Shown: positions 1-64,000 of the stretch, one piece after another
How the letters are laid out: every line of letters starts with the position of its first letter
How positions within the stretch are numbered: the stretch's first letter is position 1
Source of the DNA: a virus
IMG/VR virus record: IMGVR_UViG_3300045988_176357
Span: 96,001-160,000 of that record
Direction: 5' to 3' (one strand)
Length of the DNA: 64,000 nucleotides
Notes under the pieces: model-generated
The model's input: the letters and a program-made list of their open reading frames with translations, nothing else
What the model was told of the DNA's origin: nothing
Databases searched by the model: none
Position numbers and translations under genes: made by a program

Positions 1-2
1 GT

Positions 3-398
3 GCTTATGGTTTCTGGCGTGTCGGACAGAATGAAGAGGGTGTTGTGATCAGTCGCAGACAGCTCACATCCGCTGCAGCCGATGATGTCAATCTCGACGA
101 GCAGTCTATAGTCTGCAACATCGACAGCATCTGCATTTCGCTTAAGACCACCGGAAGAGATCTTGTTGGAAACTCGAATATCTCTCCGATGCTCCTGACA
201 TTGCTTAAATCTACGCTGCTTACGAAACTTGAAGGTTTCCAGCAGTATGTTACGGAGCTCATAGGTCCTCAGCTGCTCAGCGCATCTCTGGATTCGATCG
301 AACAGGACGAGATACATAAGGATAGAATCTATGCGGACATGTCTGGATAGCCTCCGAAGCCGTTCAACAGATTCCATATGAGATTCTATATGAATTGA
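3..398 (+). CDS. Hypothetical protein, 5' partial. Frame open from the window start, one in-frame TAG at 348, ends at TGA 396-398 (TAG-recoded).
   Basis: Manual frame trace: no TAA or TGA until 396; the track ORF 45..350 is a TAG-terminated fragment of it. Confidence 0.4.
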
Positions 399-409
399 GG
401 TGACAGAGA

Positions 410-925
410 ATGAAAAGCGTTTTCAATAACCCGTATACACAGGCTCCTTAGGTATGGTCTGCACAGGGTGCGGCTGTCACCTGGGGACAGACATAGGCTG
501 TCGCACAGGCGAATCAGGCTACAGCGAATAAAGTGTTTGCTGCTCTTGGCGGCATCACGATTAATTATCAGCGTCCTGTCAGCACGAGATATCCGATTGG
601 CGGATCTGCTCCGATTCAGCTTATCGGAGCCCCTTCCGGTGTAGTGCAGCTTAATACGCTCATCGGACCGTCTACGGAACTCAATGACTTCCTGGATGCT
701 CTGGCAAGTGCCTGTAAGCCGATAACGATTATCGTTACCAACTCTTCCAGTACATCGGGCTAGGATTGTGCTGTCAAGTCTAAGCCTCAGGAAATTGTAT
801 GTAACGGTGCGATTGGAAGTCAGGTGCAATACAATCTTATCATTGCTTAGGGTGGCATGGCTATTGCACAAGGTACATTTGTACTGCAGTTCACTGAGAT
901 GAAGTGGTCCAGTACGAACAGCTGA
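410..925 (+). CDS. Hypothetical late protein, TAG-recoded (4 in-frame TAG).
   Basis: GAGGTGA RBS then ATG 410. Frame runs to TGA 923-925 through several TAG codons; the track ORF 533..763 is an internal fragment. Confidence 0.5.
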
Positions 926-997
926 CACACAGTACATTGATGTTCAATGATGCGCATGTAAGTTACTACATGCGCATTTTTTATATAGGAGCCAACC

Positions 998-1879
998 TTG
1001 AGCGTTCTTAACAGCTTCACTCCATAGAACCAGCCTCTCACGTATGTGGGCAGCTAGGTTATAGCTGGTGTCATATAGGCCTGTCTGCCGAATACAGGTA
1101 CAGCAGTGGTTCGCACCCAGTCGGCAGGTGTCGACAGACAGTTCTCATGTAAGATGTGTGGTGGCGGAGGTATCTTTGGCGCGAGTGTAGCTGGTCTGCC
1201 TGCTGTCGGTTCATCTGTCATAGCCTGGATAAATAAAGCAACAGGTAAAGGCTACATTCTATCTGTGAATCCAGGCGGAGGGTAGCCTAAATCATACAAA
1301 CTATTCTCTTTGCTGCATACCTACAGATGGAACACACCTGTAGGCGACCTGACTTTTTCCACATAGCTGTAGACACTGATAAGCAAGTATGCAAACAGTG
1401 GCGTGAATTCGACTCCCTGCGGTGCCACGTAGGACACATATCCCGGCGACCTTGTAATCGGTGATAAGTATGGACCGTCTGCGTTCTTCGGGAGAGCTCA
1501 GATAACAATAAAGGGTTCCGGACTTGCCTATACAGAGTTCTCCGGACTGGACAACAGTATAACAGTTGTAGCTTAGCACGCTTAGTTCGACTCTTTCAGT
1601 CAGCTGATATAGCACAGTACAGATATAAGCAGATAGCTAACAGCATCTGGTGCCAAATAGGGTCTTGGTGTCCTGCAGACTAATAGCAGTAAACCTGTTG
1701 AGAATAATCCAGGAGACGGAAACACACCGTCAGTTGACTACAGTGCGTAGTCAGGTGATCCTATTTACAGAACGCAGGAATTTAAGGGCGGACTTGTATC
1801 CGGCCAGTTCAGTTCGGTACTGTCTCCTCTGCAGGATTAGTAGTATCAGGACATGGATATACCTGTGCTTGCTACTAAT
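998..1879 (+). CDS. Hypothetical Gly-rich structural protein, TAG-recoded. The TTG start is tentative.
   Basis: Frame 2 is open from 962 to TAA 1877-1879 with many in-frame TAGs. AGGAG sits 6 nt before TTG 998. Confidence 0.35.
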
Positions 1880-1930
1880 CATGTATCATACGATGGGTAG
1901 ACAGAAACAGTATCGGCAAAAAGCATCAGA

Positions 1931-3502
1931 ATGATAAAGACACCTGATATCTACGCTCCTCAGCAGATATCAGACTAGACAGCGGCTTAGTTATCCTAGA
2001 AGTAGATTCCTAAGTTTCAGACTCCTCAATATACCTCGACAGATAAAGCGCTGCAGATGGATGCGCTGCTGCAGCAATCAGGAACACAGTACATACTTAG
2101 GAACCAACTTACGGATTAGCAGATTCTCAGTTTGTATTCCAACAATGTACAGTGTCTTGCGTAGCCTCTGACAGCCAGGATAACGGATTGGACAGATTCT
2201 GGACAGGCGTCACAGCAATAGTTAGCTCCATGTCAGTACGCATAGATAACGGATACGTATACAGGACAGCAGAAGCGAGTGTATAAATGCGCGTCATTTA
2301 TCACTCAATAGTAGGATGGGTCTATCCTTATCAAGGATGGTTGGGGAAGTTAGATACGAATGACCGGAGGCAACATCTACATATCCAGTGCGCTCGATAC
2401 CTTTATTCGTCCGGGTCGTGACTGCATAGGTTTGATACCAAGACGTATGTAGCTGGATGCCAATGGAGCAGCTGTTATCGCCTCCAAGAAGTCAGTAAAG
2501 GTAGCTGCCTAGGGCAGTCTGTATCTGTCTTCTGCTGTAGGAGGACAAGATGGTTACACGGTGCTGTAGAACAGATCTAAAACATCGTCTGCCGGTATGG
2601 TGATACGCAGTAACGGCAACTTATCTCTCACTTCATCCAGAGATATGTACATAGGACTAAACGATAAGACAACTACGAACGCAGGAGATAAAGCTACCAG
2701 AGGCTCCGGTTCGATCTGCATCGATGGAAGTGTGCTCATGCTCAATGCGGACAGCTATATGAAAGCCACATCCGGATCCATAGGCTTGTATGGATATTCA
2801 GGTGGTACAGGAGCTGGCGTCGTCATAACGCCTAACGCAACAAGTGTGCTGTCACAGGCTTTCTATGTTAATGTAGGATCTACATTTGTTGGAGCACTCG
2901 GAGGAAGGAGCACTGTAACTGTCGGCAATACTGATCAAACTTTTACAGTCAGTGGAGGTTCAGGTTCAGGTATCATGCATGTCAGAGGCTCTATACAATG
3001 CAAAGATATCACAGCTGACGGCACTATGTCTGTAAATGGATCTTTCGGAGCCGCCAGCTATATGGTACTGGGAACAGAACAGGTAGATATAATACCTAAA
3101 GTAACAATAGATTCATTGCGAGCCTTCAAGCAGTCCATTGCTCGTATATTCCAATATAAAATAGATACTCCATCTATATCGTATCCAGAACAGACACAGC
3201 AATGGTACAACGACAACTATATCTGCAGCAAATAGCTGAGCTTCACCTAGTCAGGTGTGTTGAGCTTTGGTGAATACAAAATGCCAAAGATGTGCTGGCA
3301 GACAAATACCTAGTCCGGTCAGATCTTTTAGCCTGTAATAACAATGGAAACAGGTCAGGATCAGCCGACATCCAAGTCATATCCTGGTAAGTCTGCATGG
3401 TAGGCTGGTACAATTTCAACTCTAGATTAGAATTACTCAGTCAAATACGAACTGCCGCTACAGGGCAACTATACAGTGAATACAGATAAGGAGGACCAAT
3501 AA
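1931..3502 (+). CDS. Tail-fibre-like Gly/Ser/Thr-rich protein, TAG-recoded (about 25 in-frame TAG in 524 codons).
   Basis: Direct codon-by-codon translation shows no TAA or TGA from 1880 to TAA 3500-3502. The track ORF 2597..3235 is a fragment; the GSGSG/TVTVGNT-type composition is typical of fibres. Confidence 0.55.
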
Positions 3503-4080
3503 TGTCATAGACGAACACTTAGAAAGAACTGCTTACATGTCCGTGCTGTGGAAAACCGACATTCCAGGCTCCGGCTAAAGTCGATGACTAGACTAAACAC
3601 AGGTATCTTGCATGCATTATATCAGGCATGCCTTACAAGCAGACTTACAATCTTTTCGATCGGACAGTAAAAATAACTGTTACATAGTTATCCCCTCAGG
3701 TGACTGATAAGATGGTTCGTCTCGGTGCGCTTACTTCCTTGTAGCAGGATAAAGACAGGAAATCCGTCTTATCTGATCTGTTATCAAGACTGTATAGACT
3801 GCTGCCTGTATAGAACATCAGCATCGTTACAGACACCAGTGTATCTGATTACCACGTGAGCTCCGTATGTCTGTAGATTCTGGAGAAAGCTCTGCAACCT
3901 GACTGTACAACACAGCAACTGTCTGAAATGTACGCACGGCTTGTCGATCCTTCCGTTGTTACATCATTGTCAGCAGGTATTCTCGACAAGGTTCTGGTTA
4001 CACATTCAAGAACCATGGAGCTTCTGATTTCCAGTGGATTTGATGATTCTTTTTATCAGGGTATTCCGCACGCCTGTTAA
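3502..4080 (+). CDS. Hypothetical late protein, TAG-recoded (9 in-frame TAG).
   Basis: AAGGAGG RBS. ATG 3502 overlaps the upstream TAA as TAATG. Frame is open to TAA 4078-4080. Confidence 0.5.
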
Positions 4081-4184
4081 TGCTATCTCAGCAACGGGAT
4101 ACCTACGGAGCAATAAAAAGATACGCATAGCGCCCAACGGATCGCAATTTCCTGGCTGTTAAACTGCTGGCATCCTCCACGTAG

Positions 4185-4373
4185 ATGCTGTTAAGGGCTG
4201 CTGGTATTCAAATAGCCGCATAGCTTAATATCTAGCTCAATAAGGGTGTGCCTGCTGCAATAAATGACATACTTGGAAGGGCGAGTAAAGAGCTAGAGAC
4301 AGACCTTACGGTAGACGCAAAAAGTATTTATGAGAACACATTACGCGCTGCCGGATTCAAATTACCATAGTAA
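4185..4373 (+). CDS. Small hypothetical protein, possibly a tail-assembly chaperone by position. TAG-recoded.
   Basis: Frame 0 is open from 4083 to TAA 4371; ATG at 4185; 3 in-frame TAG. Confidence 0.25.
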
Positions 4374-4392
4374 TAACAGTTGAAAGACGTGC

Positions 4393-6891
4393 ATGAGTCA
4401 ATAGTCAAATATACTTAATCAAATTCTACAGGTGCTGTCATCTTTTGTTCAGCGTCCGCAGACTCAACTTGGAGATGACTATTGGCGCAGTGTATCCGGT
4501 ATGCAGACAGGCCCATACTCAATGCATAGCCTGTTACAGTCCACAGTTACATCCGCACTTGGTCCGCTGTTTGGCGGAATTGTAAACAAGCTGATCATAG
4601 GCGACTAGTTTAACAGAGCCGGAAATTTCTCCAGTCCCCTGGCCGGTATGCTGCTTCCAACAAATGGAGGTACATACAGCGGCGCTTTTGCCAGTATGGT
4701 TCAAGATTCGATGCGGACTGCTGCATACTGGAGTAGACAGCAGAACTAGAATGCTTTGAAGCGTGATTTCTACAGATCGTATTTTAATACCTTGTATCCT
4801 AACTAGTCAAATGCGCAGATATAGCAGCGTATATATGGTGTATAGAGAAATCCAATACAGGCTGCAGGGCTTATACAGGCATTTGCCGATCCGTACGAAG
4901 TAACAAGGACAATGCAGGGCATGTAGCTGGCTCAGGCAGGTGTCCTTCAATGGAGTACAAGGCGAAACCCGTTAGATACAAGTGCTGTTACTCGTGCCAA
5001 TCAGTTAGCTGCAGGTATCAGTCAGCTTTCGCAGCAGGCACAGCGCAGAGCAGTACTCGGACAAGGGGAATCTTTTGGGGGGTTCTCAGGAGGAGCTGTT
5101 GCCTAGCTCGCAGGCATAATAGCCAATGCCAGTGATCAGTTCGGTAATGTCAGCGGACAGTAGCTGGCATCAAGCATATAGCGATTCAAGACCAAAGTAA
5201 GAGACACTACAAGAGCTCTGCAGCCGTTAAGAGATATCTTTGGTCAGGACATTCGCTCTATGGTAAATGCCATACAGGGATTTACAGGTCAGAATATATC
5301 TCAACTGAGTGTGTCTGCTGTACAGAACATTTCGACAAGAATCGCCGATATACAGAGGTATGCTCCAGGTGTGTCAATGGGTCAGCTGGCTGATATGGGC
5401 GGTGCAATGCGCCGTATGCTGGCTAACAACGGAATTAGAGGATATGCCGGATTGGGAGCTGGCGTGCTTGGCGTTGAAGTTGCAGGTATGCTTATTCCGG
5501 GCAATACGTCCTATGGTATGACTCCTTAGTAGTTCCAGCAGGGAACGCTTAATGCCTACGCCAGTGCGCAAGGCAGCCGTGGCGTTGACTTCATGTCGAT
5601 GGCTTACAGTCTGTGGAGACAGAGGAACAGAACAGGAACAATCCAACAGTTCAGAGACAGAATCAGCTAGGCACAGGCTAACGGACAGGATGCACTTACA
5701 GCTGCCCGTAACCTTGCTGGCGTAAGCTCCAATGGCTAGCTGCTGAGAGGTCTGTAGTACTCTGATTACAGAGAGGCTCAGATGTCCGGCGCATTTGCTT
5801 CATCCGGTATCAGATAGCAATGGAGACAGCAGCGAGACATCAAAGAACTGCAGTTAATGCAGACAGGCCGCTGGACAAGAGCACAAATCAGCGCTGCCAT
5901 GCGTTAGTTCAGCAACCCTTAGGTCATGGCATAGCTCAGTCGTTCAGGTAATGTTGACCAGGTTCGTGGACTGAACTAGACATCCAGACGCATCATTAAC
6001 TGGGCTGTAAGTACTGACACGAATTTCCTGGCAGGTGCACGCAGAGTATCTCAGATACAGTAGCAGTAGCAGTTCGGACGTACCATGTCCACTATACGCA
6101 ATACATTCAAAGACATGGATGCCACAGGAGGAACAGGTTGGAATACATTTTTCAACAGGTTCATGACAAATAACTGGGGAGATCAGTCCGCTGTCTATAA
6201 GATGTTTGCTCAACAGGTATATGGGTAGACAGATGAGGCAAGAATAACTGAACGCAATACACAGCTGCGAAGTGCTTTAGGTTCGTCAGGGATGCAGTAG
6301 GCACTCCGATACGGGTTTCTTGGAGCCGGAAGGTCAGATAGCGACTATAGACAGCATCTAAAAACGCTCACACAAGCCGATAAGAGTACTCAATAGTACA
6401 AATAGGCGCAGAGATATGTTCTGTCCGCAATCGCAGTAGGCTAGGATAAAAAGCTTAAAGATCTGGCTGCAAGTAAATAGGGGCAGGATGCATACAACGC
6501 TTTTGCAGCAGCCCTGATGCAGGCTGACAACTAGACCGATCAGACAAAGCGTGCTGATGCTGTTCTCACTGCCAGAAGCAACTACAGGTACAGACTGAAT
6601 GCTCTCAGCCGCAGAAACGCACTTAAATAGAGCACTGATTAGTAGTTCACACTGCAGACCAGAAGAGATATGTAGACTCTGCTTAAGGCTTAGTCTGAAG
6701 GCACTGTTGTCAACTAGCAGTATTTCAATACCAACAAAGGCAGATTCAAGTCAATATAGTCTTTCAGCTAGTACAGCAGACTCAGAGCAAAGCTGGGCGG
6801 ATCAGATACAAACAGTGATCTGGCAGGCAAGTTGAACAGTGTTCTGTAGCGTATAGCCAACTTCCTCAAACAGATAGCTTAGAAGAAATGA
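4393..6891 (+). CDS. Tape-measure-like large tail protein, TAG-recoded (about 45 in-frame TAG in 833 codons). Start codon uncertain; ATG 4393 or 4501.
   Basis: Directly translated frame 1 has no TAA or TGA from 4384 to TGA 6889-6891. The track ORF 5260..5529 is an internal fragment. Size, Ala/Gly/Gln-rich composition and position after fibre and chaperone genes support the call. Confidence 0.5.
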
Positions 6892-6904
6892 ACAAGGCTG
6901 CTCT

Positions 6905-7387
6905 ATGTCAACTACGGTTTTCCCTATAACAAGTTATATACAATAGACAAAGCTGAAAGGTTACACATACGTTACGCTGAGCCTTGGATCTAAATAGCTG
7001 TATATAGCTCAGGCTCCGATAATGGGCATATAGATATCCTAGCAGATAGACTACAATCTAATAAAGTCTCTTTCAGGCAACTTTGGTATGCTTACCTTTG
7101 AGGACCATCCTGTCAGTATAACTATCTCCGGTTTGCGTATGGCCTTGTAGCCTACGTGCAGCTTGTCTTCTGCTAACCGCAATGCGACCACTATATAGAG
7201 CTTGTCTAAACTTTACATGGACTATAGAGGTTCTATAAAAAATGCTTCCCAGCAATCGCTGCTCACTATAACTGTAGGTACAGATACATATAAGGGAGTC
7301 ATTGTCAGTTTACAGCAGAGTTCAGCCAGCTAGAGTATGCCCGGAGTTATGCAATACCAGCTGACCATGTACGGAGCCAGAATATGA
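6905..7387 (+). CDS. Hypothetical tail protein, TAG-recoded.
   Basis: ATG 6905; frame 2 is open to TGA 7385-7387; 8 in-frame TAG. Its stop overlaps the next gene's ATG. Confidence 0.4.
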
Positions 7388-9072
7388 TGACGTTATACAC
7401 ATCCGGCTCATTTGTACTTTGTGTCAAGGTGTCCGGAGCTGTAAAGTATTACGCTGTAAAGAACTTCTATCTTCGCAAGGCTAAAGGCGCAATAACTCAG
7501 TGCCGGGTGAGCCTTATGGATGTTACCTGGCAGGTGGAAGTCAGAAATCTGTCTACATATCCGAAACTGTCGGCATTGGCATAGCTGTATAACAGTGCAT
7601 GTCAGCCTGAAACTAAACCCATGTAGTGCCAGCTGCTGTAGTACAACTCCAGATAGAACAGTGGACAGCCTGTACAATGGTTTACAGGACGTGTGTGCGT
7701 CGTAACTCCGGTTCTGGCATAGCGCCCTGGAATTACATCTTAGTATACATGTTTCTGCATGGGAAAGGCGTGCTAGCTGATGTTCTCCTATGTCAGCGAC
7801 TATAAGTATGTGGATGCTAAGTCTGCAAACAATGTGCCATAGCTGTAGAAAAACGGCCTTATAGGAGCCAACGCACAGGCAACCAATATATTCAGCACTG
7901 AAAAACTCGATACAGCGTTGCTGATTTCCAACAGCGGCCAGAGCATATAGGCCGACACCGTAGATCAGCTTTTTACCAAAGCATTCAATTACTTGCAGTA
8001 GATGCGGGCAAAACTGGCTCTTTTCGCATAGACGCCTACTATAGACTTATCCAAATACATAACCTCTCAGTACAAGATAAGTTCTGTAATCAAGTAGGCT
8101 ATCAAGGCGCCTGTAGACTTAGGACATAGTAATCCATATCTTATAGCCTTTGATCAGATGTTCGCATCAGGTATCGATAACAGGCAGCTCATCGATGCTA
8201 TAATGACTACTCTGGCCGGTTAGCGGTTCCTGACAACTGCGCCTGCTTAGCGAACACTTCCCGACGCTTAGGACAAATTGTTTATCATCCCTAATTATGT
8301 ATTGCCTGTTTAGACTCAAGATGCCATCATAACACCGGAAGACATCAATCTTGTACAGGTTACCGCCAATCCGTTGTCCCATTTAAGTATACCTGATAAA
8401 TTGTTTGTCAACCTGACGATGCTGTCGGCTTTCGATATGGGAACAAGATTGATACAGAATATACCTGGATTATATGGTGAGTACGAAGCGGTTACACCAG
8501 CCTCCAAGATAAAGCAGGCAGGTGCTCCGTGGTGGTTACTTACCATAGCTGTATAGAAGTCCAGATTCAAAACATATAAAGCCGATATGAAGAACATTCC
8601 TGTTGGTCAGTCGGTTGTCACATAGATATAGTAGAACGCAAGCTGGGCAGACGGAGCTAAACAGATGTTTGATACATATGCAAAGACACTGTATTTCAGT
8701 ATGTATGCTGCCTAGAAGCAAGCTACTGTGAGTCTGCTGCCGACTGATAAAGCTAAGGATATGGACAGGTATATAGGTAAGTCCATAGCTTTACAGCTTC
8801 CTTTAGATCAACAGAATCTGAATGACAGGAAATACAGTAAATTCTTCGGTGTTCTTGATTCAGTTACATATTAGTACGGATGCTCTACATCACCTCAGCA
8901 GTCGTCATATCTGACAATAACGGCAAATGTGACGGCGCTGACTCCATAGAGCTCTGCCTTCGCCAAGGCTATATTTCAGGATTAGCGGACACCTCTGCTC
9001 TATTAGAAAAGCCTGGCTACATCTGATATGTACGATTACAATAACAGCTCTGATTACAGTGGTTTAGCGTGA
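7384..9072 (+). CDS. Hypothetical large structural protein, TAG-recoded (563 codons).
   Basis: ATGATG at 7384. Directly translated frame 1 is open to TGA 9070-9072. The track ORF 7384..7584 is its N-terminal fragment. Confidence 0.5.
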
Positions 9073-9080
9073 GGTTTAAG

Positions 9081-9854
9081 ATGCCGGGTATATTTGAACA
9101 AATTAAAGGTCTGAATACTTCTTCTCAGAATATTGCGCCTAAACCTGTAAAGCAGCCGCAAGAAGATATCGTACAGACCATAGCCGATTGGCAGAAGAAG
9201 AGCACGCCTGAAACCACCAAACAGATATTGGACTTCATCAGGCCGACTATCGACAGTGCGCTTCATACCTATACACCTGGACAATAGAACACATTCAGAA
9301 TAAAAGCTACATCCTATGCCTTGCAGAGTCTGCGTAACTACGATGTGACAAAGAAAGTGTCTCCAAAGACCTTCGTGTTTTCAAACCTTCAAAGACTCAA
9401 CAGACTCAGAAGGTAGCGTTAGAATATCATTCATATCCCTTAGAATCAGGTCTATATGAAACAGATGCTGGACAATAAAACAGCTTAGCTGTAGAGTGAC
9501 CTGGGAAGACCGCCTACTGATTAGTAGCTGAGCTAGGCTCTGTATATCTCCAAGCGCAAACTGGATAAGCTGCGTTAGCAGTCCTCTGTTACCATAAGTT
9601 AGACAATGTCTCAAGATCCGTAGGGACACTAGATGCTTGGAGCGTCTGATGTCACGGACAGGGATTACTATAATTATGTCTACTCATCTGTATCTCCTGT
9701 AGATAAAAAGATAATGTAGTGGACATCCGGGTACAAAACAAAGCCGCTGTCCAATAATCAGATAGCTGAGAAACTGCATATATCACCTGGGGCTGTATCA
9801 CAGAGAAAGAACAGGATACAGCAGCTCATGGGTTAGGTCAGAGGTCTCGTATGA
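9081..9854 (+). CDS. Sigma-70-family sigma-factor-like protein (region 2 and region 4.2 HTH), TAG-recoded (about 17 in-frame TAG).
   Basis: GAGG RBS then ATG 9081. Frame 0 is open to TGA 9852-9854. The C-terminal LSNNQIAEKLHISPGAVSQRKNRIQQL matches the sigma region 4.2 pattern. The N-terminal IADWQKK..ILDFIRPTIDSALHTY resembles region 2. Confidence 0.45.
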
Positions 9855-10255
9855 GAAAACTTATACAGGAAGGCGGAGAAAAGCCAACCGGCTGCTCATT
9901 GCAGCAGCACGATAAGTTTATCAGGTATGCGATGAACCTCCGTTTAGAATCTCTATAGGATATAGTGGACGGCAGTCAGCAATACCGGGCAACTTAGGCA
10001 CAGAAACCTGCATAGGCATAGCTGTACCTGACAAACCTGGATTAGATTCTGCAGCCTCAGTTCTTGTCCCATCTGCAGAGTAATAAGGATCAGTCTGCAC
10101 AGGTATCTACATTTTAGCAGTACGGCTAGATATTCCGTATAAGCAGAGACTTACTGACTTGCACTTAGAAAAGAAAATCGAGACTGCTTGCCGGTGTCCA
10201 GGAAACGCTTGGAAAAGCATGGGCTAACAGTACAGCTGGAGATGTGTACTTATGA
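9851..10255 (+). CDS. Hypothetical protein, TAG-recoded.
   Basis: ATG 9851 overlaps the upstream stop as ATGA. Frame 2 is open to TGA 10253-10255. Confidence 0.35.
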
Positions 10256-10260
10256 AGGAT

Positions 10261-10614
10261 ATGCAGTTCACGTAGCCTAAAACAATGCTTATATAGCCAC
10301 ATGTGCTTGGAGTAACTTCTGTACAGGGGCTTATTCTGTATCAGAAAATACTTGTGCTTATGCTCAGCTCGTCTTCCTCCAGCTACAGAGAAAATGCCGG
10401 AACACAATTGATAGACTTGTTATCTGGCTCGAATACGCCATCTGACTAGCTTCTTACATCTCTCGGTTCCAACGCATGTGCACAGGCGAGATCTCTGCTG
10501 GACTCATAGGATATTGACAAAATGGACTCACTTACAGCATCTGCAAGTAATGGAGTCTTAAGTATAACCCTGCGGCTCAAAGACGGCTAGACATATACTG
10601 GAGAACTGTCGTGA
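10261..10614 (+). CDS. Hypothetical protein, TAG-recoded.
   Basis: AAGGA then ATG 10261; frame is open to TGA 10612-10614 with in-frame TAGs. Confidence 0.35.
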
Positions 10615-10673
10615 ATTTAACAGAACCAACAAATACTCAATTTCAGCAGGCCTAGTAGACACTGACCAATTTG

Positions 10674-12158
10674 ATGCAGGACTACTCTCAGCAGCTTGAT
10701 GTAAAGAAAGCATCTACCATACGGTAGCTGTTGATAAGACCCTATGCATATGTATTCGCAAAGATAAATCAACTGATGTAGACATGGTTAAGAACTACGT
10801 CTGTAGGTTACCTGTCCTAGTCACAGCTTACACAGAACCAGACTGCGGATATAGTTGCAAGTAATTACTTTGTCACAAGAAAGCAGGGCACATACGCAAA
10901 AGGTGTTGTGACTCTTACCTGTACTGCCTCTTCTGTTCGAGTGACTAAAGGCGCGCAGTTTACTATAGACGGACATATCTTTGTTACTTAGAAGACAACT
11001 ATAGCCTCTGTGAATCCTCTATAGGATACTGAAGACATCAATTACACAAAAATGTACAGCATTAATGGCCAGTACAAGACCAATGTTCCTGTTGTTTCTG
11101 TTGTATCCGGCTACATGGAGATACCGGAAGGGGCTCTGGTCACAGTATCATCGTACATAGCCAATGTCAACCAGGCGTAGCTTACATCTCCGATAACAGG
11201 TGGAGCTTAGAGCTAGACAGACGCATCTATGATGAGCAGATGTAAGGACAGGTGCGGATCTGCTATAGGAACATTAGGAGCTCTACGGATAAAGATGTAG
11301 GAAGCTCCTGTACAGGTTATGAGCTGCAACGCAATAAGCAGCAAAGATCCTGGATGCTTCAGAGCCAGAAACAACAACCTCGATGTGCCTTATGGCGGCA
11401 TAGTTGATGTCTATGTGAAAACGGCAAATCAGACATCATTCGGTAAGCTTCTGTTCTAGTCTATGAAACATGACAGTGATGGCTACTATATATAGGTGTC
11501 CGCAGAAGATGACAGATAGATTGCCGGTTTCACACGCGTAACAAAGGTAATTTCTGCCCGGCAAGGCACATAGATCGGCACATACACTGTATAGTATGGT
11601 TCATCCAACACACTTGTATCTGCGTAGGCAGCAAGACTTACTGTATATCAGACAGCTAAGATACGCTTCCGCCAGTCCCTCGCAGCTTCGGTTCCGGTAT
11701 AGGTGACTGTGTAGTATGTAAACGGCATTACAGACCTGCAGTAGTATATGGACAGTTCTTCAGGCGCCTTCCTTGGACAGGATTGCCTTGTGAAAGCTGC
11801 TGTACCTGCAACAGTACATATATCCGGCTACATACACAGCACACAGCCGATAACATAGGATACCTTATAGTCACTTAAGGTTTTCATATCTCAATATGTG
11901 AACAGCAAACAAGTCGGTGACTATATATTGAATATGGCTTAGGTTGGCTAGGCTCTGCACCAGCAGTATCCTGACATCAATTTAAGACTTCCATATGGTA
12001 TTCAGACAAGCTTGCCGATGACTAATGGTGGCAACTATAACTTTACCACTTCTGACGGCTAGATCGACCTGACATACAGACAAGGTTTGTATATGTGGGA
12101 TCCTCAAGCATATTACTTCTCAACAGTGCCAGCATATATCACACTTGAGGTACTGTAA
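10674..12158 (+). CDS. Baseplate-like structural protein, TAG-recoded (495 codons).
   Basis: Direct translation: frame 0 is open from TAA 10548 to TAA 12156-12158; first ATG at 10674; about 30 in-frame TAG. Confidence 0.45.
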
Positions 12159-13483
12159 TGTAGAAATGGGCTAAACTTGTTCGCAGAATATGCGGATATT
12201 TCTGGACTACGGTATGGAAAGATACATGGCTGATCTAGCTGCTTGGCAAGTTCTTTCAGCACGTGTCTGGATAGGTGCTGTAGGATAGGCTGCTGCAAAT
12301 AGACAATCAGTTGCATGTTGCATATACGGTGCAGCCTGATAAGTGGCACCCTGTGCGTATACTGGTTGATGCTTAGACATAGAGCAGCGCTGTAATACCT
12401 ATAACACAGTTCGTAATTGGATCATCTTCCATAGGGCAAACTGTGTAGGGCACTAAGTACAGTACTTTGTAGCAGCTTGGTATCCCGATAAAGATACAGA
12501 ATAAGGTGGACACACCTGATATCCTGCTCAATATCGATACCGACTATACTGTGCAGGACGGATGTATTAAGTTCAACCAGCCGTTGGATCAGATCGGATT
12601 CCGATCTACTGTAGTCACTGTAGCCGGTTAGATAAAAGTCTGTTACTAGCTGTGGGGCATCTACTAGAAGTATCAGACACTGAGGGATGCTTTTACCGGT
12701 ATCCTGTAGGTTCCGAATTATTGGTTGTATAAGTATCCGGGAGCTGTGGAGGCGGCCTGGAGCATAAAGCTTAACGGCAGCAACAAGCGAGATGTTCTGC
12801 GGTTACTTGGAGCTGTCGGACAATGTCCTGTAGCTTGGCAGTAGGGCACTGTATCAGATGTACAAGGCAGCACAGTCATTATAGGTGACCACACATATAC
12901 CGGTGAAGGTTCTCCGATAGTTACTAAAGGTCAGTATGTGCTGAAGGGTTAGCCTTTATTTGTCGCAGCTGAAAACGCACTTGACTATCCGAGAGTGATA
13001 ACATGGAAAGATACCATTCCATCTGATATCGCGAGCATACCTGTTGTTACAGATGCCGGAGTGCTTACAGCTTCAAACAGAGACGGACTGAGTCCTGTAA
13101 ACAATGTACTGCCGCTAACAGGTTAGAACTACATACAGTATCAAAGACTGTGTGCATAGTTAAATGCTGATCTGAATATACCGTATATACAGCTTCCAGC
13201 CAATATGAATCCAGCGCAATTCCTTCTGTCCACAGTATGGAAGCATTCTGGCTTTATCGTTGTAGCTCCGTCTTCCAACTACAAAGACATGTGTATAGCT
13301 GCTCGTGTGATTGTTTAGAACACAGCGCTAGGTGCTATACCTATAATATACAGATATGCTGCACAGACATACGTTACGATATAGCCTGACTTACAGGTGA
13401 CGTCTAAAGCGATAGCTTATTACAGTGAATCCGTGAATAACGGCTTGCAGTATAAGGAGAGGTACAATGACTTTGACAAATAA
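12158..13483 (+). CDS. Hypothetical structural protein, TAG-recoded (442 codons). A TAG codon immediately follows the ATG.
   Basis: ATG 12158 overlaps the upstream TAA as TAATG. Directly translated frame 2 is open to TAA 13481-13483. Confidence 0.45.
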
Positions 13484-13782
13484 AGGATCTGAGCTGTTGT
13501 TGCGGGCTCTTCTGCAGGCAGTCAACTCTTGTACAGGACTTACAGATACAGGTAAAGTAGTAAGGAACGGAACTGTCTCTGTTGAGGATAACTCTATAAA
13601 ATGCTGCTTCGATACATACAAATTAGATCACTCGTAGATTGAATAGCAAAAAGATAAAATAGTACATATATGTCTGCTGGATGAAAATAGCTGGTAGCTT
13701 GCCCGCGTGCCGGTATAGCCAACGTGCAGACTCAATGGTGCTGGACTTATATTCAATCTGAGCATGAATATTGGAGGCTTAC

Positions 13783-15366
13783 ATGGCTGAAAGTTACATG
13801 GTACCCAAGTACACATAGGGGATGGCTACTGTTGATAAGCTCAACCAGCCTCTTGACTACATATAGACAGCACTCAACGATATAAGTCAACGTGTTGACC
13901 AAATTTCAAATAAAAGTGCTGTCATACAGTGGTAGGCTGTGCTCGACGCATCTGTACAGACAGGAGACCTTGTATATTTCGATTCTGAAGGGTCGTCAGC
14001 ATGTTTCAAGCCTGCGAAAGCGGCTCTGTTGGGCATTCCCGGAGCACAAGGGCAGTCTGTATAGGCGCCGCAGAGCCGAGTATAGGGCATCGTGCTTTCC
14101 GCAGACCCTGCGGTTATATTGCGATCTGGATACTACTAGTCACCCATCATCTAGGCTACATTAGGTACTGGAGCTTAGGCTGGAATCTATTATTTATCTC
14201 CTTAGACAGCTGGTAAAGCTACAAAGACACCGGGATGGAATCTCAGGCAGCCATGCCTAAGCTATTACGGGGACGGCAAGTTCAGTCTGTTCTCGAACTA
14301 TCTTGCACATGACAACCATCATCACGCAAGTTTGGTTATAGGGTAGTGGCAGTAGCGCGCAGCGTATGACGGAGAGTACACGGCACAAGGAAATTACTTC
14401 TATAAGATATCTGATGCAGACATACTTGGACAGCTGTCCGCAGATACGACCGCTGTGTTCTACAGAGGTCTTCTCAATACTACTGATTTTTCCTTCCAGC
14501 CTGATGCTGTATGGTGTACAGCATCTGATGCACCGCAGGCTGGATAGGTTGTCGTGTTCAATGACTATCCGTTCGCCTATGGGGACTCTGTTGTAAGGAC
14601 TGTAAGAAGTTCTTCTCTCAGTGTGAATTCTCTTAACGGCACATATGAGATCAACCTGCCGCAGTACGTAAAGAACAAAGTTGTTGGTTCGGCCACAGCC
14701 GTTGCCGATATTTCAGGCAAGAATATTTCCATAACACCTATCGTTTCCAGGCTGTATGCAGGTATGGGCATCAAAGTACAGAAGCTTGGATTGGGTATAT
14801 ATCAGATTTCGTCTGCTCAGCACGACGGAGCAAACATCGCCGCTTCTGACATGCGTATGAACGGTACACAGAGAGTTGCGGACGGACTGCTGACGTATAC
14901 TGTCTTCCCGAGATCAGCGACAACCTCGTTCATCATATCTACACCTGTTACGTATTCCGGATAGAACCTGAAAGGACAGACCAAAATATGGTTTACTACA
15001 AGAGGTCCCGGATCAGGACGTGTCAACATCTCTGTGTACTGGATACCTGTAGACACGTCTGGCACTGAATATACTACTATTCCAGGAATACACATAGGCG
15101 ACACAACTGCAGTGTTCTCCAACACCAGCACGTCTATGCTTGCTTACACATAGACAGCTTACATCGGCAACTTTGATCTGAGTACACATGGCACGTTGCT
15201 GGCAAAGGTATAGGCTGTAGCGCCCGGCAGCGACATGTATGTGTATCAGACAGGATTCAAGACAACCGCTGTTGCATAGGTGCAGGAAGACGATACATCC
15301 GATGCTGTATCTCAGGATATCCTCGACCAGCTCGCCAAGGTGCTCACCTACAACGCTAATTACTGA
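13783..15366 (+). CDS. Tail-fibre-like protein, TAG-recoded (527 codons).
   Basis: GGAGG RBS then ATG 13783. Frame 1 is open to TGA 15364-15366. The track ORF 14554..14964 is an internal fragment. Confidence 0.5.
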
Positions 15367-15374
15367 GGTGGTAA

Positions 15375-16307
15375 ATGACAGACTATTAGTGGATGAGCCA
15401 TATGGCCGCCCAGACATATCCTCTGGCGGATTAGGTAACAGGACTGTCTGTTACAAGTCAGCTGTTGCCTAAGTATCTGATTTTGGATATGCGCATATTG
15501 GTCCCTGAAGCTACCGGAACTGTAGACGGCGATGCTTTTTATATAAGCAGAGTTCAGGACTAGGGAGCATCTCTGTCTATCTACATAGGATACAACGGTA
15601 TCTAGGTTGCTGTAGGCTCAGGGATTCCAAAAACACTCACTATGACATAGCCTGCTGTGCAGCATTGGTACACATTGACTGCACTATAGGGAGGATCACT
15701 GTCGTGGGCAGCTAAACTTACAGGCTCCATATGTGTAGGACCTACGAATACATATGATATCGGCACACAGGTATACACAGCGAGCAACACTAAGCTTAAC
15801 CGGAATGTCATCAGTGTAATAGGTAAACTGACATATCTTTAGGCGATAAAGGTTAACTAGGTCTATTATGATGGAGTTGTGTAGATCCAGGCAGGATAGG
15901 GGGTCAGCATATCCGCTGCTGTTGAAGGCTAGGTAACGACACTTACTATATCTGTCGACCAGACTTATGTTACCTAGACTGTGCAGTAGTCTGTGGTGCA
16001 ACAGCTGAACGCCTCGACAGGAGCGACACCCATCACCTCTATCAACGGCGTAACTCCTGACTCCAACGGCAATATACAGATTTCAGGTGTTGACTGCGTT
16101 GACGTTGTCGCACAGGGACAGGGTGGGCTGATTGTGAAAAATCCATGTTCCAAGCCGTGCTGTGATTCAACCAATATGTAGAGCACAGTGATTGCTTTGT
16201 AGGCCTTGAAGCAGCAACAGAGTGTCCTGCAGAGTTACTTCACAAATCAGGCCAATACCATTAATTATATGCAGGCGAATTTATCTACGCTAATGAACCA
16301 GCACTGA
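15375..16307 (+). CDS. Hypothetical tail or fibre-associated protein, TAG-recoded.
   Basis: GAGGTGG RBS then ATG 15375; frame is open to TGA 16305-16307. The track ORF 15993..16181 is a fragment. Confidence 0.45.
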
Positions 16308-16308
16308 T

Positions 16309-17607
16309 ATGATAACAGAATTGCGCATAGCAGGATATCCTGTAAGTACAAAATACTTAAAGATACAGGGAAAGGATGACCTTAAGGTCACACCAGGAAC
16401 ATCCGGACCGAAGATATCTTATATATTGACTAAGCAGGAGTCTGACAGTTAGTCGGAAGCTCCTGTCGTGCCCATTATAACAGGATCTTACTTAAGGACT
16501 ATAAATGGAGTGTCGCCTCTGTAGTAGGGACAGTTCATGCTGATGGGCGATTACTGTACGTCTGTTGTTTAGGGCGGTGACGATTCAGATCCATAGATAT
16601 CCAAAGTGTCTGGAGCAATAAAGATCTTCGATGGCTGTCAGGCATGCGTCGACTGCAGTTCCCAGTGGTATGTGCAGTCTATGCTCCAGTAGTGTATGTT
16701 GTGGCTTGCTGGGTTGAAGGATTGTATCCTGTACTATGAACCGGCTGCAGCCAGGCTCTGGAACTAGATGCTGCAGAAACGAGTATTGTAGATATAGAAC
16801 TGCGGCAAAAGCGAAATAGATGCGGAGTACAGACAAAGAGAGTTCGGCAAGGCTGTAAAGCTTTTGTATCAATATAAAGCAGTTGTCGCCATGTGGAACT
16901 ATCTGGTGTTTACAAAAGCCAGATCGATAGAAGTGGTTCAGGCGCCTGAGACACACCTGGGCTTTATAATGCAGTCAAAGCGAATCATAGACTTCTGCGA
17001 TGCCGGGCTGAGTACTGTCACACTTCACTTAAAAGCGACATTATAGTCAGGACAGACACAATCTTTCCTTGCGGCGCAAGGCAGAGCAATGCTGCTCTCT
17101 GTTACCAAAGTCACATAGAACACTTACATCTAGTACGGTAAAGATACCGGAAGCCTGGGCGGAGGGCTTGATACAGGCAGCCTCAGTTGTGACATATCGG
17201 CTACGAACTAGCCTGTAATAACGTGCGCTATACAATTCTTCCCGACAAAGTAGTGCAGAGCTGTGTTCTCAGGATCCATTAAAGTGCTGCCTGTCATTGT
17301 ATAGGGAGGCAGCGGCAGTGACGCACAGTTATATTCCAGCCCGCTTGTTGATCTCGGAACATATGCTGAAGCAGCTTATGATGCTACTGATATCGACAAA
17401 GGATAGCTGACAATGACAAACAGGTGGCGTATATAGCTTGCCTGGTAGTTCACACAGGGAGATATGGTGGTCAGCAAATAGGACACCTAGTAGGTAACTT
17501 ATTTCACATCAGGATTTGGTTTGTATCCTTCCAGATCTGATTCAGGGTCTGGATCGGTAAACGTCGGAGACGATGATACCGGCGGTGGCGGACTTATTTA
17601 GATATAA
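16309..17607 (+). CDS. Hypothetical structural protein, TAG-recoded (433 codons).
   Basis: ATG 16309 lies 1 nt after the upstream stop. Frame is open to TAA 17605-17607. The track ORF 16864..17046 is a fragment. Confidence 0.45.
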
Positions 17608-17623
17608 TCGGTGAGAGCAATAC

Positions 17624-18574
17624 ATGAGCTTTGTAACGACAGAGACAAGCGCACGTACAGATACGTACCCTTTCACATGTTAGGTGCCTTTCGGCAATTA
17701 CTTTATATAGTCGATAAAGTTAGCCCTTAAAGATGTACAGCAGCAGCCTTCTCTTAACATATTGACATCTAAACAGGGCTAGTGCTCGATAACACTGATG
17801 TCGGGTTCTGTAGTGTTGGCTACTGTATAGTATGCAGGCAATCTGTGGATGACTTTTGATACAGCACATGCTTTCGGTTTCGTTAAGTTGCGTGTCAGAC
17901 CTTCTCACACTATAAATTTTTCAGGAAAGCTGCCTCTCCATCCGCTTACATATACATATAGCTACAACAATAAAGGTATCACCAGTATTCAGGCTAACGA
18001 CGACGTGAAGCCTGTCGGAGATACATTAAACATTACTGTGATAGGATCTATCCAGTGTGATAAAGACTAGTTAAACTTTACGAACAAGGGTGCTTTAGGT
18101 GGACCTGACTGGCCTTTCAGTATTCAGAGATTTGACATGGCAGGCAATGTTGTCGGCTATCCGGGAACTCTTACAATAACGCCTGTAGTTAAAAACTCAT
18201 AGCTCATAGCTAACTAGTATGTTGGACAGAATATATGGTATGGTGACACTTACGGTGGTGTAACCCATGCGTATCTGCCTAGTGCTGATTATATGTATAT
18301 AAGACGTACGCAATAGTCATTGTACAACTTCATATAGACGCCTATAGAATCCAATTAGGTAGTATATACAAACACATAGGTAGGAAAATATATACAGAAC
18401 ATCAATGGGACTCAGACGCAGAACCTGAACATAACAAGTGTATGCGAGCAGATATCTGTTACAGGACCCGTTGCTGTTGGAGACTCTGTCTATGTGATCT
18501 ATGTCTCATCCAATCCGGGCTTCCCTACATGCGCCTAGTATGACAGTGATTCCTTGTCATCTACTGGAAGCTGA
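17624..18574 (+). CDS. Hypothetical protein, TAG-recoded.
   Basis: ATG 17624; frame is open to TGA 18572-18574. The track ORF 17849..18070 is a fragment. Confidence 0.4.
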
Positions 18575-18599
18575 TCTGCAATAAACAAAAGAGGTAATA

Positions 18600-19370
18600 A
18601 TGAACATTCTTAATGCAGATACGCAGCAGGTGCGGACATTTTCGAAATATCCGTTCGATTAGGCTTCCACTATGCAGATATATAACTACATAGTAAAATC
18701 TACGTGGATACCATCTGTAGGTATTTGTGTATAGCAGGCTAGATTCCCTCTATATATAAGCGGTTTTACACACAACAGCGCCACTACATGCAAGTTACAT
18801 ATAAGTGACAATACAGCTACTGAAATAGCTTATGCCGTACTGTACAGATAGCGCAGTACGGCCCAGACAGCAGGTATATAGAGTGCCGATAAAGTTGTAG
18901 CTTCGCTAGTGGATGTATATGGACATGTCTGTGGGCAATTAATGTATGATGTATAGTTTTCCGGATTCATTCTGAATGTGCTTACTACGGAGCATCTCGG
19001 ATAGATAGCACTGAGCGCGAACAACCTCATACTGTCTCCATAGTGTATAACATGTACACATACAGTGGGGTGTAAACAGGTCATATTTAATGGAAAATAC
19101 AAATATAAAGGGAGTACAACTCTGATTTTCCAGCGCAATGTGACACTCACCGACAGCGGAATACTATCAACACCGTCTATAAATGTGTATGGGGATAAAG
19201 ATACCACAGATGTATCCGCCATTGCATATCAGGCACCGAAGTACCTCAAATATGTGAACGGTAAAGACCTGTCTGGCAGCCATGTGCTGATTAAACCGAT
19301 TGCTCTTTCAGATCTTCGAGTGATAACCAACACAGGAACTATAACGTTCTCAGGGGTACGGAATGCTTGA
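18600..19370 (+). CDS. Hypothetical protein, TAG-recoded.
   Basis: AGAGG RBS then ATG 18600. Frame is open to TGA 19368-19370, the same end as the track ORF 19065..19370. Confidence 0.45.
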
Positions 19371-20127
19371 TAAACTGTACAATATATCTGCTGTATATCC
19401 ATTCTATAACCATACTGGATTGTCTGATACAGACAGACAGACAGCCGGATGTATAGCTTGCTGCAGAATATAGATACGAAAACCGAGACTCAGGCAATTT
19501 TTAGCAGGCTAGGATTACTACAAACCTATTCAGGATACAAATATTCCGACGCAGATAGTTCTTGAAAGAACAGAACCGGGCAAGGCTGTATTTAAAGTGC
19601 AATACGGTTACTATGAGTAGCCGTGGTACATAACATGGACAAGGGATGGGACTTGCTCAGGCACTTTTCTTGTTTCATGCTATATGTAGCTGACAGCTTA
19701 GCTGCCTACATATACAGGCAGCTCTTTAATTCTCCTTAATTAGTGCATGATAATCAGAACGCCTGGAGTAGTGCTGCATGCCGCATCGGATGGAATCCAA
19801 TAGACAGGCGGGATATATCCTAACCAGACCATGTATACGAATGTCAAAGGTTTCTGTGACGGATATAACTGTCAGGTAAGTGCATAGGATTCCAATTTGA
19901 TTATACTGTCGTCGGCTGCAGCAGGTAAAGGGAGACCTAAATACAATGATGTGTGGGGTTCAGACTCACAGGAGTCTTAGTTACCAGCGGAAGCTCCGAC
20001 AGGTGTGCGCACTATAAACACAAGCACGGGAAGCGTAACTTTTCTATCTATAGGCGATGTAACGCAGAACGTTGTTGTTACTTAGTAGGATGACGAAGTT
20101 ACAACTACAGTACAATTAAGTATCTGA
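19363..20127 (+). CDS. Hypothetical protein, TAG-recoded.
   Basis: ATG 19363 overlaps the upstream gene end by 8 nt. Frame is open to TGA 20125-20127. Confidence 0.4.
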
Positions 20128-20133
20128 GCTTAT

Positions 20134-21129
20134 ATGAAACACCTTAAGAAAGACAGATGCGGATGGAAAGAGTATTAGTGTGTAGGCATTAAAGACCTGT
20201 TCTCCGACTCTATATCCATATGCTGTGACACGACAAATTATGATTAGACTGGCGGGTAGAGATAGAACGACTATAACTACCTGAATCTGCCTGTATCTTT
20301 TTAGGGTGTAGTCAACATAGTTCCATTTGCCAACCTGTAGTCACTTGGAGGTGGCGTCGGATGTATATCCAGCTACGATCCGATGGGGGACGGCTTGCAG
20401 GACTGGTTTGACAAAGTCAGTAAAAATTCTGACTACATAGCGGCATATGGTAACTTCAGAGCTTCTCTGGCTTGCTATTTTGATTCTTAGAAGTAGCGTC
20501 CGGGGATAATGACACCGAAAGCTACGCTGAGTCCGTTTAACACAGCACCTTCAGTAGTTGTCCCGACGTCTTAGCTGCGTGTATAGCCTAACGTGGGCGG
20601 CGGAGGTACAAGTTCGTGGGATGGACAGAGTGCCTGCGCTAACGGGTTCGCTATAATACCGCTGGATCACAAGGGCTCTGGATATAGACTGTATGTAAGT
20701 TCAGGCGATGCTATACCTTCTGTAAATGCAAACGGATAGGCTGTATCCTATTACGTAGAAGGAAGATATCCGGAGGGATAGGGTGCTAGATATAAGTCTG
20801 ATCTGTAGGTATACCTGACAGCCAAATATGACTTTACCACCGCAAAATGGGACTTCGGAATTGCGGTCGTGCAGCAGGATCAGGATTGGTAGACTGCTGT
20901 GGACAGATAGTAGTGGGAAAAGGTGACTCTGCTGGGCACTGTAAGTTGTGTCCGGAATGGTAACGCGAAGGTATAGACATACGTAACGCAGACAGCTTGC
21001 TCTCCTGTCGATATGCGCGACTTTGTTTCTTAGGTTCCTATGCCGTCAGGTACTGATACATCAATGTATGTATTCGCTTATCTTGGCAGCAGCAAGATAA
21101 AGAAATGGGTACAGGTAAAGGACTGTTGA
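20134..21129 (+). CDS. Hypothetical protein, TAG-recoded (332 codons).
   Basis: ATG 20134; frame is open to TGA 21127-21129. Confidence 0.4.
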
Positions 21130-21180
21130 CTTACATGTAACTTCAGCTAGGCTTAATGAAACTAACTGAAGGAATATAAC

Positions 21181-21894
21181 ATGCCAAACTGTCCATGTCC
21201 GTAGTTCGACATTTAGAAGTACAAAGATAAGCCTTACTAGGAAACTCCTTGTGCCAAGTGTTTCCTGTCAAAGTAGACTACCAACACACATAAACACTCA
21301 TAGCTGTTCGACACAGACGGTGTGTAGTCTCAGCAACCTGTCAAACGTCCGTAGCCTGTGTAGATATAGGATATCCTTCCTGAAAAAATTTCTCCTGACA
21401 CGTTGGCTATAATCGTATAGGCGTGTCAGCAGAACTTTATTCTTACACTCAGCAATCTGGTGCTCAAACTTACACGTCTGTCCAAGACATATCCTGTACT
21501 GTTTTAGATTCTCACATACAAGATGCAGCATCCATAGATGTCTTACTTCGAGATAGGCAGGAAGCTTAATCCGCCGTGCTCAAAGCAGAACGTGCTGTAT
21601 CACCTGTCGCACGCTGTCAGATAGTTCCCTCAACTGGAGAAGAGCATTGTTACAGATACAAGGTTCTCAGGAGGAAGATACGCACTGAAGACCATAGCAT
21701 AGCTGGCATCCAGGATCAAGCAGGTGTAGATCGTGCGGCGTAAATTATACGAGCAGAACTAGTACAACACACGTAAAGAGTTCGACGAACTGAAGAGATA
21801 GCTGTAGAGACCATATAAGGTTAACATCATCAGCGAGTTCGACAGCTATCTTCATGAATCCGACAGCGGAGACGACAATGTTAAGAGCAGATGA
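21181..21894 (+). CDS. Hypothetical protein, TAG-recoded. Very TAG-dense, about 24 in 238 codons.
   Basis: ATG 21181; frame is open to TGA 21892-21894. Confidence 0.4.
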
Positions 21895-21991
21895 ATAGGT
21901 ATTCAAACTTAATGATTCAAGAGTTAAGGCACTGTCAACAGGTAAGCTGACTGTAGCTGCACTTGCATATACTATCAAACCTGGAGACTAC

Positions 21992-22981
21992 ATGATACTG
22001 TACAAGAATACAGTATATGCACTGACAGAAGACTAGTACTATGCCGCTCAACAGATGGACATGTAGAAGTATCTGACAAAAGAAGCATTCTAGCAGGTAC
22101 TCAAATAGGATATAGACAAGCTCGATACAGTAGACAGGAAAGCCGCATAGAGAATCAAGAACAGCAAGACCAATTGTTCCACCTGCCAGTACAACTCGTA
22201 CAAGACTCAGCTGCTCAGAATCATGCAGAAGTATCCATGGCTGCTCAGCAAGTACAATCTTGTGAAGATAAAGCGCCAGATACGGCAATACCCATAGGTA
22301 TCGTAGCCTGTTATATCGAAGGTAAGCGCTCTGTTCCCTACGTTCTTCCAGAAAGTTGAATACGACAGGAAACCGTGTCTTGACTGCGTGTAGAAGCACA
22401 TAGGCATGGCGTACATAAAAGGATGCTAGGCGCAACAGGGCTATCCTGAGCATCTTGTACTTGCAGTAGCTAATTTGCAGGAAGCATATGAGGAATGCCC
22501 TAAGGACTGCTCCGCTATAAGAGAGATGCTGCTGTTCTGCATAGGCAAGACAAAGATCGAGAACAAAGCGTTTATTCCGCTGGATAATCTCCTGTATCTT
22601 ATATAGATAGCCAGACAGGAAACAAGCATGTCGTAGGCTCTGGATAAGAATAAAGCGGATTAGTCGTTCGACCTGTAGCTCGATTAGCAGATGAAGCAGG
22701 AACTTGCAGAGATTCCTGTGCTTAAGAAGCTGGATATAATGAACGAACTTAAGGCGCTCATTGCACTTGAGTACAGCAACAAAGACCACATATCTGTCAA
22801 GTATCAGGGATACATGGGCAGTCTTGCAGACATGATATTGCCGTTTTCTGTGAAGGTAAGTAATCTGATCAGGAACAGGCGCCTTATGTTCAAGGCGTGT
22901 CCGTAGTTAGTGCGTCAGACTGAGTATGATTGCAAAGATTTACAGGAAGCGTTGAAGAGTCCGATGGCGAAAAAGGACTGA
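21992..22981 (+). CDS. Hypothetical Cys-motif protein with CxxC pairs, TAG-recoded.
   Basis: ATG 21992; frame is open to TGA 22979-22981. The track ORF 22691..22906 is a fragment. The antisense ORF 21935..22789 is a shadow. Confidence 0.4.
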
Positions 22982-23243
22982 TCTACTACAGAATATCAAA
23001 TTCCATGCCGTAGATGCACATTGTTCCGCTGTTGCTTGTATCGGACTGTGATTCAGAGCTCTAACTGTAGCTTATGCTGTAGCTGGAGCTCTGTGACTAT
23101 GAACCTGACAATGACTGCGAATATGACACAGAGTCGGAGCACGCTGTTCCTGTTGTAAACTAAAAGGCAGTGGCCTGTGCAGAGTTCAGATAGTTCAGAG
23201 CTTTAACAAGCGCTGTTACACCTGTCTTTATTCCGTTTATAGC

Positions 23244-23486
23244 ATGCTGAGCCTGGAAGTCGTTACGAACTCTGAGCTTTATACTGTCTGTGCGGAAATA
23301 CGCGTAATCATCCATAATCTCGGACGGATAATCCTACATATCCACAGGATCTGCAATATGACTGAATCTGTAGTCAGGCTACTTATTGAAGTTCTTCGGC
23401 AGCTTCTATATTACAAAAACATTTGTATCTACGTTACAGGCGGAGGTTGCTTTGCATTCAATATCAACAGCCGCCTTATATCCTGA
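23244..23486 (+). CDS. Small ORF with no TAG, embedded in the recoded region.
   Basis: ORF-track entry ending in TGA. The absence of TAG over 80 codons is unusual here. May be spurious. Confidence 0.2.
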   Translation: MLSLEVVTNSELYTVCAEIRVIIHNLGRIILHIHRICNMTESVVRLLIEVLRQLLYYKNICIYVTGGGCFAFNINSRLIS

Positions 23487-23815
23487 TCGCTGATATCTTT
23501 TGACACTGAAGTGCAGAGTTATGTTCATTGCTGCTCCGTAAATGTGACGCCGCCAATTGTAATTGGCAATTTGAAATTCTATTTAAGAAAAGCATTAAAG
23601 GCTTTATTATATTGTAAGCGCAAAGCAGCTGCTTTCAGTATAGTATGCTTATTTACCTGTTTATGCGGGCACGTTGGACAGCCCTTGATAGCGGCTGACG
23701 CAGCTGCCATAAGAGGGAAGGACTTTAAGTCCATATTGAGTAATTTTTGCTAATCAGGTGTTAAAAACATTTTGCGCTCCTTATGAGCTGGGCGCGTTCA
23801 ACTGGAAAGAATAGA

Positions 23816-24712
23816 ATGGGAACATTGAGTAAAGACTGTTACGCGTATCCTGCCAAGGAACTCTATCCTATACACACCAAATAGGCTGCGCTTAATTCTT
23901 ACAAAGAGTTCTAGCACGATATTGATAAGTATTCAATTGACAGCATCAAGATGATTGCAGCCAATTTCATAAAAGCTGCGTCTGTACACGACATCAAATA
24001 TCCTTGTGCACAGGCTGCGAAATCCAGACAGTGTGTAGACATATAGCTGGATAACGGCGCTGTAGTGTCTATGACCAAAATATAGAACTTGCAAGATGCG
24101 GATAAAGCTGTAGCCATGCTGGATCAGATCAGAGACAACATTGAGCTTAAATCTCTCAGAAAGGTTGCGAGGTATATTGTCAATGAATGTGAGAAACTCA
24201 GCCTGTATCCTACTGACAGCATAAAGCTTCATAAGTACGCTGGTTTTGGTCTTGGCAATGCCTAGTAGATGGCTGCATAGTTCCGCAAGCGCGGTACGCT
24301 CATACTGTTGCCTGAAAGCATCAAATCATAGTTCTATCAGGCATATAGAAACCTTGATCAGCAGGATGCATAGACCATGTACAAGCAATCTGCAGCTATT
24401 TGCGATATGCTTGATGGTATCGACAGACTGTATAAGCTCGAATCTCATTACGGTAACGAAATCAGTAAACCGTAGGATGTGTGCTTTTCGTAGACACTCG
24501 ATACTATGATCAAGTAGGCTTCTGACTATCTCGGAGTCGAGTCGACATCTACCATTCTATCCAAAAAGGCTCTACTACAGGACAAATAGAAAGTAGCCAA
24601 ATTCTTTGCTGATAAATACGGCGCGTAGATAAAAGATGACAATGATATGCTGAATAAGGTAGCGACACTGTCTTCAACCGGAATAAAAGCACTCATAAAG
24701 GAACTTGAATGA
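23816..24712 (+). CDS. Hypothetical protein, TAG-recoded (299 codons).
   Basis: ATG 23816; directly translated frame is open to TGA 24710-24712. The antisense track ORFs 23933..24232 are shadows. Confidence 0.4.
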
Positions 24713-24735
24713 ACCTATTCTAGCGCAAAGACTGT

Positions 24736-25326
24736 ATGGTTCCTGTATATGCTCTTGCTGCTGTATCCAAGTTTCAGTAGTAGGCTGTAAACTGGGACCC
24801 TCTGGTACTGCGCGACGCATTTTAGGCTCAGTTCAACTGCAAACTGTCACAGCGCGGTTTTGACAAGCTGATGGCAGGTACGTCCATGATAGGTACAAAC
24901 CTGTTCACAGCATCCATATAGAGCTTTTTAGCCTGTACTGCAGCTTGTGCCAACAGAAGCATACAGTCATCACAGCTGAACTATGTATCTCTGAAAGAAT
25001 GCTGTTGGTCTGTATTCGTGTACAAAGATATGATCGGATACAACCAGCAGGAACAGCAAGATCAGTTCGATCCGGATATAGTGATGTATATACAGGGCCT
25101 TATGGATATATAGGGTATATCCAAACTACCTTCATACATGTCCTTTGTCTAGCTGCCGACGTAGAGGATGGCGACTATATAGCAGGCTCTGGTAGGTGAC
25201 GTCACATCGTTCTAGGCCTACAACACAAGGCAGCTGAACTAGATGCAGGATATAAATGCCTACGTGATGCAGATGCAGGCAGATCTTGTATAGCAGCTGA
25301 AGCTGTTGGATCCTATTATACACTGA
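24736..25326 (+). CDS. Hypothetical protein, TAG-recoded. Last late gene on the + strand.
   Basis: ATG 24736; frame is open to TGA 25324-25326. Confidence 0.35.
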
Positions 25327-27115
25327 ATTATTCTCAAAGGGAAAAGTGTGTATTTTCCTTTGAAAATAGCTAAAAAATGACCACTTTTTTGGCATAATAA
25401 TATGGAGAAGCTTTTAGAGCTTTTCTATGGATGGACTTATCCATCCGGTTTCACGGTGCTGTATTGAGGTCGACTTATGTTGACTGTCAATACAGCACCA
25501 TTCGAATTTGTGACTATTGTTTTCTGTTACCCTGCTTAAATTTTTACTTAGTAGTCGTATATGCATCAGCTACTGTTGCTCGCTGGTAAATTACAACCTA
25601 AGTAAGTTTAGCTACGATGTGAACAAGAAGCTGCTACGGCTTCGATTTGTAGAAGGACCGCCGCGTGTCCGTTACTGATTTCCACTGGAAATTTCATAAG
25701 CGATCTGCCTCTCGTGGTTACGAAGGCCAGATCGCACCTGAAATTACCAAAGAAAATACAAGACATCGTTATCTGAGCATGCAGTTGTTACAACTGCTGT
25801 AAACACATACTAATGGTGGTATGTGATCATATTTCCTGGTACTAGGTATTATGTACCAGGAAATCGATAGATATACAGGTGAACAGTTCGACAAGCAGTC
25901 GGCTGGATATGTCACACTATTTTATTTATGCGGATTCTGTTGCTCTTGTGTCTTGGTTCATTTTAATATTCAATAGACTTCGTATCAGTTACTGATACAC
26001 TTAGAGACCATGTGAGACACATATGTGTGTCTATTACCCTCAGCATACCTCCAGAGTGATACTCTGGAGGTTAACTTTAGGGTAATAAAAGTATTGAATA
26101 TGTTGCCAACAGATGACTAGTACGTGAAATAGAAGTCGTTGCGACTTCGCATCGGATTTGATAAATACCTTATCAAACAAATGAACGGCTGAGAGGCGAC
26201 CCGCCAGGCCCAATTGAGGCACTTGGCTACAGCCAAGTGACCACAAGTGGGCATCGGCGTACGCCTCCCGCCTATCGTTGAGACGTTAAAGCCTGAATCT
26301 ACAATCGTTACGATTGCTTGTATGCTGGCTAGGACAGTATATATGTTATAATTGGAAGGATCATGCTATTATTGATCCTTCCAATTTTAGAGGCGATGAC
26401 TAGTTTATTTATTTGGTAAAACAGATGCACACTAACACGTTACGTGTTATTTTACAGCATACAATGGACAACGTTGTATCGCGGTATGTTCTTACTTATG
26501 AAGCCTGCGGCGAGCGCAAAACTCTGCTGTCTATCGACGCAGACTTCAGCGCACCGACGCAGCTTCAGAACTAAGAACAGATCAGATCTGTAAATAAAGC
26601 TGAACTCGAGTCCGTTACGGATTCACAAATGTGTATTACTCAATGCGTGATACACAACAATCCTGGTGCTGCATGGAGCACCTCCGAACAGCACCAGGAT
26701 TCAGAGCTTATACCCCAACACAGCTAAAGCTTTCTCAAGCTAAGCTATAAACTTGGCATCAGGAACAACAGAATTCGCAAACCCTCCAAGCCCGTCCCAC
26801 TGTCCTGCAAGACGCTGTTTAACAGCCTATCTTATCCGCACACCAAGATCCTACAGAACCAGTTTGATCTATTGGCTCTGCACATGGAAGCCTTTCTGCT
26901 CCCATCTGACCCAAATCGGGTACCACCTTGCAAACCGCTTGCATGCGGTAGGCAGAGGATATATAGTATCCCTTCTTCCCTATTTGCCGCGCAACACAAC
27001 GTTGCCGTTTATTGACTAGAGTCTTCTGACCTAGTCAAAAGTGAACTTAGCGTGACTCATAGACTAGTACTGCGTTGCTTCTTTTTTTAGCCTATAGTCA
27101 TTGTTACTGTCAAGT
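25327..27115. other. 1.8 kb non-coding, hairpin-rich region between the convergent late-gene block and terL.
   Basis: No long ORF in any frame even with TAG read as sense. Several strong perfect inverted repeats, e.g. the 13-bp arms near 25455-25500 and the stem near 26042-26064. Confidence 0.5.
26042..26075 (+). terminator. Candidate intrinsic terminator.
   Basis: A 10-bp stem cctccagagt/actctggagg with a GATA loop is followed by TTAACTTT. Confidence 0.3.
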
Positions 27116-28936
27116 TTAATAACTTTCATATACATCCTCCTATGGGTCTATTACAACAGGGTGACTGGAGACGGCCTGCACGAACTGACTGAACTAGGAT
27201 CTTGGACTGAAGTTCTGATACTAAGCGGCCAGCACAGAAGTGTCGAACTTCTAGCCCAGCACAGGAAATATTCCGAACTTATGCCATAAGGCTGAGCAGG
27301 CAAAGTTGACGGCATGTGCAAAGTCATCAGGCACACCTGGTTTCTTGCCTATGAAGACAACTGTCCTGTTGCCTATATACGCTCTTGGATCCTACTTAAG
27401 CGCAAGAAAGTCATAGGCAAGCTAAGTCTTATCCTATACATTGAACTTCATTATACGTACAGACGTATCTTTCAGCGCCTGCACAATAAGAGCAAGACTT
27501 CTGGACTTGTCTATTGTATAGTTATAATAGTCAGCCTGCTGCTGAGCTTTGTCGTAGCTTATGATGTCGCCTTTCTTAGGTCCGGTATATGTGAACGGAA
27601 CAGGATACGTGCTTGTGAGCAGCAATCCTCGCTGCTTCATGATCTACATGCGCACAAAACCCGCACCACCGTTATCGTGTGCAAATATATCAGGATGCAG
27701 GATATCTATCCATTGCATCAGCTACTAGGCCTGCTATGTCGGCGTCGTTCCTTTAGGGTATCTCTTGCCGAACAATATATCTATGCGGTCTGTATCCGTT
27801 CGCAACCCTGCTACACACGCAGTTGTGAACGACTATGATACAGCGCCCCCTCCGTCCCAGTCTACACCTATGACTATGCATCTGTACATGTGCCTGATAC
27901 CGAGTATATCCTGTACTGAAGCGATGTTGTAGTCATGTTGGGCTGCAACAAGATCACGCAATGTCAGAGGATTGACTGACTAGTCATACGGCCAGCCGAA
28001 AACTTCATTGTACACACGCAGCTTGGAATAACTGTCGACTTTAGCCAGAAGGTCGTACCATTTTCTAGGTTCATTGGTAGCCTAGTCGATCGTAAGATGC
28101 AGCGGATGTATCGGCTGCCCTATATGGTAGCCTGGGAAAGTGAACTGTCTCTAAGGTACGGCATGTACGAAGCCTCCGTTATGTGGAAACACAGTGCGCC
28201 CACACCTGGAACACACAAGGCCGTTCTTTCCGAGCATTCCAAGAAGATCGTGCTATGGATTGGGTATATTGAAATGGTTGCAGTGTGTGCATCTTATTAT
28301 CCACTATGCCTGCGATGACTTATCCCACAGGATACCGCAAGTAGTATCTGTCGTAGTCGGAGTACCCGCATACATGGAATACCCGTGCCGCAGGTTGGCC
28401 GACATAACCTCACGTATGACAGGCACGAAACTGAAATCCACGTCGGCAAGCTCGTCTATGACTATCTGTGAGCATCCGGACAGGCCTCGCAGAGCATCTG
28501 CGTTGGCGTAAGCGGTGCCCAGATACATGAACGAGCCGACATTGAACTGCTTCAGCAGAGTTTTGCTGAGCTATACTTTTTTGATAAGAGATCCGCATAT
28601 CGGACTGGACTCAAGCAGAGGTTTCAGAATGGTAGTGTGATATCGTGTCCTCTGTTCATCTCTTGGTTCGATATGAAGTATATCATAAAACGGTATCAGA
28701 CTGGAACGCAGTACAGACGACTAGGCTATCTGATAGGTCTTACCGACCTGTCGTCCAGTCATCCATACCTGCTATCTAGGATATATAGTGTTGAACATGG
28801 GTGCGAACTGATAGTGCAGATCCAATGTCAGAGGTTTCCCCTTAAGAGAGAAGATACTCAACAGTGGAATGAACGTCCTCAGTTTGTCCTAGGCGATAGC
28901 ATTCAAACACGATTTAACAGCATCAATTAAAGTCAT
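27116..28936 (-). CDS. Terminase large subunit-like ATPase, TAG-recoded (606 aa with several in-frame TAG).
   Basis: Minus-strand frame traced from ATG 28936 to TAA at 27116-27118. Walker A is QVWMTGRQVGKT; a Walker B-like IVIDELADVD follows. The size fits TerL. Track ORFs 27434..27640(-) and 28304..28528(-) are fragments. The + ORF 27314..27838 is its antisense shadow. Confidence 0.5.
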
Positions 28937-28972
28937 AGTAATTCAAGCATAAAACAGAAAGGAAAAACGAAA

Positions 28973-29335
28973 ATGAAAAGCAAACGGACACCGGAACCAG
29001 ACGCAGAACTCGTAACAGCAATCAAGTGTGCGCCAGACAATGGGGCTTGCGTTACCAAAGTCATCAGCGTACACAAGGCTGCAGCCAATCTGAGCTCGAG
29101 AGCTGCCGCACGTAAAGCTGTACTGGATATAGTTAAAAGCCTGAAACTGAACCATGCCAAAGTCCAGCTGGATTCGGCTGCTTATTTCGATGAAGATATT
29201 TTCAGAGTCCGAATCTGGAAAGAGAAAGCAACAGCAGATGCATGGGATAAGACTGTAATTTACTGGCTCGAGACGATGCCTCTTATAAAGCCGGTCAGGA
29301 ACAAGCTTGCCAAACTGGGATTCAACCTGGACTGA
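28973..29335 (+). CDS. Hypothetical early protein. First standard-code gene.
   Basis: Complete ORF in the track with an A/G-rich RBS. No internal stops in the standard code. Confidence 0.6.
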   Translation: MKSKRTPEPDAELVTAIKCAPDNGACVTKVISVHKAAANLSSRAAARKAVLDIVKSLKLNHAKVQLDSAAYFDEDIFRVRIWKEKATADAWDKTVIYWLETMPLIKPVRNKLAKLGFNLD

Positions 29336-29366
29336 GCTTTACTGTAACAAATGAAAGGAATAAAAG

Positions 29367-29627
29367 ATGAAAAGAAACAATTATGTATTCGCAGTACTGA
29401 GCTCAGGTATATTCCACACGTATATCGAAGCTGCATTTGATAGTGAGCTGTTGGCAATTGCGTACATGCAGAAACGTCTTGATGCTGTGCGGGCAAAGCA
29501 CAAACGAGGATATGGTGGCAGATGGCGTACTGAACCTGACGGGTCGAGAACTGTCATGCTCAGGATGTGTAATCAGCCACACATCCAGCTGAATCTGCAG
29601 AAACTCACCATACAAACCCACCTGTAA
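29367..29627 (+). CDS. Hypothetical small early protein, paralog of 29664..29960.
   Basis: Shared motif AYMQ.R.D..R.KHKRG.GG.W between the two ORFs. Confidence 0.6.
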   Translation: MKRNNYVFAVLSSGIFHTYIEAAFDSELLAIAYMQKRLDAVRAKHKRGYGGRWRTEPDGSRTVMLRMCNQPHIQLNLQKLTIQTHL

Positions 29628-29663
29628 CCAACACATATACGAAATAACTGAAAGGAAAGACCC

Positions 29664-29960
29664 ATGGCAAAAAATAAGAAATGCGCATACATTGTACTGA
29701 GAGATGACAGATTTTATGACTGCCTGTCAGGAGTCGAAGCTTTGTTCGACACAGCAGAAGCAGCTAAAGCCTACATGCAGCATCGTATCGACATGTACAA
29801 AAGGAAACACAGGCGAGGATGGGGCGGCAAATGGAACACTAAGGCGCCGATGAATGAAGAATGCGAAGCCGAAATACGTGCAGGTGACGGCTATTGGTAC
29901 ACACTGTATGTAGAGAAATTTATCATACACACAAAAGAAGATATAAAGGAGCTTGAATGA
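29664..29960 (+). CDS. Hypothetical small early protein, paralog of 29367..29627.
   Basis: ORF track; AAAGGA RBS. Confidence 0.6.
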   Translation: MAKNKKCAYIVLRDDRFYDCLSGVEALFDTAEAAKAYMQHRIDMYKRKHRRGWGGKWNTKAPMNEECEAEIRAGDGYWYTLYVEKFIIHTKEDIKELE

Positions 29961-30364
29961 TCGTTATCAGTCGTCTTTATGTCTCCGGACTTCCTTTAGA
30001 TAAACTCGAGCAACTGGCAGATGAAATCAGCCACAAAGACTTCACAGACGGCTGTGTCTTCGCATGCTCTGTCCACAAGGATGCTGCTAGGATGTACATA
30101 GACACCTTTGAAGGCGTCGCTACCGACCAGATGGACGATGATCTCAACGAGATTGGCAGACTCGCGCTGAATTATGGTTGCCGCATTGCAGGCAAAATCT
30201 TCCAATTTGGTGAATTTGCAGTATGGTCCGGAAACTTCAATGATGTGAATGAGATCGAATGGGTTGACATGACTCTGTTCATGGAACTGCCCACACACGA
30301 GCTCAGAAAACTTGCAACATATGTAGGTGCCGACAATGTCGTACAAGCTCAACACAAATGTTAA
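29957..30364 (+). CDS. Hypothetical protein.
   Basis: ORF track; start overlaps the upstream stop. Confidence 0.55.
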   Translation: MIVISRLYVSGLPLDKLEQLADEISHKDFTDGCVFACSVHKDAARMYIDTFEGVATDQMDDDLNEIGRLALNYGCRIAGKIFQFGEFAVWSGNFNDVNEIEWVDMTLFMELPTHELRKLATYVGADNVVQAQHKC

Positions 30365-31136
30365 GCCGCTTACTGCTGCACAGGAAAAAGAGGCATTCGC
30401 AGACTTCCATTCCCAAGATACAAAGAAAAGCGAGGCTGCTGCCGACCTGCTGCTTTCCGCTAACTCAAAATTGATCTTTAAATTGGCGCAGGAATTCAAG
30501 CACCATCCCATTCCTTTCGACGATCTCATAGCCGAAGGTTGTGTAGGTCTTATGGTAGCGGCTGGGAAGTTCGACATCAACAGAGGAACACGCTTCATTA
30601 CATATGCAGCATGGTGGATAAAACAGCGGATGCGCAAAGCTGTGGAAACACAGAGCCGCACAGTGCGAGTACCTGCAAAGACACATGTGACCAAGTCCAG
30701 ACTCCTCAGGATGCAAGACCAGCTGAGAGACGAACTAGGTTACCAGCCGGACATCTATCAGCTGTCCGAGTACACGGGCATGCCTGAATCCAAGATCAAG
30801 ACGCTGCTGAACAGCCTTGGGCACGGTGTGTCTGTAGATGCGGAATCAGAAGACACTGAAATGTCCAACCTGGAGAAGGCACGTGTAGCCATTGCCGATG
30901 ATCTTGGTGACCTGCTGGACGACTCCGAGCTGCTGGACGAGATGCGCAAAGCTTTCAAGCGCCTTCCTAAACGTGACCAATTCGTGCTTGGTATCAGGTA
31001 TGGACTTGATGGCGGCGGCGTATCCACACTGGAGGAAGTCGCGCAGGAAGTCGGCAGGTGCAGAGAACGATGCAGACAACTTCAGGAAGAAGCCTTAAGG
31101 AAGCTTCGCAGAGAAATCAGAAAACGAACAAGTTGA
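30327..31136 (+). CDS. Sigma-70 family RNA polymerase sigma factor.
   Basis: Region 2 DLIAEGCVGLMVAAGKFDINRGTRFITYAAWWIKQRM matches sigma-70 region 2.1-2.4. A region 4 HTH follows (TLEEVAQEVGRCRERCRQLQEEALRKLR). Confidence 0.8.
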   Translation: MPTMSYKLNTNVKPLTAAQEKEAFADFHSQDTKKSEAAADLLLSANSKLIFKLAQEFKHHPIPFDDLIAEGCVGLMVAAGKFDINRGTRFITYAAWWIKQRMRKAVETQSRTVRVPAKTHVTKSRLLRMQDQLRDELGYQPDIYQLSEYTGMPESKIKTLLNSLGHGVSVDAESEDTEMSNLEKARVAIADDLGDLLDDSELLDEMRKAFKRLPKRDQFVLGIRYGLDGGGVSTLEEVAQEVGRCRERCRQLQEEALRKLRREIRKRTS

Positions 31137-31142
31137 GGCACT

Positions 31143-31448
31143 ATGAAAAACGTATACACAGTGTGTGTCAGCAAACCGGGCAAAAGTCTGATGCGTTCTG
31201 TCACATGTTCTACAGCGAGCCTTGCCAGCTATTACATGCTGTACATGGTCGAGCAATACAATAAGGAACACAAAGACGTGGCGATCAATGCTATGGAAGG
31301 TCCTGACGGCAATATCGACGAAGTGCGCATTGCGGATAAGGATGGCAAGCAGATAGCCTGGATCTTCATTGTTGAAGTTCCTGTACACGCAAAGAAATCG
31401 GATACAGCCAAACTCGGTATGGCTCCCATATTGAAGTGGCTGGAATAA
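31143..31448 (+). CDS. Hypothetical protein.
   Basis: ORF track. Confidence 0.5.
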   Translation: MKNVYTVCVSKPGKSLMRSVTCSTASLASYYMLYMVEQYNKEHKDVAINAMEGPDGNIDEVRIADKDGKQIAWIFIVEVPVHAKKSDTAKLGMAPILKWLE

Positions 31449-31686
31449 AACTCAAATCAAAATCTAAAATGTCTTCAAAGTAAATGAGAATGACGGTGTG
31501 CAGCTATTAAAAGGAGACACCATGACAAAGTCAGCCTTGAAATTCCTCACCAACATTCACATAGCCCCCTAGGAACGCCTTATAAGGCAGAATACGTTTG
31601 CCACATAGAGAACACAGTAGCGCAAGCGTAAGCCCACGGCTAAGGTAAGACCGACACAGGGTGTAAGCCGATAACCGGCACACCTA

Positions 31687-32064
31687 TTGCAAGAAGACAT
31701 CATCAAGTTCCTTCGTAAGCTGCTATATATAGTCACAGGTATTATTTACACACCTGAACGCAACAAGCTGATTCATAAGCTAACAGCAGAAGCATCCAGG
31801 TATTGTAAAAGACAAGTCACTGAAGACGAAATATACAGCTCCGAATGGAGTAAACCGAACAAAGTAATAAAAGTTTATAACTGTAAAAAGGAGAATAAAA
31901 TGAAACGTTGGATTCCAGCACGAAAAGCAGTGCTTCTCCTGCTGTTGGTGCTGGTCGTTGCGGCATTCATGCCGACTACAGTGATAGCTACACTGGTGGC
32001 TATAGGCATATGCTGGCTCGTTGTTACAGGCAGTGACGATAAGGATGGACCAAAGCAGGCCTGA
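31687..32064 (+). CDS. Hypothetical protein with a C-terminal transmembrane helix. Alternative start at 31899 after AAAAAGGAGAATAAA.
   Basis: ORF track; hydrophobic LLLLLVLVVAAFMPTTVIATLVAIGICWLVV segment. Confidence 0.45.
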   Translation: MQEDIIKFLRKLLYIVTGIIYTPERNKLIHKLTAEASRYCKRQVTEDEIYSSEWSKPNKVIKVYNCKKENKMKRWIPARKAVLLLLLVLVVAAFMPTTVIATLVAIGICWLVVTGSDDKDGPKQA

Positions 32065-32150
32065 AGCAAAAGGAAGCCCGTAGAGGGCCGCTAAAGGGGT
32101 CACCCCCTCTCGTTATGTAGGGTTACCCTCTAACAGAAGCCAGAGAGGTC
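32057..32150 (+). promoter_or_regulatory. About 90-nt structured repeat element, copy A, immediately upstream of ATG 32156.
   Basis: About 90% identical to 32757-32837. Two small hairpins (gcccgtagagggc; aggggtcacccct) and the palindrome agggttaccct, then GAGAGG and ATG. Confidence 0.5.
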
Positions 32151-32155
32151 TAAGA

Positions 32156-32386
32156 ATGCAAGGAACGGTCTTGGAGGAGGATATCGGAGCATGTAGAAGA
32201 CAGCAGTATGCTTGCCAGACACCACTGTCGATGGTTTCGGTACTGATTTTGACGAGATTGAGGATGCACTGGCTTAACAGTTACGACGTAACTGTTACTG
32301 ACATGTCGCTATTTTCAAGACACCAGAGGCAGCAGAATATCATAATCCATGCCGAAAGGCTGTTTCGTGGGTATCTTCCTCCTTAA
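32156..32386 (+). CDS. Small hypothetical protein.
   Basis: ORF track, preceded by the repeated element and a GAGAGG RBS. Confidence 0.4.
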   Translation: MQGTVLEEDIGACRRQQYACQTPLSMVSVLILTRLRMHWLNSYDVTVTDMSLFSRHQRQQNIIIHAERLFRGYLPP

Positions 32387-32756
32387 TGGTCCTCCTTCTC
32401 CTCCCCTTAAGGTTCCCTGCACCTTCCTAATCCCCTCTATAGTCTCCCCTTAATGCTCCATCTGCCATAAGGTACTTTTTTTATTAGTTTACCTAGTGTA
32501 CCTTGAAGAAGTACCGTAAGGTACTCTGAAAGGTACACAAGATGGACCTGTATATTAGGTATTATTTATTATGATACCCCTAAAGGGGTATCGTAATAAT
32601 ATAATACTGCGCACGCGCATAATGCGCGACGCATATACACGTATACGCAACACATGCTGCGTCCGGGCTGCGCCCTGTCTGGCATGTGGAGCAAGGATTT
32701 TGATTTTCCTTTGTGTGGCACCATATGTTGCCAGAATCCCATCAAACCTAAAAGAA
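32387..32756. other. Non-coding region with a CT-rich tract, five AAGGTAC-type direct repeats and perfect palindromes. Candidate origin or regulatory region.
   Basis: Pyrimidine tract 32395-32470; (a/g)aaggtac repeats 32468-32540; palindromes gataccccTAAAggggtatc, gcgcacgcgc and atgcgcgacgcat. Confidence 0.4.
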
Positions 32757-32837
32757 AGCCCGTAGAGGGCTCCCAAAGGGGTTACCCCCTCTCGTTGTGT
32801 AGGGTTACCCTCTAACAGAAGCCAGAGAGGCCTTAGA
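32757..32837 (+). promoter_or_regulatory. About 90-nt structured repeat element, copy B, upstream of the sbcD-like gene.
   Basis: Near-identical to 32057-32150; ends AGAGAGGCCTTAGA then ATG 32838. Confidence 0.5.
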
Positions 32838-33923
32838 ATGAAACGAAAGATATATCTTGTCAGTGACTGCCATGTGAAGTCACGATTATGGACCAACTTT
32901 GCTGCTGTGCAGGGCGACGCCTACATGGCAATGCGCAAGATGGCATCCGAAACCGACCCGTCAAGTGTGCTGATCTCCTGTGGAGATTTGCTCGACTCGA
33001 ACAGACCCTCCAATGTCGACCTTGCCGAGACAGCCGAATTCCTGAACCACTTTCACAGGGTGCTGTACATAGCTGGCAACCATGACGACTGTCAGCCGTC
33101 TATCGTGCCTGTGATGTGTCCTTATGCGTTGCATCTGACACCTGATGATGTCGTTCGTGAAGGCAATCTCGTCATCTGCGGCATTGACTGGCAGCGCAGC
33201 AGGGAAGCATTCCTTGAGTGCCTTGCTCAGGCTGCACAAACACTCAGTGACGAGACCAAAGATGGCGGTCAACCCGTATTGATCATGCACCAGGCTGTGC
33301 ACGATTTCCTGTCCATCGACGGCGCCAGCATGTGCACAGCAAAGGAAATCCTGGATACCGTAGGACAGGACGTCCTTGTGTACTCAGGCGACATCCATGT
33401 TGTGCAGCATGTCGCTTCCAGCCTTGGCAAAGGCAGAGTACAGTCTCCAGGTCCGCTCGTCCCTCAGGACACTTTGCAGGCCCGTAGACAGCAGGTTTAC
33501 TGGGAACTCGACAGTGACACCGGGGTACCCACCCGGCACCCCGTCAGCGTGCGTTCTTTTGCGTTTCTTGACAGTGCCGCTCCCGACTTCGACCTTGCAG
33601 CGTCTCTGGATGCTCTTGACAGAAGCCTTGAGCTGCCGCCTGTTGCGATACTGCAGGTGCACGGTGACTATGTGCCGCCTAAAAGTCAGCTCAACAGAGA
33701 GGACTGCATTGTAGTTGTCCGTACGGAACGGACTTCGACAGAAGTAAGAACTGCAGATGAGTCCAGTGTAACTACACTGGAGGAAGCCATAGCTCAGGAA
33801 ATTGAAGCTACCGAACCGCTGCTTGCTGACGTGTTGAAGCCGTTGGTGGACAGGCTGACAACTGCGGATAAACCTGACGAGCTTCTATCGACATTGCTTA
33901 CGAATTGGGAGGTGACCACATGA
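32838..33923 (+). CDS. sbcD: SbcD/Mre11-like metallophosphoesterase nuclease.
   Basis: Phosphoesterase motifs LVSDCHV, GDLLD and GNHDD. Overlaps the SbcC-like gene, as in sbcDC operons. Confidence 0.7.
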   Translation: MKRKIYLVSDCHVKSRLWTNFAAVQGDAYMAMRKMASETDPSSVLISCGDLLDSNRPSNVDLAETAEFLNHFHRVLYIAGNHDDCQPSIVPVMCPYALHLTPDDVVREGNLVICGIDWQRSREAFLECLAQAAQTLSDETKDGGQPVLIMHQAVHDFLSIDGASMCTAKEILDTVGQDVLVYSGDIHVVQHVASSLGKGRVQSPGPLVPQDTLQARRQQVYWELDSDTGVPTRHPVSVRSFAFLDSAAPDFDLAASLDALDRSLELPPVAILQVHGDYVPPKSQLNREDCIVVVRTERTSTEVRTADESSVTTLEEAIAQEIEATEPLLADVLKPLVDRLTTADKPDELLSTLLTNWEVTT

Positions 33924-34166
33924 TACAAGTCAAACACATGGATCTGTTTCATTTCTGCCGGTTCGACAAGCTGTCGCTTGATGTACAGCCAGGTCTAACC
34001 AGAATAGCAGGTCCCAATGGCTCAGGTAAGACGACGGTCTTCAGAGCCCTGATCTACGGTCTGACCGGTTGGTGTGATCCGACATGGGGCACACAAAGCG
34101 ACCTGCAGCAGGACGATGAAAGCGTTCCAGGCTATGTCGAACTGACACTGTCGGTAGACGGCGAGG
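33905..34166 (+). CDS. sbcC: SbcC/Rad50-like ATPase, exon 1 (Walker A GPNGSGKTT). Interrupted by IStron copy 1; the apparent TAA at 34169 lies in the shared element sequence.
   Basis: The N-terminal ABC/SMC head and the C-terminal half at 35832..37514 are each incomplete alone. They fuse in frame when the element is removed. Confidence 0.6.
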
Positions 34167-35835
34167 CTTAACAACCTCCATTGAGGAGTGATCCTCATTG
34201 CAAAGAAAGTGAATTGCTAATAGATCCCAAGAGCCTCACGATGCCTGTAACAAGGATCGAAAGAGAAAACAAAGAAGTGAGGATACCGCAAGGCGACAGT
34301 AAGCCTAAACGGGAGTGACAACGGACGTTTAGCAGCCGAGCCTTGTATCGAGAGATACCCGGTACAAGGAAGGTTCATCGACTAGGACATCGTGTCCGTA
34401 CCCGAGCAGCCGTGTGCGTGATAACGCACGAAAGCAAGGGGAAGTACTCTGGCTCAGGAATGAGTCAATGAAATAGTCAGTGCTTCATGGAAACATGAAG
34501 AGTGGTCAGGAGTGACAACCTGAAACCTGCTACTGGGCGGCAACCGGTAGTGAACAGAACCATGGACTTCAATTGTATTGTTATTTCGTCAAGTTTTATT
34601 TACCGTTTTGATCTTTACAGAACGGAGTTATAATACTCTCAGTAACTGGAGAACACTTTGGAACCAAGAGCACACATAATCAGATTGTACCCGACAAGGG
34701 CACAGGAGAAGCAGCTGAAGAATACCATCGGCTGCGCTCGTTATGCGTACAATTGGGCTCTCGAGAAGTGGCGGGAGATGTATGCCGCACATGATAAGGA
34801 CAAGGCTTCTCCAAAGCCAAGTGCCTTGAAGCTGACCAAGTTATGGACTCAGGAGAAGCCTGACTGGGCACATGAGACAGCTTATTGCAGCCAGCAAAGA
34901 GCGATACATAACGTAGGCGTCGCTTATCAGCGCCTTTAGAGGGGCTTATCGGCGAAGCCGAAGTTCCATAAGAAGGGCGGCAAGGAGACGTTTTACGTTG
35001 ATAATGCGAAGGTCGCATGGTACGGCAATAGAATCCAGTTGCCCGACATCGGACGTGTCCGCGTAGCGGAGCAGATCCGTTTCGAGGGCAAGGTAATGGG
35101 CTACACAGTGTCCCATTATGCCGGACAGTGGCATCTCATAGCTCAGGTCAACGCCGAAGGCGACGTGAAACCTTACTGCGCCGATCCCGAGTCCGTCGTC
35201 GGTATCGACGTAGGACTTCTGAATCCGGCTGTAGCCTCCGATGGAACCGTCTTGCAGCTCCCCATAGAGAAGCTCCAAAAGCTTGACGCCAAGCTCAGGC
35301 GGCAGCAGAAGGCACTCTCCAGAAGTCAGCGCAACTCCAGAAACCACGCGAAGCTTCTCGTAAAGAAGCAGCGTACGCAGAATAAGATCAACAACATCCG
35401 AAAGGATGCAGTACATAAGTTCACGACCACCATTGCCAAGAGCCACGGCAAGGTAGTCATCGAAGATCTGGACATCCAAGGAATGAAGGATAAAGCTCCT
35501 TCAAGAGCCGTCAGAAGGGCGCATAACAGTTCCCTCATGGGCGCCATCCATCGGCAGCTCTCCTACAAAGTCCAGCACCTGATCAAGGTGAATCGCTTCT
35601 TCCCGTCTTCCAAGACCTGCAGCAACTGCGGGCACATAAGGAGCGCCCTTGATTTAAGTGAACGTACATATCATTGCGACCACTGCGGAGCGGTCATCGA
35701 CCGCGACCTCAATGCCGCAATCAACTTGATGAAATCAGGGCTGGTCAAGCCCGAAGCGTCTGTGGAGCAAGTCGGTACCGACTTGCGTTGAAGCAGAAAG
35801 TACAAACGGACGCAACGTCCGTAAGTTCATGACAG
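34167..35835 (+). mobile_element. IStron copy 1: structured 5' group-I-intron-like RNA module (about 34167-34650) plus IS605-family tnpB, inserted in the sbcC-like gene. Boundaries are within a few nt.
   Basis: Shares about 370 nt of structured 5' sequence, including the R-like GGTTCATCGACTAGGAC core, and a common 3' end ccgtaagttcatgacag with copy 2. The host gene reading frame is restored on excision. Confidence 0.65.
34658..35791 (+). CDS. tnpB: TnpB (IS605 OrfB family RuvC-like nuclease) inside IStron copy 1. ATG lost; TTG start tentative.
   Basis: RLYPTRAQ N-terminal HTH; RuvC-I GIDVGL, RuvC-II IEDLD, CxxC..CxxC zinc finger, RuvC-III DRDLNAAINL. 83% identical to the protein at 43225..44340. 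Confidence 0.8.
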
Positions 35836-37514
35836 AATACGTCCTGAAGAGGTTTGCAGGGACTGGTACGAAGCTGGTCGACACATTATGTAAAGACGAT
35901 GCAATAATTGTTAAGAATCGTCAAAAAATAAATGCATGGTTAGAGCAGTTCACAGGCATCTCTATGCCGGTAATGGCACAGTTGATGTGGTTGCGACAGG
36001 AAAACTCATCTTGGCTGCTGACGGCTACAGCTGCTCAGATCAACCAGTTCCTCGGTCTCATTTTCGACACCAAAAAGCTTGAGACCTACAGACAGCATCT
36101 GAAGAATGCCTGTGACAGCATACCGAAGCTGCGCGATGACTTTGACACAAGAAGGAAGCAAGCTGCAGAGACATTGCACCAGCAGTCCTCGCAGAAGGAG
36201 CTGCTGTCACAACAGCTGCAGGAACAGCAGGCACTTGTACAGGCTACACGGGAAACGCTGCAGGCATTTGGTAACAGCATGTCTGTAGCCGACCGTGACA
36301 AGATGCTGCGTCTGTGCGAACAGGAACTGGCAGTCTACAACAGAGACCTCGACAAGTATAGGGATCTGCAGGAAGCTCCTGTCGTGGATATTGAAACCGA
36401 GACAGCAGCTGAGACTGCATTGGTCTCCAAAATATCTGCACAGCGGCTTGAAAAGTCAACTTGTGAGCGGATGCTGAACAGTGCCCGTGCCGATAGAGAC
36501 AACAGCAAGTGGAGGCTTGATCAGCTGCGTCATATACATACGCCTGACACCTGTGAACTATGTGGTTGCAACCTCAGTACCAGTCCGGAAACGTACCGTA
36601 ACAACAAAGTAAAACTGTTACTGCAGCAGTCTTTAAGCTACGAAGAGGCCATCAGAACCTTTTCTGAGACCTACGAAACCAGTGCACATAAATGCATTGA
36701 ACTGGAAAAGCGTATGGCCCTGCTTGAACATGCTATTGCTTCAGATAATAAAGTGCTGGAATCAATCGGACAGAAACGTGCTGAAAGACTCCGGTACATG
36801 GAACAGCTGCAGCATAAAACAGAGCTTCAACACAAGATTGAACAGGTGACTGCTGAAATCGAAAAGCTCAAGGCAACACCTGTGTACGATGCGTCTATAT
36901 CGAAGCAGCAGATTGAAAGCATGCTTCGCAGTGCCGAAGCCAGAGAGACGGAACTGAAATCCGCATATGAGACCTGTATTGCTTCTATTGCGTCTGCACA
37001 ACAGATAATACATGATGCAGAAGAAGATGCTGTCAGGTATAAACGTAACGAACGTGTGCGCCAGGTTCTGTCGACTTTGCGTGATGTTTTGTCACAAAGC
37101 AGAGCACAGGCAAGATACCTTAACAGCAAGATATCTGCCTTGAATGGCAATATAGCTCACTATCTGCAACTGTCCGAGATGCCTTTCACAGTCTTCCTCG
37201 ACCCTGCAGAGCATGTTTTCAAGTACAGGATGGATGATTGTGATGTGCAGCATCAGGCAGGCATGCTGTCTGGTGCACAAAAGGCTGCCGCCGCAATTGC
37301 AATACAGATGTCGCTCGTTGTTACGGCAGTGCCGGATCTGACATTGCTTCTGCTGGATGAAGCGGATGCTTCGTTGTCACCGGAGAACAAAGTAATTGCT
37401 ACCAAGCTTTACAGGGTCCTTGCAGAGACGCTCAGTGGAAGCGATGGCAGCACATTCGTCATAAGTCAGTCAGACACTGTTGCTGCAGAATGTGACAGAG
37501 AAATAACACTATAA
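35832..37514 (+). CDS. sbcC: SbcC/Rad50-like ATPase, exon 2: coiled coil, ABC signature LSGAQK, Walker B LLLLDEAD.
   Basis: Continues exon 1 in frame if 34167..35835 (or 34169..35831) is spliced out, giving the junction VDGE(E/AT)YVLKRF. Coiled-coil-rich middle section. Confidence 0.6.
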   Translation, partial: TEYVLKRFAGTGTKLVDTLCKDDAIIVKNRQKINAWLEQFTGISMPVMAQLMWLRQENSSWLLTATAAQINQFLGLIFDTKKLETYRQHLKNACDSIPKLRDDFDTRRKQAAETLHQQSSQKELLSQQLQEQQALVQATRETLQAFGNSMSVADRDKMLRLCEQELAVYNRDLDKYRDLQEAPVVDIETETAAETALVSKISAQRLEKSTCERMLNSARADRDNSKWRLDQLRHIHTPDTCELCGCNLSTSPETYRNNKVKLLLQQSLSYEEAIRTFSETYETSAHKCIELEKRMALLEHAIASDNKVLESIGQKRAERLRYMEQLQHKTELQHKIEQVTAEIEKLKATPVYDASISKQQIESMLRSAEARETELKSAYETCIASIASAQQIIHDAEEDAVRYKRNERVRQVLSTLRDVLSQSRAQARYLNSKISALNGNIAHYLQLSEMPFTVFLDPAEHVFKYRMDDCDVQHQAGMLSGAQKAAAAIAIQMSLVVTAVPDLTLLLLDEADASLSPENKVIATKLYRVLAETLSGSDGSTFVISQSDTVAAECDREITL

Positions 37515-37524
37515 GGAGAACAGG

Positions 37525-38565
37525 ATGAAGTACAAGAAAGGTGAGTTCGGTTACTGGTGGACAGTAATTAAGGGTAATAAGGATATAGAAGGCAAAGTGT
37601 ATGTAGGTATTATATCTTGTCGTCGCTCTAGCTTGGTATCTCTTAAAGGCGCACCAAAAGAGGTTGGCGGTAGTTTTTATTGCTCTGGCAACGCTCTGAC
37701 ATCACTTGAAGGCGCACCAAAAAAAGTTGGCGGTAATTTTGACTGTTCATATAACAAGTTGACATCTCTTAAAGGCGCGCCAAAAGAGGTTGGCGGTGGT
37801 TTTGACTGTTCGTGCAACAAATTGACATCTCTTAAAGGCGCACCAAAAGAGGTTGGCGATGGTTTTGACTGTTCATACAACAAGTTGACATCTCTTAAAG
37901 GCGCACCGAAAAAAGTTAGTGGTTATTTTTATTGCTACAACAACGCTCTGACAACACTTGAAGGCGCACCAAAAGAGATTGGCGATGGTTTTGACTGTTC
38001 ATACAACAAGTTGACAACACTTAAAGGCGCACCAAAAGAGGTTGGTAGTTGTTTTTATTGTTCCGGCAATCCACAACTCAAAGAGCTCCTAGATAAGATG
38101 CCTACACAAGCTATATGTGGAGACGTGTATAAGTGGTGTGGAAAGATCTGGAGCTTCTTCGACGGCGTGCAGAAAGAGGTAGCAACGATACGCAAATCCG
38201 GCAGCATTACGGTGTACAAGATGAAAGACGGCACCTATGCTATGCACGACGGAGAGGCGTACGCGCATGGCAAAACACTCAAGGAAGCCAAAGCGGATCT
38301 CATCTATAAGCGCACATCAAGGGATCTCAGTGAATACAAGAAGTTCACCATGGATTCCAAGCTGCCGCTTGAGGAGTGCATCAAGATGTACCGCTCGATA
38401 ACAGGAGCGTGTTCTCTGGGCACAAAGGAGTTCTGCTCGAAGAGGAAGCTCAAGAAGGCGTACACTGTTGGGGAAGTCATTGAGATCACAGATGGTGCGT
38501 ATGGGAATGACAAACTTAAGGAGTTCTTTAAAGAAGGCAAATGTCTACAACAGATGAAACCGTGA
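37525..38565 (+). CDS. BspA-like leucine-rich-repeat protein with seven 21-aa repeats (LTSLKGAPKEVGGxFDCSYNK) plus a C-terminal domain.
   Basis: AAGGAGAA RBS. Repeat periodicity is visible in the translation. The N-terminus MKYKKGEFGYWWT is shared with 41601. Confidence 0.6.
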   Translation: MKYKKGEFGYWWTVIKGNKDIEGKVYVGIISCRRSSLVSLKGAPKEVGGSFYCSGNALTSLEGAPKKVGGNFDCSYNKLTSLKGAPKEVGGGFDCSCNKLTSLKGAPKEVGDGFDCSYNKLTSLKGAPKKVSGYFYCYNNALTTLEGAPKEIGDGFDCSYNKLTTLKGAPKEVGSCFYCSGNPQLKELLDKMPTQAICGDVYKWCGKIWSFFDGVQKEVATIRKSGSITVYKMKDGTYAMHDGEAYAHGKTLKEAKADLIYKRTSRDLSEYKKFTMDSKLPLEECIKMYRSITGACSLGTKEFCSKRKLKKAYTVGEVIEITDGAYGNDKLKEFFKEGKCLQQMKP

Positions 38566-38673
38566 AAGCGATGAAAGAAGCTCTGGAAGGTGACCCTAAA
38601 GAACTGTTCAGTGCTCTGGCACACATTATGGTGCAATTCTTCAACAGAGAACTGGTAAACTAAGGAGAACGGA

Positions 38674-39423
38674 ATGAAAGTGACAGAACTTGAAAGAAAA
38701 GAAGTTTGTACGCAAGTAAAGTATGCGTGGAATAAGAAGGTATTTGAGCTTGACGACTGCCCTGACTGGGCTCAGTACGCAGCTGTTGACAAGGATGGAA
38801 CCGCATTCTGGTGCAGTAACGAGCCAGATCTGTGTTCCTTCGGCTGGCTAACCTCTCTGAAAGACAAATATAAGTCCATATGTGACGCTGATAAGCGTCC
38901 GCTTCTGTTCAAGACAGATGGCTGGGTCTACAGTCTGATAAAGAGACCAAAGTCTGCACACAAGAACGTATCGGCACACTTGTGCAGAGACAGCAAAGGC
39001 AGGTTTGTCAGCAGGGTCAAAGACGCCACACCCGATCTGCCTCAAACCCAGTATCAGACAACAGAAGGCCACTATGCCTATGGCAGATGCAAATTGCTCG
39101 AATTCTCCGCACGTGAGCTCAGCGATGAGTATGGTAATGCAATGCTGCAACTGAAACTGCTGCTGAAGAACAAAAAGGGCGTTGTAGAGCTGGTCATAGA
39201 TGTGCGTCCTGTCAGTAAGGAAAAAGGCGCACTGCGTTATTTTGTAGTGCAATCAGGGCTTGAGCATGCACTCTTCAGTGCTTTGTTGCATAAAGACAAA
39301 GAGATCGACGCGGACTTATCTGCGATATGTCCTGTACTTTATATATACAGTAATACTGACATACGTGAAATCAGGTTTCCAGCAGCATCATGCTGGAGAA
39401 TCGAGCGTGAAATTGCACTGTAA
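38674..39423 (+). CDS. Member of the CPDWAQYAAVD paralog family.
   Basis: ELDDCPDWAQYAAVDKDGTAFW motif; AAGGAGAA RBS. Confidence 0.6.
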   Translation: MKVTELERKEVCTQVKYAWNKKVFELDDCPDWAQYAAVDKDGTAFWCSNEPDLCSFGWLTSLKDKYKSICDADKRPLLFKTDGWVYSLIKRPKSAHKNVSAHLCRDSKGRFVSRVKDATPDLPQTQYQTTEGHYAYGRCKLLEFSARELSDEYGNAMLQLKLLLKNKKGVVELVIDVRPVSKEKGALRYFVVQSGLEHALFSALLHKDKEIDADLSAICPVLYIYSNTDIREIRFPAASCWRIEREIAL

Positions 39424-39434
39424 CAGAAAGGAGC

Positions 39435-40139
39435 GTGAAAATGAAAGTAACAGATCTCGATACAAAAGACGTCATAGTAACACGTACAGAAAAACGGTAC
39501 GTACTTAATGAGAAAGTGTTCGAACTTGATGACTGTCCTGACTGGGCTCAGTACGCAGCTGTTGATGAGTGTGGGACTGCGTACTGGCACGAGAACAAGC
39601 CATGTCATATGTTGCACCAATGGTTTCACAGATCAGATAGCAGGTATAAGGCTATTGCTGATTACAGCTTTGATACCACCGACTGGCAGCACAGTCTTAT
39701 CGAGCGACCCAAGAAGGTACTCGAGGTCACTATGGCTGACCTGGAGAAGAAATATGGGTGCAAAGTCAAGCTTGTAAAGGGCTACGATACGCAAGAAAAG
39801 ATAGATGTTACATCTGACGCTGTAGCTGAGACCAGCAGTAACTTAAGTACAGATGTTTACAAGTTGGATACGCAAGTGTTCCTGCTTAACCAGTGTCCGT
39901 CTTGGGCTAAGTGGGCTGCTGTGGATCATGACGGTATTGCAAGCTGGTACAACACTAAGCCAGTTCTCAGCTCAGACAAAAGATGGCAATTGCCGAAAGG
40001 CGTTTTAGGGTGCTGTATGCCAATTGAACGTGTCGGTACTGGACAATACATGCGCTTCGATGCATCGTCTTACTATGATAGTGTAGTGGAAAAGAAAGCG
40101 TGTTTGAGTCCATACAAAGCACGTAAATCCAATGCCTGA
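39435..40139 (+). CDS. Member of the CPDWAQYAAVD paralog family, with two motif copies plus a VTMADLEKKYGCKVKLVKG module.
   Basis: Motifs at residues about 30-50 and about 150-170. Confidence 0.6.
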   Translation: MKMKVTDLDTKDVIVTRTEKRYVLNEKVFELDDCPDWAQYAAVDECGTAYWHENKPCHMLHQWFHRSDSRYKAIADYSFDTTDWQHSLIERPKKVLEVTMADLEKKYGCKVKLVKGYDTQEKIDVTSDAVAETSSNLSTDVYKLDTQVFLLNQCPSWAKWAAVDHDGIASWYNTKPVLSSDKRWQLPKGVLGCCMPIERVGTGQYMRFDASSYYDSVVEKKACLSPYKARKSNA

Positions 40140-41649
40140 CAGCCTGACTATAAAGCTCAGCTATACTGTATGCTCGTGTACCCCGTGGCCTGTGAGCTTG
40201 CGGGATACAGCTCGTTTCACAATGCGTGAGCCAAAGACGCCGGAAGAACTTCGAGCAGAACGAGACGCCATTAAGCGTGCAGGCAGCACAGGCAAACCGA
40301 AGCCCTACAAGTTTACAAGTCACAGCTGCGTTGAAACAAGGAGTGGCTCAGGCTACTTCCTTATAGGCTTTTGGCCGCACCTCAAAGCAGAACTCGAAAA
40401 GCGCAATATACCTTACAGTGTAGACGACCAGCGAGATCGTTCACTCAGACCTGATCCTGATTATAGCTGCCTGTCGGGTATACAGTTCCGAGAAGGACAG
40501 GCAGAAGCATTGGCAAGTATCATATCAAGTGATGGCGGTCTGTTGTGCTCCAATGTTTCGTTCGGTAAAAGCTTCCTTATTAAGGTGCTCTGTCAATTAT
40601 ATCCTACATTGAACATACTTGTCGTATGCAATGCGGGCGAAGTCGTACGGGAGCTGTACAGAGCCATCTCTGAGGTGCTTCCCGGTCAGGTTGGCCTGCT
40701 GGATATGAAACACAGCGAGATCAATGGCAAACGCATCATCGTTACCACAACGAAGTCCATGACGAAAGTCAAACCGGAACAGGTACAGCTGATGCTCGTG
40801 GATGAATGTCATTGCGCTGGGTACAACGAGACAGGATTCCAAATCCAGCAGTTCTGCTTCTGCAGACGATTCGGATTCACAGCAACCCCGATCAGAAACC
40901 AAGGCGATCATCTGTACTTTGAATCGTTATTTGGGCCTGTGCTGCAGCAGCAGACATTTGAGCAGTCTGTAGCGGCAGGTTCGGTAACTCCGATTGAGTA
41001 CACTATGGTACCGATTGAGAAAAAGCTGACATATCTTGACGACATAAAGCAGCTGCCGAATGCAATTCAGTACCGACTGATGTATACCAACAACCCTGTA
41101 AGGAACAGACTTATTGCAGGTGTGTTCAACGATATCAGACAGGCGAATCCTGATGCACAGATACTTATCATGACTCAGACTATCGAGCACTTGATACGCC
41201 TATGTGAACTTATTCCGGGTTTGCATTTCGCACACGGTGAAAGAGGCGATCTCAGTTCATATAAGCGCAAGAAGGGGCTCGAGAATGTCGACATGTTCAA
41301 GTACAGACAGTCAGCTGAGCAACTGTCGTACGTGAAAAAACAGGCCGAGCTTGGTGAGTATAAGTCGCTTATAGCTACAGGCGTCTGGTCAAAGGGCATC
41401 AACCTGCACCACTTATCCGTACTTATAAGAGCGGATGGTGCTGTATCCGGGATACCGTCTGTGCAGATACCTGGACGACTTGCGCGGCTTGACGATGGAA
41501 AGGAAATTGCGTTTCTTGTGGACTTTTCGGACGAGTTCTGTGAGTCTGCAGGTAACAGAGCAGTAGCCAGAACCAGGCATTACAACAAGGAAGGATATGC
41601 GTGCGTATCTTATATAGATATGCTGCAGGAAATAAGAAGGACAAAATGA
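40132..41649 (+). CDS. Superfamily-2 DNA helicase (DEAH-like). Alternative start 40222.
   Basis: Motif I GKS, motif II VDECH, motif III FTATP, motif VI PGRLARLDDG. Confidence 0.6.
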   Translation: MPDSLTIKLSYTVCSCTPWPVSLRDTARFTMREPKTPEELRAERDAIKRAGSTGKPKPYKFTSHSCVETRSGSGYFLIGFWPHLKAELEKRNIPYSVDDQRDRSLRPDPDYSCLSGIQFREGQAEALASIISSDGGLLCSNVSFGKSFLIKVLCQLYPTLNILVVCNAGEVVRELYRAISEVLPGQVGLLDMKHSEINGKRIIVTTTKSMTKVKPEQVQLMLVDECHCAGYNETGFQIQQFCFCRRFGFTATPIRNQGDHLYFESLFGPVLQQQTFEQSVAAGSVTPIEYTMVPIEKKLTYLDDIKQLPNAIQYRLMYTNNPVRNRLIAGVFNDIRQANPDAQILIMTQTIEHLIRLCELIPGLHFAHGERGDLSSYKRKKGLENVDMFKYRQSAEQLSYVKKQAELGEYKSLIATGVWSKGINLHHLSVLIRADGAVSGIPSVQIPGRLARLDDGKEIAFLVDFSDEFCESAGNRAVARTRHYNKEGYACVSYIDMLQEIRRTK

Positions 41650-42729
41650 AGTACAAGAAAGGTGAATTCGGTTACTGGTGGACCAGGAAAAATGAGGATA
41701 TTGAAGGCGGAGAGTATGAGGGCTCCATATGTTGTCCTGAAAATCTTACGTCTTTAAGAGGAGCACCACGAATAGTGACAGGTGAATTCTTTTGTCACCG
41801 TTGCCGTATCACAACACTGAGAGGAGCGCCTGAGAAAGTAGGCGGAAATTTTAGCTGTGTTGAAACGAAGCTGACAGATCTGAAAGGAGCTCCTAAAGAA
41901 GTCGGCGGTAACTTCTACTGTGACATGTGCGGGCTGATATCTCTGGAAGGAGGTCCTCGCAGGATAGGAGGAAGCTTTTACTGCGATAACAACAAGCTCA
42001 CTTCGTTAGAGGGCGGTCCCACTGAGATTTTCGGTGACTACAGATGCAGCTATAACGAGCTTAAAAATTTGTTAGGCGCACCAGAAGTTATTCCTGGCGA
42101 TTTCATCTGCAGTGAAACCACTCTTAATTCACTGGAGGGCTGTCCAAAAGTAGTGAAGGGCTCATTGATCCTGGACTATAATTCGCTCATATCCTTGGAG
42201 CATTGCGCTAAAAGTGTAGGAGGGGACTTCAATGTAAACTTCAATGGGCTTAAGTCGTTGTTAGGCGGGCCCGTATCTGTAGGAGGATCCTATAAGTGCG
42301 TGAACAATGATCTGCGTACTCTTTTTGGTTGTCCGTCAGTCATAAACGGAGACTTTGAGTGCGCAGGCAATGCACTGAATGATCTTGCCTCCTGTCCAAG
42401 TAAAGTAACAGGTAATTTTGATTGCTGTAGTAATCATCTGGTTACCTTGGAAGGAGGTCCCACAGAGGTAGGCGGCGACTATGACTGCTCCGTCAATAAT
42501 CTACAGACGCTTAAAGGAGCTCCATCGTGTGCTAACGGTGATTTTGATTGCAGCTTCAATGAATTGACAAGTCTTGAAGGCTCTCCTGATGTGGTGGCTG
42601 GAGAATTCGTCTGTCATAATAACAAATTGGAGTCTTTGGTCGGAGGACCTAGCGTAGTGTCCGCTCACTATTGCTGTTCGTACAATAACTTGAAGTCCCT
42701 GAGAGGGATTGCTCATAAAATCGGTGGAG
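41601..42729 (+). CDS. BspA-like LRR protein, exon 1 (16 or more 21-aa repeats). Interrupted by IStron copy 2.
   Basis: Repeat pattern GxPxxVGGxFxCxxNxLxSL. The apparent stop lies in sequence shared with the copy 1 insertion site. Confidence 0.55.
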
Positions 42730-44405
42730 CTTAACAACTCCCTTTAACCAGTGATGGTTATTGAACAAGAAAGTGAATTGCTAATAGATCCCAAGAGCCT
42801 CACGACGCCAATAAAATGGATCGAAAGAGAAAACAAAGAAGTGAGGATACCGCAAGGCGACAATAAGCCTAAACGGGAGTGACAACGGACGTTTAGCAGC
42901 CGAGCCATGCGTTCGACAGAACGCCAGCGCATGGAAGGTTCATCGACTAGGACATTGTGTCCGTACCCGAGCAGCCATGTGCGTGATAACGCACGAAAGC
43001 AAGGGGAAGTACTCTTGGTTGGGAACAACCAAATGAAATAGTCAGTGCTTCATGGAAACATGAAGAGCGGTTAGGAGTGACAACCTGAAACCTGCTACTG
43101 GGTGGCAACCGGTAGTGAACAGAACCATGGACTTCAATTGTACTTTAATTTCATCAAGAACATTTAACGTTTTGATCTTTACAGATACGGTGTATAATAC
43201 ACCTAAACTGAAGGTGTAAATTTCATGATCAGAACAAACGTCATAAGATTGTACCCGACAAGGGCACAGGAAGCGCAGCTGAATAACACAGCTGGCGCTT
43301 GTCGTTTCGCATGGAATAAAGCCCTCAGTTACTGGGATGAGCAATATGAAGCTCATCTTAAGGATAAATCCATTCCGTTACCGATTTCTTCCAAAGTAGC
43401 AAGCTGGTATAAAGACAACCGCGAAGAATGGGCGTCCGAAACATCTTCTGTCTGTCAGCGCCAGGAAATACTTCACCTTGGCAAAGCCTTCCACAGCTAC
43501 TTTAGACGTCCGGACCATTTCGCACATTCGAAGTTCCACAAGAAGGGAATTAAGGACTCATTCGAGGTTCCGAATGACAAGGCGAAAATCAAAGACGGCA
43601 GACTTTCATTGCCGAAGATAGGCGAAGTCAAAATGGCTGAGCCGCTTCGCTACCAAGGCAAGATATGCAGCTACACAGTAAAGAAGTCAGGCGGCAACTG
43701 GTATGTTCACATACCTGTGGAAACAGGTAAGGACGAGAGAGTTCGTTGCATCAATCCAGAGTCCGTCGTCGGTATCGACGTAGGACTTCTGAATCCGGCT
43801 GTAGCCAGCGACGGCACCAAGCTGGAGCTCCCAAAGGAAACCTTGGACAAGCTCGACGCCAAACTCAGGCGACAGCAAAAGGCACTCTCCCGTTCACAAA
43901 GGAACTCCAGAAACCATGCCAAGCTTCTTCTCAAGAAGCAGCGTACTCAAAATAAGATCAACAACATCCGAAAGGATGCAGTACACAAGTTCACGACCGC
44001 CATTGCCAAGAGCCACGGCAAGGTAGTCATTGAGGATCTGGATATAAAAGAGATGAAGGCCAAGGCCCCCGCACGTTCAGTGCGTCGCGCCTACAACAGC
44101 TCCCTCATGGGCGCCATTCGCTGGCAGCTCTCTTACAAAGTCCAGCACCTGATCAAGGTGAATCGTTTCTTCCCGTCTTCCAAGACCTGCAGCAACTGCG
44201 GGCACATAAAGGGCGACCTCACCGTAGGTGAACGTACATATCATTGCGACCACTGCGGAGCGGTCATCGACCGCGACCTCAACGCCGCAATCAACTTGAT
44301 GAAAGCAGGGCTGGTCAAGCCCGAAGTGTCTGTGGAGTAAGCTGGTACCAGCTTACGTTGAATCAGAAAGTACAGACGGACGCAATGTCCGTAAGTTCAT
44401 GACAG
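42730..44405 (+). mobile_element. IStron copy 2: group-I-intron-like module plus tnpB inserted in the LRR-protein gene. Boundaries are within a few nt.
   Basis: Starts with the same cttaacaac...gaacaagaaagtgaattgct sequence and ends with the same ccgtaagttcatgacag as copy 1. Excision fuses ...KIGG(D/AT)IYCADNELP, continuing the repeat. Confidence 0.65.
43225..44340 (+). CDS. tnpB: TnpB (IS605 OrfB family) inside IStron copy 2. Intact, with ATG start and TTGATC-17-TATAAT promoter upstream.
   Basis: Same motifs as copy 1. Promoter-like ttgatctttacagatacggtgtataat at about 43170-43197. Confidence 0.85.
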   Translation: MIRTNVIRLYPTRAQEAQLNNTAGACRFAWNKALSYWDEQYEAHLKDKSIPLPISSKVASWYKDNREEWASETSSVCQRQEILHLGKAFHSYFRRPDHFAHSKFHKKGIKDSFEVPNDKAKIKDGRLSLPKIGEVKMAEPLRYQGKICSYTVKKSGGNWYVHIPVETGKDERVRCINPESVVGIDVGLLNPAVASDGTKLELPKETLDKLDAKLRRQQKALSRSQRNSRNHAKLLLKKQRTQNKINNIRKDAVHKFTTAIAKSHGKVVIEDLDIKEMKAKAPARSVRRAYNSSLMGAIRWQLSYKVQHLIKVNRFFPSSKTCSNCGHIKGDLTVGERTYHCDHCGAVIDRDLNAAINLMKAGLVKPEVSVE

Positions 44406-44506
44406 ACATATATTGCGCCGATAATGAGCTGCCTGTTGCTGACAGCAAAAGAGCAAGATACGCTTTCGAAGCCAAGGATAATCTGCTGGAGGTATGTGGT
44501 GGCTTA
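44406..44506 (+). CDS. LRR protein exon 2: short C-terminal continuation IYCADNELPVADSK...EVCGGL.
   Basis: In frame with exon 1 after element removal, and matches the repeat consensus IGGxFYC.NxL. Confidence 0.45.
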
Positions 44507-44619
44507 TAACAAGAACGTCGAGTATTTGTACTCCGTCGTATTTCCTTCGTTTAGTTCCAGCAAGGCGGTGCATGATGAGCTGGTGCACAGACACAGGAAA
44601 GAGACGGAAAAGGTGGGAT

Positions 44620-45066
44620 ATGTCCGAAGCAAGTTTGACTGAGTTCACGATGTTCGGCAATGAATACGAGGCTGTCGACAGCAACATATGCGATGGCTGC
44701 GTCTTTTTCAGTAAAGAGGGGCGTAGGTGTCACAGATACGAGATTGTACGGTCAGCTTCCGTTCACGGCGATCTTTCTTGTAGCAGCGTCGAAAGGACTG
44801 ACGGCAGGGATGTTATTTTCGTAAAGAAGAGCAGCAAACCCTATAAGACTGACTGCGGTTCAGTTACCAATGGCGACCTGCTCAGGCGTATGAACAACAG
44901 GGAGCTGGCAGATGTCATAGGGTTCTTTGCCCGCTGGATGCAGAGGGCCGACATAGGCGAGGACAACTACAGTGAATATATGCTGCGCTGGCTGAGCTCG
45001 TTGGGAACACCTGGAGATGCTGACGCAAAATCAAGGGGTTTTTATGAGAATCAAAAAGGTAACTGA
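44620..45066 (+). CDS. Hypothetical protein. The track ORF 44494 is trimmed to the RBS-supported ATG.
   Basis: AAGGTGGG RBS before ATG 44620. The upstream part of the track ORF overlaps exon 2 out of frame. Confidence 0.45.
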   Translation: MSEASLTEFTMFGNEYEAVDSNICDGCVFFSKEGRRCHRYEIVRSASVHGDLSCSSVERTDGRDVIFVKKSSKPYKTDCGSVTNGDLLRRMNNRELADVIGFFARWMQRADIGEDNYSEYMLRWLSSLGTPGDADAKSRGFYENQKGN

Positions 45067-45352
45067 CGACTATATAGAGTTCGACACAGGTGATACGTTG
45101 CGTTCGTATCACATGCCTGCATGCTGTGAAGACAACTACGCTGCATTTAAGGAGGTCGATGATCTTGCTCTTGAGGCCGACTTCGATCAGCCTCTGATGT
45201 TTGAGGCTGTATTTGGCGGGTTTCGTTTCGGCAACGAAGGCAAGATGTTCTTTGTTCCTTGCTATTCAGAGCAGAACGGATACTACACAAACGAGGTCGA
45301 TATCGAGCTCAATGGGAGTCGGGTGCTCAGCTGCGAAGGTACGCTTATCTGA
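45044..45352 (+). CDS. Hypothetical protein.
   Basis: ORF-track frame; second Met preceded by AAGGGG. Confidence 0.4.
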   Translation: MRIKKVTDDYIEFDTGDTLRSYHMPACCEDNYAAFKEVDDLALEADFDQPLMFEAVFGGFRFGNEGKMFFVPCYSEQNGYYTNEVDIELNGSRVLSCEGTLI

Positions 45353-45467
45353 TGTCAGATGTGAAACATGTAAAAGTAAACAAGGACAGAAAGAGGGGAC
45401 TTAAGATGCCTAAGAAAGCGGCAGGCTTACATAGTCAACAATAAGGAGCACAAGAAAGGAGAACAAA

Positions 45468-45818
45468 ATGAAAATAACAGACCTCGACACAAAAAATGTA
45501 CAGGTAACACGTACAGAAAAACGGTACATATTGAACGATAAGGTCTTCCAGCTTGACTGCTGCCCTGACTGGGCTCAGTATGCAGCTGTGGATGAGGATG
45601 GACATGCTTACTGGTACGAGTATAAACCGAACCAATATTCTGCCAGTTGGAGAAATACGGCACCTCGTTTAGTGTCGCACATACATACTGACACACTTTT
45701 CGATGCCACCGACTGGTGGAATAGCCTTATCAGGCGCCCACAGAAGGTACTTGAGGTTACTATGGCAGACCTGGAGAAGAAGTTTGGATGTAAAGTGAAA
45801 ATTGTAAAGGATATTTGA
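45468..45818 (+). CDS. CPDWAQYAAVD-family small protein with the C-terminal VTMADLEKKFGCKVKIVK module.
   Basis: Motif LDCCPDWAQYAAVDEDGHAYW; AAGGAGAACAAA RBS. Confidence 0.6.
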   Translation: MKITDLDTKNVQVTRTEKRYILNDKVFQLDCCPDWAQYAAVDEDGHAYWYEYKPNQYSASWRNTAPRLVSHIHTDTLFDATDWWNSLIRRPQKVLEVTMADLEKKFGCKVKIVKDI

Positions 45819-45819
45819 T

Positions 45820-46209
45820 ATGCTGACTGCAGATGATGTCTTGTGGCGTCTGGAACGTAACGCATATGAATGTGATGCAATCATACTGGACGGTCAGCTG
45901 GAGACTGTAAAGATCAGCTGCGAATCACGTGACTATATCTTATTAGACATCTCCATAGATGTTAAGCAGAAAACCCAGCGCCTTTTGGTTAGGCTGTATT
46001 ACAGTGAATTGTTCAAGCGTAAACTCTCACAGAAAGATATCAAAGACACTGTGTCAAACCTTGTATGCAGGTTGCTTGAATATCCGAATTCATATATTAC
46101 TGTAAGCAGTATAGACACTGATGGAGTGGTTATCACTGATGGTAACAACAGTAATATCTGGTTACCTTCTGGTGATTGGCAGCTGCTGCCTCCTGTGAAG
46201 GAAGCATAA
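45820..46209 (+). CDS. Hypothetical protein.
   Basis: ORF track; start abuts the upstream stop. Confidence 0.5.
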   Translation: MLTADDVLWRLERNAYECDAIILDGQLETVKISCESRDYILLDISIDVKQKTQRLLVRLYYSELFKRKLSQKDIKDTVSNLVCRLLEYPNSYITVSSIDTDGVVITDGNNSNIWLPSGDWQLLPPVKEA

Positions 46210-46308
46210 GCCGTGATCTTCTTGAACGGCAACAGTAAATTAACTTACAGTGATCTTTTCAAGCATGAATGCCTGTTGCAACTTGGACAAGATCAGAAAA
46301 ATAAACTC

Positions 46309-46336
46309 TTGACAAACGTCAATTTTGTGCTATATT
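46309..46336 (+). promoter_or_regulatory. Sigma-70-type promoter: TTGACA, 16 nt, TGcTATATT (extended -10).
   Basis: Consensus hexamers seen directly; followed by AAAGGAGAC and ATG 46360. Confidence 0.55.
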
Positions 46337-46359
46337 ACCTCACATAGAAAGGAGACGAT

Positions 46360-46545
46360 ATGGAAGATACAACCTACAGCGCTACAGTCAATACACCTGT
46401 GGAAGACATCAGCGATGTCAAAACGGTCAGTGCGGATCAGTTCGACGCAGGAGCATCAGTCAGTGTTAAGGCATCTTGTGCAGGAGATATCACTGTGGAT
46501 GACTTCAAGGCTACCAGAGAAACAGCAACAATTACAGTAAAGTAA
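46360..46545 (+). CDS. Small acidic protein (61 aa) behind a consensus promoter.
   Basis: ORF track; strong promoter and RBS. Confidence 0.5.
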   Translation: MEDTTYSATVNTPVEDISDVKTVSADQFDAGASVSVKASCAGDITVDDFKATRETATITVK

Positions 46546-46557
46546 GAAAGGAACAGT

Positions 46558-46935
46558 ATGCAGAAGAGAGACAGTAAAGGAAGATTCATGAAAGCTGATA
46601 AGGCATATGGCAGAGGCTGCAAGCGCAATCACGACACTTGTAAGTGCAACAAGCCCGCTGACAGTGTCAAGGACGAAGGTCCGCAGCTCCCTGTCGACTG
46701 CTCAAATATGAGTGATGACGAGCTTGAACAATTCATCAAATCGCTTGTAGCAGAACTCGCCAATGCAGTCTATATCCCAGGCAAAACCATGACCATCGAT
46801 GTTACCATCGAGGATAACGACGAAGCTGCTTGTACAGGTGACGATGCTGACGCAGATGACGACAAAGGTCACAGTGATAACTTCATGGATTCCTTCAGAG
46901 CCTTCTTGAAGGAGCGTGGAGTGGCACTTGATTAA
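46558..46935 (+). CDS. Hypothetical protein with a Cys/His cluster and an acidic C-terminus.
   Basis: ORF track. Confidence 0.5.
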   Translation: MQKRDSKGRFMKADKAYGRGCKRNHDTCKCNKPADSVKDEGPQLPVDCSNMSDDELEQFIKSLVAELANAVYIPGKTMTIDVTIEDNDEAACTGDDADADDDKGHSDNFMDSFRAFLKERGVALD

Positions 46936-47731
46936 GGCGGCAGCTGCCGGTTTCCTGATAAGCATTGGTTGCAAAGTGGCCGTTATGGAAGGATCGTTCT
47001 TAGGGGCGATCCTTTTTTCTTTGGCCCTGTTGTGTATCATTCACTACAAGTTGCCTTTGTTTACAGGAAAGGTCGGTTACAGGACGCCTGTGACGATACT
47101 CGTGGTCGTACTTGTGTTCAACATGATTGGCGCATTCTCCGGCAGCCTGTTGTTCGATGCCCAGCTGTCTGCTGTAAATCTGTATCAGAGATGCAACGCG
47201 CCCTGGTACAAGGTATTGTGCAACGGTATAGGTTGCGGAGTGCTCATGTTCATCGCAGTGGATTACGGTAAGCGCAACCCGTTGATTGTTATCATGGCGA
47301 TCACCACGTTTATACTGTGCGGTTTTGAGCACTGTATTGCAGACATGTCTTACATAGCTACGAAAGTCGATACATATTGGGCATTCTTGTTGCTTGTTAT
47401 TGCAGGCAACGCAATAGGCGGCAAGCTTGCGTACTATTTAACAGGAGCACATAATGACAGAACGAGAATTGCGGCTCCGACTGAAGCGTCTCCTGGGTAC
47501 GGACAGGGGACTGCCGGTCGAGAAGCTCGCTGCAGAACTGACGACACACAAGGTGGACATTTTTCCGTACATGACATGGCTGTGGAAAACGCAGGGACAG
47601 AAGTTTCGAGTGCTGCTGACAAAGAAAGTGGCGGACTACGCAAAAGCAGCGGAAAAGGAAAAACAGAGCCTTCCGCAGCTGATCGTAAATGCTGGCACAA
47701 TTTTCTTGCATCTCTCAGAAGGCTCGCTTGA
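46916..47731 (+). CDS. Integral membrane protein with about 6 TM segments. The 3' extent is uncertain; the last 280 nt overlap 47454..47930 in another frame.
   Basis: Hydrophobic segments through residue about 175; the LCGFEHCIADM motif is noted. The tail of the ORF is probably fortuitous read-through in GC-rich sequence. Confidence 0.35.
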   Translation: MEWHLIKAAAAGFLISIGCKVAVMEGSFLGAILFSLALLCIIHYKLPLFTGKVGYRTPVTILVVVLVFNMIGAFSGSLLFDAQLSAVNLYQRCNAPWYKVLCNGIGCGVLMFIAVDYGKRNPLIVIMAITTFILCGFEHCIADMSYIATKVDTYWAFLLLVIAGNAIGGKLAYYLTGAHNDRTRIAAPTEASPGYGQGTAGREARCRTDDTQGGHFSVHDMAVENAGTEVSSAADKESGGLRKSSGKGKTEPSAADRKCWHNFLASLRRLA

Positions 47732-47930
47732 ATCCGACAGGACAATTGAGATACTAGGCGACATGTGTGAACCTTATGCACTGTACTTCTTGTTTGCAGG
47801 CGTAGGATTGCCTTGCGACAAGTACCGTGCAGCTGCCAAGGAATACGCAGCCATGTTTCCGGATGCAGTACGTGCTCTGCCTGAACCATATAAGAAACTT
47901 GGAGAGGCACTGACACATGATACCACTTGA
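47454..47930 (+). CDS. Hypothetical protein.
   Basis: ORF track; plausible globular composition. Confidence 0.5.
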   Translation: MTERELRLRLKRLLGTDRGLPVEKLAAELTTHKVDIFPYMTWLWKTQGQKFRVLLTKKVADYAKAAEKEKQSLPQLIVNAGTIFLHLSEGSLESDRTIEILGDMCEPYALYFLFAGVGLPCDKYRAAAKEYAAMFPDAVRALPEPYKKLGEALTHDTT

Positions 47931-50415
47931 CAAGCATGACTTGACTATGCTGCATGTGCTAAGTTCCGAGAAACTGATGCTGAAGTCACTGAAGGCGGCT
48001 AAGGCAGGACAGGAACTGTTCCCTCCGAGACGTGTGCCTCATCTTGATCTGTTGTGGCGGCACTTCATACGTTTCGCCATACAGTCCAAGAAAGAAGGAC
48101 ACTGGCTGCAGTGGGACAGACAGGCATATGTAGCCGATTGTCTTGAAGAGCTGAAGCAGCGTGACGACATCAGCGACGAATGCAAGGCGCGATTCCAGGC
48201 AATATGCGTGCAGTATATCGGCGCTGAGCCGTTGGATGCAGCGGCAGGTGATAAGCTGCTGATGGATGCTGTAAACGAGGCAATCAGAACACAGATCAGC
48301 AGAGCTGTGTACAACTCCGAGGCCTTTGACGGTATCAGACAGCTGGTCAATAAAGGCGTCGAGCTGAAGGAATCTCTTGAGACAGCGGATGAGAAGCAGA
48401 AATTGTTTGTGAATCCGTTGCTTGACGTCGAGACTTACCTGCATGTACTGCCTAAGATGCCAACAGGTGTACGCTATTTCGACAGGGTGACTAACGGTGG
48501 TATGTCTGAAGGTGAGGTAGCGTTGATTGCTGGCTTGATGGGCGGTGGAAAGTGCCTTGGGAAAGACACACCCGTTCTCATGTACGACGGAACTGTAAAG
48601 AAAGTTCAGGATGTACGTGTAGGTGATCAGCTCATTGGTATGGACTCTACACCAAGGACAGTATTGTCTTTAGGTAGAGGCCGTAGTGAGATGTATAAAG
48701 TCACACCAGTAAAAGGTGACTCATTTACAGTTAACAGGTATCATATTTTGACGATGATATGCAGCGGTCCTGTGTTGTGGAAAGGAGTTAGATATAAACC
48801 AGGCGAGCTTATTGATATCTGTGTTGAAGATTTGTACGCGCAGTCCGACAGCTTTAAATCACTCCTTAAGGTGGTCAGAACAGGTGTGGACTTTAAATCC
48901 AAGTCTGCGCCTGAGTTAGACCCTTACTTTGTAGGTCTGTATTTGGGTGATGGCACAAAGGGAAAGGCACAGATCACAACTGCCGACACGGAAGTTGTTG
49001 GCTACTGTGTTAAGTATATGCAAGGTCTAGGGTTTAATTGCAACATACATAAAGATCCCAGACACAATTGCATTTATGTAAATATAAGTAAAGTCAGCAA
49101 CAAAACCGAAGGGGCGTTAACTATAATCCGTAGGAATACGTTTATAGATGGTGAGAAGCGAATTCTGGATGTGTATAAGACTGGAAGCAGAGAGGTTCGC
49201 ATGAAAATACTTGCGGGTCTAATTGACTCCGATGGATACACGCACCATGGTTTCCATGAGATAGTTACGAAGTATAGCAGTCTAGCAGATGATATATGTT
49301 TCGTAGCGAGATCATTAGGGTATGCAGCATATGTTAAAAAGTGTGAGAAAACATGCTATAATACAGGTGCTGCAGGCACGTACTATAAGGTCAGTATATC
49401 TGGAGATTTCTCAGACTTACCTGTTTTGTTACCTAGACATAAGTTGTCAAAACGTAAGCAAGTTAAATCTGTGCTGAGGACAGGGTATACTATAACCAAA
49501 TTACCCGAGGATGAGTATTATGGGTTTACCATAGATGGTGATCACAGATTTCTTCTGGGTGACTTTACAATTACACATAACACAGCAACAGCAATCCAAC
49601 TTGTCGGCAGTCAGTTGCTTGTAGGCAATCCAGTAGCATGGTTCACCTTTGAGCAGCCATTCGATCAGGACCTGATGCAGCGTATGGTATCCTTCATCAC
49701 AGGCTACAGCCTGGACATCATACGTGGCCGAGAGTTTAAGGATCTGCCAGAGGATATCCGAACAAAGTTCCTTGCACTCAGCAACCAGATGTCGGACAAG
49801 CTGATAGCAGCAGACTTCTCGAACAACAACATGCTTGACAAGAACGATCCTGAAGACGATGGCTCTGTGTACAGTCTGTGCAAGCGACTTGACATATGGG
49901 CGGACCAAGGTAAAGTGCCAAGTTACATCATGTTCGACTGGGTAGGCGCGGCAGTAAAGAGACTGGCTGCTGTACGCAGCATAGACATTGGGCAGATCAC
50001 CAATTACATCGCGCTTGCCAATGAGATCATCGATGGTCTTGTGCAGCTTGCCAAGCAGTACCATACGCGTGTGATCTTCTTTCATCAGCTGGACCCGGCG
50101 ATCAAGAAGTCGCCTCCGTCCAGAAAGCCCACAACTGTAGAGCTTCAAATGATGAAGACCATGTCGAACTACACGCAGTATGCAATGGCAATCGGCAAGC
50201 GCGACGAAAACCAGCGCTGTTGGTTCATCTGCGACAAGTGTCGTAACAGTTATCCATCGGAATGCGTGATCGAACTTGATGGCGCACATGCCAAGTTCAA
50301 TCTGCTGGAAGGCTATGCACCGGGTCGCAATGGTCAGTTCATCAACATCAACGAGCTGCAGGAAGAGCTCAGTGAGAACAGCGACACGGAAAACAGCTAC
50401 CAGCCTATAATCTGA
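47917..50415 (+). CDS. DnaB-like replicative helicase / RecA-superfamily ATPase, interrupted by an intein in the Walker A P-loop.
   Basis: Extein GVRYFDRVTNGGMSEGEVALIAGLMGGGK|TATAIQ matches the DnaB H1 box when the intein is removed. Confidence 0.55.
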   Translation: MIPLDKHDLTMLHVLSSEKLMLKSLKAAKAGQELFPPRRVPHLDLLWRHFIRFAIQSKKEGHWLQWDRQAYVADCLEELKQRDDISDECKARFQAICVQYIGAEPLDAAAGDKLLMDAVNEAIRTQISRAVYNSEAFDGIRQLVNKGVELKESLETADEKQKLFVNPLLDVETYLHVLPKMPTGVRYFDRVTNGGMSEGEVALIAGLMGGGKCLGKDTPVLMYDGTVKKVQDVRVGDQLIGMDSTPRTVLSLGRGRSEMYKVTPVKGDSFTVNRYHILTMICSGPVLWKGVRYKPGELIDICVEDLYAQSDSFKSLLKVVRTGVDFKSKSAPELDPYFVGLYLGDGTKGKAQITTADTEVVGYCVKYMQGLGFNCNIHKDPRHNCIYVNISKVSNKTEGALTIIRRNTFIDGEKRILDVYKTGSREVRMKILAGLIDSDGYTHHGFHEIVTKYSSLADDICFVARSLGYAAYVKKCEKTCYNTGAAGTYYKVSISGDFSDLPVLLPRHKLSKRKQVKSVLRTGYTITKLPEDEYYGFTIDGDHRFLLGDFTITHNTATAIQLVGSQLLVGNPVAWFTFEQPFDQDLMQRMVSFITGYSLDIIRGREFKDLPEDIRTKFLALSNQMSDKLIAADFSNNNMLDKNDPEDDGSVYSLCKRLDIWADQGKVPSYIMFDWVGAAVKRLAAVRSIDIGQITNYIALANEIIDGLVQLAKQYHTRVIFFHQLDPAIKKSPPSRKPTTVELQMMKTMSNYTQYAMAIGKRDENQRCWFICDKCRNSYPSECVIELDGAHAKFNLLEGYAPGRNGQFININELQEELSENSDTENSYQPII
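48553..49581 (+). mobile_element. Intein (343 aa) with a double-motif LAGLIDADG homing endonuclease.
   Basis: Starts CLGKDTPV directly after GGGK. LAGLIDADG blocks FVGLYLGDGTK and ILAGLIDSDGYT. Ends ...TITHN followed by the +1 Thr that restores GKT. Confidence 0.75.
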
Positions 50416-50416
50416 C

Positions 50417-50444
50417 TTGCATTTTGTTGAATCTGTGCTATATT
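50417..50444 (+). promoter_or_regulatory. Sigma-70-type promoter: TTGCAT, 16 nt, TGcTATATT, same -10 context as 46309.
   Basis: ctgtgctatattac is identical in both promoters; followed by AAAAGGAGACAGAT and ATG 50469. Confidence 0.5.
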
Positions 50445-50468
50445 ACTATCCCTAAAAAGGAGACAGAT

Positions 50469-50972
50469 ATGGACAGATTCAGCACGATATTGCAGACAGC
50501 CAAGGCAAACTACAGCACAACACATGGCGTTATTCTGAACCTGAGGAGCTCGAATAAACGCATACCGATCACGTTATGCGTATCCACAAGGCGCAACAGA
50601 AGCAAGATTGTACCTACAGACTGCATTGTCTGGAGTAAGGATCGCATACTGTATCAGGGAACGTTGAATGGCAAGCGACTCAGGAACCTTATAGAGAAGT
50701 CTGACTTGTGCTGCATAGAGGTGACAAATGCTGTGGACATGGATTATGGTCCTGGCAAGTATATATGTCTTAATGATAAGAATACCTGTCAGTGTACATC
50801 ATGTTTGTGCCACAAGCAGGAGGACATAAGCTCAGTTCAGTGTTCAGATGCTGTATCATACAGAACAAATGTACTGGATGAACTGTGGCGGCAAGGAATA
50901 AAAGAATCACGAAAAACACTAAAAGCAAAAAGAAAGGAAGCATTGCGTTATGCAACTGCTTTTTCTGGCTGA
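50469..50972 (+). CDS. Cys-rich hypothetical protein. Track ORF trimmed to the RBS-supported ATG.
   Basis: AAGGAGAC RBS 8 nt upstream. Confidence 0.5.
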   Translation: MDRFSTILQTAKANYSTTHGVILNLRSSNKRIPITLCVSTRRNRSKIVPTDCIVWSKDRILYQGTLNGKRLRNLIEKSDLCCIEVTNAVDMDYGPGKYICLNDKNTCQCTSCLCHKQEDISSVQCSDAVSYRTNVLDELWRQGIKESRKTLKAKRKEALRYATAFSG

Positions 50973-51249
50973 TGCCGGATCAACAATACACGCCTTTAAG
51001 AGCCCTGAAGCATGCGTTAATCATGTCTTCAGGGTTTTTGCTGATGCCGGTAAAGGGCCGCATATAGAGAAACAATTGTTCAGCAACTCAGACGGACTCC
51101 ACATGGTAACAGTGAAGTCGTTCGACAAGAAGAAGGTGACAGACTTCATCAAACAGATGCACCTGCACGCCTCATTCATTGTCGTACTGAGAAACAGAGA
51201 GCTGGATACAGAGGAACGGTACACCATCCGTAAGTCGTACTTAATGTGA
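50950..51249 (+). CDS. Hypothetical protein.
   Basis: ORF track. Confidence 0.45.
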   Translation: MQLLFLADAGSTIHAFKSPEACVNHVFRVFADAGKGPHIEKQLFSNSDGLHMVTVKSFDKKKVTDFIKQMHLHASFIVVLRNRELDTEERYTIRKSYLM

Positions 51250-52646
51250 ACAAAATAAGGAGCACTATGCAGAAAGACATTACAAGATCAACACAGACAA
51301 CATCTTACATAAGAACCAGCATTGTAGACAACGAAGCTGCCGGAACTGATTTCCAGCAGGTTTTCCCATATCAGAAGAAGCTGTTCGGCCGCATTCTGTG
51401 GCCCAGCAAGGACAGCATATTGCGTATTGTGCCAGGCAATGACGGTACGCATACATTCCCGCAGGTTATCAACGCAGACACCTGGACCACAGACGGTGAC
51501 CAGACAAATTACCTGTCTGACACCTTCTACATGACATATACCCTTAGTGGTTTCGGTGACAGCAAGTGCGATATCTGCAGCAACTTGAAACCCGGCAGCG
51601 ATGAAGCTGCCATGTACCCAGAATCTCCGCTAAATTACTTCTGCAACAAGATACATCGTACCATGAGGTATGTCTTGCAGGGCAAGGGCACCAAAGTCAG
51701 GTACAATGACAAGTGGCGCATGTGGACAGGGCTGCAAGGTACATTGCCGTTCCCGAGACCTACACTCATGTTCCAGGCTATCTGTGTACATCTGTGCGGA
51801 AGGGACTGTCTCAAAGAAGGGGAAGGAACCGATCCGGCACCTTTGTATGGTGTTATAGGCATCAACAACAAGACATCCATTGGCGAACTTGTCAAAGCGC
51901 TTGTCGCACCTATGGACAGACGTAGACCGATCGGGACAAACAACAATACATATGGTGCACTTGCTGAGGCGTCAGGGAATGTGCTGTATCTGAACAGTGT
52001 ACTGGATACGCAAGGTCATAAGTATCTTCAGCCCAGTATCCAGAGTTCGTCCGCACCGGCAAACAGCTGGGAACCTCAGCAGTACGACCTGACAGAGGAT
52101 CTGTGCAAGCAGCTGTGGGTTCCATGGGACAAGGTGCTGAAATATTACACAGTAAAGGAACAGCTCGAACTGATAGCATCTGAGTTTGGCGCCGATACTG
52201 TTAATTATGTGTTCTCTCTGTCCCCGCAATGGGAAGGGCTGCAGATTCCTGAGCGTATTGCCGCTGTAGGTATGGGGCAGTATGCAGAGAATGCTCAGAG
52301 AGCCCCTTCATACAGTGCTTTCGGACAGAACATGCAGAAACAGGCATTTGGCAGTACTCAAAGACAGGCAGCGCCAGCTTCAGTATCAAGCGCTGTTCCT
52401 GGCTTCGGCAGGGCTGCCCAGCCGTCTTTTGCACCGCCGAACACGACACCGTCAGCCGGTGCTTCAGCAAGTCCTGCTGTAAGCATGGACAGCATCAAAG
52501 CAGAGCTGGCAAAGATCAGAGCGGCCGCCAACACTGTACCTAGTGGTGCGGGAGCATTGGCAAGCGCTATGCTGAACGATCTCGAACTGCCGCCTGATGA
52601 TGACGTATACGAAGCTACAGGTGAGGAGAGCTTGGGAATCGAATAA
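51246..52646 (+). CDS. Hypothetical protein with a low-complexity Ala/Pro/Ser linker and an acidic C-terminal tip (DDDVYEATGEE), an SSB-like architecture.
   Basis: Architecture only; no motif-level support. Confidence 0.3.
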   Translation: MNKIRSTMQKDITRSTQTTSYIRTSIVDNEAAGTDFQQVFPYQKKLFGRILWPSKDSILRIVPGNDGTHTFPQVINADTWTTDGDQTNYLSDTFYMTYTLSGFGDSKCDICSNLKPGSDEAAMYPESPLNYFCNKIHRTMRYVLQGKGTKVRYNDKWRMWTGLQGTLPFPRPTLMFQAICVHLCGRDCLKEGEGTDPAPLYGVIGINNKTSIGELVKALVAPMDRRRPIGTNNNTYGALAEASGNVLYLNSVLDTQGHKYLQPSIQSSSAPANSWEPQQYDLTEDLCKQLWVPWDKVLKYYTVKEQLELIASEFGADTVNYVFSLSPQWEGLQIPERIAAVGMGQYAENAQRAPSYSAFGQNMQKQAFGSTQRQAAPASVSSAVPGFGRAAQPSFAPPNTTPSAGASASPAVSMDSIKAELAKIRAAANTVPSGAGALASAMLNDLELPPDDDVYEATGEESLGIE

Positions 52647-52671
52647 CTAAAACATTCAGCCGGGTACTTAT

Positions 52672-53943
52672 GTGCCCGGCATAAGGACAAACGAAATGAA
52701 AACAGAAAAAGTGCTGAAGAAGAACGCAATCAAGGCCTATAAAGCCTTTAACAGTGACCTTACCTGCAAAGGCTTCCAATATGAAGTCGGGAAGGAATAC
52801 CACCATATAGGCGAGATTACAGTATGTTGGGCAGGCTTCCATGCTTGTGAAAGTTTGGCTGACTGCTTCCGCTTTTACCCGTTCAGTGAAACTAAAACCA
52901 GAGTGGCCGAGGTGCTCGCCTGGGGTAAAGTCAAGTACGAAGATACAGGTGTAAAACTCTGCGCCTCAAATATCAAGGTAGTCAGAGAACTCACATGGAG
53001 CGAGGTGTTGTCTCTGTGTAACAGCGGCGACAATAATACCGGCGACTGTAATAGCGGCAACCATAACACCGGTGACTGGAACAGTGGCAGCCGTAACAGT
53101 GGCAATTGGAATACAGGCAACTGGAACAGCGGCAACAATAACACCGGTGACTGGAATAGCGGCGACTATAACACCGGCAACTATAACAGCGGCTACTGGA
53201 ATTCCGGCAACAGTAACAGTGGCGAAGATAATAGCGGCAACAGTAACACCGGCAAGCGGAATAGCGGTGACAATAATAGCGGCAACAGTAACACCGGCAA
53301 CTATAATACAGGCAACGGTAACAGCGGCAACCAGAACACCGGCTGCGGTAACAGCGGCGACTGTAACAGCGGCGACTGTAACAGCGGCGACTGTAACAGC
53401 GGCAACCATAACAGAGGCTGCGGTAACAGCGGCGACTGGAATAGCGGCAACTGGAACATTGGCAACTGGAACATTGGCGACCGGAACAGCGGATACTTAA
53501 ATACTTCGGCACAGAAATATTGCTTTATCTTTAACAAACAAGTTGAAAAGTCAGTCTTGGCTCAGATTGAGTTTCCGGAGTTCATGTGCTTCACTTTGAT
53601 AGAGTGGATACCTGACTACAAAATGTCACAGCAGGAGAAAGAGCGGCACCCTGAATACGTCACAACAGGAGGATACCTAAAGGAGTACACATATAAGGAA
53701 GCCTTCAGGAAGTCCTTCGAGAAGGCCAGACGCAAATCTGACTGGCCCAAGCAGCGTCAGAAGCTGCTGGATCTGCCCAACTTCGATGCCAAGGTATTCG
53801 AGGAGATATCAGGCATCACATCTGAGGAACTTGGTGTCAGCGCTAAGGAGCTGGCAGACAAGCCAAAGACAGCCATGGAAGTCACAATGGCGGACATAGA
53901 GAAGGTATTCGGTTGTAAAATCAAGATTGTAAAGGATAGGTGA
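52672..53943 (+). CDS. Period-5 Asn/Gly repeat protein with about 27 [ST]-G-x-x-N units, between a conserved N-domain and a C-terminal VTMADIEKVFGCKIKIVK module.
   Basis: Pentameric periodicity is visible across residues about 115-250. Antisense track ORFs 52966..53512 are repeat shadows. Confidence 0.6.
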   Translation: MPGIRTNEMKTEKVLKKNAIKAYKAFNSDLTCKGFQYEVGKEYHHIGEITVCWAGFHACESLADCFRFYPFSETKTRVAEVLAWGKVKYEDTGVKLCASNIKVVRELTWSEVLSLCNSGDNNTGDCNSGNHNTGDWNSGSRNSGNWNTGNWNSGNNNTGDWNSGDYNTGNYNSGYWNSGNSNSGEDNSGNSNTGKRNSGDNNSGNSNTGNYNTGNGNSGNQNTGCGNSGDCNSGDCNSGDCNSGNHNRGCGNSGDWNSGNWNIGNWNIGDRNSGYLNTSAQKYCFIFNKQVEKSVLAQIEFPEFMCFTLIEWIPDYKMSQQEKERHPEYVTTGGYLKEYTYKEAFRKSFEKARRKSDWPKQRQKLLDLPNFDAKVFEEISGITSEELGVSAKELADKPKTAMEVTMADIEKVFGCKIKIVKDR

Positions 53944-53944
53944 T

Positions 53945-54343
53945 ATGTCCGTAAATTCTTTCTATCCACATACAGAAAGGGAGCAGCTAGCTCCTTTTGC
54001 AAACAAACGTGTGTTGGTAACTGGAAAAGTGCAGCATATTGCGGCTTGGATGTCGGGTAAAAGGTGGGGGTTGCGAGCTAACCTGGTTCAGTGCAAAGTA
54101 AAGCATGGTAATATTCAAGTAAGTGTCGACCATTTTACAGTCAATGTCGGGAAACAATTTATCGCTGTTCGAGCCAAAAGGAACACAACAGTATCTTTCT
54201 ATGCCACAGTCAAGGCATATCAGCCTGACAAACAACTGAAATATGTACCTGATGACGTCAAGATCGCTCTCGGTCTTACACCAAGAGTACCATCATATGG
54301 CATCAAGTGGCCTACAAGGGTCGAGGTGGTCAGTAGATGTTAG
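53945..54343 (+). CDS. Hypothetical protein.
   Basis: ORF track. Confidence 0.5.
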   Translation: MSVNSFYPHTEREQLAPFANKRVLVTGKVQHIAAWMSGKRWGLRANLVQCKVKHGNIQVSVDHFTVNVGKQFIAVRAKRNTTVSFYATVKAYQPDKQLKYVPDDVKIALGLTPRVPSYGIKWPTRVEVVSRC

Positions 54344-54825
54344 TACGTGTAATTCCAAGGTACCTTATGGTACAGCTGTATAACAAGCATGTAGAAACTG
54401 GAGATACTGATGCCTTTCTTGACGGAAACCACTTTATTTCCGTTTACAGCACCAGAGACACGTCACCTTTGCCGGACCATCCACATGTACTTAAATTGAT
54501 GTGTGATGACCTGACACTTGCTGATATGCGTACATTTACAGAGGATGGCTGGAATCATGTTACACTGTTTGACGAGGACATGGCAGACAAGACCGCAGCT
54601 TTCATAAAGAGTATTCCCAGTACATGCAATTCACTTATAGTACACTGCGACGCAGGTGTCTCAAGATCTGGGGCCATAGGCATACTTGCCAACAGATATT
54701 TTAACGAAGAAGGCAGTGCTGACGATGAAAAGTTTCAACATGACTCAATGCCCTGGCTGTCGCCAAATCCGCACATATTGATGCTTCTCAGACCAAAGTT
54801 ACAGAGAAAGGAAAACAATGTCTAA
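54337..54825 (+). CDS. Cysteine-based protein or polynucleotide phosphatase (CX5R P-loop).
   Basis: VHCDAGVSRSG matches the PTP/DUSP signature HCxxGxxRS. Confidence 0.6.
   Translation: MLVRVIPRYLMVQLYNKHVETGDTDAFLDGNHFISVYSTRDTSPLPDHPHVLKLMCDDLTLADMRTFTEDGWNHVTLFDEDMADKTAAFIKSIPSTCNSLIVHCDAGVSRSGAIGILANRYFNEEGSADDEKFQHDSMPWLSPNPHILMLLRPKLQRKENNV

Positions 54826-64000: not shown

Follow-up and report, generated by a model that had tools for sequence, protein, structure and literature searches.

In the late genes of a human-gut tailed phage, TAG very probably encodes glutamate

Which amino acid, if any, stands behind the many TAG codons inside the late genes of this phage? The window, by which we mean the whole 64-kb stretch of DNA analysed, is very probably part of a ~95-kb human-gut tailed phage in which late TAG is read as glutamate and only TAA and TGA serve as stops, as gene composition and comparison with relatives suggest. 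Its late block contains the following features.

3..398, plus strand: 3' end of a 681-codon late gene starting upstream of the window; 1 TAG in 132 codons (full ORF in sister genome L012, 6139-8184, 9 TAG)
410..925, plus strand: recoded late gene, 4 in-frame TAG
962..3502, plus strand: recoded late gene of 846 codons, 37 TAG, no PHROG match
3502..4080, plus strand: recoded late gene, 7 TAG
4393..6891, plus strand: recoded late gene of ~832 codons, tape-measure-like by size and composition only, 39 TAG, no PHROG match
6905..7387, plus strand: recoded late gene; counting from the putative ATG at 6905 gives 7 TAG, and the stop-to-stop frame 6836-7387 gives 9
7384..9072, plus strand: recoded late gene, 26 TAG
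9081..9854, plus strand: sigma-factor-like gene within the recoded block, 15 TAG (phrog_351, E=8e-6)
9851..10255, plus strand: recoded late gene, 8 TAG
10551..12158, plus strand: baseplate wedge subunit homologue, start codon uncertain, 25 TAG (phrog_6, E=5e-21)
12158..13483, plus strand: recoded late gene, 18 TAG
13783..15366, plus strand: recoded late gene, 16 TAG
15375..16307, plus strand: recoded late gene, 15 TAG, which make up 88% of its TAG+GAR codons
16309..17607, plus strand: recoded late gene, 22 TAG
17624-18574, plus strand: recoded late gene, 12 TAG (this and the next three, 17624..21129, have orthologues in relatives L001, L003, L004 and L005)
18600-19370, plus strand: recoded late gene, 7 TAG
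19363-20127, plus strand: recoded late gene, 11 TAG
20134-21129, plus strand: recoded late gene, 18 TAG
21181-21894, plus strand: recoded late gene, 18 TAG
about 21878-22981, plus strand: recoded late gene, 16 TAG
22890-23582, minus strand: recoded gene within the late block but oriented against it, 8 TAG, conserved in five relatives (L001, 95%; L002, L003, L004, L005)
23783-24712, plus strand: recoded late gene, 14 TAG
24709-25326, plus strand: recoded late gene, 12 TAG
25330..26700, no strand: ~1.4-kb gap without a convincing ORF whether TAG is sense or stop; in relatives this site holds tRNA genes (tRNA-Leu(TAA) in L003, tRNA-Ile(TAT) in L004)
26704..27135, minus strand: small recoded gene following TerL, with 9 TAG across its stop-to-stop frame and 8 when counted from the putative start at 27135, conserved in the same five relatives (L001 to L005)
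27116..28936, minus strand: large terminase subunit TerL, 21 TAG (phrog_675, E=2e-33), Walker A GRQVGKT, Walker B IVIDE

The first-pass annotation had described this half as structural, which homology supports for TerL and the baseplate wedge only; the sigma-like gene is also recognised, and the remaining late proteins have no PHROG match. The gene it called fibre-like, with ~25 TAG in 524 codons, does carry 25 TAG, but in 535 codons, and is a homologue of the baseplate wedge (phrog_6) rather than a fibre. Recounting gives 39 TAG in 835 codons (4384-6891) for the tape-measure-like gene, where ~45 in 833 had been reported, and 15 in 266 (9054-9854) for the sigma-like gene, where the figure was ~17 in 258. 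Two minus-strand recoded genes, 22890-23582 and 26704-27135, had been overlooked.

Across the 25 late reading frames (plus strand 3 to 25326 and three minus-strand genes), in-frame TAG occurs ~390 times, or at 4.4% of codons, while TAA and TGA never occur, just as the first reading had it. The 22 long frames hold 370 TAG in 8447 codons (4.38%) and neither of the other two stops, and they terminate in TGA (16) or TAA (6). Over all frames of the plus strand TAA and TGA together have a density of ~31 per kb, and chance would place ~26 of them in an 846-codon frame, against none observed. The density of TAG trinucleotides is 20.6 per kb across the late block, against 6.5 in the early one. A comparison of codes 15 and 11 over 1-25 kb had been proposed, with a coding density of 85% as the bar: code 11 ORFs that reach 100 aa span 41.6% of 1-25300, a share that rises to 99.1% with TAG as sense, whereas making TGA or TAA sense instead yields only 81%; from 28970 to 64000, code 11 alone already covers 95%. 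Relative to a sister genome (96-97% identical to the window), TAG is present in both at 281 of the 305 codon pairs in which either carries it, and codon differences are mostly synonymous, as under purifying selection. The pattern recurs in independent assemblies from several samples, and standard-code TerL and baseplate homologues align full-length, straight across the TAGs. We thus confirm that TAG is a sense codon restricted to the late block, where only TAA and TGA terminate. That the TAGs are real stops, and the late block a set of decayed pseudogenes, an assembly artefact or a case of occasional read-through by host near-cognate tRNAs, could appeal to the finding of no tRNA gene within the 64-kb window and to the missing family match of most late proteins, but has next to no probability: the sequence data already contradict it, and a ribosome cannot pass 39 stops by leaky read-through.

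The other half of the window differs.

28973..64000, plus strand: early and replication block, ~48 ORFs, TAG essentially absent as sense and as stop
30327-31136, early block: sigma-70 factor
32838-33923 and 35829-37514, early block: SbcCD-like genes
34646-35791, early block: TnpB copy with one in-frame TAG, at 34937
40132-41649, early block: helicase
43225-44340, early block: TnpB copy
47917-50415, early block: intein-containing helicase

Its plus-strand stops are TGA (24), TAA (22) and TAG (2), one of the latter (53945-54343) being followed by TGA two codons later. With the exception of the TnpB-like ORF 34646-35791, the early called genes lack sense TAG. The proposed confinement of recoding to the late block is supported, and the same pattern is kept in independently assembled relatives. 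The early genes are indeed intact in code 11, as had been noted, but this does not amount to use of the standard code, as TAG is avoided as a stop too: the early half is code-neutral. Because they avoid TAG, the early genes read identically before and after the switch.

The amino acid had been considered unreadable from the DNA, with code 15 (TAG=Gln) suggested for gene calling; composition and homologue alignments both point to glutamate instead. From early to late genes, Glu (GAR) codons fall from 6.14% to 1.72% (-4.42) and TAG rises from 0.06% to 4.38% (+4.32), a compensation also present in relatives L003, L004 and L005. Gln is not depleted (late 5.2%, early 3.8%), and Asp is normal (5.45% and 5.75%). 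Under the glutamate reading, ~72% of late-gene Glu positions would be written TAG (370 TAG to 145 GAA/GAG).

Aligning the recoded proteins to homologues, as had been advised, shows Glu to be the commonest residue facing the TAGs. In 85 standard-code homologues of TerL, the 21 TAG sites show E at 36%, D at 21% and Q below 3%, and three of these sites are 100% E; four TAG columns are at least 90% Glu (84 homologues). The 25 sites of the baseplate wedge show E at 24%, D at 16% and Q below 4% in standard-code homologues, 22 of which have an invariant Glu at positions 57 and 220. Window TAGs in several genes face E 31 times, D 8 times and Q at most once in the standard-code relative L002, and E 43 and Q 6 times in the low-TAG relative L005. 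The log-likelihood over 45 columns is -107.3 for E, -122.5 for Q, -124.6 for D and -156.9 for R, which puts Glu 15 nats ahead of Gln; control column sets for E, Q, D, K, S, T and A were all classified correctly. Among five recoded genomes, TerL columns of at least 90% E contain TAG 15, GAA 12, GAG 9 and CAR 9 times, all nine CAR being confined to two columns, while columns of at least 90% Q contain CAG 19 times and TAG never. At the Walker B Glu the five read GAG, GAG, TAG, GAA and GAG, the TAG belonging to L003. Exchange of this catalytic Glu for Gln is the textbook change that abolishes hydrolysis in ATPases of this class.

In the 97%-identical sister genome a tRNA(CUA) precedes the point where the window begins by ~5.1 kb, and three human-gut contigs have it as well; in near-identical genomes it adjoins a tRNA-Met on the strand opposite to the late operon. 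ARAGORN folds it into a conventional class I cloverleaf (acceptor stem 7-bp, D 4-bp, anticodon 5-bp, T 5-bp). Its acceptor stem, G1-C72, C2-G71, U3-A70, lacks U1-A72, G2-C71 and G3-C70 of the bacterial Gln identity set, as the tRNA also lacks G36 and U38, and G1-C72 is rejected by bacterial GatCAB (PMC9976931, PMC2811023). The body is unlike bacterial tRNA-Glu: it shares U11-A24 and U13.G22 with E. coli tRNA-Glu, pairs that also occur in other isotypes, but the E. coli Glu identity elements U34, C36, U2-A71 and a shortened variable loop are all missing. A scan of 76 TAG-free ORFs revealed no domain of an aminoacyl-tRNA synthetase or a release factor.

Close relatives also provide counter-evidence. 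Between window and sister genome, TAG and GAR exchange 4 times, matching the neutral transversion rate, and CAR and GAR not once in 456. However, the commonest change at TAG is to CAG (13 of 22), which is what TAG=Gln would predict. At 0.023, this change runs at roughly half the rate of synonymous transitions (0.04-0.08) and sits at the upper end of what conservative non-synonymous ones show. Of 10 checkable TAG-to-CAG sites, 8 have an acidic codon or TAG in at least one outgroup, consistent with tolerated Glu-to-Gln changes, an explanation of the excess that fits without being decisive.

A rate between synonymous and typical non-synonymous values could also reflect ambiguous Glu/Gln decoding, by partial transamidation of Glu-tRNA(CUA) or competition between GlnRS and GluRS, which we consider improbable. 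U35 makes amber suppressors liable to glutaminylation (PMC9976931), and Gln aligns to 6 to 13 TAG sites per genome pair. However, TAG occupies invariant, probably catalytic Glu positions, where a Gln fraction would give inactive protein, conserved Gln columns lack TAG, and bacterial GatCAB selects against G1-C72 (PMC2811023).

Slightly less probable still is plain code 15, with a glutaminylated amber suppressor as in crAss-like, Lak and other TAG-recoded phages. Precedent is on its side, as the described phages that differ from their host at TAG all use Gln (10.1101/2021.08.26.457843; PMC9523058, PMC10607447), the only departures from a host code that Borges et al. saw in phages (10.1101/2021.08.26.457843) being TAG read as Gln and TGA read as Trp, and so are the TAG-to-CAG changes and the two TerL columns with Glu in outgroups and CAG/CAA in this subclade, one member having TAG. 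Against it, late proteins would become 9.6% Gln and 1.7% Glu, compared with 3.8% and 6.1% in early ones, and Gln would stand at the Walker B catalytic position of the L003 TerL; the alternation of TAG with GAA/GAG at conserved-Glu columns, its absence from conserved-Gln columns (0/19), the likelihoods and the tRNA identity elements likewise disfavour it.

Another residue, such as aspartate, pyrrolysine or arginine, hardly merits consideration: Asp ranks second among residues aligned to TAG (16-21%), of 120 genome matches of the acceptor stem to cellular tRNAs 104 are bacterial tRNA-Arg, and ARAGORN labels CTA anticodons pyrrolysine, but likelihoods disfavour D and R, late Asp content is normal, A20 and C35, which determine Arg identity, are missing, and a conventional cloverleaf, with no Pyl-pathway family among the matches in scanned ORFs, speaks against pyrrolysine.

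How would decoding as glutamate proceed? Host machinery would express the early genes and the tRNA, and tRNA(CUA) would receive glutamate, most likely through the GluRS of the host, and, as we propose, would escape conversion to Gln-tRNA because of G1-C72. Only once charged tRNA(CUA) exists could the TAG-dense late genes, among them those for the terminase, the baseplate and a second sigma-like factor, be fully translated. As the 39-TAG gene needs near-complete suppression at each TAG, RF1 would have to be outcompeted or neutralised. We infer the host, the charging enzyme, the expression timing, the fate of RF1 and the order of events. If TAG is Glu rather than the assumed Gln, public databases mistranslate these late proteins at every TAG; we found no report of TAG-to-Glu reassignment in phages in the literature.

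The system resembles the code-15 gut phages (crAss-like, Lak, Garnet/Topaz, phAss-1; Borges et al. preprint 10.1101/2021.08.26.457843; Peters et al. PMC9523058; PMC10607447) in concentrating TAG in late, structural and packaging genes, in early genes compatible with the host code, in retaining TAA and TGA as stops, and in a phage-encoded tRNA(CUA), a human-gut habitat and the lack of a phage aminoacyl-tRNA synthetase. It differs in the residue, probably Glu where theirs is Gln, in a suppressor without Gln acceptor-stem identity, in TAG supplying 72% of its amino acid's late-gene codons, and in a TerL lineage with no relative above 25% identity in 50,697 GenBank phage records. In the nuclear code of Blastocrithidia, too, stops have become Glu. 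In peritrich ciliates both UAA and UAG encode Glu (PMC11687900). As would be the case here, a dedicated suppressor tRNA decodes UAG as glutamate; however, these organisms also reassign UAA, which in the phage never occurs in frame and ends 6 of 22 late genes, and theirs is the code of a whole cellular genome, not one temporally split within a virus. In bacteria, the GluA suppressor of the Kleina/Normanly/Abelson/Miller series, a CUA-anticodon tRNA, is reportedly glutamylated and inserts Glu at UAG; it is said to be artificial, of low efficiency in E. coli and built on a tRNA-Glu body, whereas the tRNA of the phage differs in its body, with an acceptor stem resembling that of tRNA-Arg, and has ~390 sites to serve. 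Finally, the indirect Gln-tRNA pathway, in which a non-discriminating GluRS acts before GatCAB (PMC9976931, PMC2811023), is a natural route for placing Glu first on a tRNA with a C/U34-U35 anticodon; in the phage tRNA(CUA), we propose, G1-C72 would block the amidation step.

Is the in-frame TAG of the late block a sense codon, and what would it then encode? Coverage of window positions 1-25300 by open reading frames of at least 100 aa rises from 41.6% under the standard bacterial code to 99.1% when TAG is read as sense, compared with 81% when TGA or TAA is made sense instead; positions 28970-64000 are 95% covered already under the standard code. The proposal of the first-pass annotation that TAG is sense throughout the late block is thus borne out by coding density, and equally by the frames themselves: 22 long late frames hold 370 in-frame TAG among 8447 codons (4.38%; 2 to 39 per frame) and not a single in-frame TAA or TGA, and they terminate in TGA (16/22) or TAA (6/22). 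Against a background of about 31 TAA and TGA per kb on this strand, an 846-codon frame would hold about 26 by chance; it holds none. The base following TAG (the +4 position) shows no bias that would favor suppression at the late-gene sites. The genes concerned are the following, including one that enters at the window start.

404-25326, + strand: 21 recoded frames with in-frame TAG and no TAA or TGA
27116-28942, - strand: terminase gene, recoded, one of the 22 long frames
22890-23582, - strand: recoded gene with 8 TAG, conserved in five relatives
26704-27135, - strand: recoded gene with 9 TAG, conserved in five relatives
3-398, + strand: tail of an upstream 681-codon gene, complete at L012 6139-8184, a stretch of the sister genome

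The large terminase (TerL; phrog_675, E=2e-33), the baseplate wedge (phrog_6, E=5e-21) and a sigma-like factor (phrog_351) could be assigned among the recoded late proteins; 18 further ones, in two scans (ten with TAG as Glu), matched no PHROG family bar one of unknown function at a borderline E = 0.0099. TerL, the baseplate wedge and 20 or more neighboring genes are all recoded. The first-pass annotation had missed the two minus-strand genes at 22890-23582 and 26704-27135, and its per-gene TAG counts came near without being exact: about 25 in 524 codons, 45 in 833 and 17 in 258 had been given for the fibre-, tape-measure- and sigma-like genes, and 25/535, 39/835 and 15/266 are found. The gene entering at the window start uses TAG sparsely (9/681 codons; 4-7% in its neighbors) and is perhaps the structural gene with the highest expression. 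No convincing ORF in either code occupies the roughly 1.4 kb (25330-26700) that separate the late operon from the TerL unit; at the equivalent place, the recoded relatives L003 and L004 have a tRNA-Leu(TAA) and a tRNA-Ile(TAT), respectively.

From position 28973 onward, sense TAG is absent from about 48 plus-strand ORFs, a TnpB-like ORF excepted, and genes on this strand end in TGA (24) or TAA (22), with TAG nearly unused. Because TAG is avoided there both as sense and as stop, the early half is code-neutral rather than demonstrably 'standard'. The only clear early gene with a TAG terminator lies at 53945-54343 and is followed by TGA two codons later; read-through after a code switch would add only three residues. 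Domain scans place SbcCD-like nuclease genes, a helicase and pentapeptide proteins in the early block. Two minus-strand ORFs, 61997-62941 and 63139-63855, lie antisense to a plus-strand gene and were dismissed as artefacts. Features of the early block and of further stretches of the phage genome are as follows.

30327-31136: sigma-70 factor, TAG-free (Sigma70 regions r2, r3, r4)
34646-35791: TnpB/OrfB_IS605-type protein, one in-frame TAG at 34937, where the paralogue has Phe
43225-44340: TnpB/OrfB_IS605-type protein, intact (Pfam OrfB_IS605, Cas12f1-like TNB, HTH)
46916-47731: formate/nitrite-transporter-family protein, an unusual cargo
47917-50415: KaiC/DnaB-like ATPase (helicase), 832 aa, with an intein inside (Hint domain and LAGLIDADG homing endonuclease)
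52672-53943 and 56700-57677: two DUF7666 and pentapeptide-repeat proteins, also unusual cargo, with further copies past the window end
L010 5393-6094 (sister genome, about 0.6 kb past the window end): GIY-YIG-like homing endonuclease, 15 in-frame TAG
L010 14935-15882 (sister genome, about 10 kb past the window end): reverse transcriptase (Pfam RVT_1, E=8e-26, YADD motif)
L013 14683-15837: third TnpB/OrfB_IS605-type copy in the phage genome

Recoding is confined to late and packaging genes with two exceptions, the TnpB-like ORF and the GIY-YIG-like gene; since the latter carries its 15 TAG amid early genes free of TAG, the late block is not strictly the only place of recoding. The TAG-bearing TnpB copy is either decaying or read through late in infection. 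The genome encodes two sigma-type factors, one early and TAG-free (30327-31136), the other late with 15 TAG (9081-9854), which suggests that transcription proceeds as a cascade with a suppression-dependent final step.

The identity of the amino acid had been considered unreadable from the DNA, yet composition, homologue alignments and the codons at conserved columns all point to Glu. Early genes have 6.14% Glu and late genes 1.72% (-4.42), a mirror image of the gain in TAG (+4.32), and Gln is not depleted (CAA and CAG, together CAR, make up 5.2% of late against 3.8% of early genes). Of TAG plus the Glu codons GAA and GAG (GAR), TAG accounts for 47-88% in every late gene and 72% overall. TerL homologues drawn from a 5.8-billion-protein database fall into two groups by their Glu/Gln content, a standard-looking one (E about 4.6%, Q about 3.4%) and one of close relatives (E 0.7-4.8%, Q 5-9%); the Q excess of the latter is an artefact, as the database translates TAG as Q, and TAG was confirmed behind the database Q in the DNA of three recoded relatives (L001, L003, L004). 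Alignment to homologues, as proposed in the first-pass annotation, shows Glu as the main residue opposite TAG. At 21 TerL TAG sites, 85 standard-code homologues have E in 36%, D in 21% and Q in less than 3%, with sites 122, 211 and 515 being 100% E and site 431 92% E, a residue profile like that of true Glu sites and unlike that of Gln sites. The baseplate TAG sites behave similarly against standard-code homologues (E 24%, D 16%, Q <4%; two invariant Glu sites). Compared gene by gene, the residues opposite window TAG are E 31, D 8 and Q at most 1 in L002, a 176-kb phage with the standard code; E 43 and Q 6 in L005, a relative with low TAG use; and TAG 49, E 24, D 11 and Q 10 in L003. Over 45 columns, with substitution profiles learned from the same alignments, the log-likelihoods are -107.3 for E, -122.5 for Q and -124.6 for D (Q 15 nats below E), and held-out control columns for E, Q, D, K, S, T and A were each classified correctly, the controls for the Glu/Gln calls being internal column sets only.

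The codons of the recoded genomes agree with this picture. At nine TerL columns that are at least 90% Glu in 84 standard homologues, five recoded genomes use TAG 15, GAA 12 and GAG 9 times, and CAR 9 times, all within two columns; at six conserved-Gln columns they use CAG 19 times and TAG never. In the Walker B glutamate column of TerL, where a change to Gln is the classic way to abolish hydrolysis in ATPases of this class, the same five genomes read GAG, GAG, TAG, GAA and GAG. Database-wide, the signature recurs in no fewer than 16 TerL clusters and 36 baseplate clusters (90% identity), and the invariant-Glu columns of the recoded TerL set contain only E (77) or database 'Q' (67); if TAG is Glu, this 'Q' is a systematic mistranslation. 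Entries P0001-P0014, P0031 and P0121-P0159 of the public protein database are full-length proteins with Gln at every TAG. Judged by its aligned homologues, TAG thus behaves as Glu in evolution, and we consider it very probable that TAG mainly encodes Glu in the late genes. The low-TAG relative L005 (logan:SRR32285420 contig; TerL 67% identical) has a single TAG in TerL and 2.5% in its TAG-bearing ORFs, uses GAA or GAG at sites that are TAG in the window, and may represent an early or reverting stage of recoding.

The one discordant signal comes from the closest genome pair, and it is here that a partial decoding of TAG as Gln may come into play. The window and its sister genome (IMGVR_UViG_3300045988_177579, 91-97% identical) have 281 TAG in common, and the commonest change at TAG is to CAG (13), followed by GAG (2), GAA (2), TAT (2), CAA (1), TCG (1) and GAC (1). 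At a rate of 0.023, the TAG-to-CAG transition is roughly half as frequent as synonymous transitions (0.04-0.08) and comes close to the highest conservative non-synonymous rates. Transversions from TAG to GAR number 4, for a neutral expectation of about 4, and CAR-to-GAR changes 0/456. Taken by themselves, these exchange rates give an outcome intermediate between the Glu and the Gln readings. At 8 of the 10 TAG-to-CAG sites that could be checked, at least one outgroup has an acidic codon (Glu/Asp) or TAG, and we read these changes as tolerated Glu-to-Gln replacements at variable acidic sites.

What could decode TAG as Glu? The window itself contains no tRNA detectable by ARAGORN or by Rfam at gathering threshold. 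Near-identical genomes carry a putative amber suppressor, tRNA(CUA): the sister contig has two tRNAs only, within about 81 kb fetched and scanned of its 95 kb (two gaps of about 11.7 kb correspond to tRNA-free window stretches).

L012 2636-2709 (sister genome), strand opposite to the late operon: tRNA(CUA), about 5.1 kb upstream of the window start
Adjoining it in the sister genome, strand opposite to the late operon: tRNA-Met(CAU)

The same pair, with the CCA end encoded, is found in three contigs (75-111 kb) from human-gut metagenomes, and the habitat is therefore the human gut. A scan for a consensus terminator 3' of the tRNA found nothing, and folding gave no more than a weak stem with a U-run behind it (z = -2.0). 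The 73-nt tRNA has an acceptor stem with G1-C72, C2-G71 and U3-A70, the discriminator G73, a 7-nt D-loop (AAUGGCA) with C at position 20, the D-stem pairs U11-A24 and U13.G22, and the anticodon loop CUCUAAA.

From the bacterial Gln identity set (U1-A72, G2-C71, G3-C70, G10, U35, G36, A37, U38, G73; PMC9976931), only G10, U35, A37 and G73 match; positions 36 and 38 are A, and the acceptor stem fails. [quoted passage not shown] About half of it is present (U35, A37, G1-C72, U11-A24, U13.G22); U34 (here C), C36 (A) and U2-A71 (C-G) are absent, and the variable loop shows no shortening. The D-stem pairs of Glu type mark no single isotype, as their combination is found in Arg, Gly and Trp tRNAs as well. 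G1-C72 is a feature against which bacterial GatCAB discriminates (PMC2811023). The acceptor stem with G73 matches tRNA-Arg in 104/120 genomic hits; as an Arg tRNA, tRNA(CUA) would fail the bacterial identity set (A20, C35, U/G36, A/G73; PMC9976931) with its C at position 20, U35 and A36, and the protein data exclude Arg. The nearest phage tRNAs are further CTA suppressors and tRNA-Asn, with identities of about 80%, and are uninformative. The 17-nt, Gln-like anticodon arm of the tRNA, GCGGACUCUAAAUCCGC, is shared unchanged by ten phage tRNA(CUA) genes (L051-L060, IMG/VR contigs) with unrelated acceptor, D and T arms and, in some cases, long variable arms; being common to unrelated bodies, it reflects suppressor function and was discarded as an ancestry marker, and it suggests convergence on, or exchange of, an arm optimized for amber suppression. 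A D-arm, UAGUUUAAUGG, is common to other tRNA(CUA) genes with differing acceptor stems (metagenome contigs L181, L185, L188, L183 and L186), several of which lie next to a tRNA-Trp gene and pair A1 with U72 in the manner of Trp tRNAs. There may thus be several isotype origins, and perhaps several meanings, among phage amber suppressors. The sequence of the tRNA body does not by itself reveal the amino acid. Pyrrolysine, the decoding of which is expected to come with a pylS/pylBCD gene set, an atypical tRNA-Pyl fold and sparse UAG, can be dismissed: the 'tRNA-Pyl' label given by ARAGORN stems from the anticodon alone, the cloverleaf drawn is a conventional class I one, no Pyl-pathway family is among the hits in the 76 ORFs scanned, and TAG, at 4.4% of codons, is far from sparse and lines up with Glu.

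For TAG as Glu, a scenario can be envisaged in which tRNA(CUA) is made early and charged with Glu by the host GluRS; the translation of the late genes, including the TAG-bearing sigma-like factor, would depend on it, and RF1 would have to be outcompeted or neutralized. In a computed example, 95% suppression per codon leaves only about 13% full-length product for a gene with 39 TAG. The 76 TAG-free ORFs scanned in the window and in its sister genome yielded no synthetase, amidotransferase or release-factor domain. In a tentative joint reading, possible rather than probable as a whole, a clade of 75-190 kb human-gut phages would use TAG for Glu and TAA and TGA as stops by means of a natural orthogonal pair, in which a tRNA(CUA) with an Arg-type stem, lacking A20 and C35, is glutamylated by the host GluRS and escapes GatCAB and GlnRS, and a phage function silences RF1, which would allow genes with as many as 39 TAG to be translated.

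The prevailing assumption is that stop recoding in phages means TAG to Gln or TGA to Trp, and Gln for TAG is hard-wired in gene callers, in NCBI table 15 and in the protein database used here. If TAG is Glu, the known natural reassignments in bacteria-infecting viruses would increase, and it could no longer be argued that hijacking is limited to GlnRS and TrpRS. Public translations of the proteins of this clade, with TAG as Gln, would be wrong at about 4% of residues; thousands of deposited proteins would have Gln for Glu at 3-5% of positions, catalytic residues included. Such mistranslation would degrade homology searches, structure prediction and proteomic identification, and a search database with Q at TAG sites would miss every such peptide. 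A natural tRNA(CUA) inserting Glu efficiently at hundreds of sites would be useful for synthetic biology, and with TAG at so high a density, what becomes of RF1 during infection can be tested directly.

How does this system relate to known ones? Among GenBank phages, megablast found no close relative and tblastn with TerL a best identity of 25%; no solved structure is related to TerL by sequence. For phages differing from their host, Borges et al. (10.1101/2021.08.26.457843) state that TAG to Gln and TGA to Trp are the only changes seen; proteomic validation exists for TAG to Gln only (PMC9523058), and a full-text literature search turned up no phage for which TAG is reported as Glu. In its architecture the system matches the late-gene stop recoding known from gut phages; the residue differs. 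Code 15, with TAG as Gln, is not matched: TAG aligns with Glu, GAR is depleted, and the tRNA lacks the Gln set. Peritrich ciliates translate UAG as Glu (PMC11687900), as the alignments indicate here too; however, they have also reassigned UAA, whereas the late frames here contain no in-frame TAA and 6 of 22 late genes end in it. Should the joint reading hold, which is no better than a tentative prospect, TAG as Glu with TAA and TGA as stops would constitute a code found in no current table.

Follow-up and report, generated by a model that had tools for sequence, protein, structure and literature searches.

The window analysed here, a stretch of viral DNA of 64,000 nucleotides, contains two genes related to sigma factors of the sigma-70 family, and the second of them raises the following question: what could a sigma-like protein do, if its gene is placed among tail and baseplate genes and is interrupted by in-frame TAG codons? 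The first-pass annotation of this sequence suggested that such a protein, which could be made only once amber suppression is active, would tie a second tier of late transcription to the recoding switch.

When TAG is treated as a sense codon, the frame at 9081–9854 (plus strand, as are all features below unless stated otherwise) comprises 257 codons followed by a TGA stop, and all its interruptions are TAG, with no TAA or TGA among them. A recount gives 15 in-frame TAG codons instead of the approximately 17 reported initially; they occupy codons 69, 112, 114, 121, 136, 138, 148, 149, 152, 166, 174, 181, 184, 213 and 252. A Shine–Dalgarno sequence, GAGG (9071–9074), is located 6 nt 5′ of the ATG at 9081 and overlaps the TGA stop (9070–9072) of the upstream gene, which encodes a protein of 562 aa; this overlap suggests translational coupling. 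At the other end, the stop codon TGA of the sigma-like gene and the ATG of the next gene (9851–10255, 134 aa) share nucleotides in the sequence ATGA (9851–9854).

Under the standard code, the longest unbroken piece of 9081–9854 is 68 codons; translation in the absence of suppression would give no more than a fragment of 68 residues, which confirms that the product requires TAG decoding. The same limit might be taken to mean that 9081–9854 is not a gene, but a chance open frame or a pseudogene with 15 stops. The probability of this is practically nil: the interruptions are restricted to TAG, at the density found in every other late gene; a search of 5.8 billion proteins revealed 53 full-length homologues (248–271 aa, 29–95% identity), standard-code ones among them; a comparison with a 94%-identical contig (L001; the near-identical contig is IMGVR_UViG_3300045988_177579 of IMG/VR, 95 kb) revealed 12 synonymous differences and one non-synonymous difference; and the phage possesses a tRNA(CUA). 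These observations refute the non-coding interpretation, and 9081–9854 is a real gene.

Reading TAG as sense divides the window into two parts, a recoded late block from position 1 to about 29,000, where all the long ORFs contain one TAG per 15–35 codons, and the remainder (about 29,000–64,000), where the ORFs contain essentially no TAG. The gene of the terminase large subunit (TerL; 27116–28936, minus strand), with 21 TAG codons, is located at the other end of the recoded block. TAG accounts for 45% of the glutamine codons in 9081–9854, for 36–72% in other late genes and for about none in the early genes. At the 15 TAG columns of the alignment, the homologues mostly have Q, E or D, including the most distant ones (P0050–P0053, among which the standard code with no TAG was confirmed for P0053, locus L004, only), and TAG swaps with CAA, CAG, GAA and GAT between the window and the related locus L002. 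The presence of Q, E or D at these columns in standard-code homologues fits the assignment of TAG to glutamine and, judging by these alignments, TAG in 9081–9854 is read as glutamine. ARAGORN found no tRNA in the window, and the Rfam search of the window found no family; the tRNA(CUA) is encoded on the near-identical contig (L057:2636–2709, minus strand), 5.1 kb upstream of the window start, where it adjoins a tRNA-Met (the pair is at contig positions 2636–2792, minus strand, and window position 1 corresponds to contig position 7787).

The source phage is a gut-type phage that reads TAG as glutamine in its late genes. It resembles other gut phages with TAG reassigned to glutamine (code 15) in having recoded late structural genes, standard-code replication genes and a phage suppressor tRNA. 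Such a division between recoded late structural genes and replication genes in the standard code was described by Borges et al. (bioRxiv 10.1101/2021.08.26.457843); a sigma factor is mentioned nowhere in the text of that work, and a transcription-factor gene inside a recoded block is not discussed there.

Profile searches clearly indicate that the window contains two sigma-70-family genes, as was noticed in the first-pass annotation, the early one being canonical in its regions 2, 3 and 4 and the late one being recognised by family profiles. The early gene (30336–31136) is in the standard code and occupies the frame 30327–31136, which contains no TAG, the likely start being the ATG at 30336. 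Its Pfam matches to Sigma70_r2 (E = 6e-15), r3 and r4 are above the gathering scores, TIGR02937 gives 87.8 bits against a cut-off of 42.9, PHROG 351 gives E = 5.5e-54, and the nearest NCBIfam models are those of RpoS/RpoD.

It is highly probable that the product of the late gene belongs to the sigma-70 family too. The window protein matches PHROG 351 ("RNA polymerase sigma factor") with E = 3.4e-7 and, in NCBIfam, sigma models only, with 25.0 bits for TIGR02937 against the cut-off of 42.9; the family member from locus L027 passes this cut-off (44.5 bits versus 42.9). A search of the PDB with the profile of 46 homologues found sigma factors only, the best being SigB of Staphylococcus aureus (8x6g_H, E = 2.6e-10, positions 22–201), and the same profile also aligned to sigmaF over positions 82–251. 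The broader profile A4, composed of the family, its standard-code relatives and gp10 of Salmonella phage Arash, aligned to SigA with E = 1e-20 over positions 65–242 (regions 2.2 to 4.2) and to SigB over positions 9–244. An hhalign comparison of the family with the phage's own early sigma factor gave a probability of 93.8%, the alignment beginning in region 2.2. Since the single sequence stays under the cut-offs, whereas the family profiles are positive, membership holds at the level of the family profile and not for the window protein taken alone; accordingly, the HMMER check with TAG translated as Q, proposed at first pass, came out positive for the family and below threshold for the single sequence.

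According to the alignments and structure prediction, the late protein appears to be a very divergent three-domain (sigma-2, sigma-3, sigma-4) member of the sigma-70 family. The sigma-2-like domain (residues 26–114, 9156–9422) is suggested by the helices of the AlphaFold 2 model and by a profile alignment to region 2 of SigB/SigA, and the stretch YD..K..SPKTFVFSNLQRLNRLRRQRQNIIHIP within it aligns with regions 2.2–2.4. Pfam Sigma70_r2 matched neither the window protein nor any of the 46 homologues; in the family alignment, the FD/YD, K/G, T-aromatic and R...P landmarks of region 2 are kept, and other residues take the place of the tryptophan pair of region 2.3. In the sigma-3 domain (residues 121–167, 9441–9581), the match to Pfam Sigma70_r3 has E = 1.6e-4, and its 22.2 bits fall slightly short of the gathering score (25.3); all 46 family members tested match this model (best E = 4e-9). 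It is followed by a linker at the position of region 3.2 (residues 168–190, 9582–9650), which has pLDDT values below 50 and consists of variable columns in alignments A1 and A4. The sigma-4 domain (residues 193–256, 9657–9848) gives E = 4e-3 with Pfam Sigma70_r4, a model that matches 22 of the 46 members, with E = 1.3e-5 at best; the alignment of the A4 profile to region 4 of SigA covers the lsp.er..l..ryGl and helix-turn-helix columns. The helix-turn-helix of the region 4.2 type proposed for the C-terminus was found at residues 223–249 (9747–9827) as LSNNQIAEKLHISPGAVSQRKNRIQQL, the most conserved stretch of the family, and the Sigma70_r4 match and the alignment to region 4 of SigA agree on it. 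With region 4.2 almost invariant, a −35-like element would be expected to be conserved too. The earlier judgement that region 2 is the weaker assignment stands as well: the profile and the fold speak for a region 2, on which Pfam r2 is silent.

The AlphaFold 2 model of a 95%-identical homologue (P0001; pLDDT 71.6) contains helices at residues 26–114, 121–167 and 193–256 and disorder at residues 168–190, and this predicted layout follows the order of sigma-2, sigma-3, region 3.2 and sigma-4. A Foldseek search of the PDB with this model gave 102 matches at E ≤ 0.001, the best 50 of which are all sigma factors, with a probability of 1.00 over about 250 columns. The late protein shares with group 3 sigma factors (SigB/SigF/SigG, FliA/WhiG) the three domains, the length of about 250 aa and the absence of region 1.1, and the best-scoring named subfamilies and structures belong to this group (8x6g_H SigB, 1l0o_C sigmaF, 1rp3 FliA, TIGR02980, TIGR02479). 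However, the window protein scores below the cut-offs of the group (TIGR02980, 26.4 versus 234.35; TIGR02479, 22.5 versus 189.6) and, unlike group 3 sigma factors, it has a region 2 that Pfam does not recognise and is encoded in a phage baseplate operon.

The divergence of region 2 leaves room for a sigma-derived fold that does not initiate transcription, the protein being a late decoy that sequesters the host core, a plain helix-turn-helix regulator or a DNA-binding virion or assembly protein. A region 2 too divergent for the Pfam r2 model, the missing melting tryptophans, the failure of the window protein to reach any curated cut-off and the placement of the gene inside a structural operon would all agree with this. 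Nevertheless, such a role is improbable: in at least 649 clusters (50% identity; E ≤ 1e-30 in an exhaustive HMMER search of 1.84 billion representatives) the three sigma domains follow one another in their normal order and have the usual length, the TIGR02937 cut-off is exceeded by one family member, and the tryptophan pair is also missing from group 3 and group 4 sigma factors.

The mean column identity of the homologue alignment is about 52%. Relatives with 53–56% identity are encoded on contigs of 129–183 kb, and the 56%-identical relative from L002 contains 19 TAG codons; the relative with 29–33% identity from L004, on a 96-kb Logan contig, contains none and is in the standard code. Pfam, PHROGs, NCBIfam and PADLOC-independent checks revealed no dedicated model of this family, giving generic sigma matches only. 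Among GenBank phages, a megablast search with 20 kb and a tblastn search with the window protein found nothing, and relatives surfaced there only when more distant members of the family served as queries. Sigma matches in Salmonella phage Munch and other jumbo phages were set aside; they are located among small early-type genes, which is not the context of this family.

The location of the late gene among structural genes, stated in the first-pass annotation, is supported by the gene of a baseplate wedge protein (gp6/J-like; 10611–12158; PHROG 6, E = 5.7e-23), which is the conserved downstream neighbour in the relatives, and by the TerL gene; Pfam and PHROGs were silent on the other neighbours. 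The labels of tape measure, sheath and tube considered for some of the latter had position alone behind them and are not claimed here. The genes from 998 to 13483 are tightly packed, with overlapping stops and starts. The operon segment with the sigma-like gene has a strong intrinsic terminator (949–978) upstream of it, and the next gene is directly 3′ of this terminator, with no room for a promoter; locus L002 is arranged alike. The terminator followed immediately by a gene, together with the dense packing, suggests that the sigma-like gene is read within the tail/baseplate transcript; 9081–9854 would then have no promoter of its own, and would be co-transcribed and translationally coupled with the baseplate genes.

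This organisation is widespread. A scan of IMG/VR with the family alignment revealed 24 loci on contigs of 24–224 kb with a GC content from 40% to 70%, and the sigma gene is in the standard code at all of them except the window's own contig. At nearly all these loci, the sigma-like gene lies downstream from a homologue of gene 998–3502 of the window and precedes the wedge homologue by 1–2 kb, and the same slot was found in the standard-code loci L004 and L006–L028 and in Salmonella phage Arash (OQ632216), where the wedge homologue is gp13 and gp10, annotated as "RNA polymerase sigma factor RpoS", is encoded before it. In Vibrio phages D69, D181 and D148, the corresponding position of the genome is taken by a 44% homologue of gp10. 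Members of the family thus occupy a fixed slot in the tail/baseplate operon of Arash-like large myoviruses and, as this slot is identical in standard-code phages, it predates recoding and is independent of it.

Arash gp10 belongs to the same family (E = 1e-7 against the window protein, down to E = 5e-26 against other members); the two proteins are similar in length (about 235–257 aa) and share about 21–25% identity, and the TerL proteins of the two phages are also related (27% identity). Unlike the phage of the window, Arash uses the standard code, infects Salmonella and has the virion RNA polymerase proteins β/β′. Arash gp10 is a putative sigma factor, known from its annotation and from virion mass spectrometry alone. 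Given that phage sigma factors are known and that the Arash homologue is annotated as one, the window gene is a recoded new member of a large unnamed phage family and does not represent a new kind of system.

The suggestion of a second tier of late transcription can be considered against this background. It corresponds to a sigma factor acting in the same infection cycle, which, after amber suppression, would redirect the host RNA polymerase to very late genes, e.g., those of lysis, or feed back positively on the late operons. The protein is of the sigma family and can be made only after suppression, its DNA-reading regions 2.4 and 4.2 are its best conserved parts, and the canonical early sigma factor makes a two-step cascade, like that of SPO1 gp28 followed by gp33/34, plausible. 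On the other hand, the gene is in the middle of a late tail/baseplate operon with no promoter of its own, hence it is not needed for that operon and cannot be what turns it on, and the early sigma factor at 30336–31136 would be the better candidate for turning on the late genes. Shared promoter motifs upstream of late genes, anticipated at first pass for places such as 13483–13783 and 22982–23815, were not found there or elsewhere among the late genes: a scan for the sigma-70 consensus revealed fewer sites than in shuffled sequences; k-mer enrichment in 23 intergenic gaps and a repeat search of 1–30500 revealed no shared late motif; inspection of 160 nt upstream of 26 genes revealed no common motif; and a comparison of the equivalent gaps in L002 and L004 revealed no motif either, only a conserved terminator after the upstream gene. 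The arrangement is also identical in phages that do not recode, which argues against a tie to the code switch, and the Arash homologue is abundant in phage particles. A same-cycle late sigma factor is therefore an appreciable possibility, though an unlikely one. As regards the second tier tied to recoding, the dependence on TAG decoding stands, whereas the dedicated link is not supported: the gene is an ordinary member of the recoded block, in a slot older than recoding, it has no promoter of its own, and no shared motif was found upstream of late genes. A different role is suggested by Arash, the only cultured relative for which there is a proteome, since the homologue is present in its virion preparations.

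Among the known phage factors, T4 gp55 and SPO1 gp28 and gp33/34 are similar to the late protein in that a phage factor is expected to retarget the core polymerase, and the two sigma genes of the window recall a cascade. The genes of T4 gp55 and of the SPO1 sigma factors are found outside structural operons, and their expression precedes that of the class activated by their products; T4 gp55 itself is a minimal region-2 protein. Unlike them, the window gene is inside a late transcription unit with no promoter of its own and no shared late motif, it does not appear to fit the pattern of the T4 gp55/SPO1 gp34 type, and its product has all three domains; no sequence match was found between the window protein and the families of the T4 gp55 and SPO1 factors.

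The proteome of Arash provides evidence of another kind. Purified particles yielded Gp10 at 100% coverage (24 unique peptides, 467 spectra), together with the RNA polymerase proteins Gp206 and Gp216 (PMC10585845). Normalisation of the published spectra by protein length gives 2.0 spectra per residue for Gp10, 2.3 for Gp206, 2.0 for Gp216, 2.4 for the helicase Gp217 and 1.5 for the portal protein; evident carry-over enzymes are mostly represented by 2–5 unique peptides, with one ribonucleotide reductase reaching 11. These figures suggest a virion-borne complex. The authors of the Arash study, who called 116 of 272 proteins "structural", allow for carry-over (PMC10585845), and in a study of a Twort-like phage a sigma factor detected by virion mass spectrometry was judged to be a contaminant. 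The proteomic evidence for a virion role comes from one proteome, that of a relative only about 21–25% identical to the window protein.

The reading preferred here, tentatively and with a likelihood somewhat short of even, is that the late-made protein is associated with the virion, or at least acts when the late operon is already on. Since the gene appears to be co-transcribed with the baseplate genes and to have no promoter of its own, synthesis of its product would be confined to the late phase and would have to wait until the phage tRNA(CUA) is active; the recoding of 9081–9854 would then reflect its position in the late block and not a dedicated switch. The protein would bind the RNA polymerase core as a sigma factor, would accumulate with the virion and probably in it, and would act as the next infection begins or in the final moments of the current one, but would not drive the late operon that encodes it. 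Separately, it can be noted that the window protein is below every curated threshold and has no Sigma70_r2 match and that no promoters were identified, observations that weigh against this explanation.

The co-detection of Gp10 with Gp206 and Gp216 raises the question of the polymerase with which such a protein would work. Gp206 is a β–β′ fusion with the catalytic motif ADYDGD; the L027 contig encodes its homologue, a β–β′ RNA polymerase ORF of 2102 aa, 2.4 kb downstream of the sigma-like gene, and a sigma-like gene and an RNA polymerase are also present together on contig 3300032156_000001. Perhaps the late protein is the promoter-specificity subunit of a phage multisubunit RNA polymerase of the Arash gp206/gp216 type and is packaged with it, as could be suggested by the proximity of the genes in L027, by their presence on one contig in 3300032156_000001 and Arash and by the near-equal spectra per residue of Gp10, Gp206, Gp216 and Gp217. 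This is improbable for the phage of the window: its 95-kb contig, rebuilt from six overlapping loci, contains neither a β/β′ homologue nor a DxDGD motif; the canonical sigma factor of the phage implies use of the host core; and co-occurrence with an RNA polymerase was confirmed in three of about 25 genomes (Arash, L027 and 3300032156_000001), among the best 80 of more than 536 RNA polymerase loci and the best 120 matches of the protein search. According to a published review, phages that encode their own RNA polymerase have non-sigma specificity subunits, and phages without one have recognisable sigma factors (PMC7598289). Neither a terminal repeat nor a recognisable gene for the capsid or the portal is present on the 95-kb contig, which may therefore be incomplete. 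With the virion RNA polymerase present in Arash and none detectable in this contig, the partner enzyme may differ between the two phages, and under the preferred reading the partner in the phage of the window would be the host core.

A bolder version of the virion-associated reading can be formulated for the whole family, namely that its members are initiation factors of the sigma-70 type, produced as components of the virion and delivered to program the very first transcription in the next host. The protein would be co-assembled with the tail/baseplate or with the DNA, and would act with the packaged β/β′ polymerase in Arash and L027 and with the host core in the phage of the window. This version is rather unlikely on the present evidence; if it is true, the first transcription of the TAG-recoded clade would rely on a protein made only after the code switch of the previous infection.

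In their late structural gene surroundings, the family members resemble the virion-packaged RNA polymerases of N4 (vRNAP), of phiKZ/AR9 (vRNAP), of crAss-like phages (gp66) and of P23-45 (fused to the tape measure) and, if the mass spectrometry of Arash holds, they would, like these enzymes, be carried in the particle and initiate transcription in the cell infected next. The packaged enzymes are, however, polymerases whose specificity factors are not sigma-70 homologues (PMC7598289), whereas the candidate cargo of the window phage is a sigma-70-family protein, and its packaging is putative. If the association of the Arash homologue with the virion is real, this protein might also serve a phage-encoded multisubunit RNA polymerase as its sigma partner. 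To our knowledge, no other sigma-70-family protein is part of injected transcription machinery, and the Arash homologue would then be the first.

If the late protein is just a second late sigma factor, the finding is an ordinary one, and its link to recoding follows from its position in the late block. What deserves attention is that the family is large and has not been named, that its members may be present in virions, and that they keep a fixed place in the baseplate operon, where transcription factors are not usually encoded. The virion association could be tested directly in the cultured phages Arash and Vibrio phage D69. The window also demonstrates that gene calling in the standard code hides regulators too in recoded gut phages, since a whole sigma factor is invisible here unless TAG is read as glutamine.

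The gene of an amber suppressor tRNA (anticodon CUA) is located a short way outside the window, on the near-identical contig IMGVR_UViG_3300045988_177579 (L057:2636-2709, minus strand; L057 comprises positions 1-18181 of the contig, and window position 1 corresponds to contig position 7787). It adjoins a tRNA-Met gene (L057:2717-2792, minus strand), and the pair lies on the strand opposite to the late genes. Together with a neighbouring minus-strand ORF devoid of TAG codons (contig positions 2111-2590), the two tRNA genes form a small standard-code island, less than 3 kb from where the recoded block begins.

Further into this block, a strong terminator hairpin (window 949-978, plus strand) is found directly 3' of a late gene of 173 aa, and the next gene starts immediately after it. 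The position of the hairpin is kept in L002 (approximately 1270-1305), a locus from a relative with 56% identity in the sigma-like protein; the terminator probably lowers, by attenuation, the expression of the tail/baseplate genes that lie downstream, among them the gene of the sigma-like protein. A stretch of 1.4 kb without a convincing ORF (window 25327-26700) lies where the late operon on the plus strand has ended and the minus-strand terminase unit has yet to be reached; it contains several strong hairpins, and neither an Rfam match nor a tRNA was found in it.

Relatives encode a phage RNA polymerase family with fused β and β' parts and the catalytic motif ADYDGD/NADFDGD, which is very frequent in IMG/VR (more than 536 matching loci). 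In the standard-code locus L027, 2.4 kb separates the polymerase gene (L027:11445-17753) from the sigma-like gene. In the cultured Salmonella phage Arash, the polymerase gene (gp206, L030:5094-9671) is adjoined by the portal gene, and its product is the top-abundance protein in virion mass spectrometry.

The early block contains two paralogous TnpB/IS200-605-type transposase genes, both on the plus strand (window 34658-35791 and 43225-44340; PHROG 506, E=1e-88); each is preceded by a region of approximately 100 nt that differs little between the two copies and terminates in a promoter-like site, TTTACAG-N17-TATAAT. On the near-identical contig the distance between these two anchors is smaller by about 3.2 kb, so the content of transposable elements may differ between the two genomes. 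An ORF of 832 aa (window 47917-50415, plus strand) matches DnaB-like helicases in its C-terminal part, and its middle (approximately residues 200-560) resembles families also found as inserts in terminases and primases; the product is probably a replicative helicase containing an intein.

Asn/Gly-rich proteins with long repeats (NSGNxN, pentapeptide-like) constitute an expanded gene family of the early, standard-code region, with at least five paralogues (window 52672-53943 and 56700-57677; L031:16106-17134, 17127-18035 and 19104-20024) that have a common C-terminal module, ...DWPKQRQ/EQLK..LPNFD..FEEISGI; a small conserved ORF follows each gene. Two other proteins (window 37525-38565 and 41601-42734), with the common N-terminus MKYKKGEFGYWWT, are composed of repeats of about 22 residues, LTSLKGAPKEVGG.F.C..N, and look leucine-rich-repeat-like.

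Clear AGGAG/GGAG Shine-Dalgarno sequences occur throughout the window, e.g., upstream of 28973, 38674, 45468 and 59473; taken together with the origin of L002, which bears a close homologue, from a record labelled METAG (TONG22-1), they point to a host with Shine-Dalgarno-dependent initiation, for example a Firmicute, and away from Bacteroidota.

Follow-up and report, generated by a model that had tools for sequence, protein, structure and literature searches.

About 600 bases of gene-free DNA, bracketed by two copies of a 98-nt leader cassette and conserved over a family of uncultivated phages, may tentatively be regarded as a cis-acting replication origin or control module with flanking regulatory cassettes, a reading to which we give somewhat less than even confidence. 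The stretch belongs to an uncultivated phage (IMGVR_UViG_3300045988_176357), of which positions 96,001 to 160,000 were analysed; these 64 kb are referred to here as the window. Origin candidates were considered within this part of a genome of ~190 kb, and others are possible elsewhere in it. The members of the family are likewise uncultivated and have genomes of ~190 kb whose late genes do not use TAG as a stop codon, and DNA and protein searches of the phage collection returned zero cultured relatives. The locus is situated between two co-directional gene blocks, with the operon of the phage sigma factor (RpoD/RpoS-like) on one side and recombination and replication genes on the other, its neighbours being a membrane-protein gene and the genes for SbcD, SbcC, TnpB, and a helicase. 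The module heads the recombination and replication block, the first gene of which is sbcD, and the synteny of sbcD with sbcC and the helicase gene is conserved. No initiator gene is recognisable beside the module, and no initiator family was matched among the neighbours. Mobile DNA also occurs at the locus and in its neighbourhood (TnpB elements, an intein, and an HNH endonuclease). The features discussed below are as follows.

27116-28942, minus strand: terminase large-subunit gene, read with TAG read-through, 3.5 kb left of the module
31687..32064, plus strand: upstream gene, conserved, 125 codons, C-terminal membrane helix
32068..32165, plus strand: cassette copy A, with A-run, three dyads, GAGAGG at 32143-32148, and ATG at 32156
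32076-32088 (A) and 32758-32770 (B): dyad 1, GCCC-GTAGA-GGGC
32096-32106 (A) and 32778-32788 (B): dyad 2, GGGGTYACCCC
32119-32129 (A) and 32801-32811 (B): dyad 3, AGGGTTACCCT
32156..32386, plus strand: ORF76, a decaying open reading frame of 76 codons in the window, non-coding in the family, with a hypervariable 5' part
32275..32297, no strand assigned: perfect 23-bp palindrome, TAACAGTTACG-a-CGTAACTGTTA
32372..32465, plus strand: ultra-conserved pyrimidine tract with CCTTAA(T) repeats ~21-24 nt apart
32466..32545, no strand assigned: AT-rich cluster of five GTAC sites of the AAGGTAC type
32459..32608, no strand assigned: easiest-to-melt 150 bp, resembling a DNA unwinding element
32566..32599, no strand assigned: conserved hairpin or palindrome, core GATACCCC-TAAA-GGGGTATC at 32573-32592
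32609..32649, no strand assigned: CG-rich alternating purine-pyrimidine tract, GCGCACGCGCAT ... ACGCATATACACGTATACGCA
32750..32847, plus strand: cassette copy B, the sbcD leader, with three dyads, GAGAGG at 32825-32830, and ATG at 32838
32838..33923, plus strand: sbcD, an SbcD/Mre11-like phosphoesterase (Pfam Metallophos, PHROG 1649)

The duplication that a first-pass annotation had described is real, with edges (32068-32165 and 32750-32847) that differ slightly from those given there; the two 98-nt direct repeats are 90% identical without a gap and share a core of 31 identical nucleotides, where chance would be expected to yield none. Copy A scores 74.5 bits with a sequence-only model. The small GC hairpins and the palindrome attributed to each copy are also present, as three GC dyads per copy, and GGGTYACCCYCT is found four times in the window, always within the two copies and with a spacing of 23 nt. 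As composites of ~100 bp, the cassettes occupy the intergenic space that separates a stop codon from the following ATG, and seven bases ahead of that ATG each has a Shine-Dalgarno sequence, GAGAGG. Copy A runs from 4 nt past the stop of the upstream gene (32062-32064) to the ATG at 32156, and copy B ends at the ATG of sbcD. Homologues of the upstream gene are found in the matching position in two relatives, L007 (40% identity, E 5e-14) and L015. Only two copies of the cassette exist in the 64 kb, both at this locus; the idea of a mobile element present at other sites was rejected, since a search of IMG/VR with the conserved tract and the cassette core gave matches in this phage alone.

The small gene that copy A was thought to feed exists in the window as ORF76, yet it cannot be considered a gene. 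It is intact in six of 13 close relatives and carries stops or frameshifts in the other seven; its substitutions are spread over the three codon positions (5/6/8), with non-synonymous changes outnumbering synonymous ones; and it has no match in Pfam or among the PHROGs and no homology with the cargo proteins that relatives carry. Protein coding was ruled out by these broken frames, the absent codon-position bias, and the lack of a family match. In its 5' part, variation affects 39% of alignment columns, and the perfect palindrome at 32275..32297 shows a paired C-G to T-A change once, in L029. The region between the copies had been described as non-coding downstream of this frame; that description holds and extends to ORF76 itself.

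The pyrimidine tract, GTAC repeats, and palindromes noted earlier between the copies are all present, and the module accounts for four window-wide extremes. In the whole 64 kb, the most pyrimidine-rich 80-mer (64/80) is at 32372-32451, and the largest excess of C over G is in an overlapping 80-mer that starts at 32390. Within the tract, CCTTAA(T) forms three clear sites and a degenerate fourth, ~21-24 nt apart, besides which there are five GTAC-centred sites; Tandem Repeats Finder scored arrays in one relative (L019) and none in the window. The GTAC sites fall within 62 nt (32472-32536), and their number had been given correctly, whereas their description as five direct (A)AGGTAC repeats has to be amended: three direct AAGGTAC copies are joined by one inverted copy and by one AAGTACC. 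These repeats, the CCTTAAT repeats, and the dyads of the GGGTTACCC type are candidate protein-binding sites. In a nearest-neighbour stability scan, the 150 bp at 32459..32608 (GC content 0.27-0.43) ranked first of 63,850 positions as the DNA most easily melted. The tip of the hairpin that follows, CCCTAAAGGG, is unique in the window, and TATAAT-like boxes flank the hairpin on both strands (TATAAT itself at 32600-32605), in a symmetric arrangement in the window, L009, and L018. Beyond it, the longest alternating purine-pyrimidine run of the window extends for 21 nt from 32629.

Conservation of this architecture reaches far beyond close relatives. Among 13 genomes, three of 79 columns of the pyrimidine tract are variable, compared with 16.5% of columns in sbcD. 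Related tracts stand at the equivalent place in L008, L014, L015, L016, L017, L018, and L019, with motifs still shared where SbcD identity has fallen to 36%, and in most relatives the tract begins soon after the upstream stop codon. The GTAC position is occupied in relatives by palindromes of the AAAGTACTTT type, and in L009 and L022 the block is replaced by another repeat variant. CGCG/CACG tracts lie in the place of the alternating tract in L005, L009, L014, L015, and L018. The order of parts, i.e., repeat array, easily melted AT-rich DNA, and covarying hairpin, is the same in L008, L014-L019, and L009, and it is kept upstream of the sbcD-sbcC-helicase genes in relatives with as little as 35% SbcD identity. 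In the lineage of L005 and L007, the pyrimidine tract and GTAC repeats are missing, and the flanking cassettes and a hairpin are retained. For the hairpin, compared over seven lineages, 94% of cells are paired and seven of ten pairs have changed on both sides, a value that none of 500 shuffles reached; an additional compensatory double change (C-G to T-A) is seen in L025. The orientation of the TAAA loop is the same in 7/7 lineages. Covariation of this kind would be expected just as much if the element were a DNA palindrome.

The leader cassette stands directly before sbcD in every member of the family, down to 35% SbcD identity. Measured from the ATG, this sbcD-proximal copy is conserved in relatives with 35-98% SbcD identity, and copy B could be aligned, nearly without gaps, with the sbcD leaders of L005, L008, L016, L017, L018, and L019. 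The layout comprises an A-run, GC dyads, and a Shine-Dalgarno sequence, with the ATG at a fixed distance, and the family-wide core can be written ACCC-N11-GGGT(A/T)AC, its three C-G pairs being almost invariant. Each genome has two or three copies inside ~1.3 kb, direct or inverted and all upstream of sbcD, and these border small variable cargo that differs from lineage to lineage. The cargo beside the extra copies is of the following kinds.

L016-L018: zinc-ribbon ORFs
L008: HNH endonuclease and a mini-ORF
L015: tRNA and an ORF

The inverted copies in L005/L007 and in L015 are partial and retain the dyad part; those of L005 and L007 clearly have no Shine-Dalgarno sequence. Because what these inverted copies preserve is the dyads, the comparison suggests that the dyads might act at the DNA level in both orientations. 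The two direct copies and the interior are kept in all 11 new close relatives with contigs that reach far enough upstream, as they are in the window, L002, and L009; in L002, the copies differ at one of 89 positions. Over 24 copies, the dyad stems are almost invariant and the 4-nt spacer between dyads varies freely, and from genome to genome the variants of this spacer are exchanged between positions A and B. Judged from these alignments, the cassette copies are homogenised by gene conversion.

What the cassettes do is less easily read from their composition. The duplicated element had been proposed as a promoter or operator for the phage sigma factor, or as a processing site. As a general promoter for that factor it was rejected, since the cassette and its core motif are confined to this locus, with two copies in 64 kb, and contain no usable -35/-10 match although the sigma factor is RpoD/RpoS-like. 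The sole promoter match inside a cassette (CTAACA-16-TAGAAT, 9/12) overlaps the ATG, and no conserved -35/-10 pair was seen in the cassette across the family. A sigma-70 scan of the relatives gave no consistent position save for the boxes beside the hairpin, where the matches are weak. Reading the core as a SigK-like CATAnnnTA element was dropped, the sigma factor being RpoD/RpoS-like. A more local promoter or operator role nonetheless appears reasonable in view of the conserved dyads and of a ribosome-binding site whose distance from the ATG is fixed.

Nothing supports the proposed processing site, the cassette giving no fold or covariation signal. A conserved RNA fold of the cassette was rejected (consensus energy -1.8 kcal/mol), as a hand-drawn two-helix model proved no better than shuffles; 61% of cells are paired, compared with 58% in shuffles. 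A fold of 32140-32400 was also rejected, with z-scores of -1.0 and -0.7 for the two strands and substitutions that keep or break pairs about as often as chance. Across the locus, folding z-scores lie between -0.4 and -1.0, with the exception of antisense cassette B (-2.1), and the consensus fold contains no significant covariation other than that of the central hairpin. Searches of the locus for tRNA genes and, in Rfam, at gathering thresholds and up to an E of 1, yielded no matches. No intrinsic terminator (GC hairpin followed by a T-run) was found on the plus strand of the cassettes; on the minus strand, hairpin 1 of both copies precedes a T-rich run and was flagged as terminator-like, and no minus-strand transcription unit is known there. 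Resemblance of the tract to the 3' end of 16S rRNA (CCUCCUUAA) was dropped as a family feature, because the motif is missing in several relatives.

In the reading that we tentatively favour, the cassettes would be protein-binding regulatory or insulating units that combine an operator or promoter with a ribosome-binding site and function like the promoter-early stem-loop (PeSL) cassettes of T4-type phages. The module between them would be the origin from which the phage replicates or else an origin-linked region that controls the sbcD-sbcC-helicase block. An initiator might bind its repeats, whereupon the AT-rich DNA and the hairpin could open; activation of the module might come from transcription begun in the flanking cassettes or at the central boxes. 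The claim in the first-pass annotation that the region is origin-like thus stands in part: the layout of repeat array, AT-rich DNA, and hairpin resembles iteron-type origins, whereas the inflection of GC skew that was sought near 32.5 kb is absent, cumulative skew rising almost monotonically. This is a weak test in a window where nearly all genes lie on one strand, and origin function is inferred from the architecture. A bolder form of the proposal, which we consider very improbable, is that the module is a transcription-activated origin that is regularly excised as a ~680 bp circle carrying the origin and one chimeric cassette, the grounds for it being that 98-nt direct repeats flank the module and that the phage is proficient in recombination. 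If excised, such a circle could self-replicate in infected cells and could spread the origin and gene conversion among co-infecting genomes, which, if true, would also account for the pyrimidine tract showing near-zero variation in the population.

The same features would also fit a region that solely controls transcription, with no origin role, at the boundary where an early operon, comprising the sigma factor and small genes, gives way to that of sbcD-sbcC-helicase. We regard this as unlikely, with an appreciable residual probability. The C-rich, G-poor tract would then stop upstream transcription in the manner of a Rho-type loading site, a phage regulator would have its operators in the GTAC palindromes and the cassette dyads, and the hairpin with its back-to-back TATAAT-like boxes would form a regulated, possibly divergent promoter. 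The position between two co-directional gene blocks, the C-over-G maximum in a tract that mostly starts soon after the upstream stop, the symmetry of the boxes in three genomes, the RpoD/RpoS-like nature of the sigma factor, and the spacing of short palindromes by about two helical turns, which is typical of operators, are all consistent with it. However, Rho loading requires no near-perfect conservation such as that of the tract (3/79 columns), nor motifs shared at 36% SbcD identity; the promoter-like matches are weak and inconsistently placed across relatives; and the alternating purine-pyrimidine tract and the easiest-melting DNA would be left unexplained. It is improbable that the interior specifies one or more non-coding RNAs, either a C-rich plus-strand RNA that pairs through CCUCCUUAA-like motifs with Shine-Dalgarno sequences or a purine-rich minus-strand RNA that ends at the terminator-like cassette hairpins. 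Extreme conservation of the tract and the constant orientation of the hairpin loop are compatible with such RNAs, as is the T-run that follows hairpin 1 on the minus strand, but Rfam offers no match, folding energies are no better than those of shuffled sequences except in antisense cassette B, covariation is confined to the hairpin, and CCUCC motifs are missing from the tracts of L008, L015, L017, and L018.

Little probability likewise attaches to the view that recombination produced the duplication as a neutral by-product, in that a leader was copied as cargo was shuffled in, leaving a decaying ORF and a functionless second copy. The state of ORF76, the differences in cargo among lineages, and the mobile DNA at the locus and in its neighbourhood are what it would predict, and yet the dyad stems have hardly changed in 24 copies with freely varying spacers, copies stand upstream of the module in either orientation in lineages with as little as 35% SbcD identity, and every close relative that reaches far enough upstream keeps both copies, even though direct repeats invite deletion. 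A DNA-packaging site (pac or cos), with repeat arrays that bind the small terminase subunit, can be brought to mind by the terminase large-subunit gene 3.5 kb to the left and by the repeat arrays and bendable AT-rich DNA typical of such sites. It is extremely improbable, given that in all relatives the module is tied to sbcD rather than to terminase, that several genes intervene, and that contigs of 191-194 kb neither begin nor end at the module.

To our knowledge, nothing is known about how large uncultivated phages with a recoded stop codon start replication or switch between gene classes. Within this context, the locus is a concrete, family-conserved candidate for a control point of ~400 bp under stronger constraint than neighbouring genes. 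Its value is that of a testable lead rather than of a new principle.

Several known systems offer points of comparison. The cassettes share with nutL and nutR of lambda the presence of two leader-element copies per genome, and hairpin 1 (GCCC-GUAGA-GGGC) has the 4-5-bp GC stem and purine-rich pentaloop of boxB. However, no boxA-like sequence lies upstream of the cassette hairpin, no N-like protein is known, and the boxB-like hairpin was rejected as a family feature, not being conserved in distant relatives, in which the match to GCCCTT is an AAGGGC ~50 nt away; L008 and L016-L018 lack the local hairpin. We treat the resemblance as chance.

In transcription-activated origins, promoters are placed next to DNA that is readily opened, as in the primary origin of T7 (promoters followed by AT-rich DNA) and in oriF and oriG of T4 (a promoter and an unwinding element). 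Similarly, a promoter-like cassette here faces easily unwound AT-rich DNA upstream of replication genes, although this promoter is putative and RNA from cassette A would be C-rich and hence unfavourable for a stable RNA-DNA hybrid. The origin of lambda consists of four dyad-symmetric repeats, an AT-rich segment, and then a palindrome. The module resembles such iteron-type origins in what may be an array of short repeats about two helical turns apart, in the adjoining easiest-melting DNA, in the conserved palindrome that follows, and in its proximity to replication and recombination genes. It differs from them in being intergenic rather than within an initiator gene, with no initiator found beside it, in having two repeat types, one of them inside a long pyrimidine tract, and in giving no skew signal; its replication role is putative.

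The PeSL cassettes of T4-type phages are ~100-bp composites that reach from one stop codon to the ATG that follows and contain an A/T-rich run, a GC-rich stem-loop, and a Shine-Dalgarno sequence; they are repeated in each genome, by the dozen in hyperplastic regions, flank small variable or orphan cargo, and serve as sites of homologous exchange (PMC2839356, PMC4122927). Unlike them, the cassettes described here contain no sigma-70 consensus promoter, occur in two or three copies at one locus, are in some cases inverted, and chiefly bracket a module that is non-coding and conserved instead of an orphan gene; any promoter, terminator, or mini-circle activity is putative. Nonetheless, they too are composites of ~100 bp between a stop and the next ATG, including the Shine-Dalgarno sequence, they combine an A/T-rich run with GC-rich stem-loop sequences (three GC dyads per copy), and as repeated cassettes they have variable cargo beside them, with sequence exchanged from copy to copy. 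Such homogenised cassettes would carry PeSL-like shuffling beyond the T4-type phages.

The locus lies a few kilobases to the right of a change in genetic code. Over the window's leftmost 25 kb, long ORFs are found only when TAG is not a stop; over 1-25300 and 27116-28942 (- strand), reading TAG as sense gives 20+ ORFs of 200-846 codons, among them the terminase large subunit (608 codons), and the standard code works from ~29 kb rightwards. Because the long ORFs require this reading, the phage is stop-codon-recoded. Cultured phages gave no match by DNA or by protein. Metagenomic relatives (designated by L-numbers) include 13 close genomes with 94-99% SbcD identity, two of whose contigs reach 191-194 kb, and distant lineages with 35-46% SbcD identity. 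Synteny is conserved throughout: terminase (- strand) is followed by small ORFs, accompanied in some lineages by a sigma factor, then by a gene-poor gap (about 350-1500 nt in most lineages) and finally by sbcD, sbcC and a helicase. The features of the window at this locus are as follows.

30327-31136: RpoD/RpoS-like sigma factor, left of the locus
31687-32064: conserved gene with a membrane helix, directly left of the locus
32068-32165: cassette copy A
32156-32386: ORF76, a 76-codon frame
32750-32847: cassette copy B
32838-33923: SbcD-like phosphoesterase, directly right of the locus, followed in order by a TnpB element, SbcC and the helicase

The duplication of a structured element with GC hairpins and GAGAGG...ATG, proposed in the first-pass annotation, is confirmed as a direct, ungapped repeat of 98 nt at 90% identity, with a 31-nt core present twice and no more in the 64 kb (0 expected by chance). 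Each copy runs from an A-rich run through three GC dyads (GCCC-GTAGA-GGGC, GGGGTYACCCC and AGGGTTACCCT) to GAGAGG, seven bases and ATG. Copy B is the conserved sbcD leader. When anchored at the ATG, it and the corresponding leaders of L005, L008 and L016-L019 align with hardly any gaps; common to them are the A-rich run, GGCCCTTAA, the core ACCC-N11-GGGT(A/T)AC, and a Shine-Dalgarno sequence ahead of the ATG. When trained on the sbcD leaders of the window and its relatives, a sequence-only model matches only these two copies within the window, and two to three per locus in relatives, all within ~1.3 kb upstream of sbcD. In L005/L007 and L015, the upstream copy is inverted with the dyad part retained, and in L005 and L007 it clearly lacks the Shine-Dalgarno sequence, which suggests that the dyads act at the DNA level in either orientation.

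Copies in one genome are kept alike: those of L002 differ at 1 of 89 positions, and the inverted copies of L005 have 48 and 16 exact nucleotides in common. Dyads 1 and 2 are separated by a variable 4-nt spacer (CGCT, TCCC, CACC and others), and given variants occupy position A in one genome and position B in another, with dyad stems near-invariant across 24 cassette copies. Gene conversion thus homogenises the copies of an element that is itself under constraint. Several contigs start exactly within a cassette (L001/L003/L010 and L028 in copy B, L030 in copy A), and the L006 contig opens 71 nt ahead of sbcD. Short-read assembly is probably interrupted by the repeat, so that databases will often lack the locus or have it truncated.

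Additional cassette copies are placed at the edges of small cargo that varies by lineage. In L016-L018 this cargo consists of zinc-ribbon ORFs, and in L008 of one zinc-ribbon ORF together with a mini-ORF and an HNH endonuclease; the distant relative L015 has a tRNA and an ORF of 163 codons, and the window the decaying ORF76. The tRNA-like gene (L015 1693-1768; anticodon CAU as read by eye) directly follows the inverted cassette; no tRNA was found in the 64-kb window. The small ORF at 32156 does not hold up as a gene. Its frame is open in only 6 of the 13 close genomes, the rest having TAG or TGA stops or frameshifts, and its substitutions, mostly non-synonymous, are spread evenly over the three codon positions; protein-family searches gave no match, nor is it similar to the cargo proteins of relatives. 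For these reasons, the entire 32065-32837 stretch is non-coding.

Between the copies lies conserved DNA, the module, which in the same order fills the gap before sbcD in relatives with SbcD identity as low as 35%.

Pyrimidine-rich tract directly after the upstream gene, with CCTTAAT repeats in the window's clade and L019
Four to six short GTAC-centred palindromes in AT-rich DNA
Hairpin with a CCCTAAAGGG tip
TATAAT-like boxes
CG-rich alternating purine-pyrimidine tract
sbcD leader

The interior features listed in the first-pass annotation (pyrimidine tract, repeats and palindromes) are indeed present, except that its five direct repeats are five GTAC sites within 62 nt, one of them inverted. 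No 80-mer in the window is richer in pyrimidines than 32372-32451, which is overlapped by the 80-mer with the largest C-over-G excess. Only 3 of 79 columns of the tract vary among the 13 close genomes; the figure is 16.5% of columns for sbcD and 39% for the 5' part of ORF76. The tract has a ~45-nt motif in common with L019 (SbcD 36% identical). The GTAC block is swapped as one unit in L009 and L022. The arms of the hairpin, GATACCCC-TAAA-GGGGTATC, extend to 16 nt; the stem sequence varies by lineage with pairing retained (94% of cells paired), both sides having changed in 7 of 10 pairs (0/500 shuffles match). L025 carries a C-G to T-A double change. The least stable 150 bp duplex of the window is 32459-32608, and its longest alternating purine-pyrimidine run begins at 32629. 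All close relatives with contigs extending sufficiently upstream retain both direct copies and the interior, although direct repeats would be expected to promote loss of the DNA between them. We interpret the module as a cis-acting DNA site under strong constraint. At the same place in two close relatives, L009 (~9640-9880) and L022, corresponding to window position 32709, the module holds a 220-nt insertion flanked by two copies of a GGATTTTGATTTT-like sequence; this is possibly an indel mediated by duplication, or else a small mobile insert.

Elsewhere in the window, sbcC (33920-37514) is split by a ~1.6 kb TnpB (IS605 OrfB) element, with SbcC residues 1-82 at 33920-34165, residues 50-641 at 35739-37511 (~33 residues encoded on both sides) and TnpB homology at 34667-35821; the gene is uninterrupted in L009. 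The element, or its left end, occurs at least three times (42767-44391, 34203-35461, 63858-64000), and of these copies 34203-34593, 42767-43158 and 63858-64000 are 86-100% alike; a full TnpB of 371 codons lies at 43225-44340, and the repeated parts upstream of TnpB could include guide-RNA or end structures. An 832-codon ATPase (47917-50415) has a weak KaiC/RecA-like N-terminus and an intein with Hint and LAGLIDADG homing-endonuclease domains. A formate/nitrite transporter-like gene amid the phage replication region (46916-47731), also present in L009, could have an auxiliary metabolic or a membrane role. Long in-frame tandem arrays occur at 52973-53572, 57078-57319 and 37570-38069; two genes carry a 15-nt-period array (at least 26 GGCAAC-type, pentapeptide-repeat-like units), and a 346-codon gene after sbcC carries six units of 63-nt period. 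Paralogous small genes or gene ends (38662-39800, 45465-45822, 53863-53947, 57684-58041; 4-6 repeats over 20 kb) share a 'CPDWAQYAAVD'-like stretch and the C-terminus.

Tentatively, the locus may be a module serving as origin or control region, with homogenised regulatory cassettes on either side, a reading for which we hold slightly less than even confidence. The origin-like interpretation of the first-pass annotation is partly supported; the expected GC-skew inflection was not found at the locus, which counts against an origin, as do the lack of an initiator gene nearby, the inconsistency of promoter-like boxes across relatives and the absence of the pyrimidine tract and GTAC repeats from L005. 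The main rival, a pure transcription boundary with its promoter region, is unlikely. An RNA gene, a neutral duplication or a packaging site is less likely still. As to RNA, the antisense read of copy B alone reaches a folding z of -2.1; the sense strand of the cassette has no folding advantage over shuffled sequence, the consensus fold has an energy of -1.8 kcal/mol, a hand-drawn two-helix model is 61% paired (58% in shuffles) and an Rfam search gave no match, leaving RNA-level readings of the cassette unsupported. Within the cassette, no sigma-70-type promoter fits.

The locus is a testable lead in a phage group without an experimental system, and its reading as an origin or control module draws on likeness to known systems. 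The module, placed at the head of recombination and replication genes, is laid out like iteron-type origins, ori-lambda among them: a repeat array, then the easiest-melting DNA, then a conserved palindrome. Its flanking promoter-like cassettes recall the transcription-activated T7 primary origin and T4 oriF/oriG. In their behaviour, the cassettes also resemble the promoter-early stem-loop (PeSL) cassettes of T4-type phages, although the latter have a sigma-70 promoter and high copy number (PMC2839356, PMC4122927) and those described here have neither. The known kinds that the locus joins are phage origin/control regions and PeSL-like cassettes.

Follow-up and report, generated by a model that had tools for sequence, protein, structure and literature searches.

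Two elements of a phage genome, at positions 34167-35835 (copy 1, 1669 nt) and 42730-44405 (copy 2, 1676 nt) of the 64,000-nt stretch of DNA analysed here (the window), are IStrons with a probability of about 0.8: each would be a single DNA unit that joins a group I intron (IA2-like) to an insertion sequence with TnpB only, and both resemble the group B (IS607-like) IStrons with a G-ending target. IStrons of the group B type carrying only TnpB are an already known kind, to which these two are added members. Common to both copies are their ends, a group I ribozyme of about 480 nt, a tnpB gene and a 3' end resembling a guide RNA. They lie in direct orientation on the plus strand, as do all features given below, copy 1 in an SbcC-like ATPase gene and copy 2 in the gene of an LRR protein.

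The boundaries given for the two elements in a preliminary description of this DNA hold in an alignment of one copy with the other and against empty-site alleles, and both copies begin with CTTAACAAC and terminate in CCGTAAGTTCATGACAG, as had been noted. The copies had also been called near-identical, which goes too far, as mean column identity is only 86% and follows a mosaic pattern: the 5' RNA, the C-terminal half of tnpB and the 3' end align at ~83-95%, whereas the N-terminal half of tnpB is much more diverged. The segment GGTTCATCGACTAGGAC, previously likened to the group I R/P7 element, does occur in both copies, and its pattern has 4 matches at no more than 3 mismatches vs. 0.14 expected by chance. 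Consistent with the definition of an IStron as a single mobile unit of intron and ORF, the entire 1.67-kb unit with identical ends is seen at 20 sites. No nucleotide match was found in the phage collection, and no entry of the phage or plasmid collections exceeds about 36% TnpB identity. The phage host of both elements is an uncultured gut phage.

The upstream SbcC fragment (exon 1, 33920-34166; Pfam AAA_23, E=9e-11) is, as described earlier, a Walker A piece (AAA_23/SMC_N), and the C-terminal SMC_N part, with the coiled coil, signature motif and Walker B, lies in the downstream ORF (exon 2, 35836-37514), which is colinear with 641-aa homologues. Exon 1 of the LRR-protein gene (41646-42729) encodes a 21-aa repeat, ..G.P..V.G.F.C..N.L.SL.., and has 96% identity to its counterpart in the related contig L002, while exon 2 (44406-44509), with 34 codons and a stop, is identical there. 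The stops of the upstream ORFs fall within the shared element sequence (TAA at 34169-34171 and at 42732-42734), and homologues run past these points uninterrupted: SbcC in the related phage contigs L019 and L020 has 641 aa at 95-96% identity, and the LRR protein of L002 has 395 aa at 96% identity, gap-free. Vacant sites in these contigs match the sum of exon 1 and exon 2 exactly for both genes. With a slash marking the joint, the intron-less SbcC junction is GGCGAGG/AATACG, translated as VDGEEYVLKRF (empty sites GACGGCGAGG/AATACGTCC in L019 and L020), and the intron-less LRR junction is GGTGGAG/ACATAT, translated as KIGGDIYC, by which the GGxFxC repeat register is kept. L002, which lacks the element, aligns at 94-98% identity to the window as far as 42729 and again from 44404. 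On the right flanks, the vacant site of L019 is identical across 30 nt for copy 1, and that of L002 likewise for copy 2. The in-frame rejoining of both hosts that was predicted from the window is thus found in uninterrupted homologues, with exactly the junctions of the "homology boundary", one of two options in the preliminary description, and the empty-site junctions place the DNA boundaries there. Insertion was precise, with GAGG preceding the element in the SbcC-like gene and GGAG preceding it in the LRR gene, without target duplication and with a joint ambiguity of 1 nt (G) for copy 1 and 2 nt (AG) for copy 2. Against the uninterrupted homologues, dN/dS is 0.02-0.05 for SbcC exon 1 and 0.06-0.09 for exon 2, with no internal stops; judged by these substitution patterns, both SbcC exons are under purifying selection.

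The group I ribozyme core, comprising P1-P9 and peripheral helices with the IA2-like P7.1 and P7.2, spans 34167-34565 in copy 1 (nhmmer E=1.7e-52) and 42730-43130 in copy 2 (nhmmer E=1.8e-54). In an Rfam covariance search, Intron_gpI (RF00028) is the top match for both copies and for a third, related intron (E=2.4e-4 to 0.009), with 26.9 bits for copy 1 (E=2.4e-4, at 34168-34500) and 21.6 bits for copy 2 (E=0.009), all below the gathering threshold of 50 bits, at which a search of the whole window found nothing. The group I fold is detectable, and its helices are supported by covariation. Across 25 relatives, P2, P3, P4, P7, P7.1, P8 and P9 are supported, with 91.5% of cells paired vs. 30-47% when partners are slid, compensatory changes in 27 of 40 pairs, and a covariation score of 0.58 vs. 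0.07-0.12, a value reached in 0 of 500 shuffles. P3 and P7, which cross to form the pseudoknot, are each 100% paired, and P7 occurs as GACUA with UAGUC, GAUCA with UGAUC, GGUCA with UGACC, and GACCA with UGGUC; columns 318/434 of P7 hold G-C in all 25 sequences, a pair that may form the guanosine-binding site. Between copies 1 and 2, P6 and P6a show compensatory changes, as does P2, the left hairpin. P5 was left unscored because the alignment is poor there. Folding of copy 2 gives an MFE z-score of -3.9, and its P1 hairpin is recovered in both the MFE and centroid folds. The third intron (copy 3, 63773-64000; 22.3 bits to RF00028) lies in a family A DNA polymerase gene and runs off the end of the window; its P1 is canonical (GGU/C..GGCC). 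Its complete homologue, intron A of L061, has no ORF, and a sister intron in the polymerase gene of a relative has a GIY-YIG-like ORF.

In P1 of copy 1 (34163-34178), exon bases GAGG (34163-34166) pair across the loop CUUAACAA (34167-34174) with the internal guide CCUC (34175-34178); in P1 of copy 2 (42726-42741), GGAG (42726-42729) pairs across the same loop (42730-42737) with CUCC (42738-42741). P1 is thus a bare helix of 4 bp with an 8-nt loop. The four bases that close the upstream exon pair with positions +9 to +12 of the element at 20 of 20 independent insertion sites (GAGG with CCUC at 11 sites, GGAG with CUCC at 6, GAAG with CUUC at 2, and GGAG with CUUC, through a G.U pair, at 1), and position -5 is free in the same comparison of exon and guide. 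[quoted passage not shown] Where relatives have this U.G pair, nothing separates the four paired exon bases from the splice site, and the last G of ACAG closes the intron. The family-wide terminus, TGA(A)CAG, has its terminal G at 35835 and 44405. From these comparisons, we infer that both elements splice at their boundaries, copy 1 with its 5' splice site after 34166 and with the terminal G at 35835 as omega-G.

The two pairs of splice sites offered in the preliminary description had been held equally consistent with the reading frame. Both are indeed in frame; however, they do not have equal standing, as the ancestral genes, the P1 helix and the family 3' terminus all favour 34167..35835. 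Under the other pair, the 5' splice sites of the same elements would follow U34168 or U42731, and the 3' splice sites the G of CAUG (35831 or 44401), leaving six element bases (CU and ACAG) in the mRNA with the junction GAGGCU/ACAGAAUACG and adding Ala-Thr to both proteins. These sites would regain the usual U at -1, are also G-ending and are in frame in both hosts, and mutant CboIStrons provide a precedent, as they use alternative, G-ending 3' splice sites no more than 10 nt from the native one (PMC13521648). They are nevertheless improbable: the two extra residues are missing from the uninterrupted homologues, GGATDIYC would upset the LRR register, every other repeat having GG and C separated by three residues, and U(-1) would face A, beside a C/A mismatch, rather than G. 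The relatives with U.G, spliced as described above, speak against them as well, and splicing of the wild-type CboIStron is scarless (10.1101/2023.11.20.567912; PMC13521648). There is scarcely any likelihood that the insertions are dead, with a ribozyme that no longer splices and with SbcC-like and LRR genes that are disrupted pseudogenes or expressed as fragments. The sub-threshold Rfam scores would fit such a loss, splicing is deduced rather than observed, and an ATG at 35829 could begin a 561-aa fragment. However, the ribozyme helices stay paired through many compensatory changes, exon and guide match at every one of the insertion sites, both SbcC exons have dN/dS below 0.1 without internal stops, and the same element family is also found in essential genes, such as that for DNA polymerase.

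The tnpB gene of copy 1 (34658-35791) has a TTG start and 377 codons, including one in-frame TAG at 34937-34939, and that of copy 2 (43225-44340) encodes 371 aa without an internal stop. Pfam domains OrfB_IS605, Cas12f1-like_TNB and HTH_OrfB_IS605 are found in TnpB, and the copy 2 protein matches ISDra2 TnpB (PDB 8exa) over its full length (E=4.4e-39). Both proteins align to ISDra2 TnpB, with the RuvC D-E-D residues (GIDVG, VIEDL, IDRD) and the zinc finger CSNCG..CDHCG, and share 66% identity with one another. An intact tnpB with all motifs had been reported for each element; all motifs are present in both, but owing to the in-frame TAG, copy 1 cannot be called intact by the standard code. This TAG is kept at other insertion sites too (copy b of L006, and L097), the allele bearing it occurring at no fewer than three sites, and dN/dS is 0.17 in the part of tnpB after the TAG and 0.14-0.19 between copies at different sites. 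The late genes of the phage have 4.3% in-frame TAG, and exchange between TAG and CAG proceeds at the synonymous rate. Within these late genes, TAG serves as a sense codon and probably encodes Gln. Given this sense reading, the copy 1 tnpB is probably not dead. Decay is seen in some copies elsewhere: tnpB of L103 is interrupted by TGA or TAA, and that of L102 has TAG where other copies encode Glu and Trp. An internal promoter had also been proposed for tnpB, and its two boxes are present, TTGATC and TATAAT forming a putative promoter at 34608-34634 in copy 1. The spacer of 15 nt in both copies falls outside the standard, and for this reason a sigma-70 scan called the pair in neither copy.

The 3' ends, at 35690-35835 in copy 1 (ending in CAUGACAG) and 44260-44405 in copy 2, combine a guide-RNA-like scaffold with the 3' splice-site region. 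Conserved across the family are the motifs CUGUGGAG, GUUGAAGCAGRAAG and TGA(A)CAG, with stem-loops that covary, and the copy 2 scaffold folds with z=-3.4. The scaffold stops exactly at the element boundary. Its conservation and structure suggest resemblance to a guide RNA and a putative omega RNA role, in which case the guide segment, as presumed from TnpB biology, would be the start of SbcC exon 2 (35836-35855) for copy 1 and would run into 44406-44425 for copy 2.

The targets GAGG, GGAG and GAAG have GRRG as their common denominator, and 9 of the 20 sites end in AG. In the recombinants L102 and L112, either TnpB type occurs with either guide type. As the presumed TAM varies (GAGG, GGAG) and TnpB and guide types are uncoupled, TAM recognition appears loose or not site-selecting. 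A Pfam search of 37 window ORFs revealed no transposase or resolvase, TnpA was found neither in the elements nor in the window nor in about 25 relatives, and the interval between ribozyme and tnpB has no ORF and no spare room for TnpA in any copy or relative. Compared by eye, CTTAACAAC at the left end and the reverse complement of TTCATGACAG at the right end have little in common beyond CT.

Insertion in trans by an IS607-type serine recombinase (TnpA), supplied by the bacterial host or another element, is possible, if on balance unlikely; the exon/guide match would then reflect the loss of unspliceable insertions in a gene-dense phage. The G-ending targets and the lack of target duplication, both group B features, fit this source, as does the AG at both the left flank and right end of copy 2, expected of a 2-nt crossover. 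ORF A is often missing from group B IStrons, which are IS607-like (PMC4227781), CboTnpA works in trans on mini-elements (10.1101/2023.11.20.567912), and IS607 transposases adjoin several of the top-ranking plasmid matches of TnpB. On the other hand, the window and relatives lack TnpA, copy 1 has GG at its left flank but AG at its right end, CboTnpA requires a strict GG whereas AG ends nearly half of the sites here, and AT-rich terminal inverted repeats are not evident. A transposase would be unneeded if the excised intron reverse-spliced into a transcript or ssDNA matching its 4-nt internal guide, with reverse transcription or recombination fixing the insertion. This RNA-guided route to new sites is in keeping with the perfect covariation of target and guide, in three variants over the 20 sites with position -5 free, with the uncoupling of TnpB type from target type and with the family-wide absence of TnpA. 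It is nonetheless doubtful and rather improbable, as no reverse transcriptase was seen and selection for splicing would explain the same covariation; to our knowledge, reverse splicing has never been shown to move IStrons. Very improbable is an assignment to group A (IS200/IS605-type), whose IStrons are moved as single-stranded DNA by Y1 TnpA, despite the OrfB_IS605 match, the IS605-family ISDra2 TnpB as best solved homologue and a hairpin near each element end. The elements lack a T-rich pentanucleotide target such as TTGAT, their left hairpin (P2) varies freely and is unrelated to that at the right end, unlike palindromes bound by TnpA, and neither a Y1 TnpA nor a fragment of one was found.

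The group B (IS607-family) IStrons compared here are BcISt1, CbISt1-4 and CboIStron, the carriers including Clostridium botulinum as well as c-st and D-1873, two of its phages (PMC4227781; 10.1101/2023.11.20.567912). Like them, the present elements have a 5' IA2-type ribozyme and a 3' TnpB, occur in phages, have targets ending in G rather than U without duplication, and fit a pattern of frequent TnpA loss. Group B targets show the same exception to the U.G rule (PMC4227781). The splice junction of CboIStron equals the DNA donor joint, and its G-rich TAM pairs in 5' splice-site recognition (10.1101/2023.11.20.567912); here too, the splice junction is expected at the DNA boundary, with the scaffold overlapping the 3' splice site. 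In contrast, the target is GRRG and not TGGG with its strict GG, every family member seen lacks TnpA, P1 is bare and short, and the phage reads TAG as sense, with one tnpB carrying such a TAG. CdISt1 of Clostridioides difficile (group A) is likewise a chimera of intron and TnpB whose IA2 ribozyme has the Twort intron as a relation; its TTGAT target, U at -1, subterminal palindromes for the Y1 transposase and tnpA remnants were not seen here. The td, nrdB and sunY introns of T4 and the orf142 introns of Twort, which carry homing endonuclease genes, are also of IA2 type, self-splicing in those cases, and lie in phage DNA-metabolism genes. They spread via cleavage of intron-less alleles during co-infection, as is proposed for the present elements; here, however, the nuclease would be an RNA-guided TnpB, encoded after P9 and not in a peripheral loop, and its guide would be the flanking exon. 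With ISDra2 TnpB-omega RNA (PDB 8exa, 8h1j), there is full-length homology, with the zinc finger and the D/E/D residues of RuvC in common, and a putative 3' RNA scaffold would likewise overlap the gene end; the TTGAT TAM, a Y1 TnpA partner and the absence of an intron are particular to ISDra2.

Under the proposed mechanism, transcription of the host gene would run through the element, and the ribozyme would cleave at two points, behind G(-1) of the exon and behind the G that ends ...GACAG, joining the exons without a scar. Splicing would restore VDGE/EYVLKRF and KIGG/DIYC through the mRNA junctions GAGG/AAUACG and GGAG/ACAUAU. The tnpB mRNA and omega RNA would come from unspliced transcripts or from an internal start, with the first ~16-20 nt of exon 2 as guide. 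Because the 3' splice site separates scaffold from guide, splicing would compete with guide-RNA formation; in CboIStron, the nuclease TnpB reportedly represses splicing. TnpB with the 3' RNA may cut the intron-less alleles GAGG/AATACGTCC... and GGAG/ACATATATT..., and repair from the occupied copy would lead to spread or retention of the element, that is, homing during co-infection. Intron-less alleles of this kind do exist in related phages. For copy 1, one TAG would have to be read through, and its TnpB may be produced only during active TAG suppression. More broadly, this may be a phage IStron family without any transposase, in which a 4-nt internal guide picks GRRG sites through reverse splicing or strict selection for splicing, TnpB is a homing endonuclease, and tnpB is TAG-gated in some copies; this wider reading is tentative and unlikely to hold in full. 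If true, an RNA-guided TnpB would serve as the homing endonuclease of the intron between co-infecting phages, and TAG suppression would gate tnpB in some copies, so that the nuclease would be made only late in infection.

The two elements that a preliminary description had taken for IStrons, copy 1 at 34167-35835 and copy 2 at 42730-44405, lie in direct orientation and share both termini, starting with CTTAACAAC and ending with CCGTAAGTTCATGACAG. This interpretation is supported, with corrections. The flanks of copy 1 belong to a gene for an SbcC/Rad50-like ATPase: in Pfam searches its upstream part matched AAA_23 (Walker A), and the ORF downstream of the element matched the C-terminal part of SMC_N. 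Just upstream of this gene there is a phosphoesterase gene (calcineurin-like, Metallophos) of the type expected of an SbcD partner. In two viral contigs (L019 and L020) the SbcC-like gene is uninterrupted (641 aa, 95-96% identity) and reads GTAGACGGCGAGG/AATACGTCCTGAAG at the junction, marked here and below by a slash. The LRR-protein gene that hosts copy 2 is unsplit in the related locus L002, where it reads ...AHKIGGDIYCADNEL... and its 395-aa product aligns ungapped at 96% identity; the DNA alignment follows the window to 42729 and then picks up at 44404. Given these empty alleles, both elements are precise insertions with no target duplication, their boundaries being ambiguous by a single G in copy 1 and by the dinucleotide AG in copy 2. 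As had been claimed, the stop codons of the upstream host ORFs (34169-34171 and 42732-42734) fall within shared element sequence. Both SbcC exons show a dN/dS of 0.02-0.09 against uninterrupted homologues.

The two copies, previously called near-identical, instead form a mosaic with a mean column identity of 86%. Alignment identity is ~83-95% in the 5′ RNA, in the C-terminal half of tnpB and at the 3′ end, while the N-terminal halves of tnpB are far more diverged than the remainder, and the TnpB proteins are 66% identical. Profile and BLAST searches of the window found exactly three copies of the ribozyme RNA. About 25 family members were found on viral contigs of 40-280 kb, and with those detected by a pattern scan of metagenome contigs, the element type of copies 1 and 2 is known from 20 distinct insertion sites, several of them on contigs of human-gut metagenomes. 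Loci L005 and L007-L018, which carry the exact 17-mer GGTTCATCGACTAGGAC, are without wider similarity to the elements, L006 being the exception. In L115 (at ~130; OLNE01000071.1), the same LRR gene is split at another GGAG (..GGPVSVG/G..) by a variant element with a CUUCC guide, the GG of the LRR repeat being a recurrent target (window copy 2 and L115). Locus L002 also contains a 1.27-kb TnpB-only element (2937-4203) that stands in place of ~340 nt of the window (45082-45423). Its TnpB is 50% identical to that of copy 2 and has an internal TGA, its 3′ end (...GATCATGACAG) is the same as in the window elements, and upstream of its TnpB a group I intron was not detectable.

At the gathering threshold, an Rfam search of the whole window gave no match. 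In permissive mode, RF00028 (Intron_gpI) was the top match for all three copies, with 26.9, 21.6 and 22.3 bits, well below the cutoff of 50 bits. Because of these sub-cutoff scores, relatives were gathered and base pairs counted: 25 relatives from viral contigs were aligned, and a structure was drawn by hand from copy 2 and the Rfam alignment. Pairing held in 91.5% of cells, compared with 30-47% when partners were slid, two-sided changes were seen in 27 of the 40 pairs, and the covariation score was 0.58, compared with 0.07-0.12 for slid partners; none of 500 shuffles matched the observed pairing and covariation values. Four versions of P7 occur, all fully compensated and with one invariant G-C pair, and P3, counted together with P7 using pseudoknot brackets, crosses it as the group I pseudoknot predicts. 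P2, P8 and P9 are hairpins, mostly capped by GNRA tetraloops, with many compensatory variants. An energy-only fold of copy 2 recovered P1, P2, P4, P6, P7.1, P7.2, P8 and P9 (z=-3.9). Covariation therefore upholds the group I fold proposed earlier, even though the Rfam check was sub-threshold, and the 5′ RNA of the elements is accordingly a predicted group I ribozyme. Its putative core is IA2-like, marked by P7.1 and P7.2, IA2 being the subgroup of known IStrons (10.1101/2023.11.20.567912; PMC4227781).

At all 20 sites, the exon end (-4 to -1) can pair with positions +9 to +12 of the element: GAGG faces CCUC at 11, GGAG faces CUCC at six, GAAG faces CUUC at two, and GGAG faces CUUC with one G.U pair at the last. 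Exon position -5 is unconserved. Such pairing would produce P1, the DNA boundary sitting at the top of the helix. In more distant relatives P1 is canonical, with a U.G pair (e.g., GGAU/C..GGUCC and GUAU/CGAUGC..GCGUAGGUAC), and all of these have TGA(A)CAG at the 3′ terminus. By homology, the 5′ splice site would follow the paired exon tetranucleotide and omega-G would be the last base of ACAG, and the ligated exons, if we infer splicing correctly, would read GAGG/AAUACG in copy 1 and GGAG/ACAUAU in copy 2.

Two splice options had been offered, the homology boundary (34167..35835) and a U(-1)/omega-G pair (34169..35831). At the DNA level the homology boundary stands, in agreement with the empty alleles and with the register of the LRR protein, in which three residues separate GG from C in every repeat; the U(-1)/omega-G pair does not. 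A G at position -1 is unusual among group I introns generally, and splicing with a U at -1 would give both proteins an additional Ala-Thr and leave a scar junction of GAGGCU/ACAGAAUACG in copy 1, which is the less likely outcome. For splicing after G, a G at -1 is documented in group B (IS607-type) IStrons (PMC4227781), and in CboIStron splicing joins the RNA exactly at the DNA donor joint, and recognition of the 5′ splice site involves base pairing of the G-rich TAM (10.1101/2023.11.20.567912).

Both tnpB ORFs match three TnpB Pfam domains, and the copy 2 protein aligns over its full length with ISDra2 TnpB (E=4e-39). The earlier account of an intact tnpB with all motifs holds for the RuvC residues and the zinc finger, present in both copies, but copy 1 carries an in-frame TAG; the internal TTGATC and TATAAT promoter proposed in the same account found no support in a sigma-70 scan. 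Three motifs, CUGUGGAG, GUUGAAGCAGRAAG and TGA(A)CAG, occur in the final ~140 nt, and between them lie two stem-loops with covariation throughout the family. This 3′ scaffold stops exactly at the element boundary (fold z=-3.4), a predicted layout that matches the omega RNAs described for IStrons. Over the 30 nt downstream of the junction, the vacant alleles of L019 and L002 do not differ from the window, and thus an exon-guided TnpB would have real targets in related phages. While we infer TnpB activity, TnpB in this family appears to play the role of the homing endonucleases in classical phage introns.

None of the ~25 relatives has an ORF, or room for one, between the ribozyme and tnpB, and Pfam found no resolvase, Y1 transposase or other transposase among the 37 window ORFs. 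Covariation of the target 4-mer, the guide and the TnpB N-terminal half, as in TAM switching, was ruled out by the recombinants L102 (CCUCC guide with c2-type TnpB) and L112 (CUCCC guide with c1-type TnpB). Since the N-terminal halves do not track the target 4-mer, the exon/guide match may stem either from selection for splicing after insertion by a trans-acting recombinase, or from RNA-guided site choice.

In copy 1, tnpB stays in one frame containing a lone TAG (34937-34939), which rules out a frameshifted gene. In-frame TAG makes up ~4.3% of the codons in genes at 962-25326 (+) and 27116-28942 (-), and is absent from genes between ~35.8 kb and 64 kb except for the copy 1 tnpB. The late, structural-looking genes of positions 1-29000 are TAG-rich (e.g., 37 in 846 codons) and appear as tightly packed ORFs only when TAG is taken as a sense codon. 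The window is part of a genome with stop-codon recoding. The TAG allele (CTT TAG AGG) is also found at two other sites, in L006 copy b and L097, sister copies reading CTC CGG AGG at this position, and dN/dS after the TAG is 0.17, close to the 0.19 of the TAG-free subtype, with the caveat that gene conversion is visible between the subtypes. These findings point to a TAG that is decoded as sense, and the copy 1 tnpB is probably translatable while suppression is active. Some copies elsewhere have apparent nonsense mutations in tnpB.

Between the window phage and its close relative L117 (IMGVR_UViG_3300045988_177579), TAG and CAG exchange at 4.7%, comparable to synonymous C<->T changes (3-6.5%) and ~40x as frequent as first-position C<->T changes that are non-synonymous (1 in 845), and exchange between TAG and GAG was never seen. 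Because TAG and CAG exchange at the synonymous rate and TAG and GAG do not exchange, TAG most likely encodes Gln; the same exchanges speak against Glu, a candidate raised by Glu depletion and the alignment with L118 (IMGVR_UViG_3300045988_174965), which with L117 served as partner in the late-gene comparisons. Glu codons make up 1.4% of 12 late genes compared with 6.6% of early genes, with Asp normal, and at 81-84 TAG positions aligned with standard-code homologues the partner is Glu in 38-40% and Gln in ~2%. Replacement of most GAG codons by TAG (encoding Gln) is one reading, and decoding of TAG as something other than Gln alone is the other, for which a Glu-charged suppressor tRNA arising through the indirect Gln pathway would be a speculative cause. 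Scans of the window and 11 related loci found no suppressor tRNA, nor a tRNA of any kind.

Copy 3, a further group I intron of this family that has no ORF, starts at 63773 and continues past the window end (64000) in a family A DNA polymerase gene, where it interrupts the TGR motif (SGR in the window phage). The complete intron of a relative places the splice site after AGCGGU, with a canonical U.G pair, and rules out the 5′ sequence of copy 3 as exon (..SGRFG). The relative's polymerase gene (L061:3184-6130) has at least four introns of this family, one of which, in motif A (DYSF/AELV), contains a GIY-YIG-like ORF with many in-frame TAGs. Another selfish element of the window phage is an intein (residues 213-497; Hom_end_hint and LAGLIDADG homing endonuclease domains) in an 832-aa helicase/ATPase-like ORF at 47917-50415. 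The window also encodes a sigma-70 family factor with regions 2, 3 and 4 (30327-31136), a formate/nitrite-transporter-like ORF (46916-47731) and two proteins with DUF7666 and pentapeptide repeats (52672-53943 and 56700-57677). The ORF at 37525-38565, which contains 63-nt tandem repeats (37570-38069) and has the same MKYKKGEFGYWW start as the split LRR gene, may encode a second LRR-type protein. Paralogous segments are common to genes at 38.7-39.8 kb (38662-39601) and 45.4-45.8 kb (45465-45810), and genes at 32-33 kb have a 98-nt direct repeat (90% identity; 32068-32165 and 32750-32847) upstream.

In comparison with IS607-like, G-target IStrons, the anatomy is the same, and the window elements represent a TnpB-only form. 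IStrons are already on record in C. botulinum phages (PMC4227781). At the nucleotide level, nothing in the phage collection matched the elements, and protein searches of phage and plasmid collections gave TnpB identities of at most ~36%. Particular to this family are a GRRG target in three retargeted variants, a bare 4-bp P1 and the absence of TnpA throughout, and particular to this case is a recoded phage with a TAG within tnpB; no description of IStrons in stop-codon-recoded phages came up in literature searches on recoding, phage and TnpB, or on IStrons, bacteriophages and metagenomes. IStrons, and how splicing and guide RNA conflict in them, have been dissected already, so that the finding contributes members and no new principle. 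For annotation, the seemingly truncated SbcC and LRR genes would be intact split genes. The 20 independent sites, with three retargeted guides and matching empty alleles, constitute a natural insertion series that makes the site choice and spread of TnpA-less IStrons directly testable. The spread of a TAG-bearing tnpB allele to three or more sites, in phages in which TAG is a sense codon, links the family to recoding as well.

Follow-up and report, generated by a model that had tools for sequence, protein, structure and literature searches.

Two genes of a TAG-recoded phage, one coding for an SbcC-like protein and one for an LRR-repeat protein, are each interrupted by a tnpB-bearing insertion, and the question arises what these insertions are and against which DNA their nuclease might be directed. 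A sequence-only reading of the window, i.e., the whole stretch of 64,000 nucleotides analyzed here, had assigned both to the IS605 family, had placed an omega-RNA guide in the exon directly behind each right end, and had regarded a TnpB programmed against genomes lacking the insertion, while splicing keeps the carrier gene functional, as unusual. The elements are IStrons, a known kind of selfish element for which this arrangement of splicing and TnpB homing has already been published (10.1101/2023.11.20.567912; PMC13565253), so that the concept itself is not new. For the phage elements, the combination of ribozyme-mediated splicing with TnpB-omega-RNA homing into empty alleles is, taken as a whole, probably the best explanation.

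The two copies (A in sbcC, B in the LRR gene; Table 1) are homologous, with a mean column identity of 86% in their alignment. Each starts with a group I ribozyme at the 5′ end, continues with tnpB, and closes with a structured 3′ end terminating in ...CATGACAG; the right end GTCCGTAAGTTCATGACAG is common to both and occurs twice in the window, compared to zero expected occurrences. The DNA after the right ends reads AATACGTCCTGAAGAG for copy A and ACATATATTGCGCC for copy B. Related phage contigs contain both genes without insertion, with GAGG directly followed by AATACGTCC... in sbcC and GGAG directly followed by ACATATATT... in the LRR gene. In the IMG/VR contig L005 the LRR gene runs from ...ATCGGTGGAG straight into ACATATATTGCGCC, and in the IMG/VR contig L008 sbcC runs from ...GACGGCGAGG into AATACGTCCTGAAGAGG, identical to the window; the likewise uninterrupted sbcC of L009 (allele AATACACTCTG) has three mismatches, located at guide positions 6-8. 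These alleles give the exact junctions, with an ambiguity of 1-2 nt (2 nt, AG, for copy B) as the left flank terminates in G or AG just like the right end, and therefore identify the right-end flanks as exon 2 and as the targets present in empty alleles. The guide positions and flanking bases of the sequence-only reading were thus correct, and the predicted match to uninterrupted alleles is exact in L005 and L008.

According to the empty alleles, the exon-exon joins would be GAGG followed by AAUACGUCC for sbcC and GGAG followed by ACAUAUAUU for the LRR gene. The ends of the elements coincide with the predicted splice sites, and their removal is predicted to restore the reading frames of both genes, which look essential, to the state seen in L005, L008, and L009. 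The joined SbcC-like protein of 641 aa matches PHROG 77 (SbcC-like) over residues 4-640 (E 7.8e-38). A 5′ splice site after GCTT, which would have offered the canonical U, was rejected because it creates an in-frame TAA in sbcC; the site after GAGG was then confirmed by the empty alleles. Searches of GenBank phage DNA for near and distant relatives yielded no match.

Table 1. Features of the two IStron copies and of the third intron (window positions; all on the plus strand).
Feature	Position	Strand	Evidence or remark
sbcC-like gene, exon 1, end ...GAC GGC GAG G	33920-34166	+	Frame demands this end; L008/L009 junction GAGG, then AATACG
GAGG, last 4 nt of sbcC 5′ exon; P1 partner of intron guide, presumed TAM	34163-34166	+	Motif family and empty sites
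IStron copy A, whole element, 1669 nt	34167-35835	+	Alignment with copy B; empty alleles in L008, L009
Group I ribozyme, copy A	34167-34565	+	Rfam RF00028 and covariation
P1 internal guide CCTC, copy A	34175-34178	+	
P2, copy A	34183-34196	+	
P7, copy A: GACTA with TAGTC	34380-34384 with 34474-34478	+	P8, P9 after; P7.1/P7.2-like hairpins present
tnpB copy A, TTG start, 377 codons	34658-35791	+	TGA stop (35789-35791); one in-frame TAG (34937-34939)
Omega-RNA-like scaffold, copy A	35738-35835	+	Covariation; overlaps tnpB stop
SL1, copy A	35738-35752	+	Loop GGTCA 35743-35747
Closing helix, copy A	35759-35763 with 35793-35797	+	
SL2, copy A	35764-35773 with 35780-35789	+	
SL3, copy A	35806-35822	+	
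Putative pseudoknot tail TGAC, copy A	35830-35833	+	
Terminal AG, copy A	35834-35835	+	
sbcC-like gene, exon 2	35836-37514	+	Uninterrupted homologues; joined-protein PHROG match
Predicted 16-nt guide, copy A (AATACGTCCTGAAGAG), start of sbcC exon 2	35836-35851	+	Same as L008 empty allele right after GAGG
LRR-repeat gene, exon 1, end ...GGT GGA G	41646-42729	+	Uninterrupted L005 homologue reads ...KIGGDIYCADNELPVADSK... across junction
GGAG before copy B, paired with CTCC in intron	42726-42729	+	
IStron copy B, 1676 nt	42730-44405	+	Alignment with copy A; empty allele in L005
tnpB copy B, ATG start, 371 codons	43225-44340	+	TAA stop; no internal stops
Omega-RNA-like scaffold, copy B	44308-44405	+	Copy A architecture; three compensatory pair changes in SL2
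LRR-repeat gene, exon 2	44406-44508	+	Comparison with L005
Predicted 16-nt guide, copy B (ACATATATTGCGCCGA), start of LRR exon 2	44406-44421	+	Same as L005 empty allele right after GGAG
Third related group I intron (copy C), in DNA polymerase gene	63780-64000	+	Repeat families D11, D13, D15; 5′ boundary uncertain by ~5 nt; runs past window end

The intron assumed in the sequence-only reading can be assigned to group I. In a permissive scan, RF00028 (Intron_gpI) matched copy A over the full length of the model (positions 1-253) with 26.9 bits (E 2.5e-4; gathering score 50), and at gathering thresholds Rfam returned nothing in the window and no intron in 19 related loci. Compensatory changes are present in 46 of the 68 predicted ribozyme pairs in an alignment of eight sequences; where MAFFT had misaligned the 5′ ends of introns with a short P5, the P1-P5 pairs of that alignment were left out. 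The P2 stem is wholly different among copies A, B, and C, yet paired in each of them, and P7 covaries from GACUA/UAGUC to GAUCA/UGAUC in L024.

A recognizable scaffold overlapping the 3′ end of tnpB is present as well, as the guide prediction presupposes. Its 19 pairs are 96.7% paired in an alignment of 16 sequences (A3), 15 of them with compensatory changes, compared to 37-43% pairing in shifted controls. A putative pseudoknot between the first stem-loop and the 3′ end of the scaffold, the pairing GUCA/UGAC (4 bp), is found in most members and covaries once, to GACA/UGUC in L092, being too short for statistics. In line with a structured RNA in this region, dS collapses across the last 47 tnpB codons, where the scaffold overlaps, and the z-score of the scaffold fold is about -2.7 to -3.2. 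An Rfam search of positions 34050-35950 with E values up to 10 yielded no match to a scaffold family, including the RAGATH-18-derived reRNA.

Both TnpB proteins contain the Pfam domains OrfB_IS605, Cas12f1-like_TNB, and HTH_OrfB_IS605. TnpB-B aligns with ISDra2 TnpB (8exa; E 4e-39), placing D185/E270/D351 on D191/E278/D361; the motifs GIDVG, VVIEDLD, and IDRDLNAA of copy A are intact as in copy B, and both CxxC pairs of the zinc finger (CxxC...CxxC) are kept. The earlier statement that both genes retain the D/E/D residues consequently holds for the residues themselves, but omits the in-frame TAG of copy A. As that reading had also recognized, the genome is recoded, with TAG being a sense codon in late genes of the phage; full-length TnpB-A needs read-through of this codon, and no suppressor tRNA was found in the window. 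Across copies, the same codon position holds TAG in five and CGG in five, and the gene of a mobile element seems to have adapted to the alternative genetic code of the phage. Two N-terminal types of TnpB can be distinguished, with 59% nucleotide identity to each other; the N-terminal type was considered as determinant of GAGG versus GGAG targets and rejected, as L109 and L126 do not follow this correlation. The region 5′ of tnpB contains a conserved TATAAT box (34629-34634), possibly the mark of an internal promoter, and a scan of the plus strand in this region found no canonical -35/-10 pair. The phage also carries a gene for its own sigma factor.

The in-frame TAG might be taken to mean that the TnpB module is in decay or no longer active and that the 3′ structure serves the intron by presenting the 3′ splice site, or a recognition at DNA level, which would leave group I introns of the ordinary phage kind that carry a dead passenger. 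It would also fit that splicing of CboIStron requires the stem-loop nearest to the 3′ end (10.1101/2023.11.20.567912). However, judging from a dN/dS of 0.13-0.19, which also applies 3′ of the TAG and amounts to 0.14 between copy A and a second TAG-bearing copy, TnpB evolves under purifying selection. Furthermore, the residues of the catalytic triad and the cysteines of the zinc finger are preserved, TAG is a sense codon in late genes, TAG-bearing copies occupy at least five sites, and the scaffold is also conserved in TnpB elements without a detected upstream intron (most of L012-L023, and L005). A dead passenger is therefore highly unlikely.

The elements belong to a larger family. Gut metagenomes contain 35 distinct guides, and the insertion sites number at least 35; each of the 12 left flanks known so far reads GAGG, GGAG, or GAAG and is matched by a complementary sequence in the intron. 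Among 11 empty sites with a match to foreign guides in the window, 10 are preceded by the same motif, which had not been a criterion in finding these sites. A G-R-R-G motif thus adjoins the left end at the place where the sequence-only reading expected a TAM; it is not T-rich, and its role as TAM is deduced from the insertion sites. Since the same four bases are needed for P1, selection for splicing alone could yield the motif taken as TAM. The third intron in the window is 91.6% identical to the intron of L013, the TnpB of which is 50% identical to that of copy B, and is probably a type-2 IStron.

The intron 5′ of tnpB spans only ~470 nt in all copies and relatives examined, with neither tnpA nor another ORF between ribozyme and tnpB. 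One conceivable path to the 35 different sites is an IS607-type IStron mobilized in trans, for which a serine-recombinase TnpA encoded elsewhere, in the phage or its host, would excise and insert the element, while TnpB would mainly re-install excised copies rather than invade intron-less phages. CboIStron operates in this manner (10.1101/2023.11.20.567912), and the target ending in G or GG, the right end AG, the missing target duplication, and the G of the 5′ exon match group B/IS607 (PMC4227781). The many different insertion sites likewise point to real transposition. Besides the missing tnpA, however, no TnpA or recombinase was found among the 20 window ORFs scanned, TnpB is at most 38% identical to any bacterial species representative, and by our reasoning GAGG sites, with a flank in GG against a right end in AG, would be awkward for a crossover by a serine recombinase. 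We consider mobilization in trans possible, albeit rather unlikely.

Alternatively, the intron might spread via RNA, by reverse splicing into transcripts at matches to its 4-nt guide, followed by reverse transcription and recombination, with TnpB as passenger or later homing aid. The intron guide matches the 4 nt 5′ of every insertion without exception, tnpA is absent, and all copies are sense-oriented in transcribed genes, including one site between a Shine-Dalgarno sequence and the ATG. Nevertheless, the same pattern is expected if a phage with densely packed genes is under selection for insertions that can be spliced, the vicinity of the elements showed no reverse transcriptase, and the purifying selection on TnpB is clear. 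Transposition of group I introns by reverse splicing is moreover rare in nature, and this route appears very unlikely.

The favored explanation, splicing combined with homing, can be outlined as follows. In the host-gene transcript, the internal guide CCUC or CUCC would pair with GAGG or GGAG, the four bases closing the exon, and the ribozyme would then splice at the terminal G of ...CAUGACAG. Splicing would restore the sbcC-like and LRR frames and thereby make the insertion cheap for the phage. Unspliced transcripts would yield TnpB and omega-RNA with a guide corresponding to the start of exon 2, for which a length of 16 nt is assumed by analogy with characterized TnpBs. As splicing parts the scaffold from the guide, splicing and guide formation would be mutually exclusive. 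In a co-infecting related phage without insertion, the empty allele would offer G-R-R-G directly followed by the guide match and could be cut by TnpB, whereupon the break would be repaired by recombination with the occupied genome and thereby acquire the element, as in intron homing or marker exclusion. The occupied allele would be protected because ...ACAG replaces the target motif. The phage encodes UvsX-like and SbcCD-like recombination proteins.

A more far-reaching proposal seems doubtful at present: a transposase-free, phage-restricted IStron lineage would act as RNA-guided gene drive among co-infecting gut phages, using the same four bases as TAM and as 5′ exon-binding site of the ribozyme and reaching new sites without TnpA by off-target TnpB cuts or reverse splicing, with the nuclease of one sub-lineage gated late by an in-frame TAG that only the recoded translation of the phage reads.

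In Clostridia, both IStrons and homing by TnpB are established (10.1101/2023.11.20.567912; PMC4227781); for IStrons without TnpA, intron homing has been explicitly proposed and awaits experimental validation (PMC13565253). The new aspects are a clade restricted to phages and occupying 35 or more insertion sites, the 10 or more empty targets in the window, and the in-frame TAG in one tnpB. With about 10 intact targets for guides of other phages in a single 64 kb window, this clade represents a natural test bed for the homing of TnpA-less IStrons, as filled/empty pairs could directly be used in cleavage and co-infection assays. For annotation, the elements explain why these recoded phages have split genes for SbcC, LRR, and DNA polymerase.

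Among known systems, the traits suggest an affiliation with group B (IS607-type) IStrons and the TnpB-only CsISt1 rather than with IS605. Group B IStrons such as CboIStron of Clostridium botulinum, for which TnpB-omega-RNA homing versus splicing has been shown, and BcISt1 share the order of 5′ group I (IA-like) ribozyme, tnpB, and right-end omega-RNA (PMC4227781; 10.1101/2023.11.20.567912). They also share the insertion 3′ of a G-rich 4-mer pairing with the intron guide, a 5′ exon closing in a G that pairs with C, the absence of a target duplication, element ends coinciding with splice sites (predicted ones in the phage copies), and a scaffold of consecutive stem-loops with the 3′ flank as guide; the pseudoknot of their scaffold to its 3′ tail has a putative counterpart in the phage copies; a long AU-rich 3′ inverted repeat has been described for them (PMC4227781). 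In contrast to group B, the phage copies lack tnpA, use GAGG/GGAG/GAAG instead of TGGG/AGGG, end in ...ACAG instead of ...CGG, and reside in a clade of TAG-recoded gut phages. TnpA loss is common among IStrons, and the absence of tnpA is therefore compatible with IS607 descent.

CsISt1 of Clostridium sporogenes is alike by description, consisting of ORF B (TnpB) only, inserted 3′ of AG and ending in CAG, but occurs only once, in the chromosome of a bacterium (PMC4227781). IStrons of group A (IS200/IS605-type), such as CdISt1 of Clostridioides difficile, share intron, TnpB, and right-end omega-RNA, and have often lost TnpA; their T-rich targets (TTGAT/ATTAT/TTTAT), their normal U-G 5′ splice site, and their TCAG end are all absent from the phage copies. 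Together with the lack of a T-rich TAM and of a Y1 (HUH) TnpA, and with the G-R-R-G target and the 5′ exon G paired with C, this speaks against the IS605 family named in the sequence-only reading.

Phage group I introns with homing endonucleases, such as T4 td/I-TevI with its relatives and the intron with a recoded endonuclease in Agate phages (Borges 2021 preprint), are self-splicing introns in early or DNA-metabolism genes, as predicted for the phage IStrons. Their nuclease cleaves the allele without intron in a co-infecting phage, which the phage IStrons are likewise predicted to do, and is made later than the host gene, an effect that an in-frame recoded stop equally has. An RNA-guided nuclease would thus take the role that protein homing endonucleases have in T4-like phages; whereas the latter are bound to one site, target recognition by an RNA-guided nuclease moves along with every new insertion site.

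The insertions interrupting the sbcC-like gene (copy A, 34167-35835) and the leucine-rich-repeat (LRR) gene (copy B, 42730-44405) are homologous, with a mean column identity of 86% in a pairwise alignment, and both terminate in GTCCGTAAGTTCATGACAG; the window has two occurrences of this sequence, where none would be expected by chance. From 5′ to 3′, each full copy consists of about 400 nt of structured RNA, a single ORF and a set of stem-loops, about 100 nt in length, within which the tnpB stop codon lies. Since the domains OrfB_IS605, Cas12f1-like_TNB and HTH_OrfB_IS605 are present in the ORF of both copies, it was assigned to TnpB. No tnpA was found in any of the copies and relatives or among 20 other ORFs of the window that were scanned, and, judged from sequence, the elements are TnpB-only, group B-like IStrons. 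The DNA polymerase gene is interrupted by a third group I intron, a partial relative (copy C) that starts near 63.78 kb and is clipped at the window end. In this part (63780-64000, + strand) the P5 region is short, and the sequence shares 91.6% identity with the intron of a second IStron type in a related phage (L013, 2061-3677), whose TnpB is 50% identical to that of copy B. The related phage has the second type inserted at a point corresponding to window position 52630/52633, a site that is unoccupied in the window.

The Rfam group I model matched 34168-34500 over the whole model with a score (26.9 bits, E 2.5e-4) under the gathering score of 50, at which neither the window nor any of 19 related loci gave a hit. 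Owing to this sub-threshold score, the fold was checked by covariation. In an alignment of eight diverged relatives, 46 of the 68 predicted pairs showed compensatory changes, among them pairs in P6, P7, the P7.1/P7.2-like hairpins, P8 and P9; P7 changes from GACUA/UAGUC to GAUCA/UGAUC in L024. The P2 hairpin is paired in all three copies despite wholly different sequences (GAGGA/TCCTC in A, AACCA/TGGTT in B, ACACC/GGTGT in C). Intron bases 9-12 always complement the last four exon bases (GAGG/CCTC, GGAG/CTCC, GAAG/CTTC, GGCG/CGCC), and the last exon base is a G paired with C instead of the usual U-G, a peculiarity of "group B" IStrons (PMC4227781). Just past the ribozyme core, the conserved sequence GTGAACAG (34548-34555) exactly matches the terminus (..CGTGAACAG) at the right end of related TnpB elements. 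It may mark where an ancestral ORF-less intron ended, or else serve as an alternative 3′ splice site in a proximal position.

Reading-frame continuity demands that exon 1 ends with ...GAG G (34166) in sbcC and with ...GGA G (42729) in the LRR gene, so that the intron begins with CTTAACAAC and finishes with ...GACAG. These predicted boundaries are independently confirmed by related phages (a 95 kb IMG/VR contig and a 10 kb contig) in which both genes are uninterrupted. In the empty LRR junction of L005, ...ATCGGTGGAG is directly followed by ACATATATTGCGCC..., and in the empty sbcC junction of L008, ...GACGGCGAGG by AATACGTCCTGAAGAGG.... The empty sbcC junction of L009 (IMGVR_UViG_3300045988_177579) differs from that of L008 by three substitutions, GTC being replaced by ACT (Val to Thr) at guide positions 6-8; the gene is otherwise 95% identical, and the allele may resist cleavage. 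The 641-aa SbcC protein obtained by joining the exons matches an SbcC-like PHROG over its full length. Given these exact junctions and the full-length joined protein, the guides start at 35836 and 44406, where the sequence-only reading had placed them, and the flank after each right end corresponds to the target in insertion-less genomes.

A recognizable omega-RNA-like scaffold overlapping the 3′ end of tnpB, as that reading had supposed, is likewise present. The region from the last part of tnpB through the right end was aligned for diverged relatives, with a TnpB identity of 40-50% for those from viral contigs and of 55-69% for those from ENA metagenome contigs, and RNAalifold predicted three helices with 19 pairs, 15 of them with compensatory changes. 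In this alignment, 96.7% of the cells were paired compared with 37-43% when partners were slid by 1-3 columns, the covariation score was 0.76 compared with at most 0.14 for the slid versions, and the observed values were reached by none of 500 shuffles. The tnpB-A stop codon (35789-35791) falls within the scaffold, and dS is 0.00-0.08 in the last 47 tnpB codons versus 0.21-0.39 upstream, a collapse as would be expected of an overlapping RNA function. The SL1 loop GUCA is complementary to UGAC in the tail, and both sides switch to GACA/UGUC in L092. This pairing agrees, with thin support (four pairs, one covariation event), with the published omega-RNA, in which a pseudoknot links the first stem-loop to the 3′ end of the scaffold. 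No Rfam family matches the scaffold region. An intron-less TnpB element (L005/L011, 2437-3703; TnpB 50% identical, right end ...GAGATCATGACAG) stands in place of 341 nt of window sequence between 45082 and 45423, which indicates that one lineage of TnpB and omega-RNA exists with and without the ribozyme.

Exact matches to the right end were found in metagenome contigs at 36 loci, mainly from human gut. Pooled with the viral contigs, they gave 35 distinct 16-nt guides and hence 35 insertion sites, and all 12 recoverable left flanks read G-R-R-G. For an independent test of this motif, the presumed TAM sought 5′ of the left end, the window was searched with foreign guides, the preceding motif being no part of the search. 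Matches were obtained at 11 sites, in seven cases with all 16 nt identical, and GAGG, GGAG or GAAG directly precedes 10 of the 11; site 33030 is preceded by CGAG, and site 57688 sits between the Shine-Dalgarno sequence AAAGGAGG and its ATG. The window phage holds intact presumptive TAM-plus-target sites for the elements of its relatives, which in turn hold empty sites for A and B, and this reciprocal filled/empty polymorphism is the substrate needed for homing. In the occupied allele, ...ACAG instead of G-R-R-G precedes the target, which should block self-cutting; the CboIStron counterpart is TCGG in occupied versus TGGG in empty sites.

Coordinates of the interrupted genes, the scaffold elements of copy A and the empty target sites
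Feature	Position	Strand	Remark
sbcC-like gene	33.9-37.5 kb	+	interrupted by ~1.67 kb insertion on coding strand
Leucine-rich-repeat (LRR) gene	41.6-44.5 kb	+	interrupted by ~1.67 kb insertion on coding strand
SL1, copy A	35738-35752	+	RNAalifold covariation
Closing helix, copy A	35759-35763 with 35793-35797	+	RNAalifold covariation
SL2, copy A	35764-35773 with 35780-35789	+	RNAalifold covariation
SL3, copy A	35806-35822	+	RNAalifold covariation
Tail ...UGACAG, copy A	ends 35835	+	
Empty target sites for foreign guides	54578, 42286, 33030, 46487, 57688, 31826, 46127, 53001, 62772, 61444		

Retention of the catalytic D/E/D residues in both tnpB copies, also proposed earlier, is borne out for copy B by alignment of its TnpB with ISDra2 TnpB (PDB 8exa; E 4e-39), in which D185/E270/D351 line up with D191/E278/D361 and both CxxC pairs are present, and for copy A by an identical motif set, but tnpB-A contains a single in-frame TAG (34937-34939, about codon 94). 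A dN/dS of 0.13-0.19 between tnpB copies at different sites indicates purifying selection on TnpB, and the ratio is still low downstream of the TAG when two TAG-bearing copies are compared. The window is TAG-recoded: between 1 and 25.3 kb, TAG accounts for roughly 3-7% of the codons of most ORFs; it is essentially absent from the early/replication genes (27-64 kb), the exception being the TAG of tnpB-A. Among A-type copies at different sites, five have TAG at this position and five have CGG. As the simplest reading, the sequences suggest that the TAG is translated in the recoded state. If read only in that state, the TAG would delay full-length TnpB-A to late infection, the logic that Borges et al. 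noted for Agate phages, where an early gene holds a recoded intron endonuclease. A TATAAT box (34629-34634) lies 24 nt upstream of the tnpB-A start, is conserved in copies A, B and L090 and may belong to a separate promoter for tnpB and the omega-RNA; no canonical -35 was found at 16-18 nt from it on the + strand.

Additionally, the DnaB-like helicase gene (47914-50415) contains an apparent intein with a Cys start (CLGKDT...), a LAGLIDSDGY motif and a ...THN/T end, the flanks of which match helicase profiles. The paralogous genes 52651-53943 and 56619-57677 encode DUF7666 and pentapeptide repeats, the former with about 27 tandem 15-nt units (52989-53546). A 98-nt repeat with GC-rich hairpins (32068-32165 and 32750-32847, 90% identical) precedes two genes; it may have a regulatory role or serve as a promoter for the phage's own sigma factor, for which a gene is located at 30327-31136. 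Small paralogous genes share a CPDWAQYAAVD-encoding segment (38662-39800, 45465-45810, 57684-58030, 58624-58682), and it is near such genes that the insertion sites of IStrons and further TnpB elements are concentrated in related phages.

The mechanism put forward in the sequence-only reading, TnpB programmed to cut genomes lacking the insertion while splicing keeps the carrier's genes functional, is probably right in substance; its IS605 family label does not hold, since the target motif is G-R-R-G and the last exon base a G paired with C. Nor is the mechanism new, because experiments on the C. botulinum IStron have shown that TnpB with its omega-RNA cuts the empty donor joint, that the TAM equals both the transposase target and the 5′ splice-site pairing partner, that scaffold and guide are parted by splicing, and that splicing is repressed by RNA structure and TnpB binding; moreover, existing catalogues list IStrons from C. 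botulinum phages as well as CsISt1, a TnpB-only IStron that ends in CAG. The closest TnpB proteins are at most 35% identical in GenBank phages and at most 38% in bacterial species representatives, and the clade appears confined to phage-like contigs. For an element without TnpA, candidate routes to new sites are a trans-acting TnpA, off-target TnpB-induced repair and reverse splicing. The elements are valuable as a natural setting in which RNA-guided homing of introns from phage to phage can be tested. Specific to them are the lack of tnpA, the phage-like clade, the many insertion sites, including one between a Shine-Dalgarno sequence and ATG, and the TAG in one tnpB lineage.
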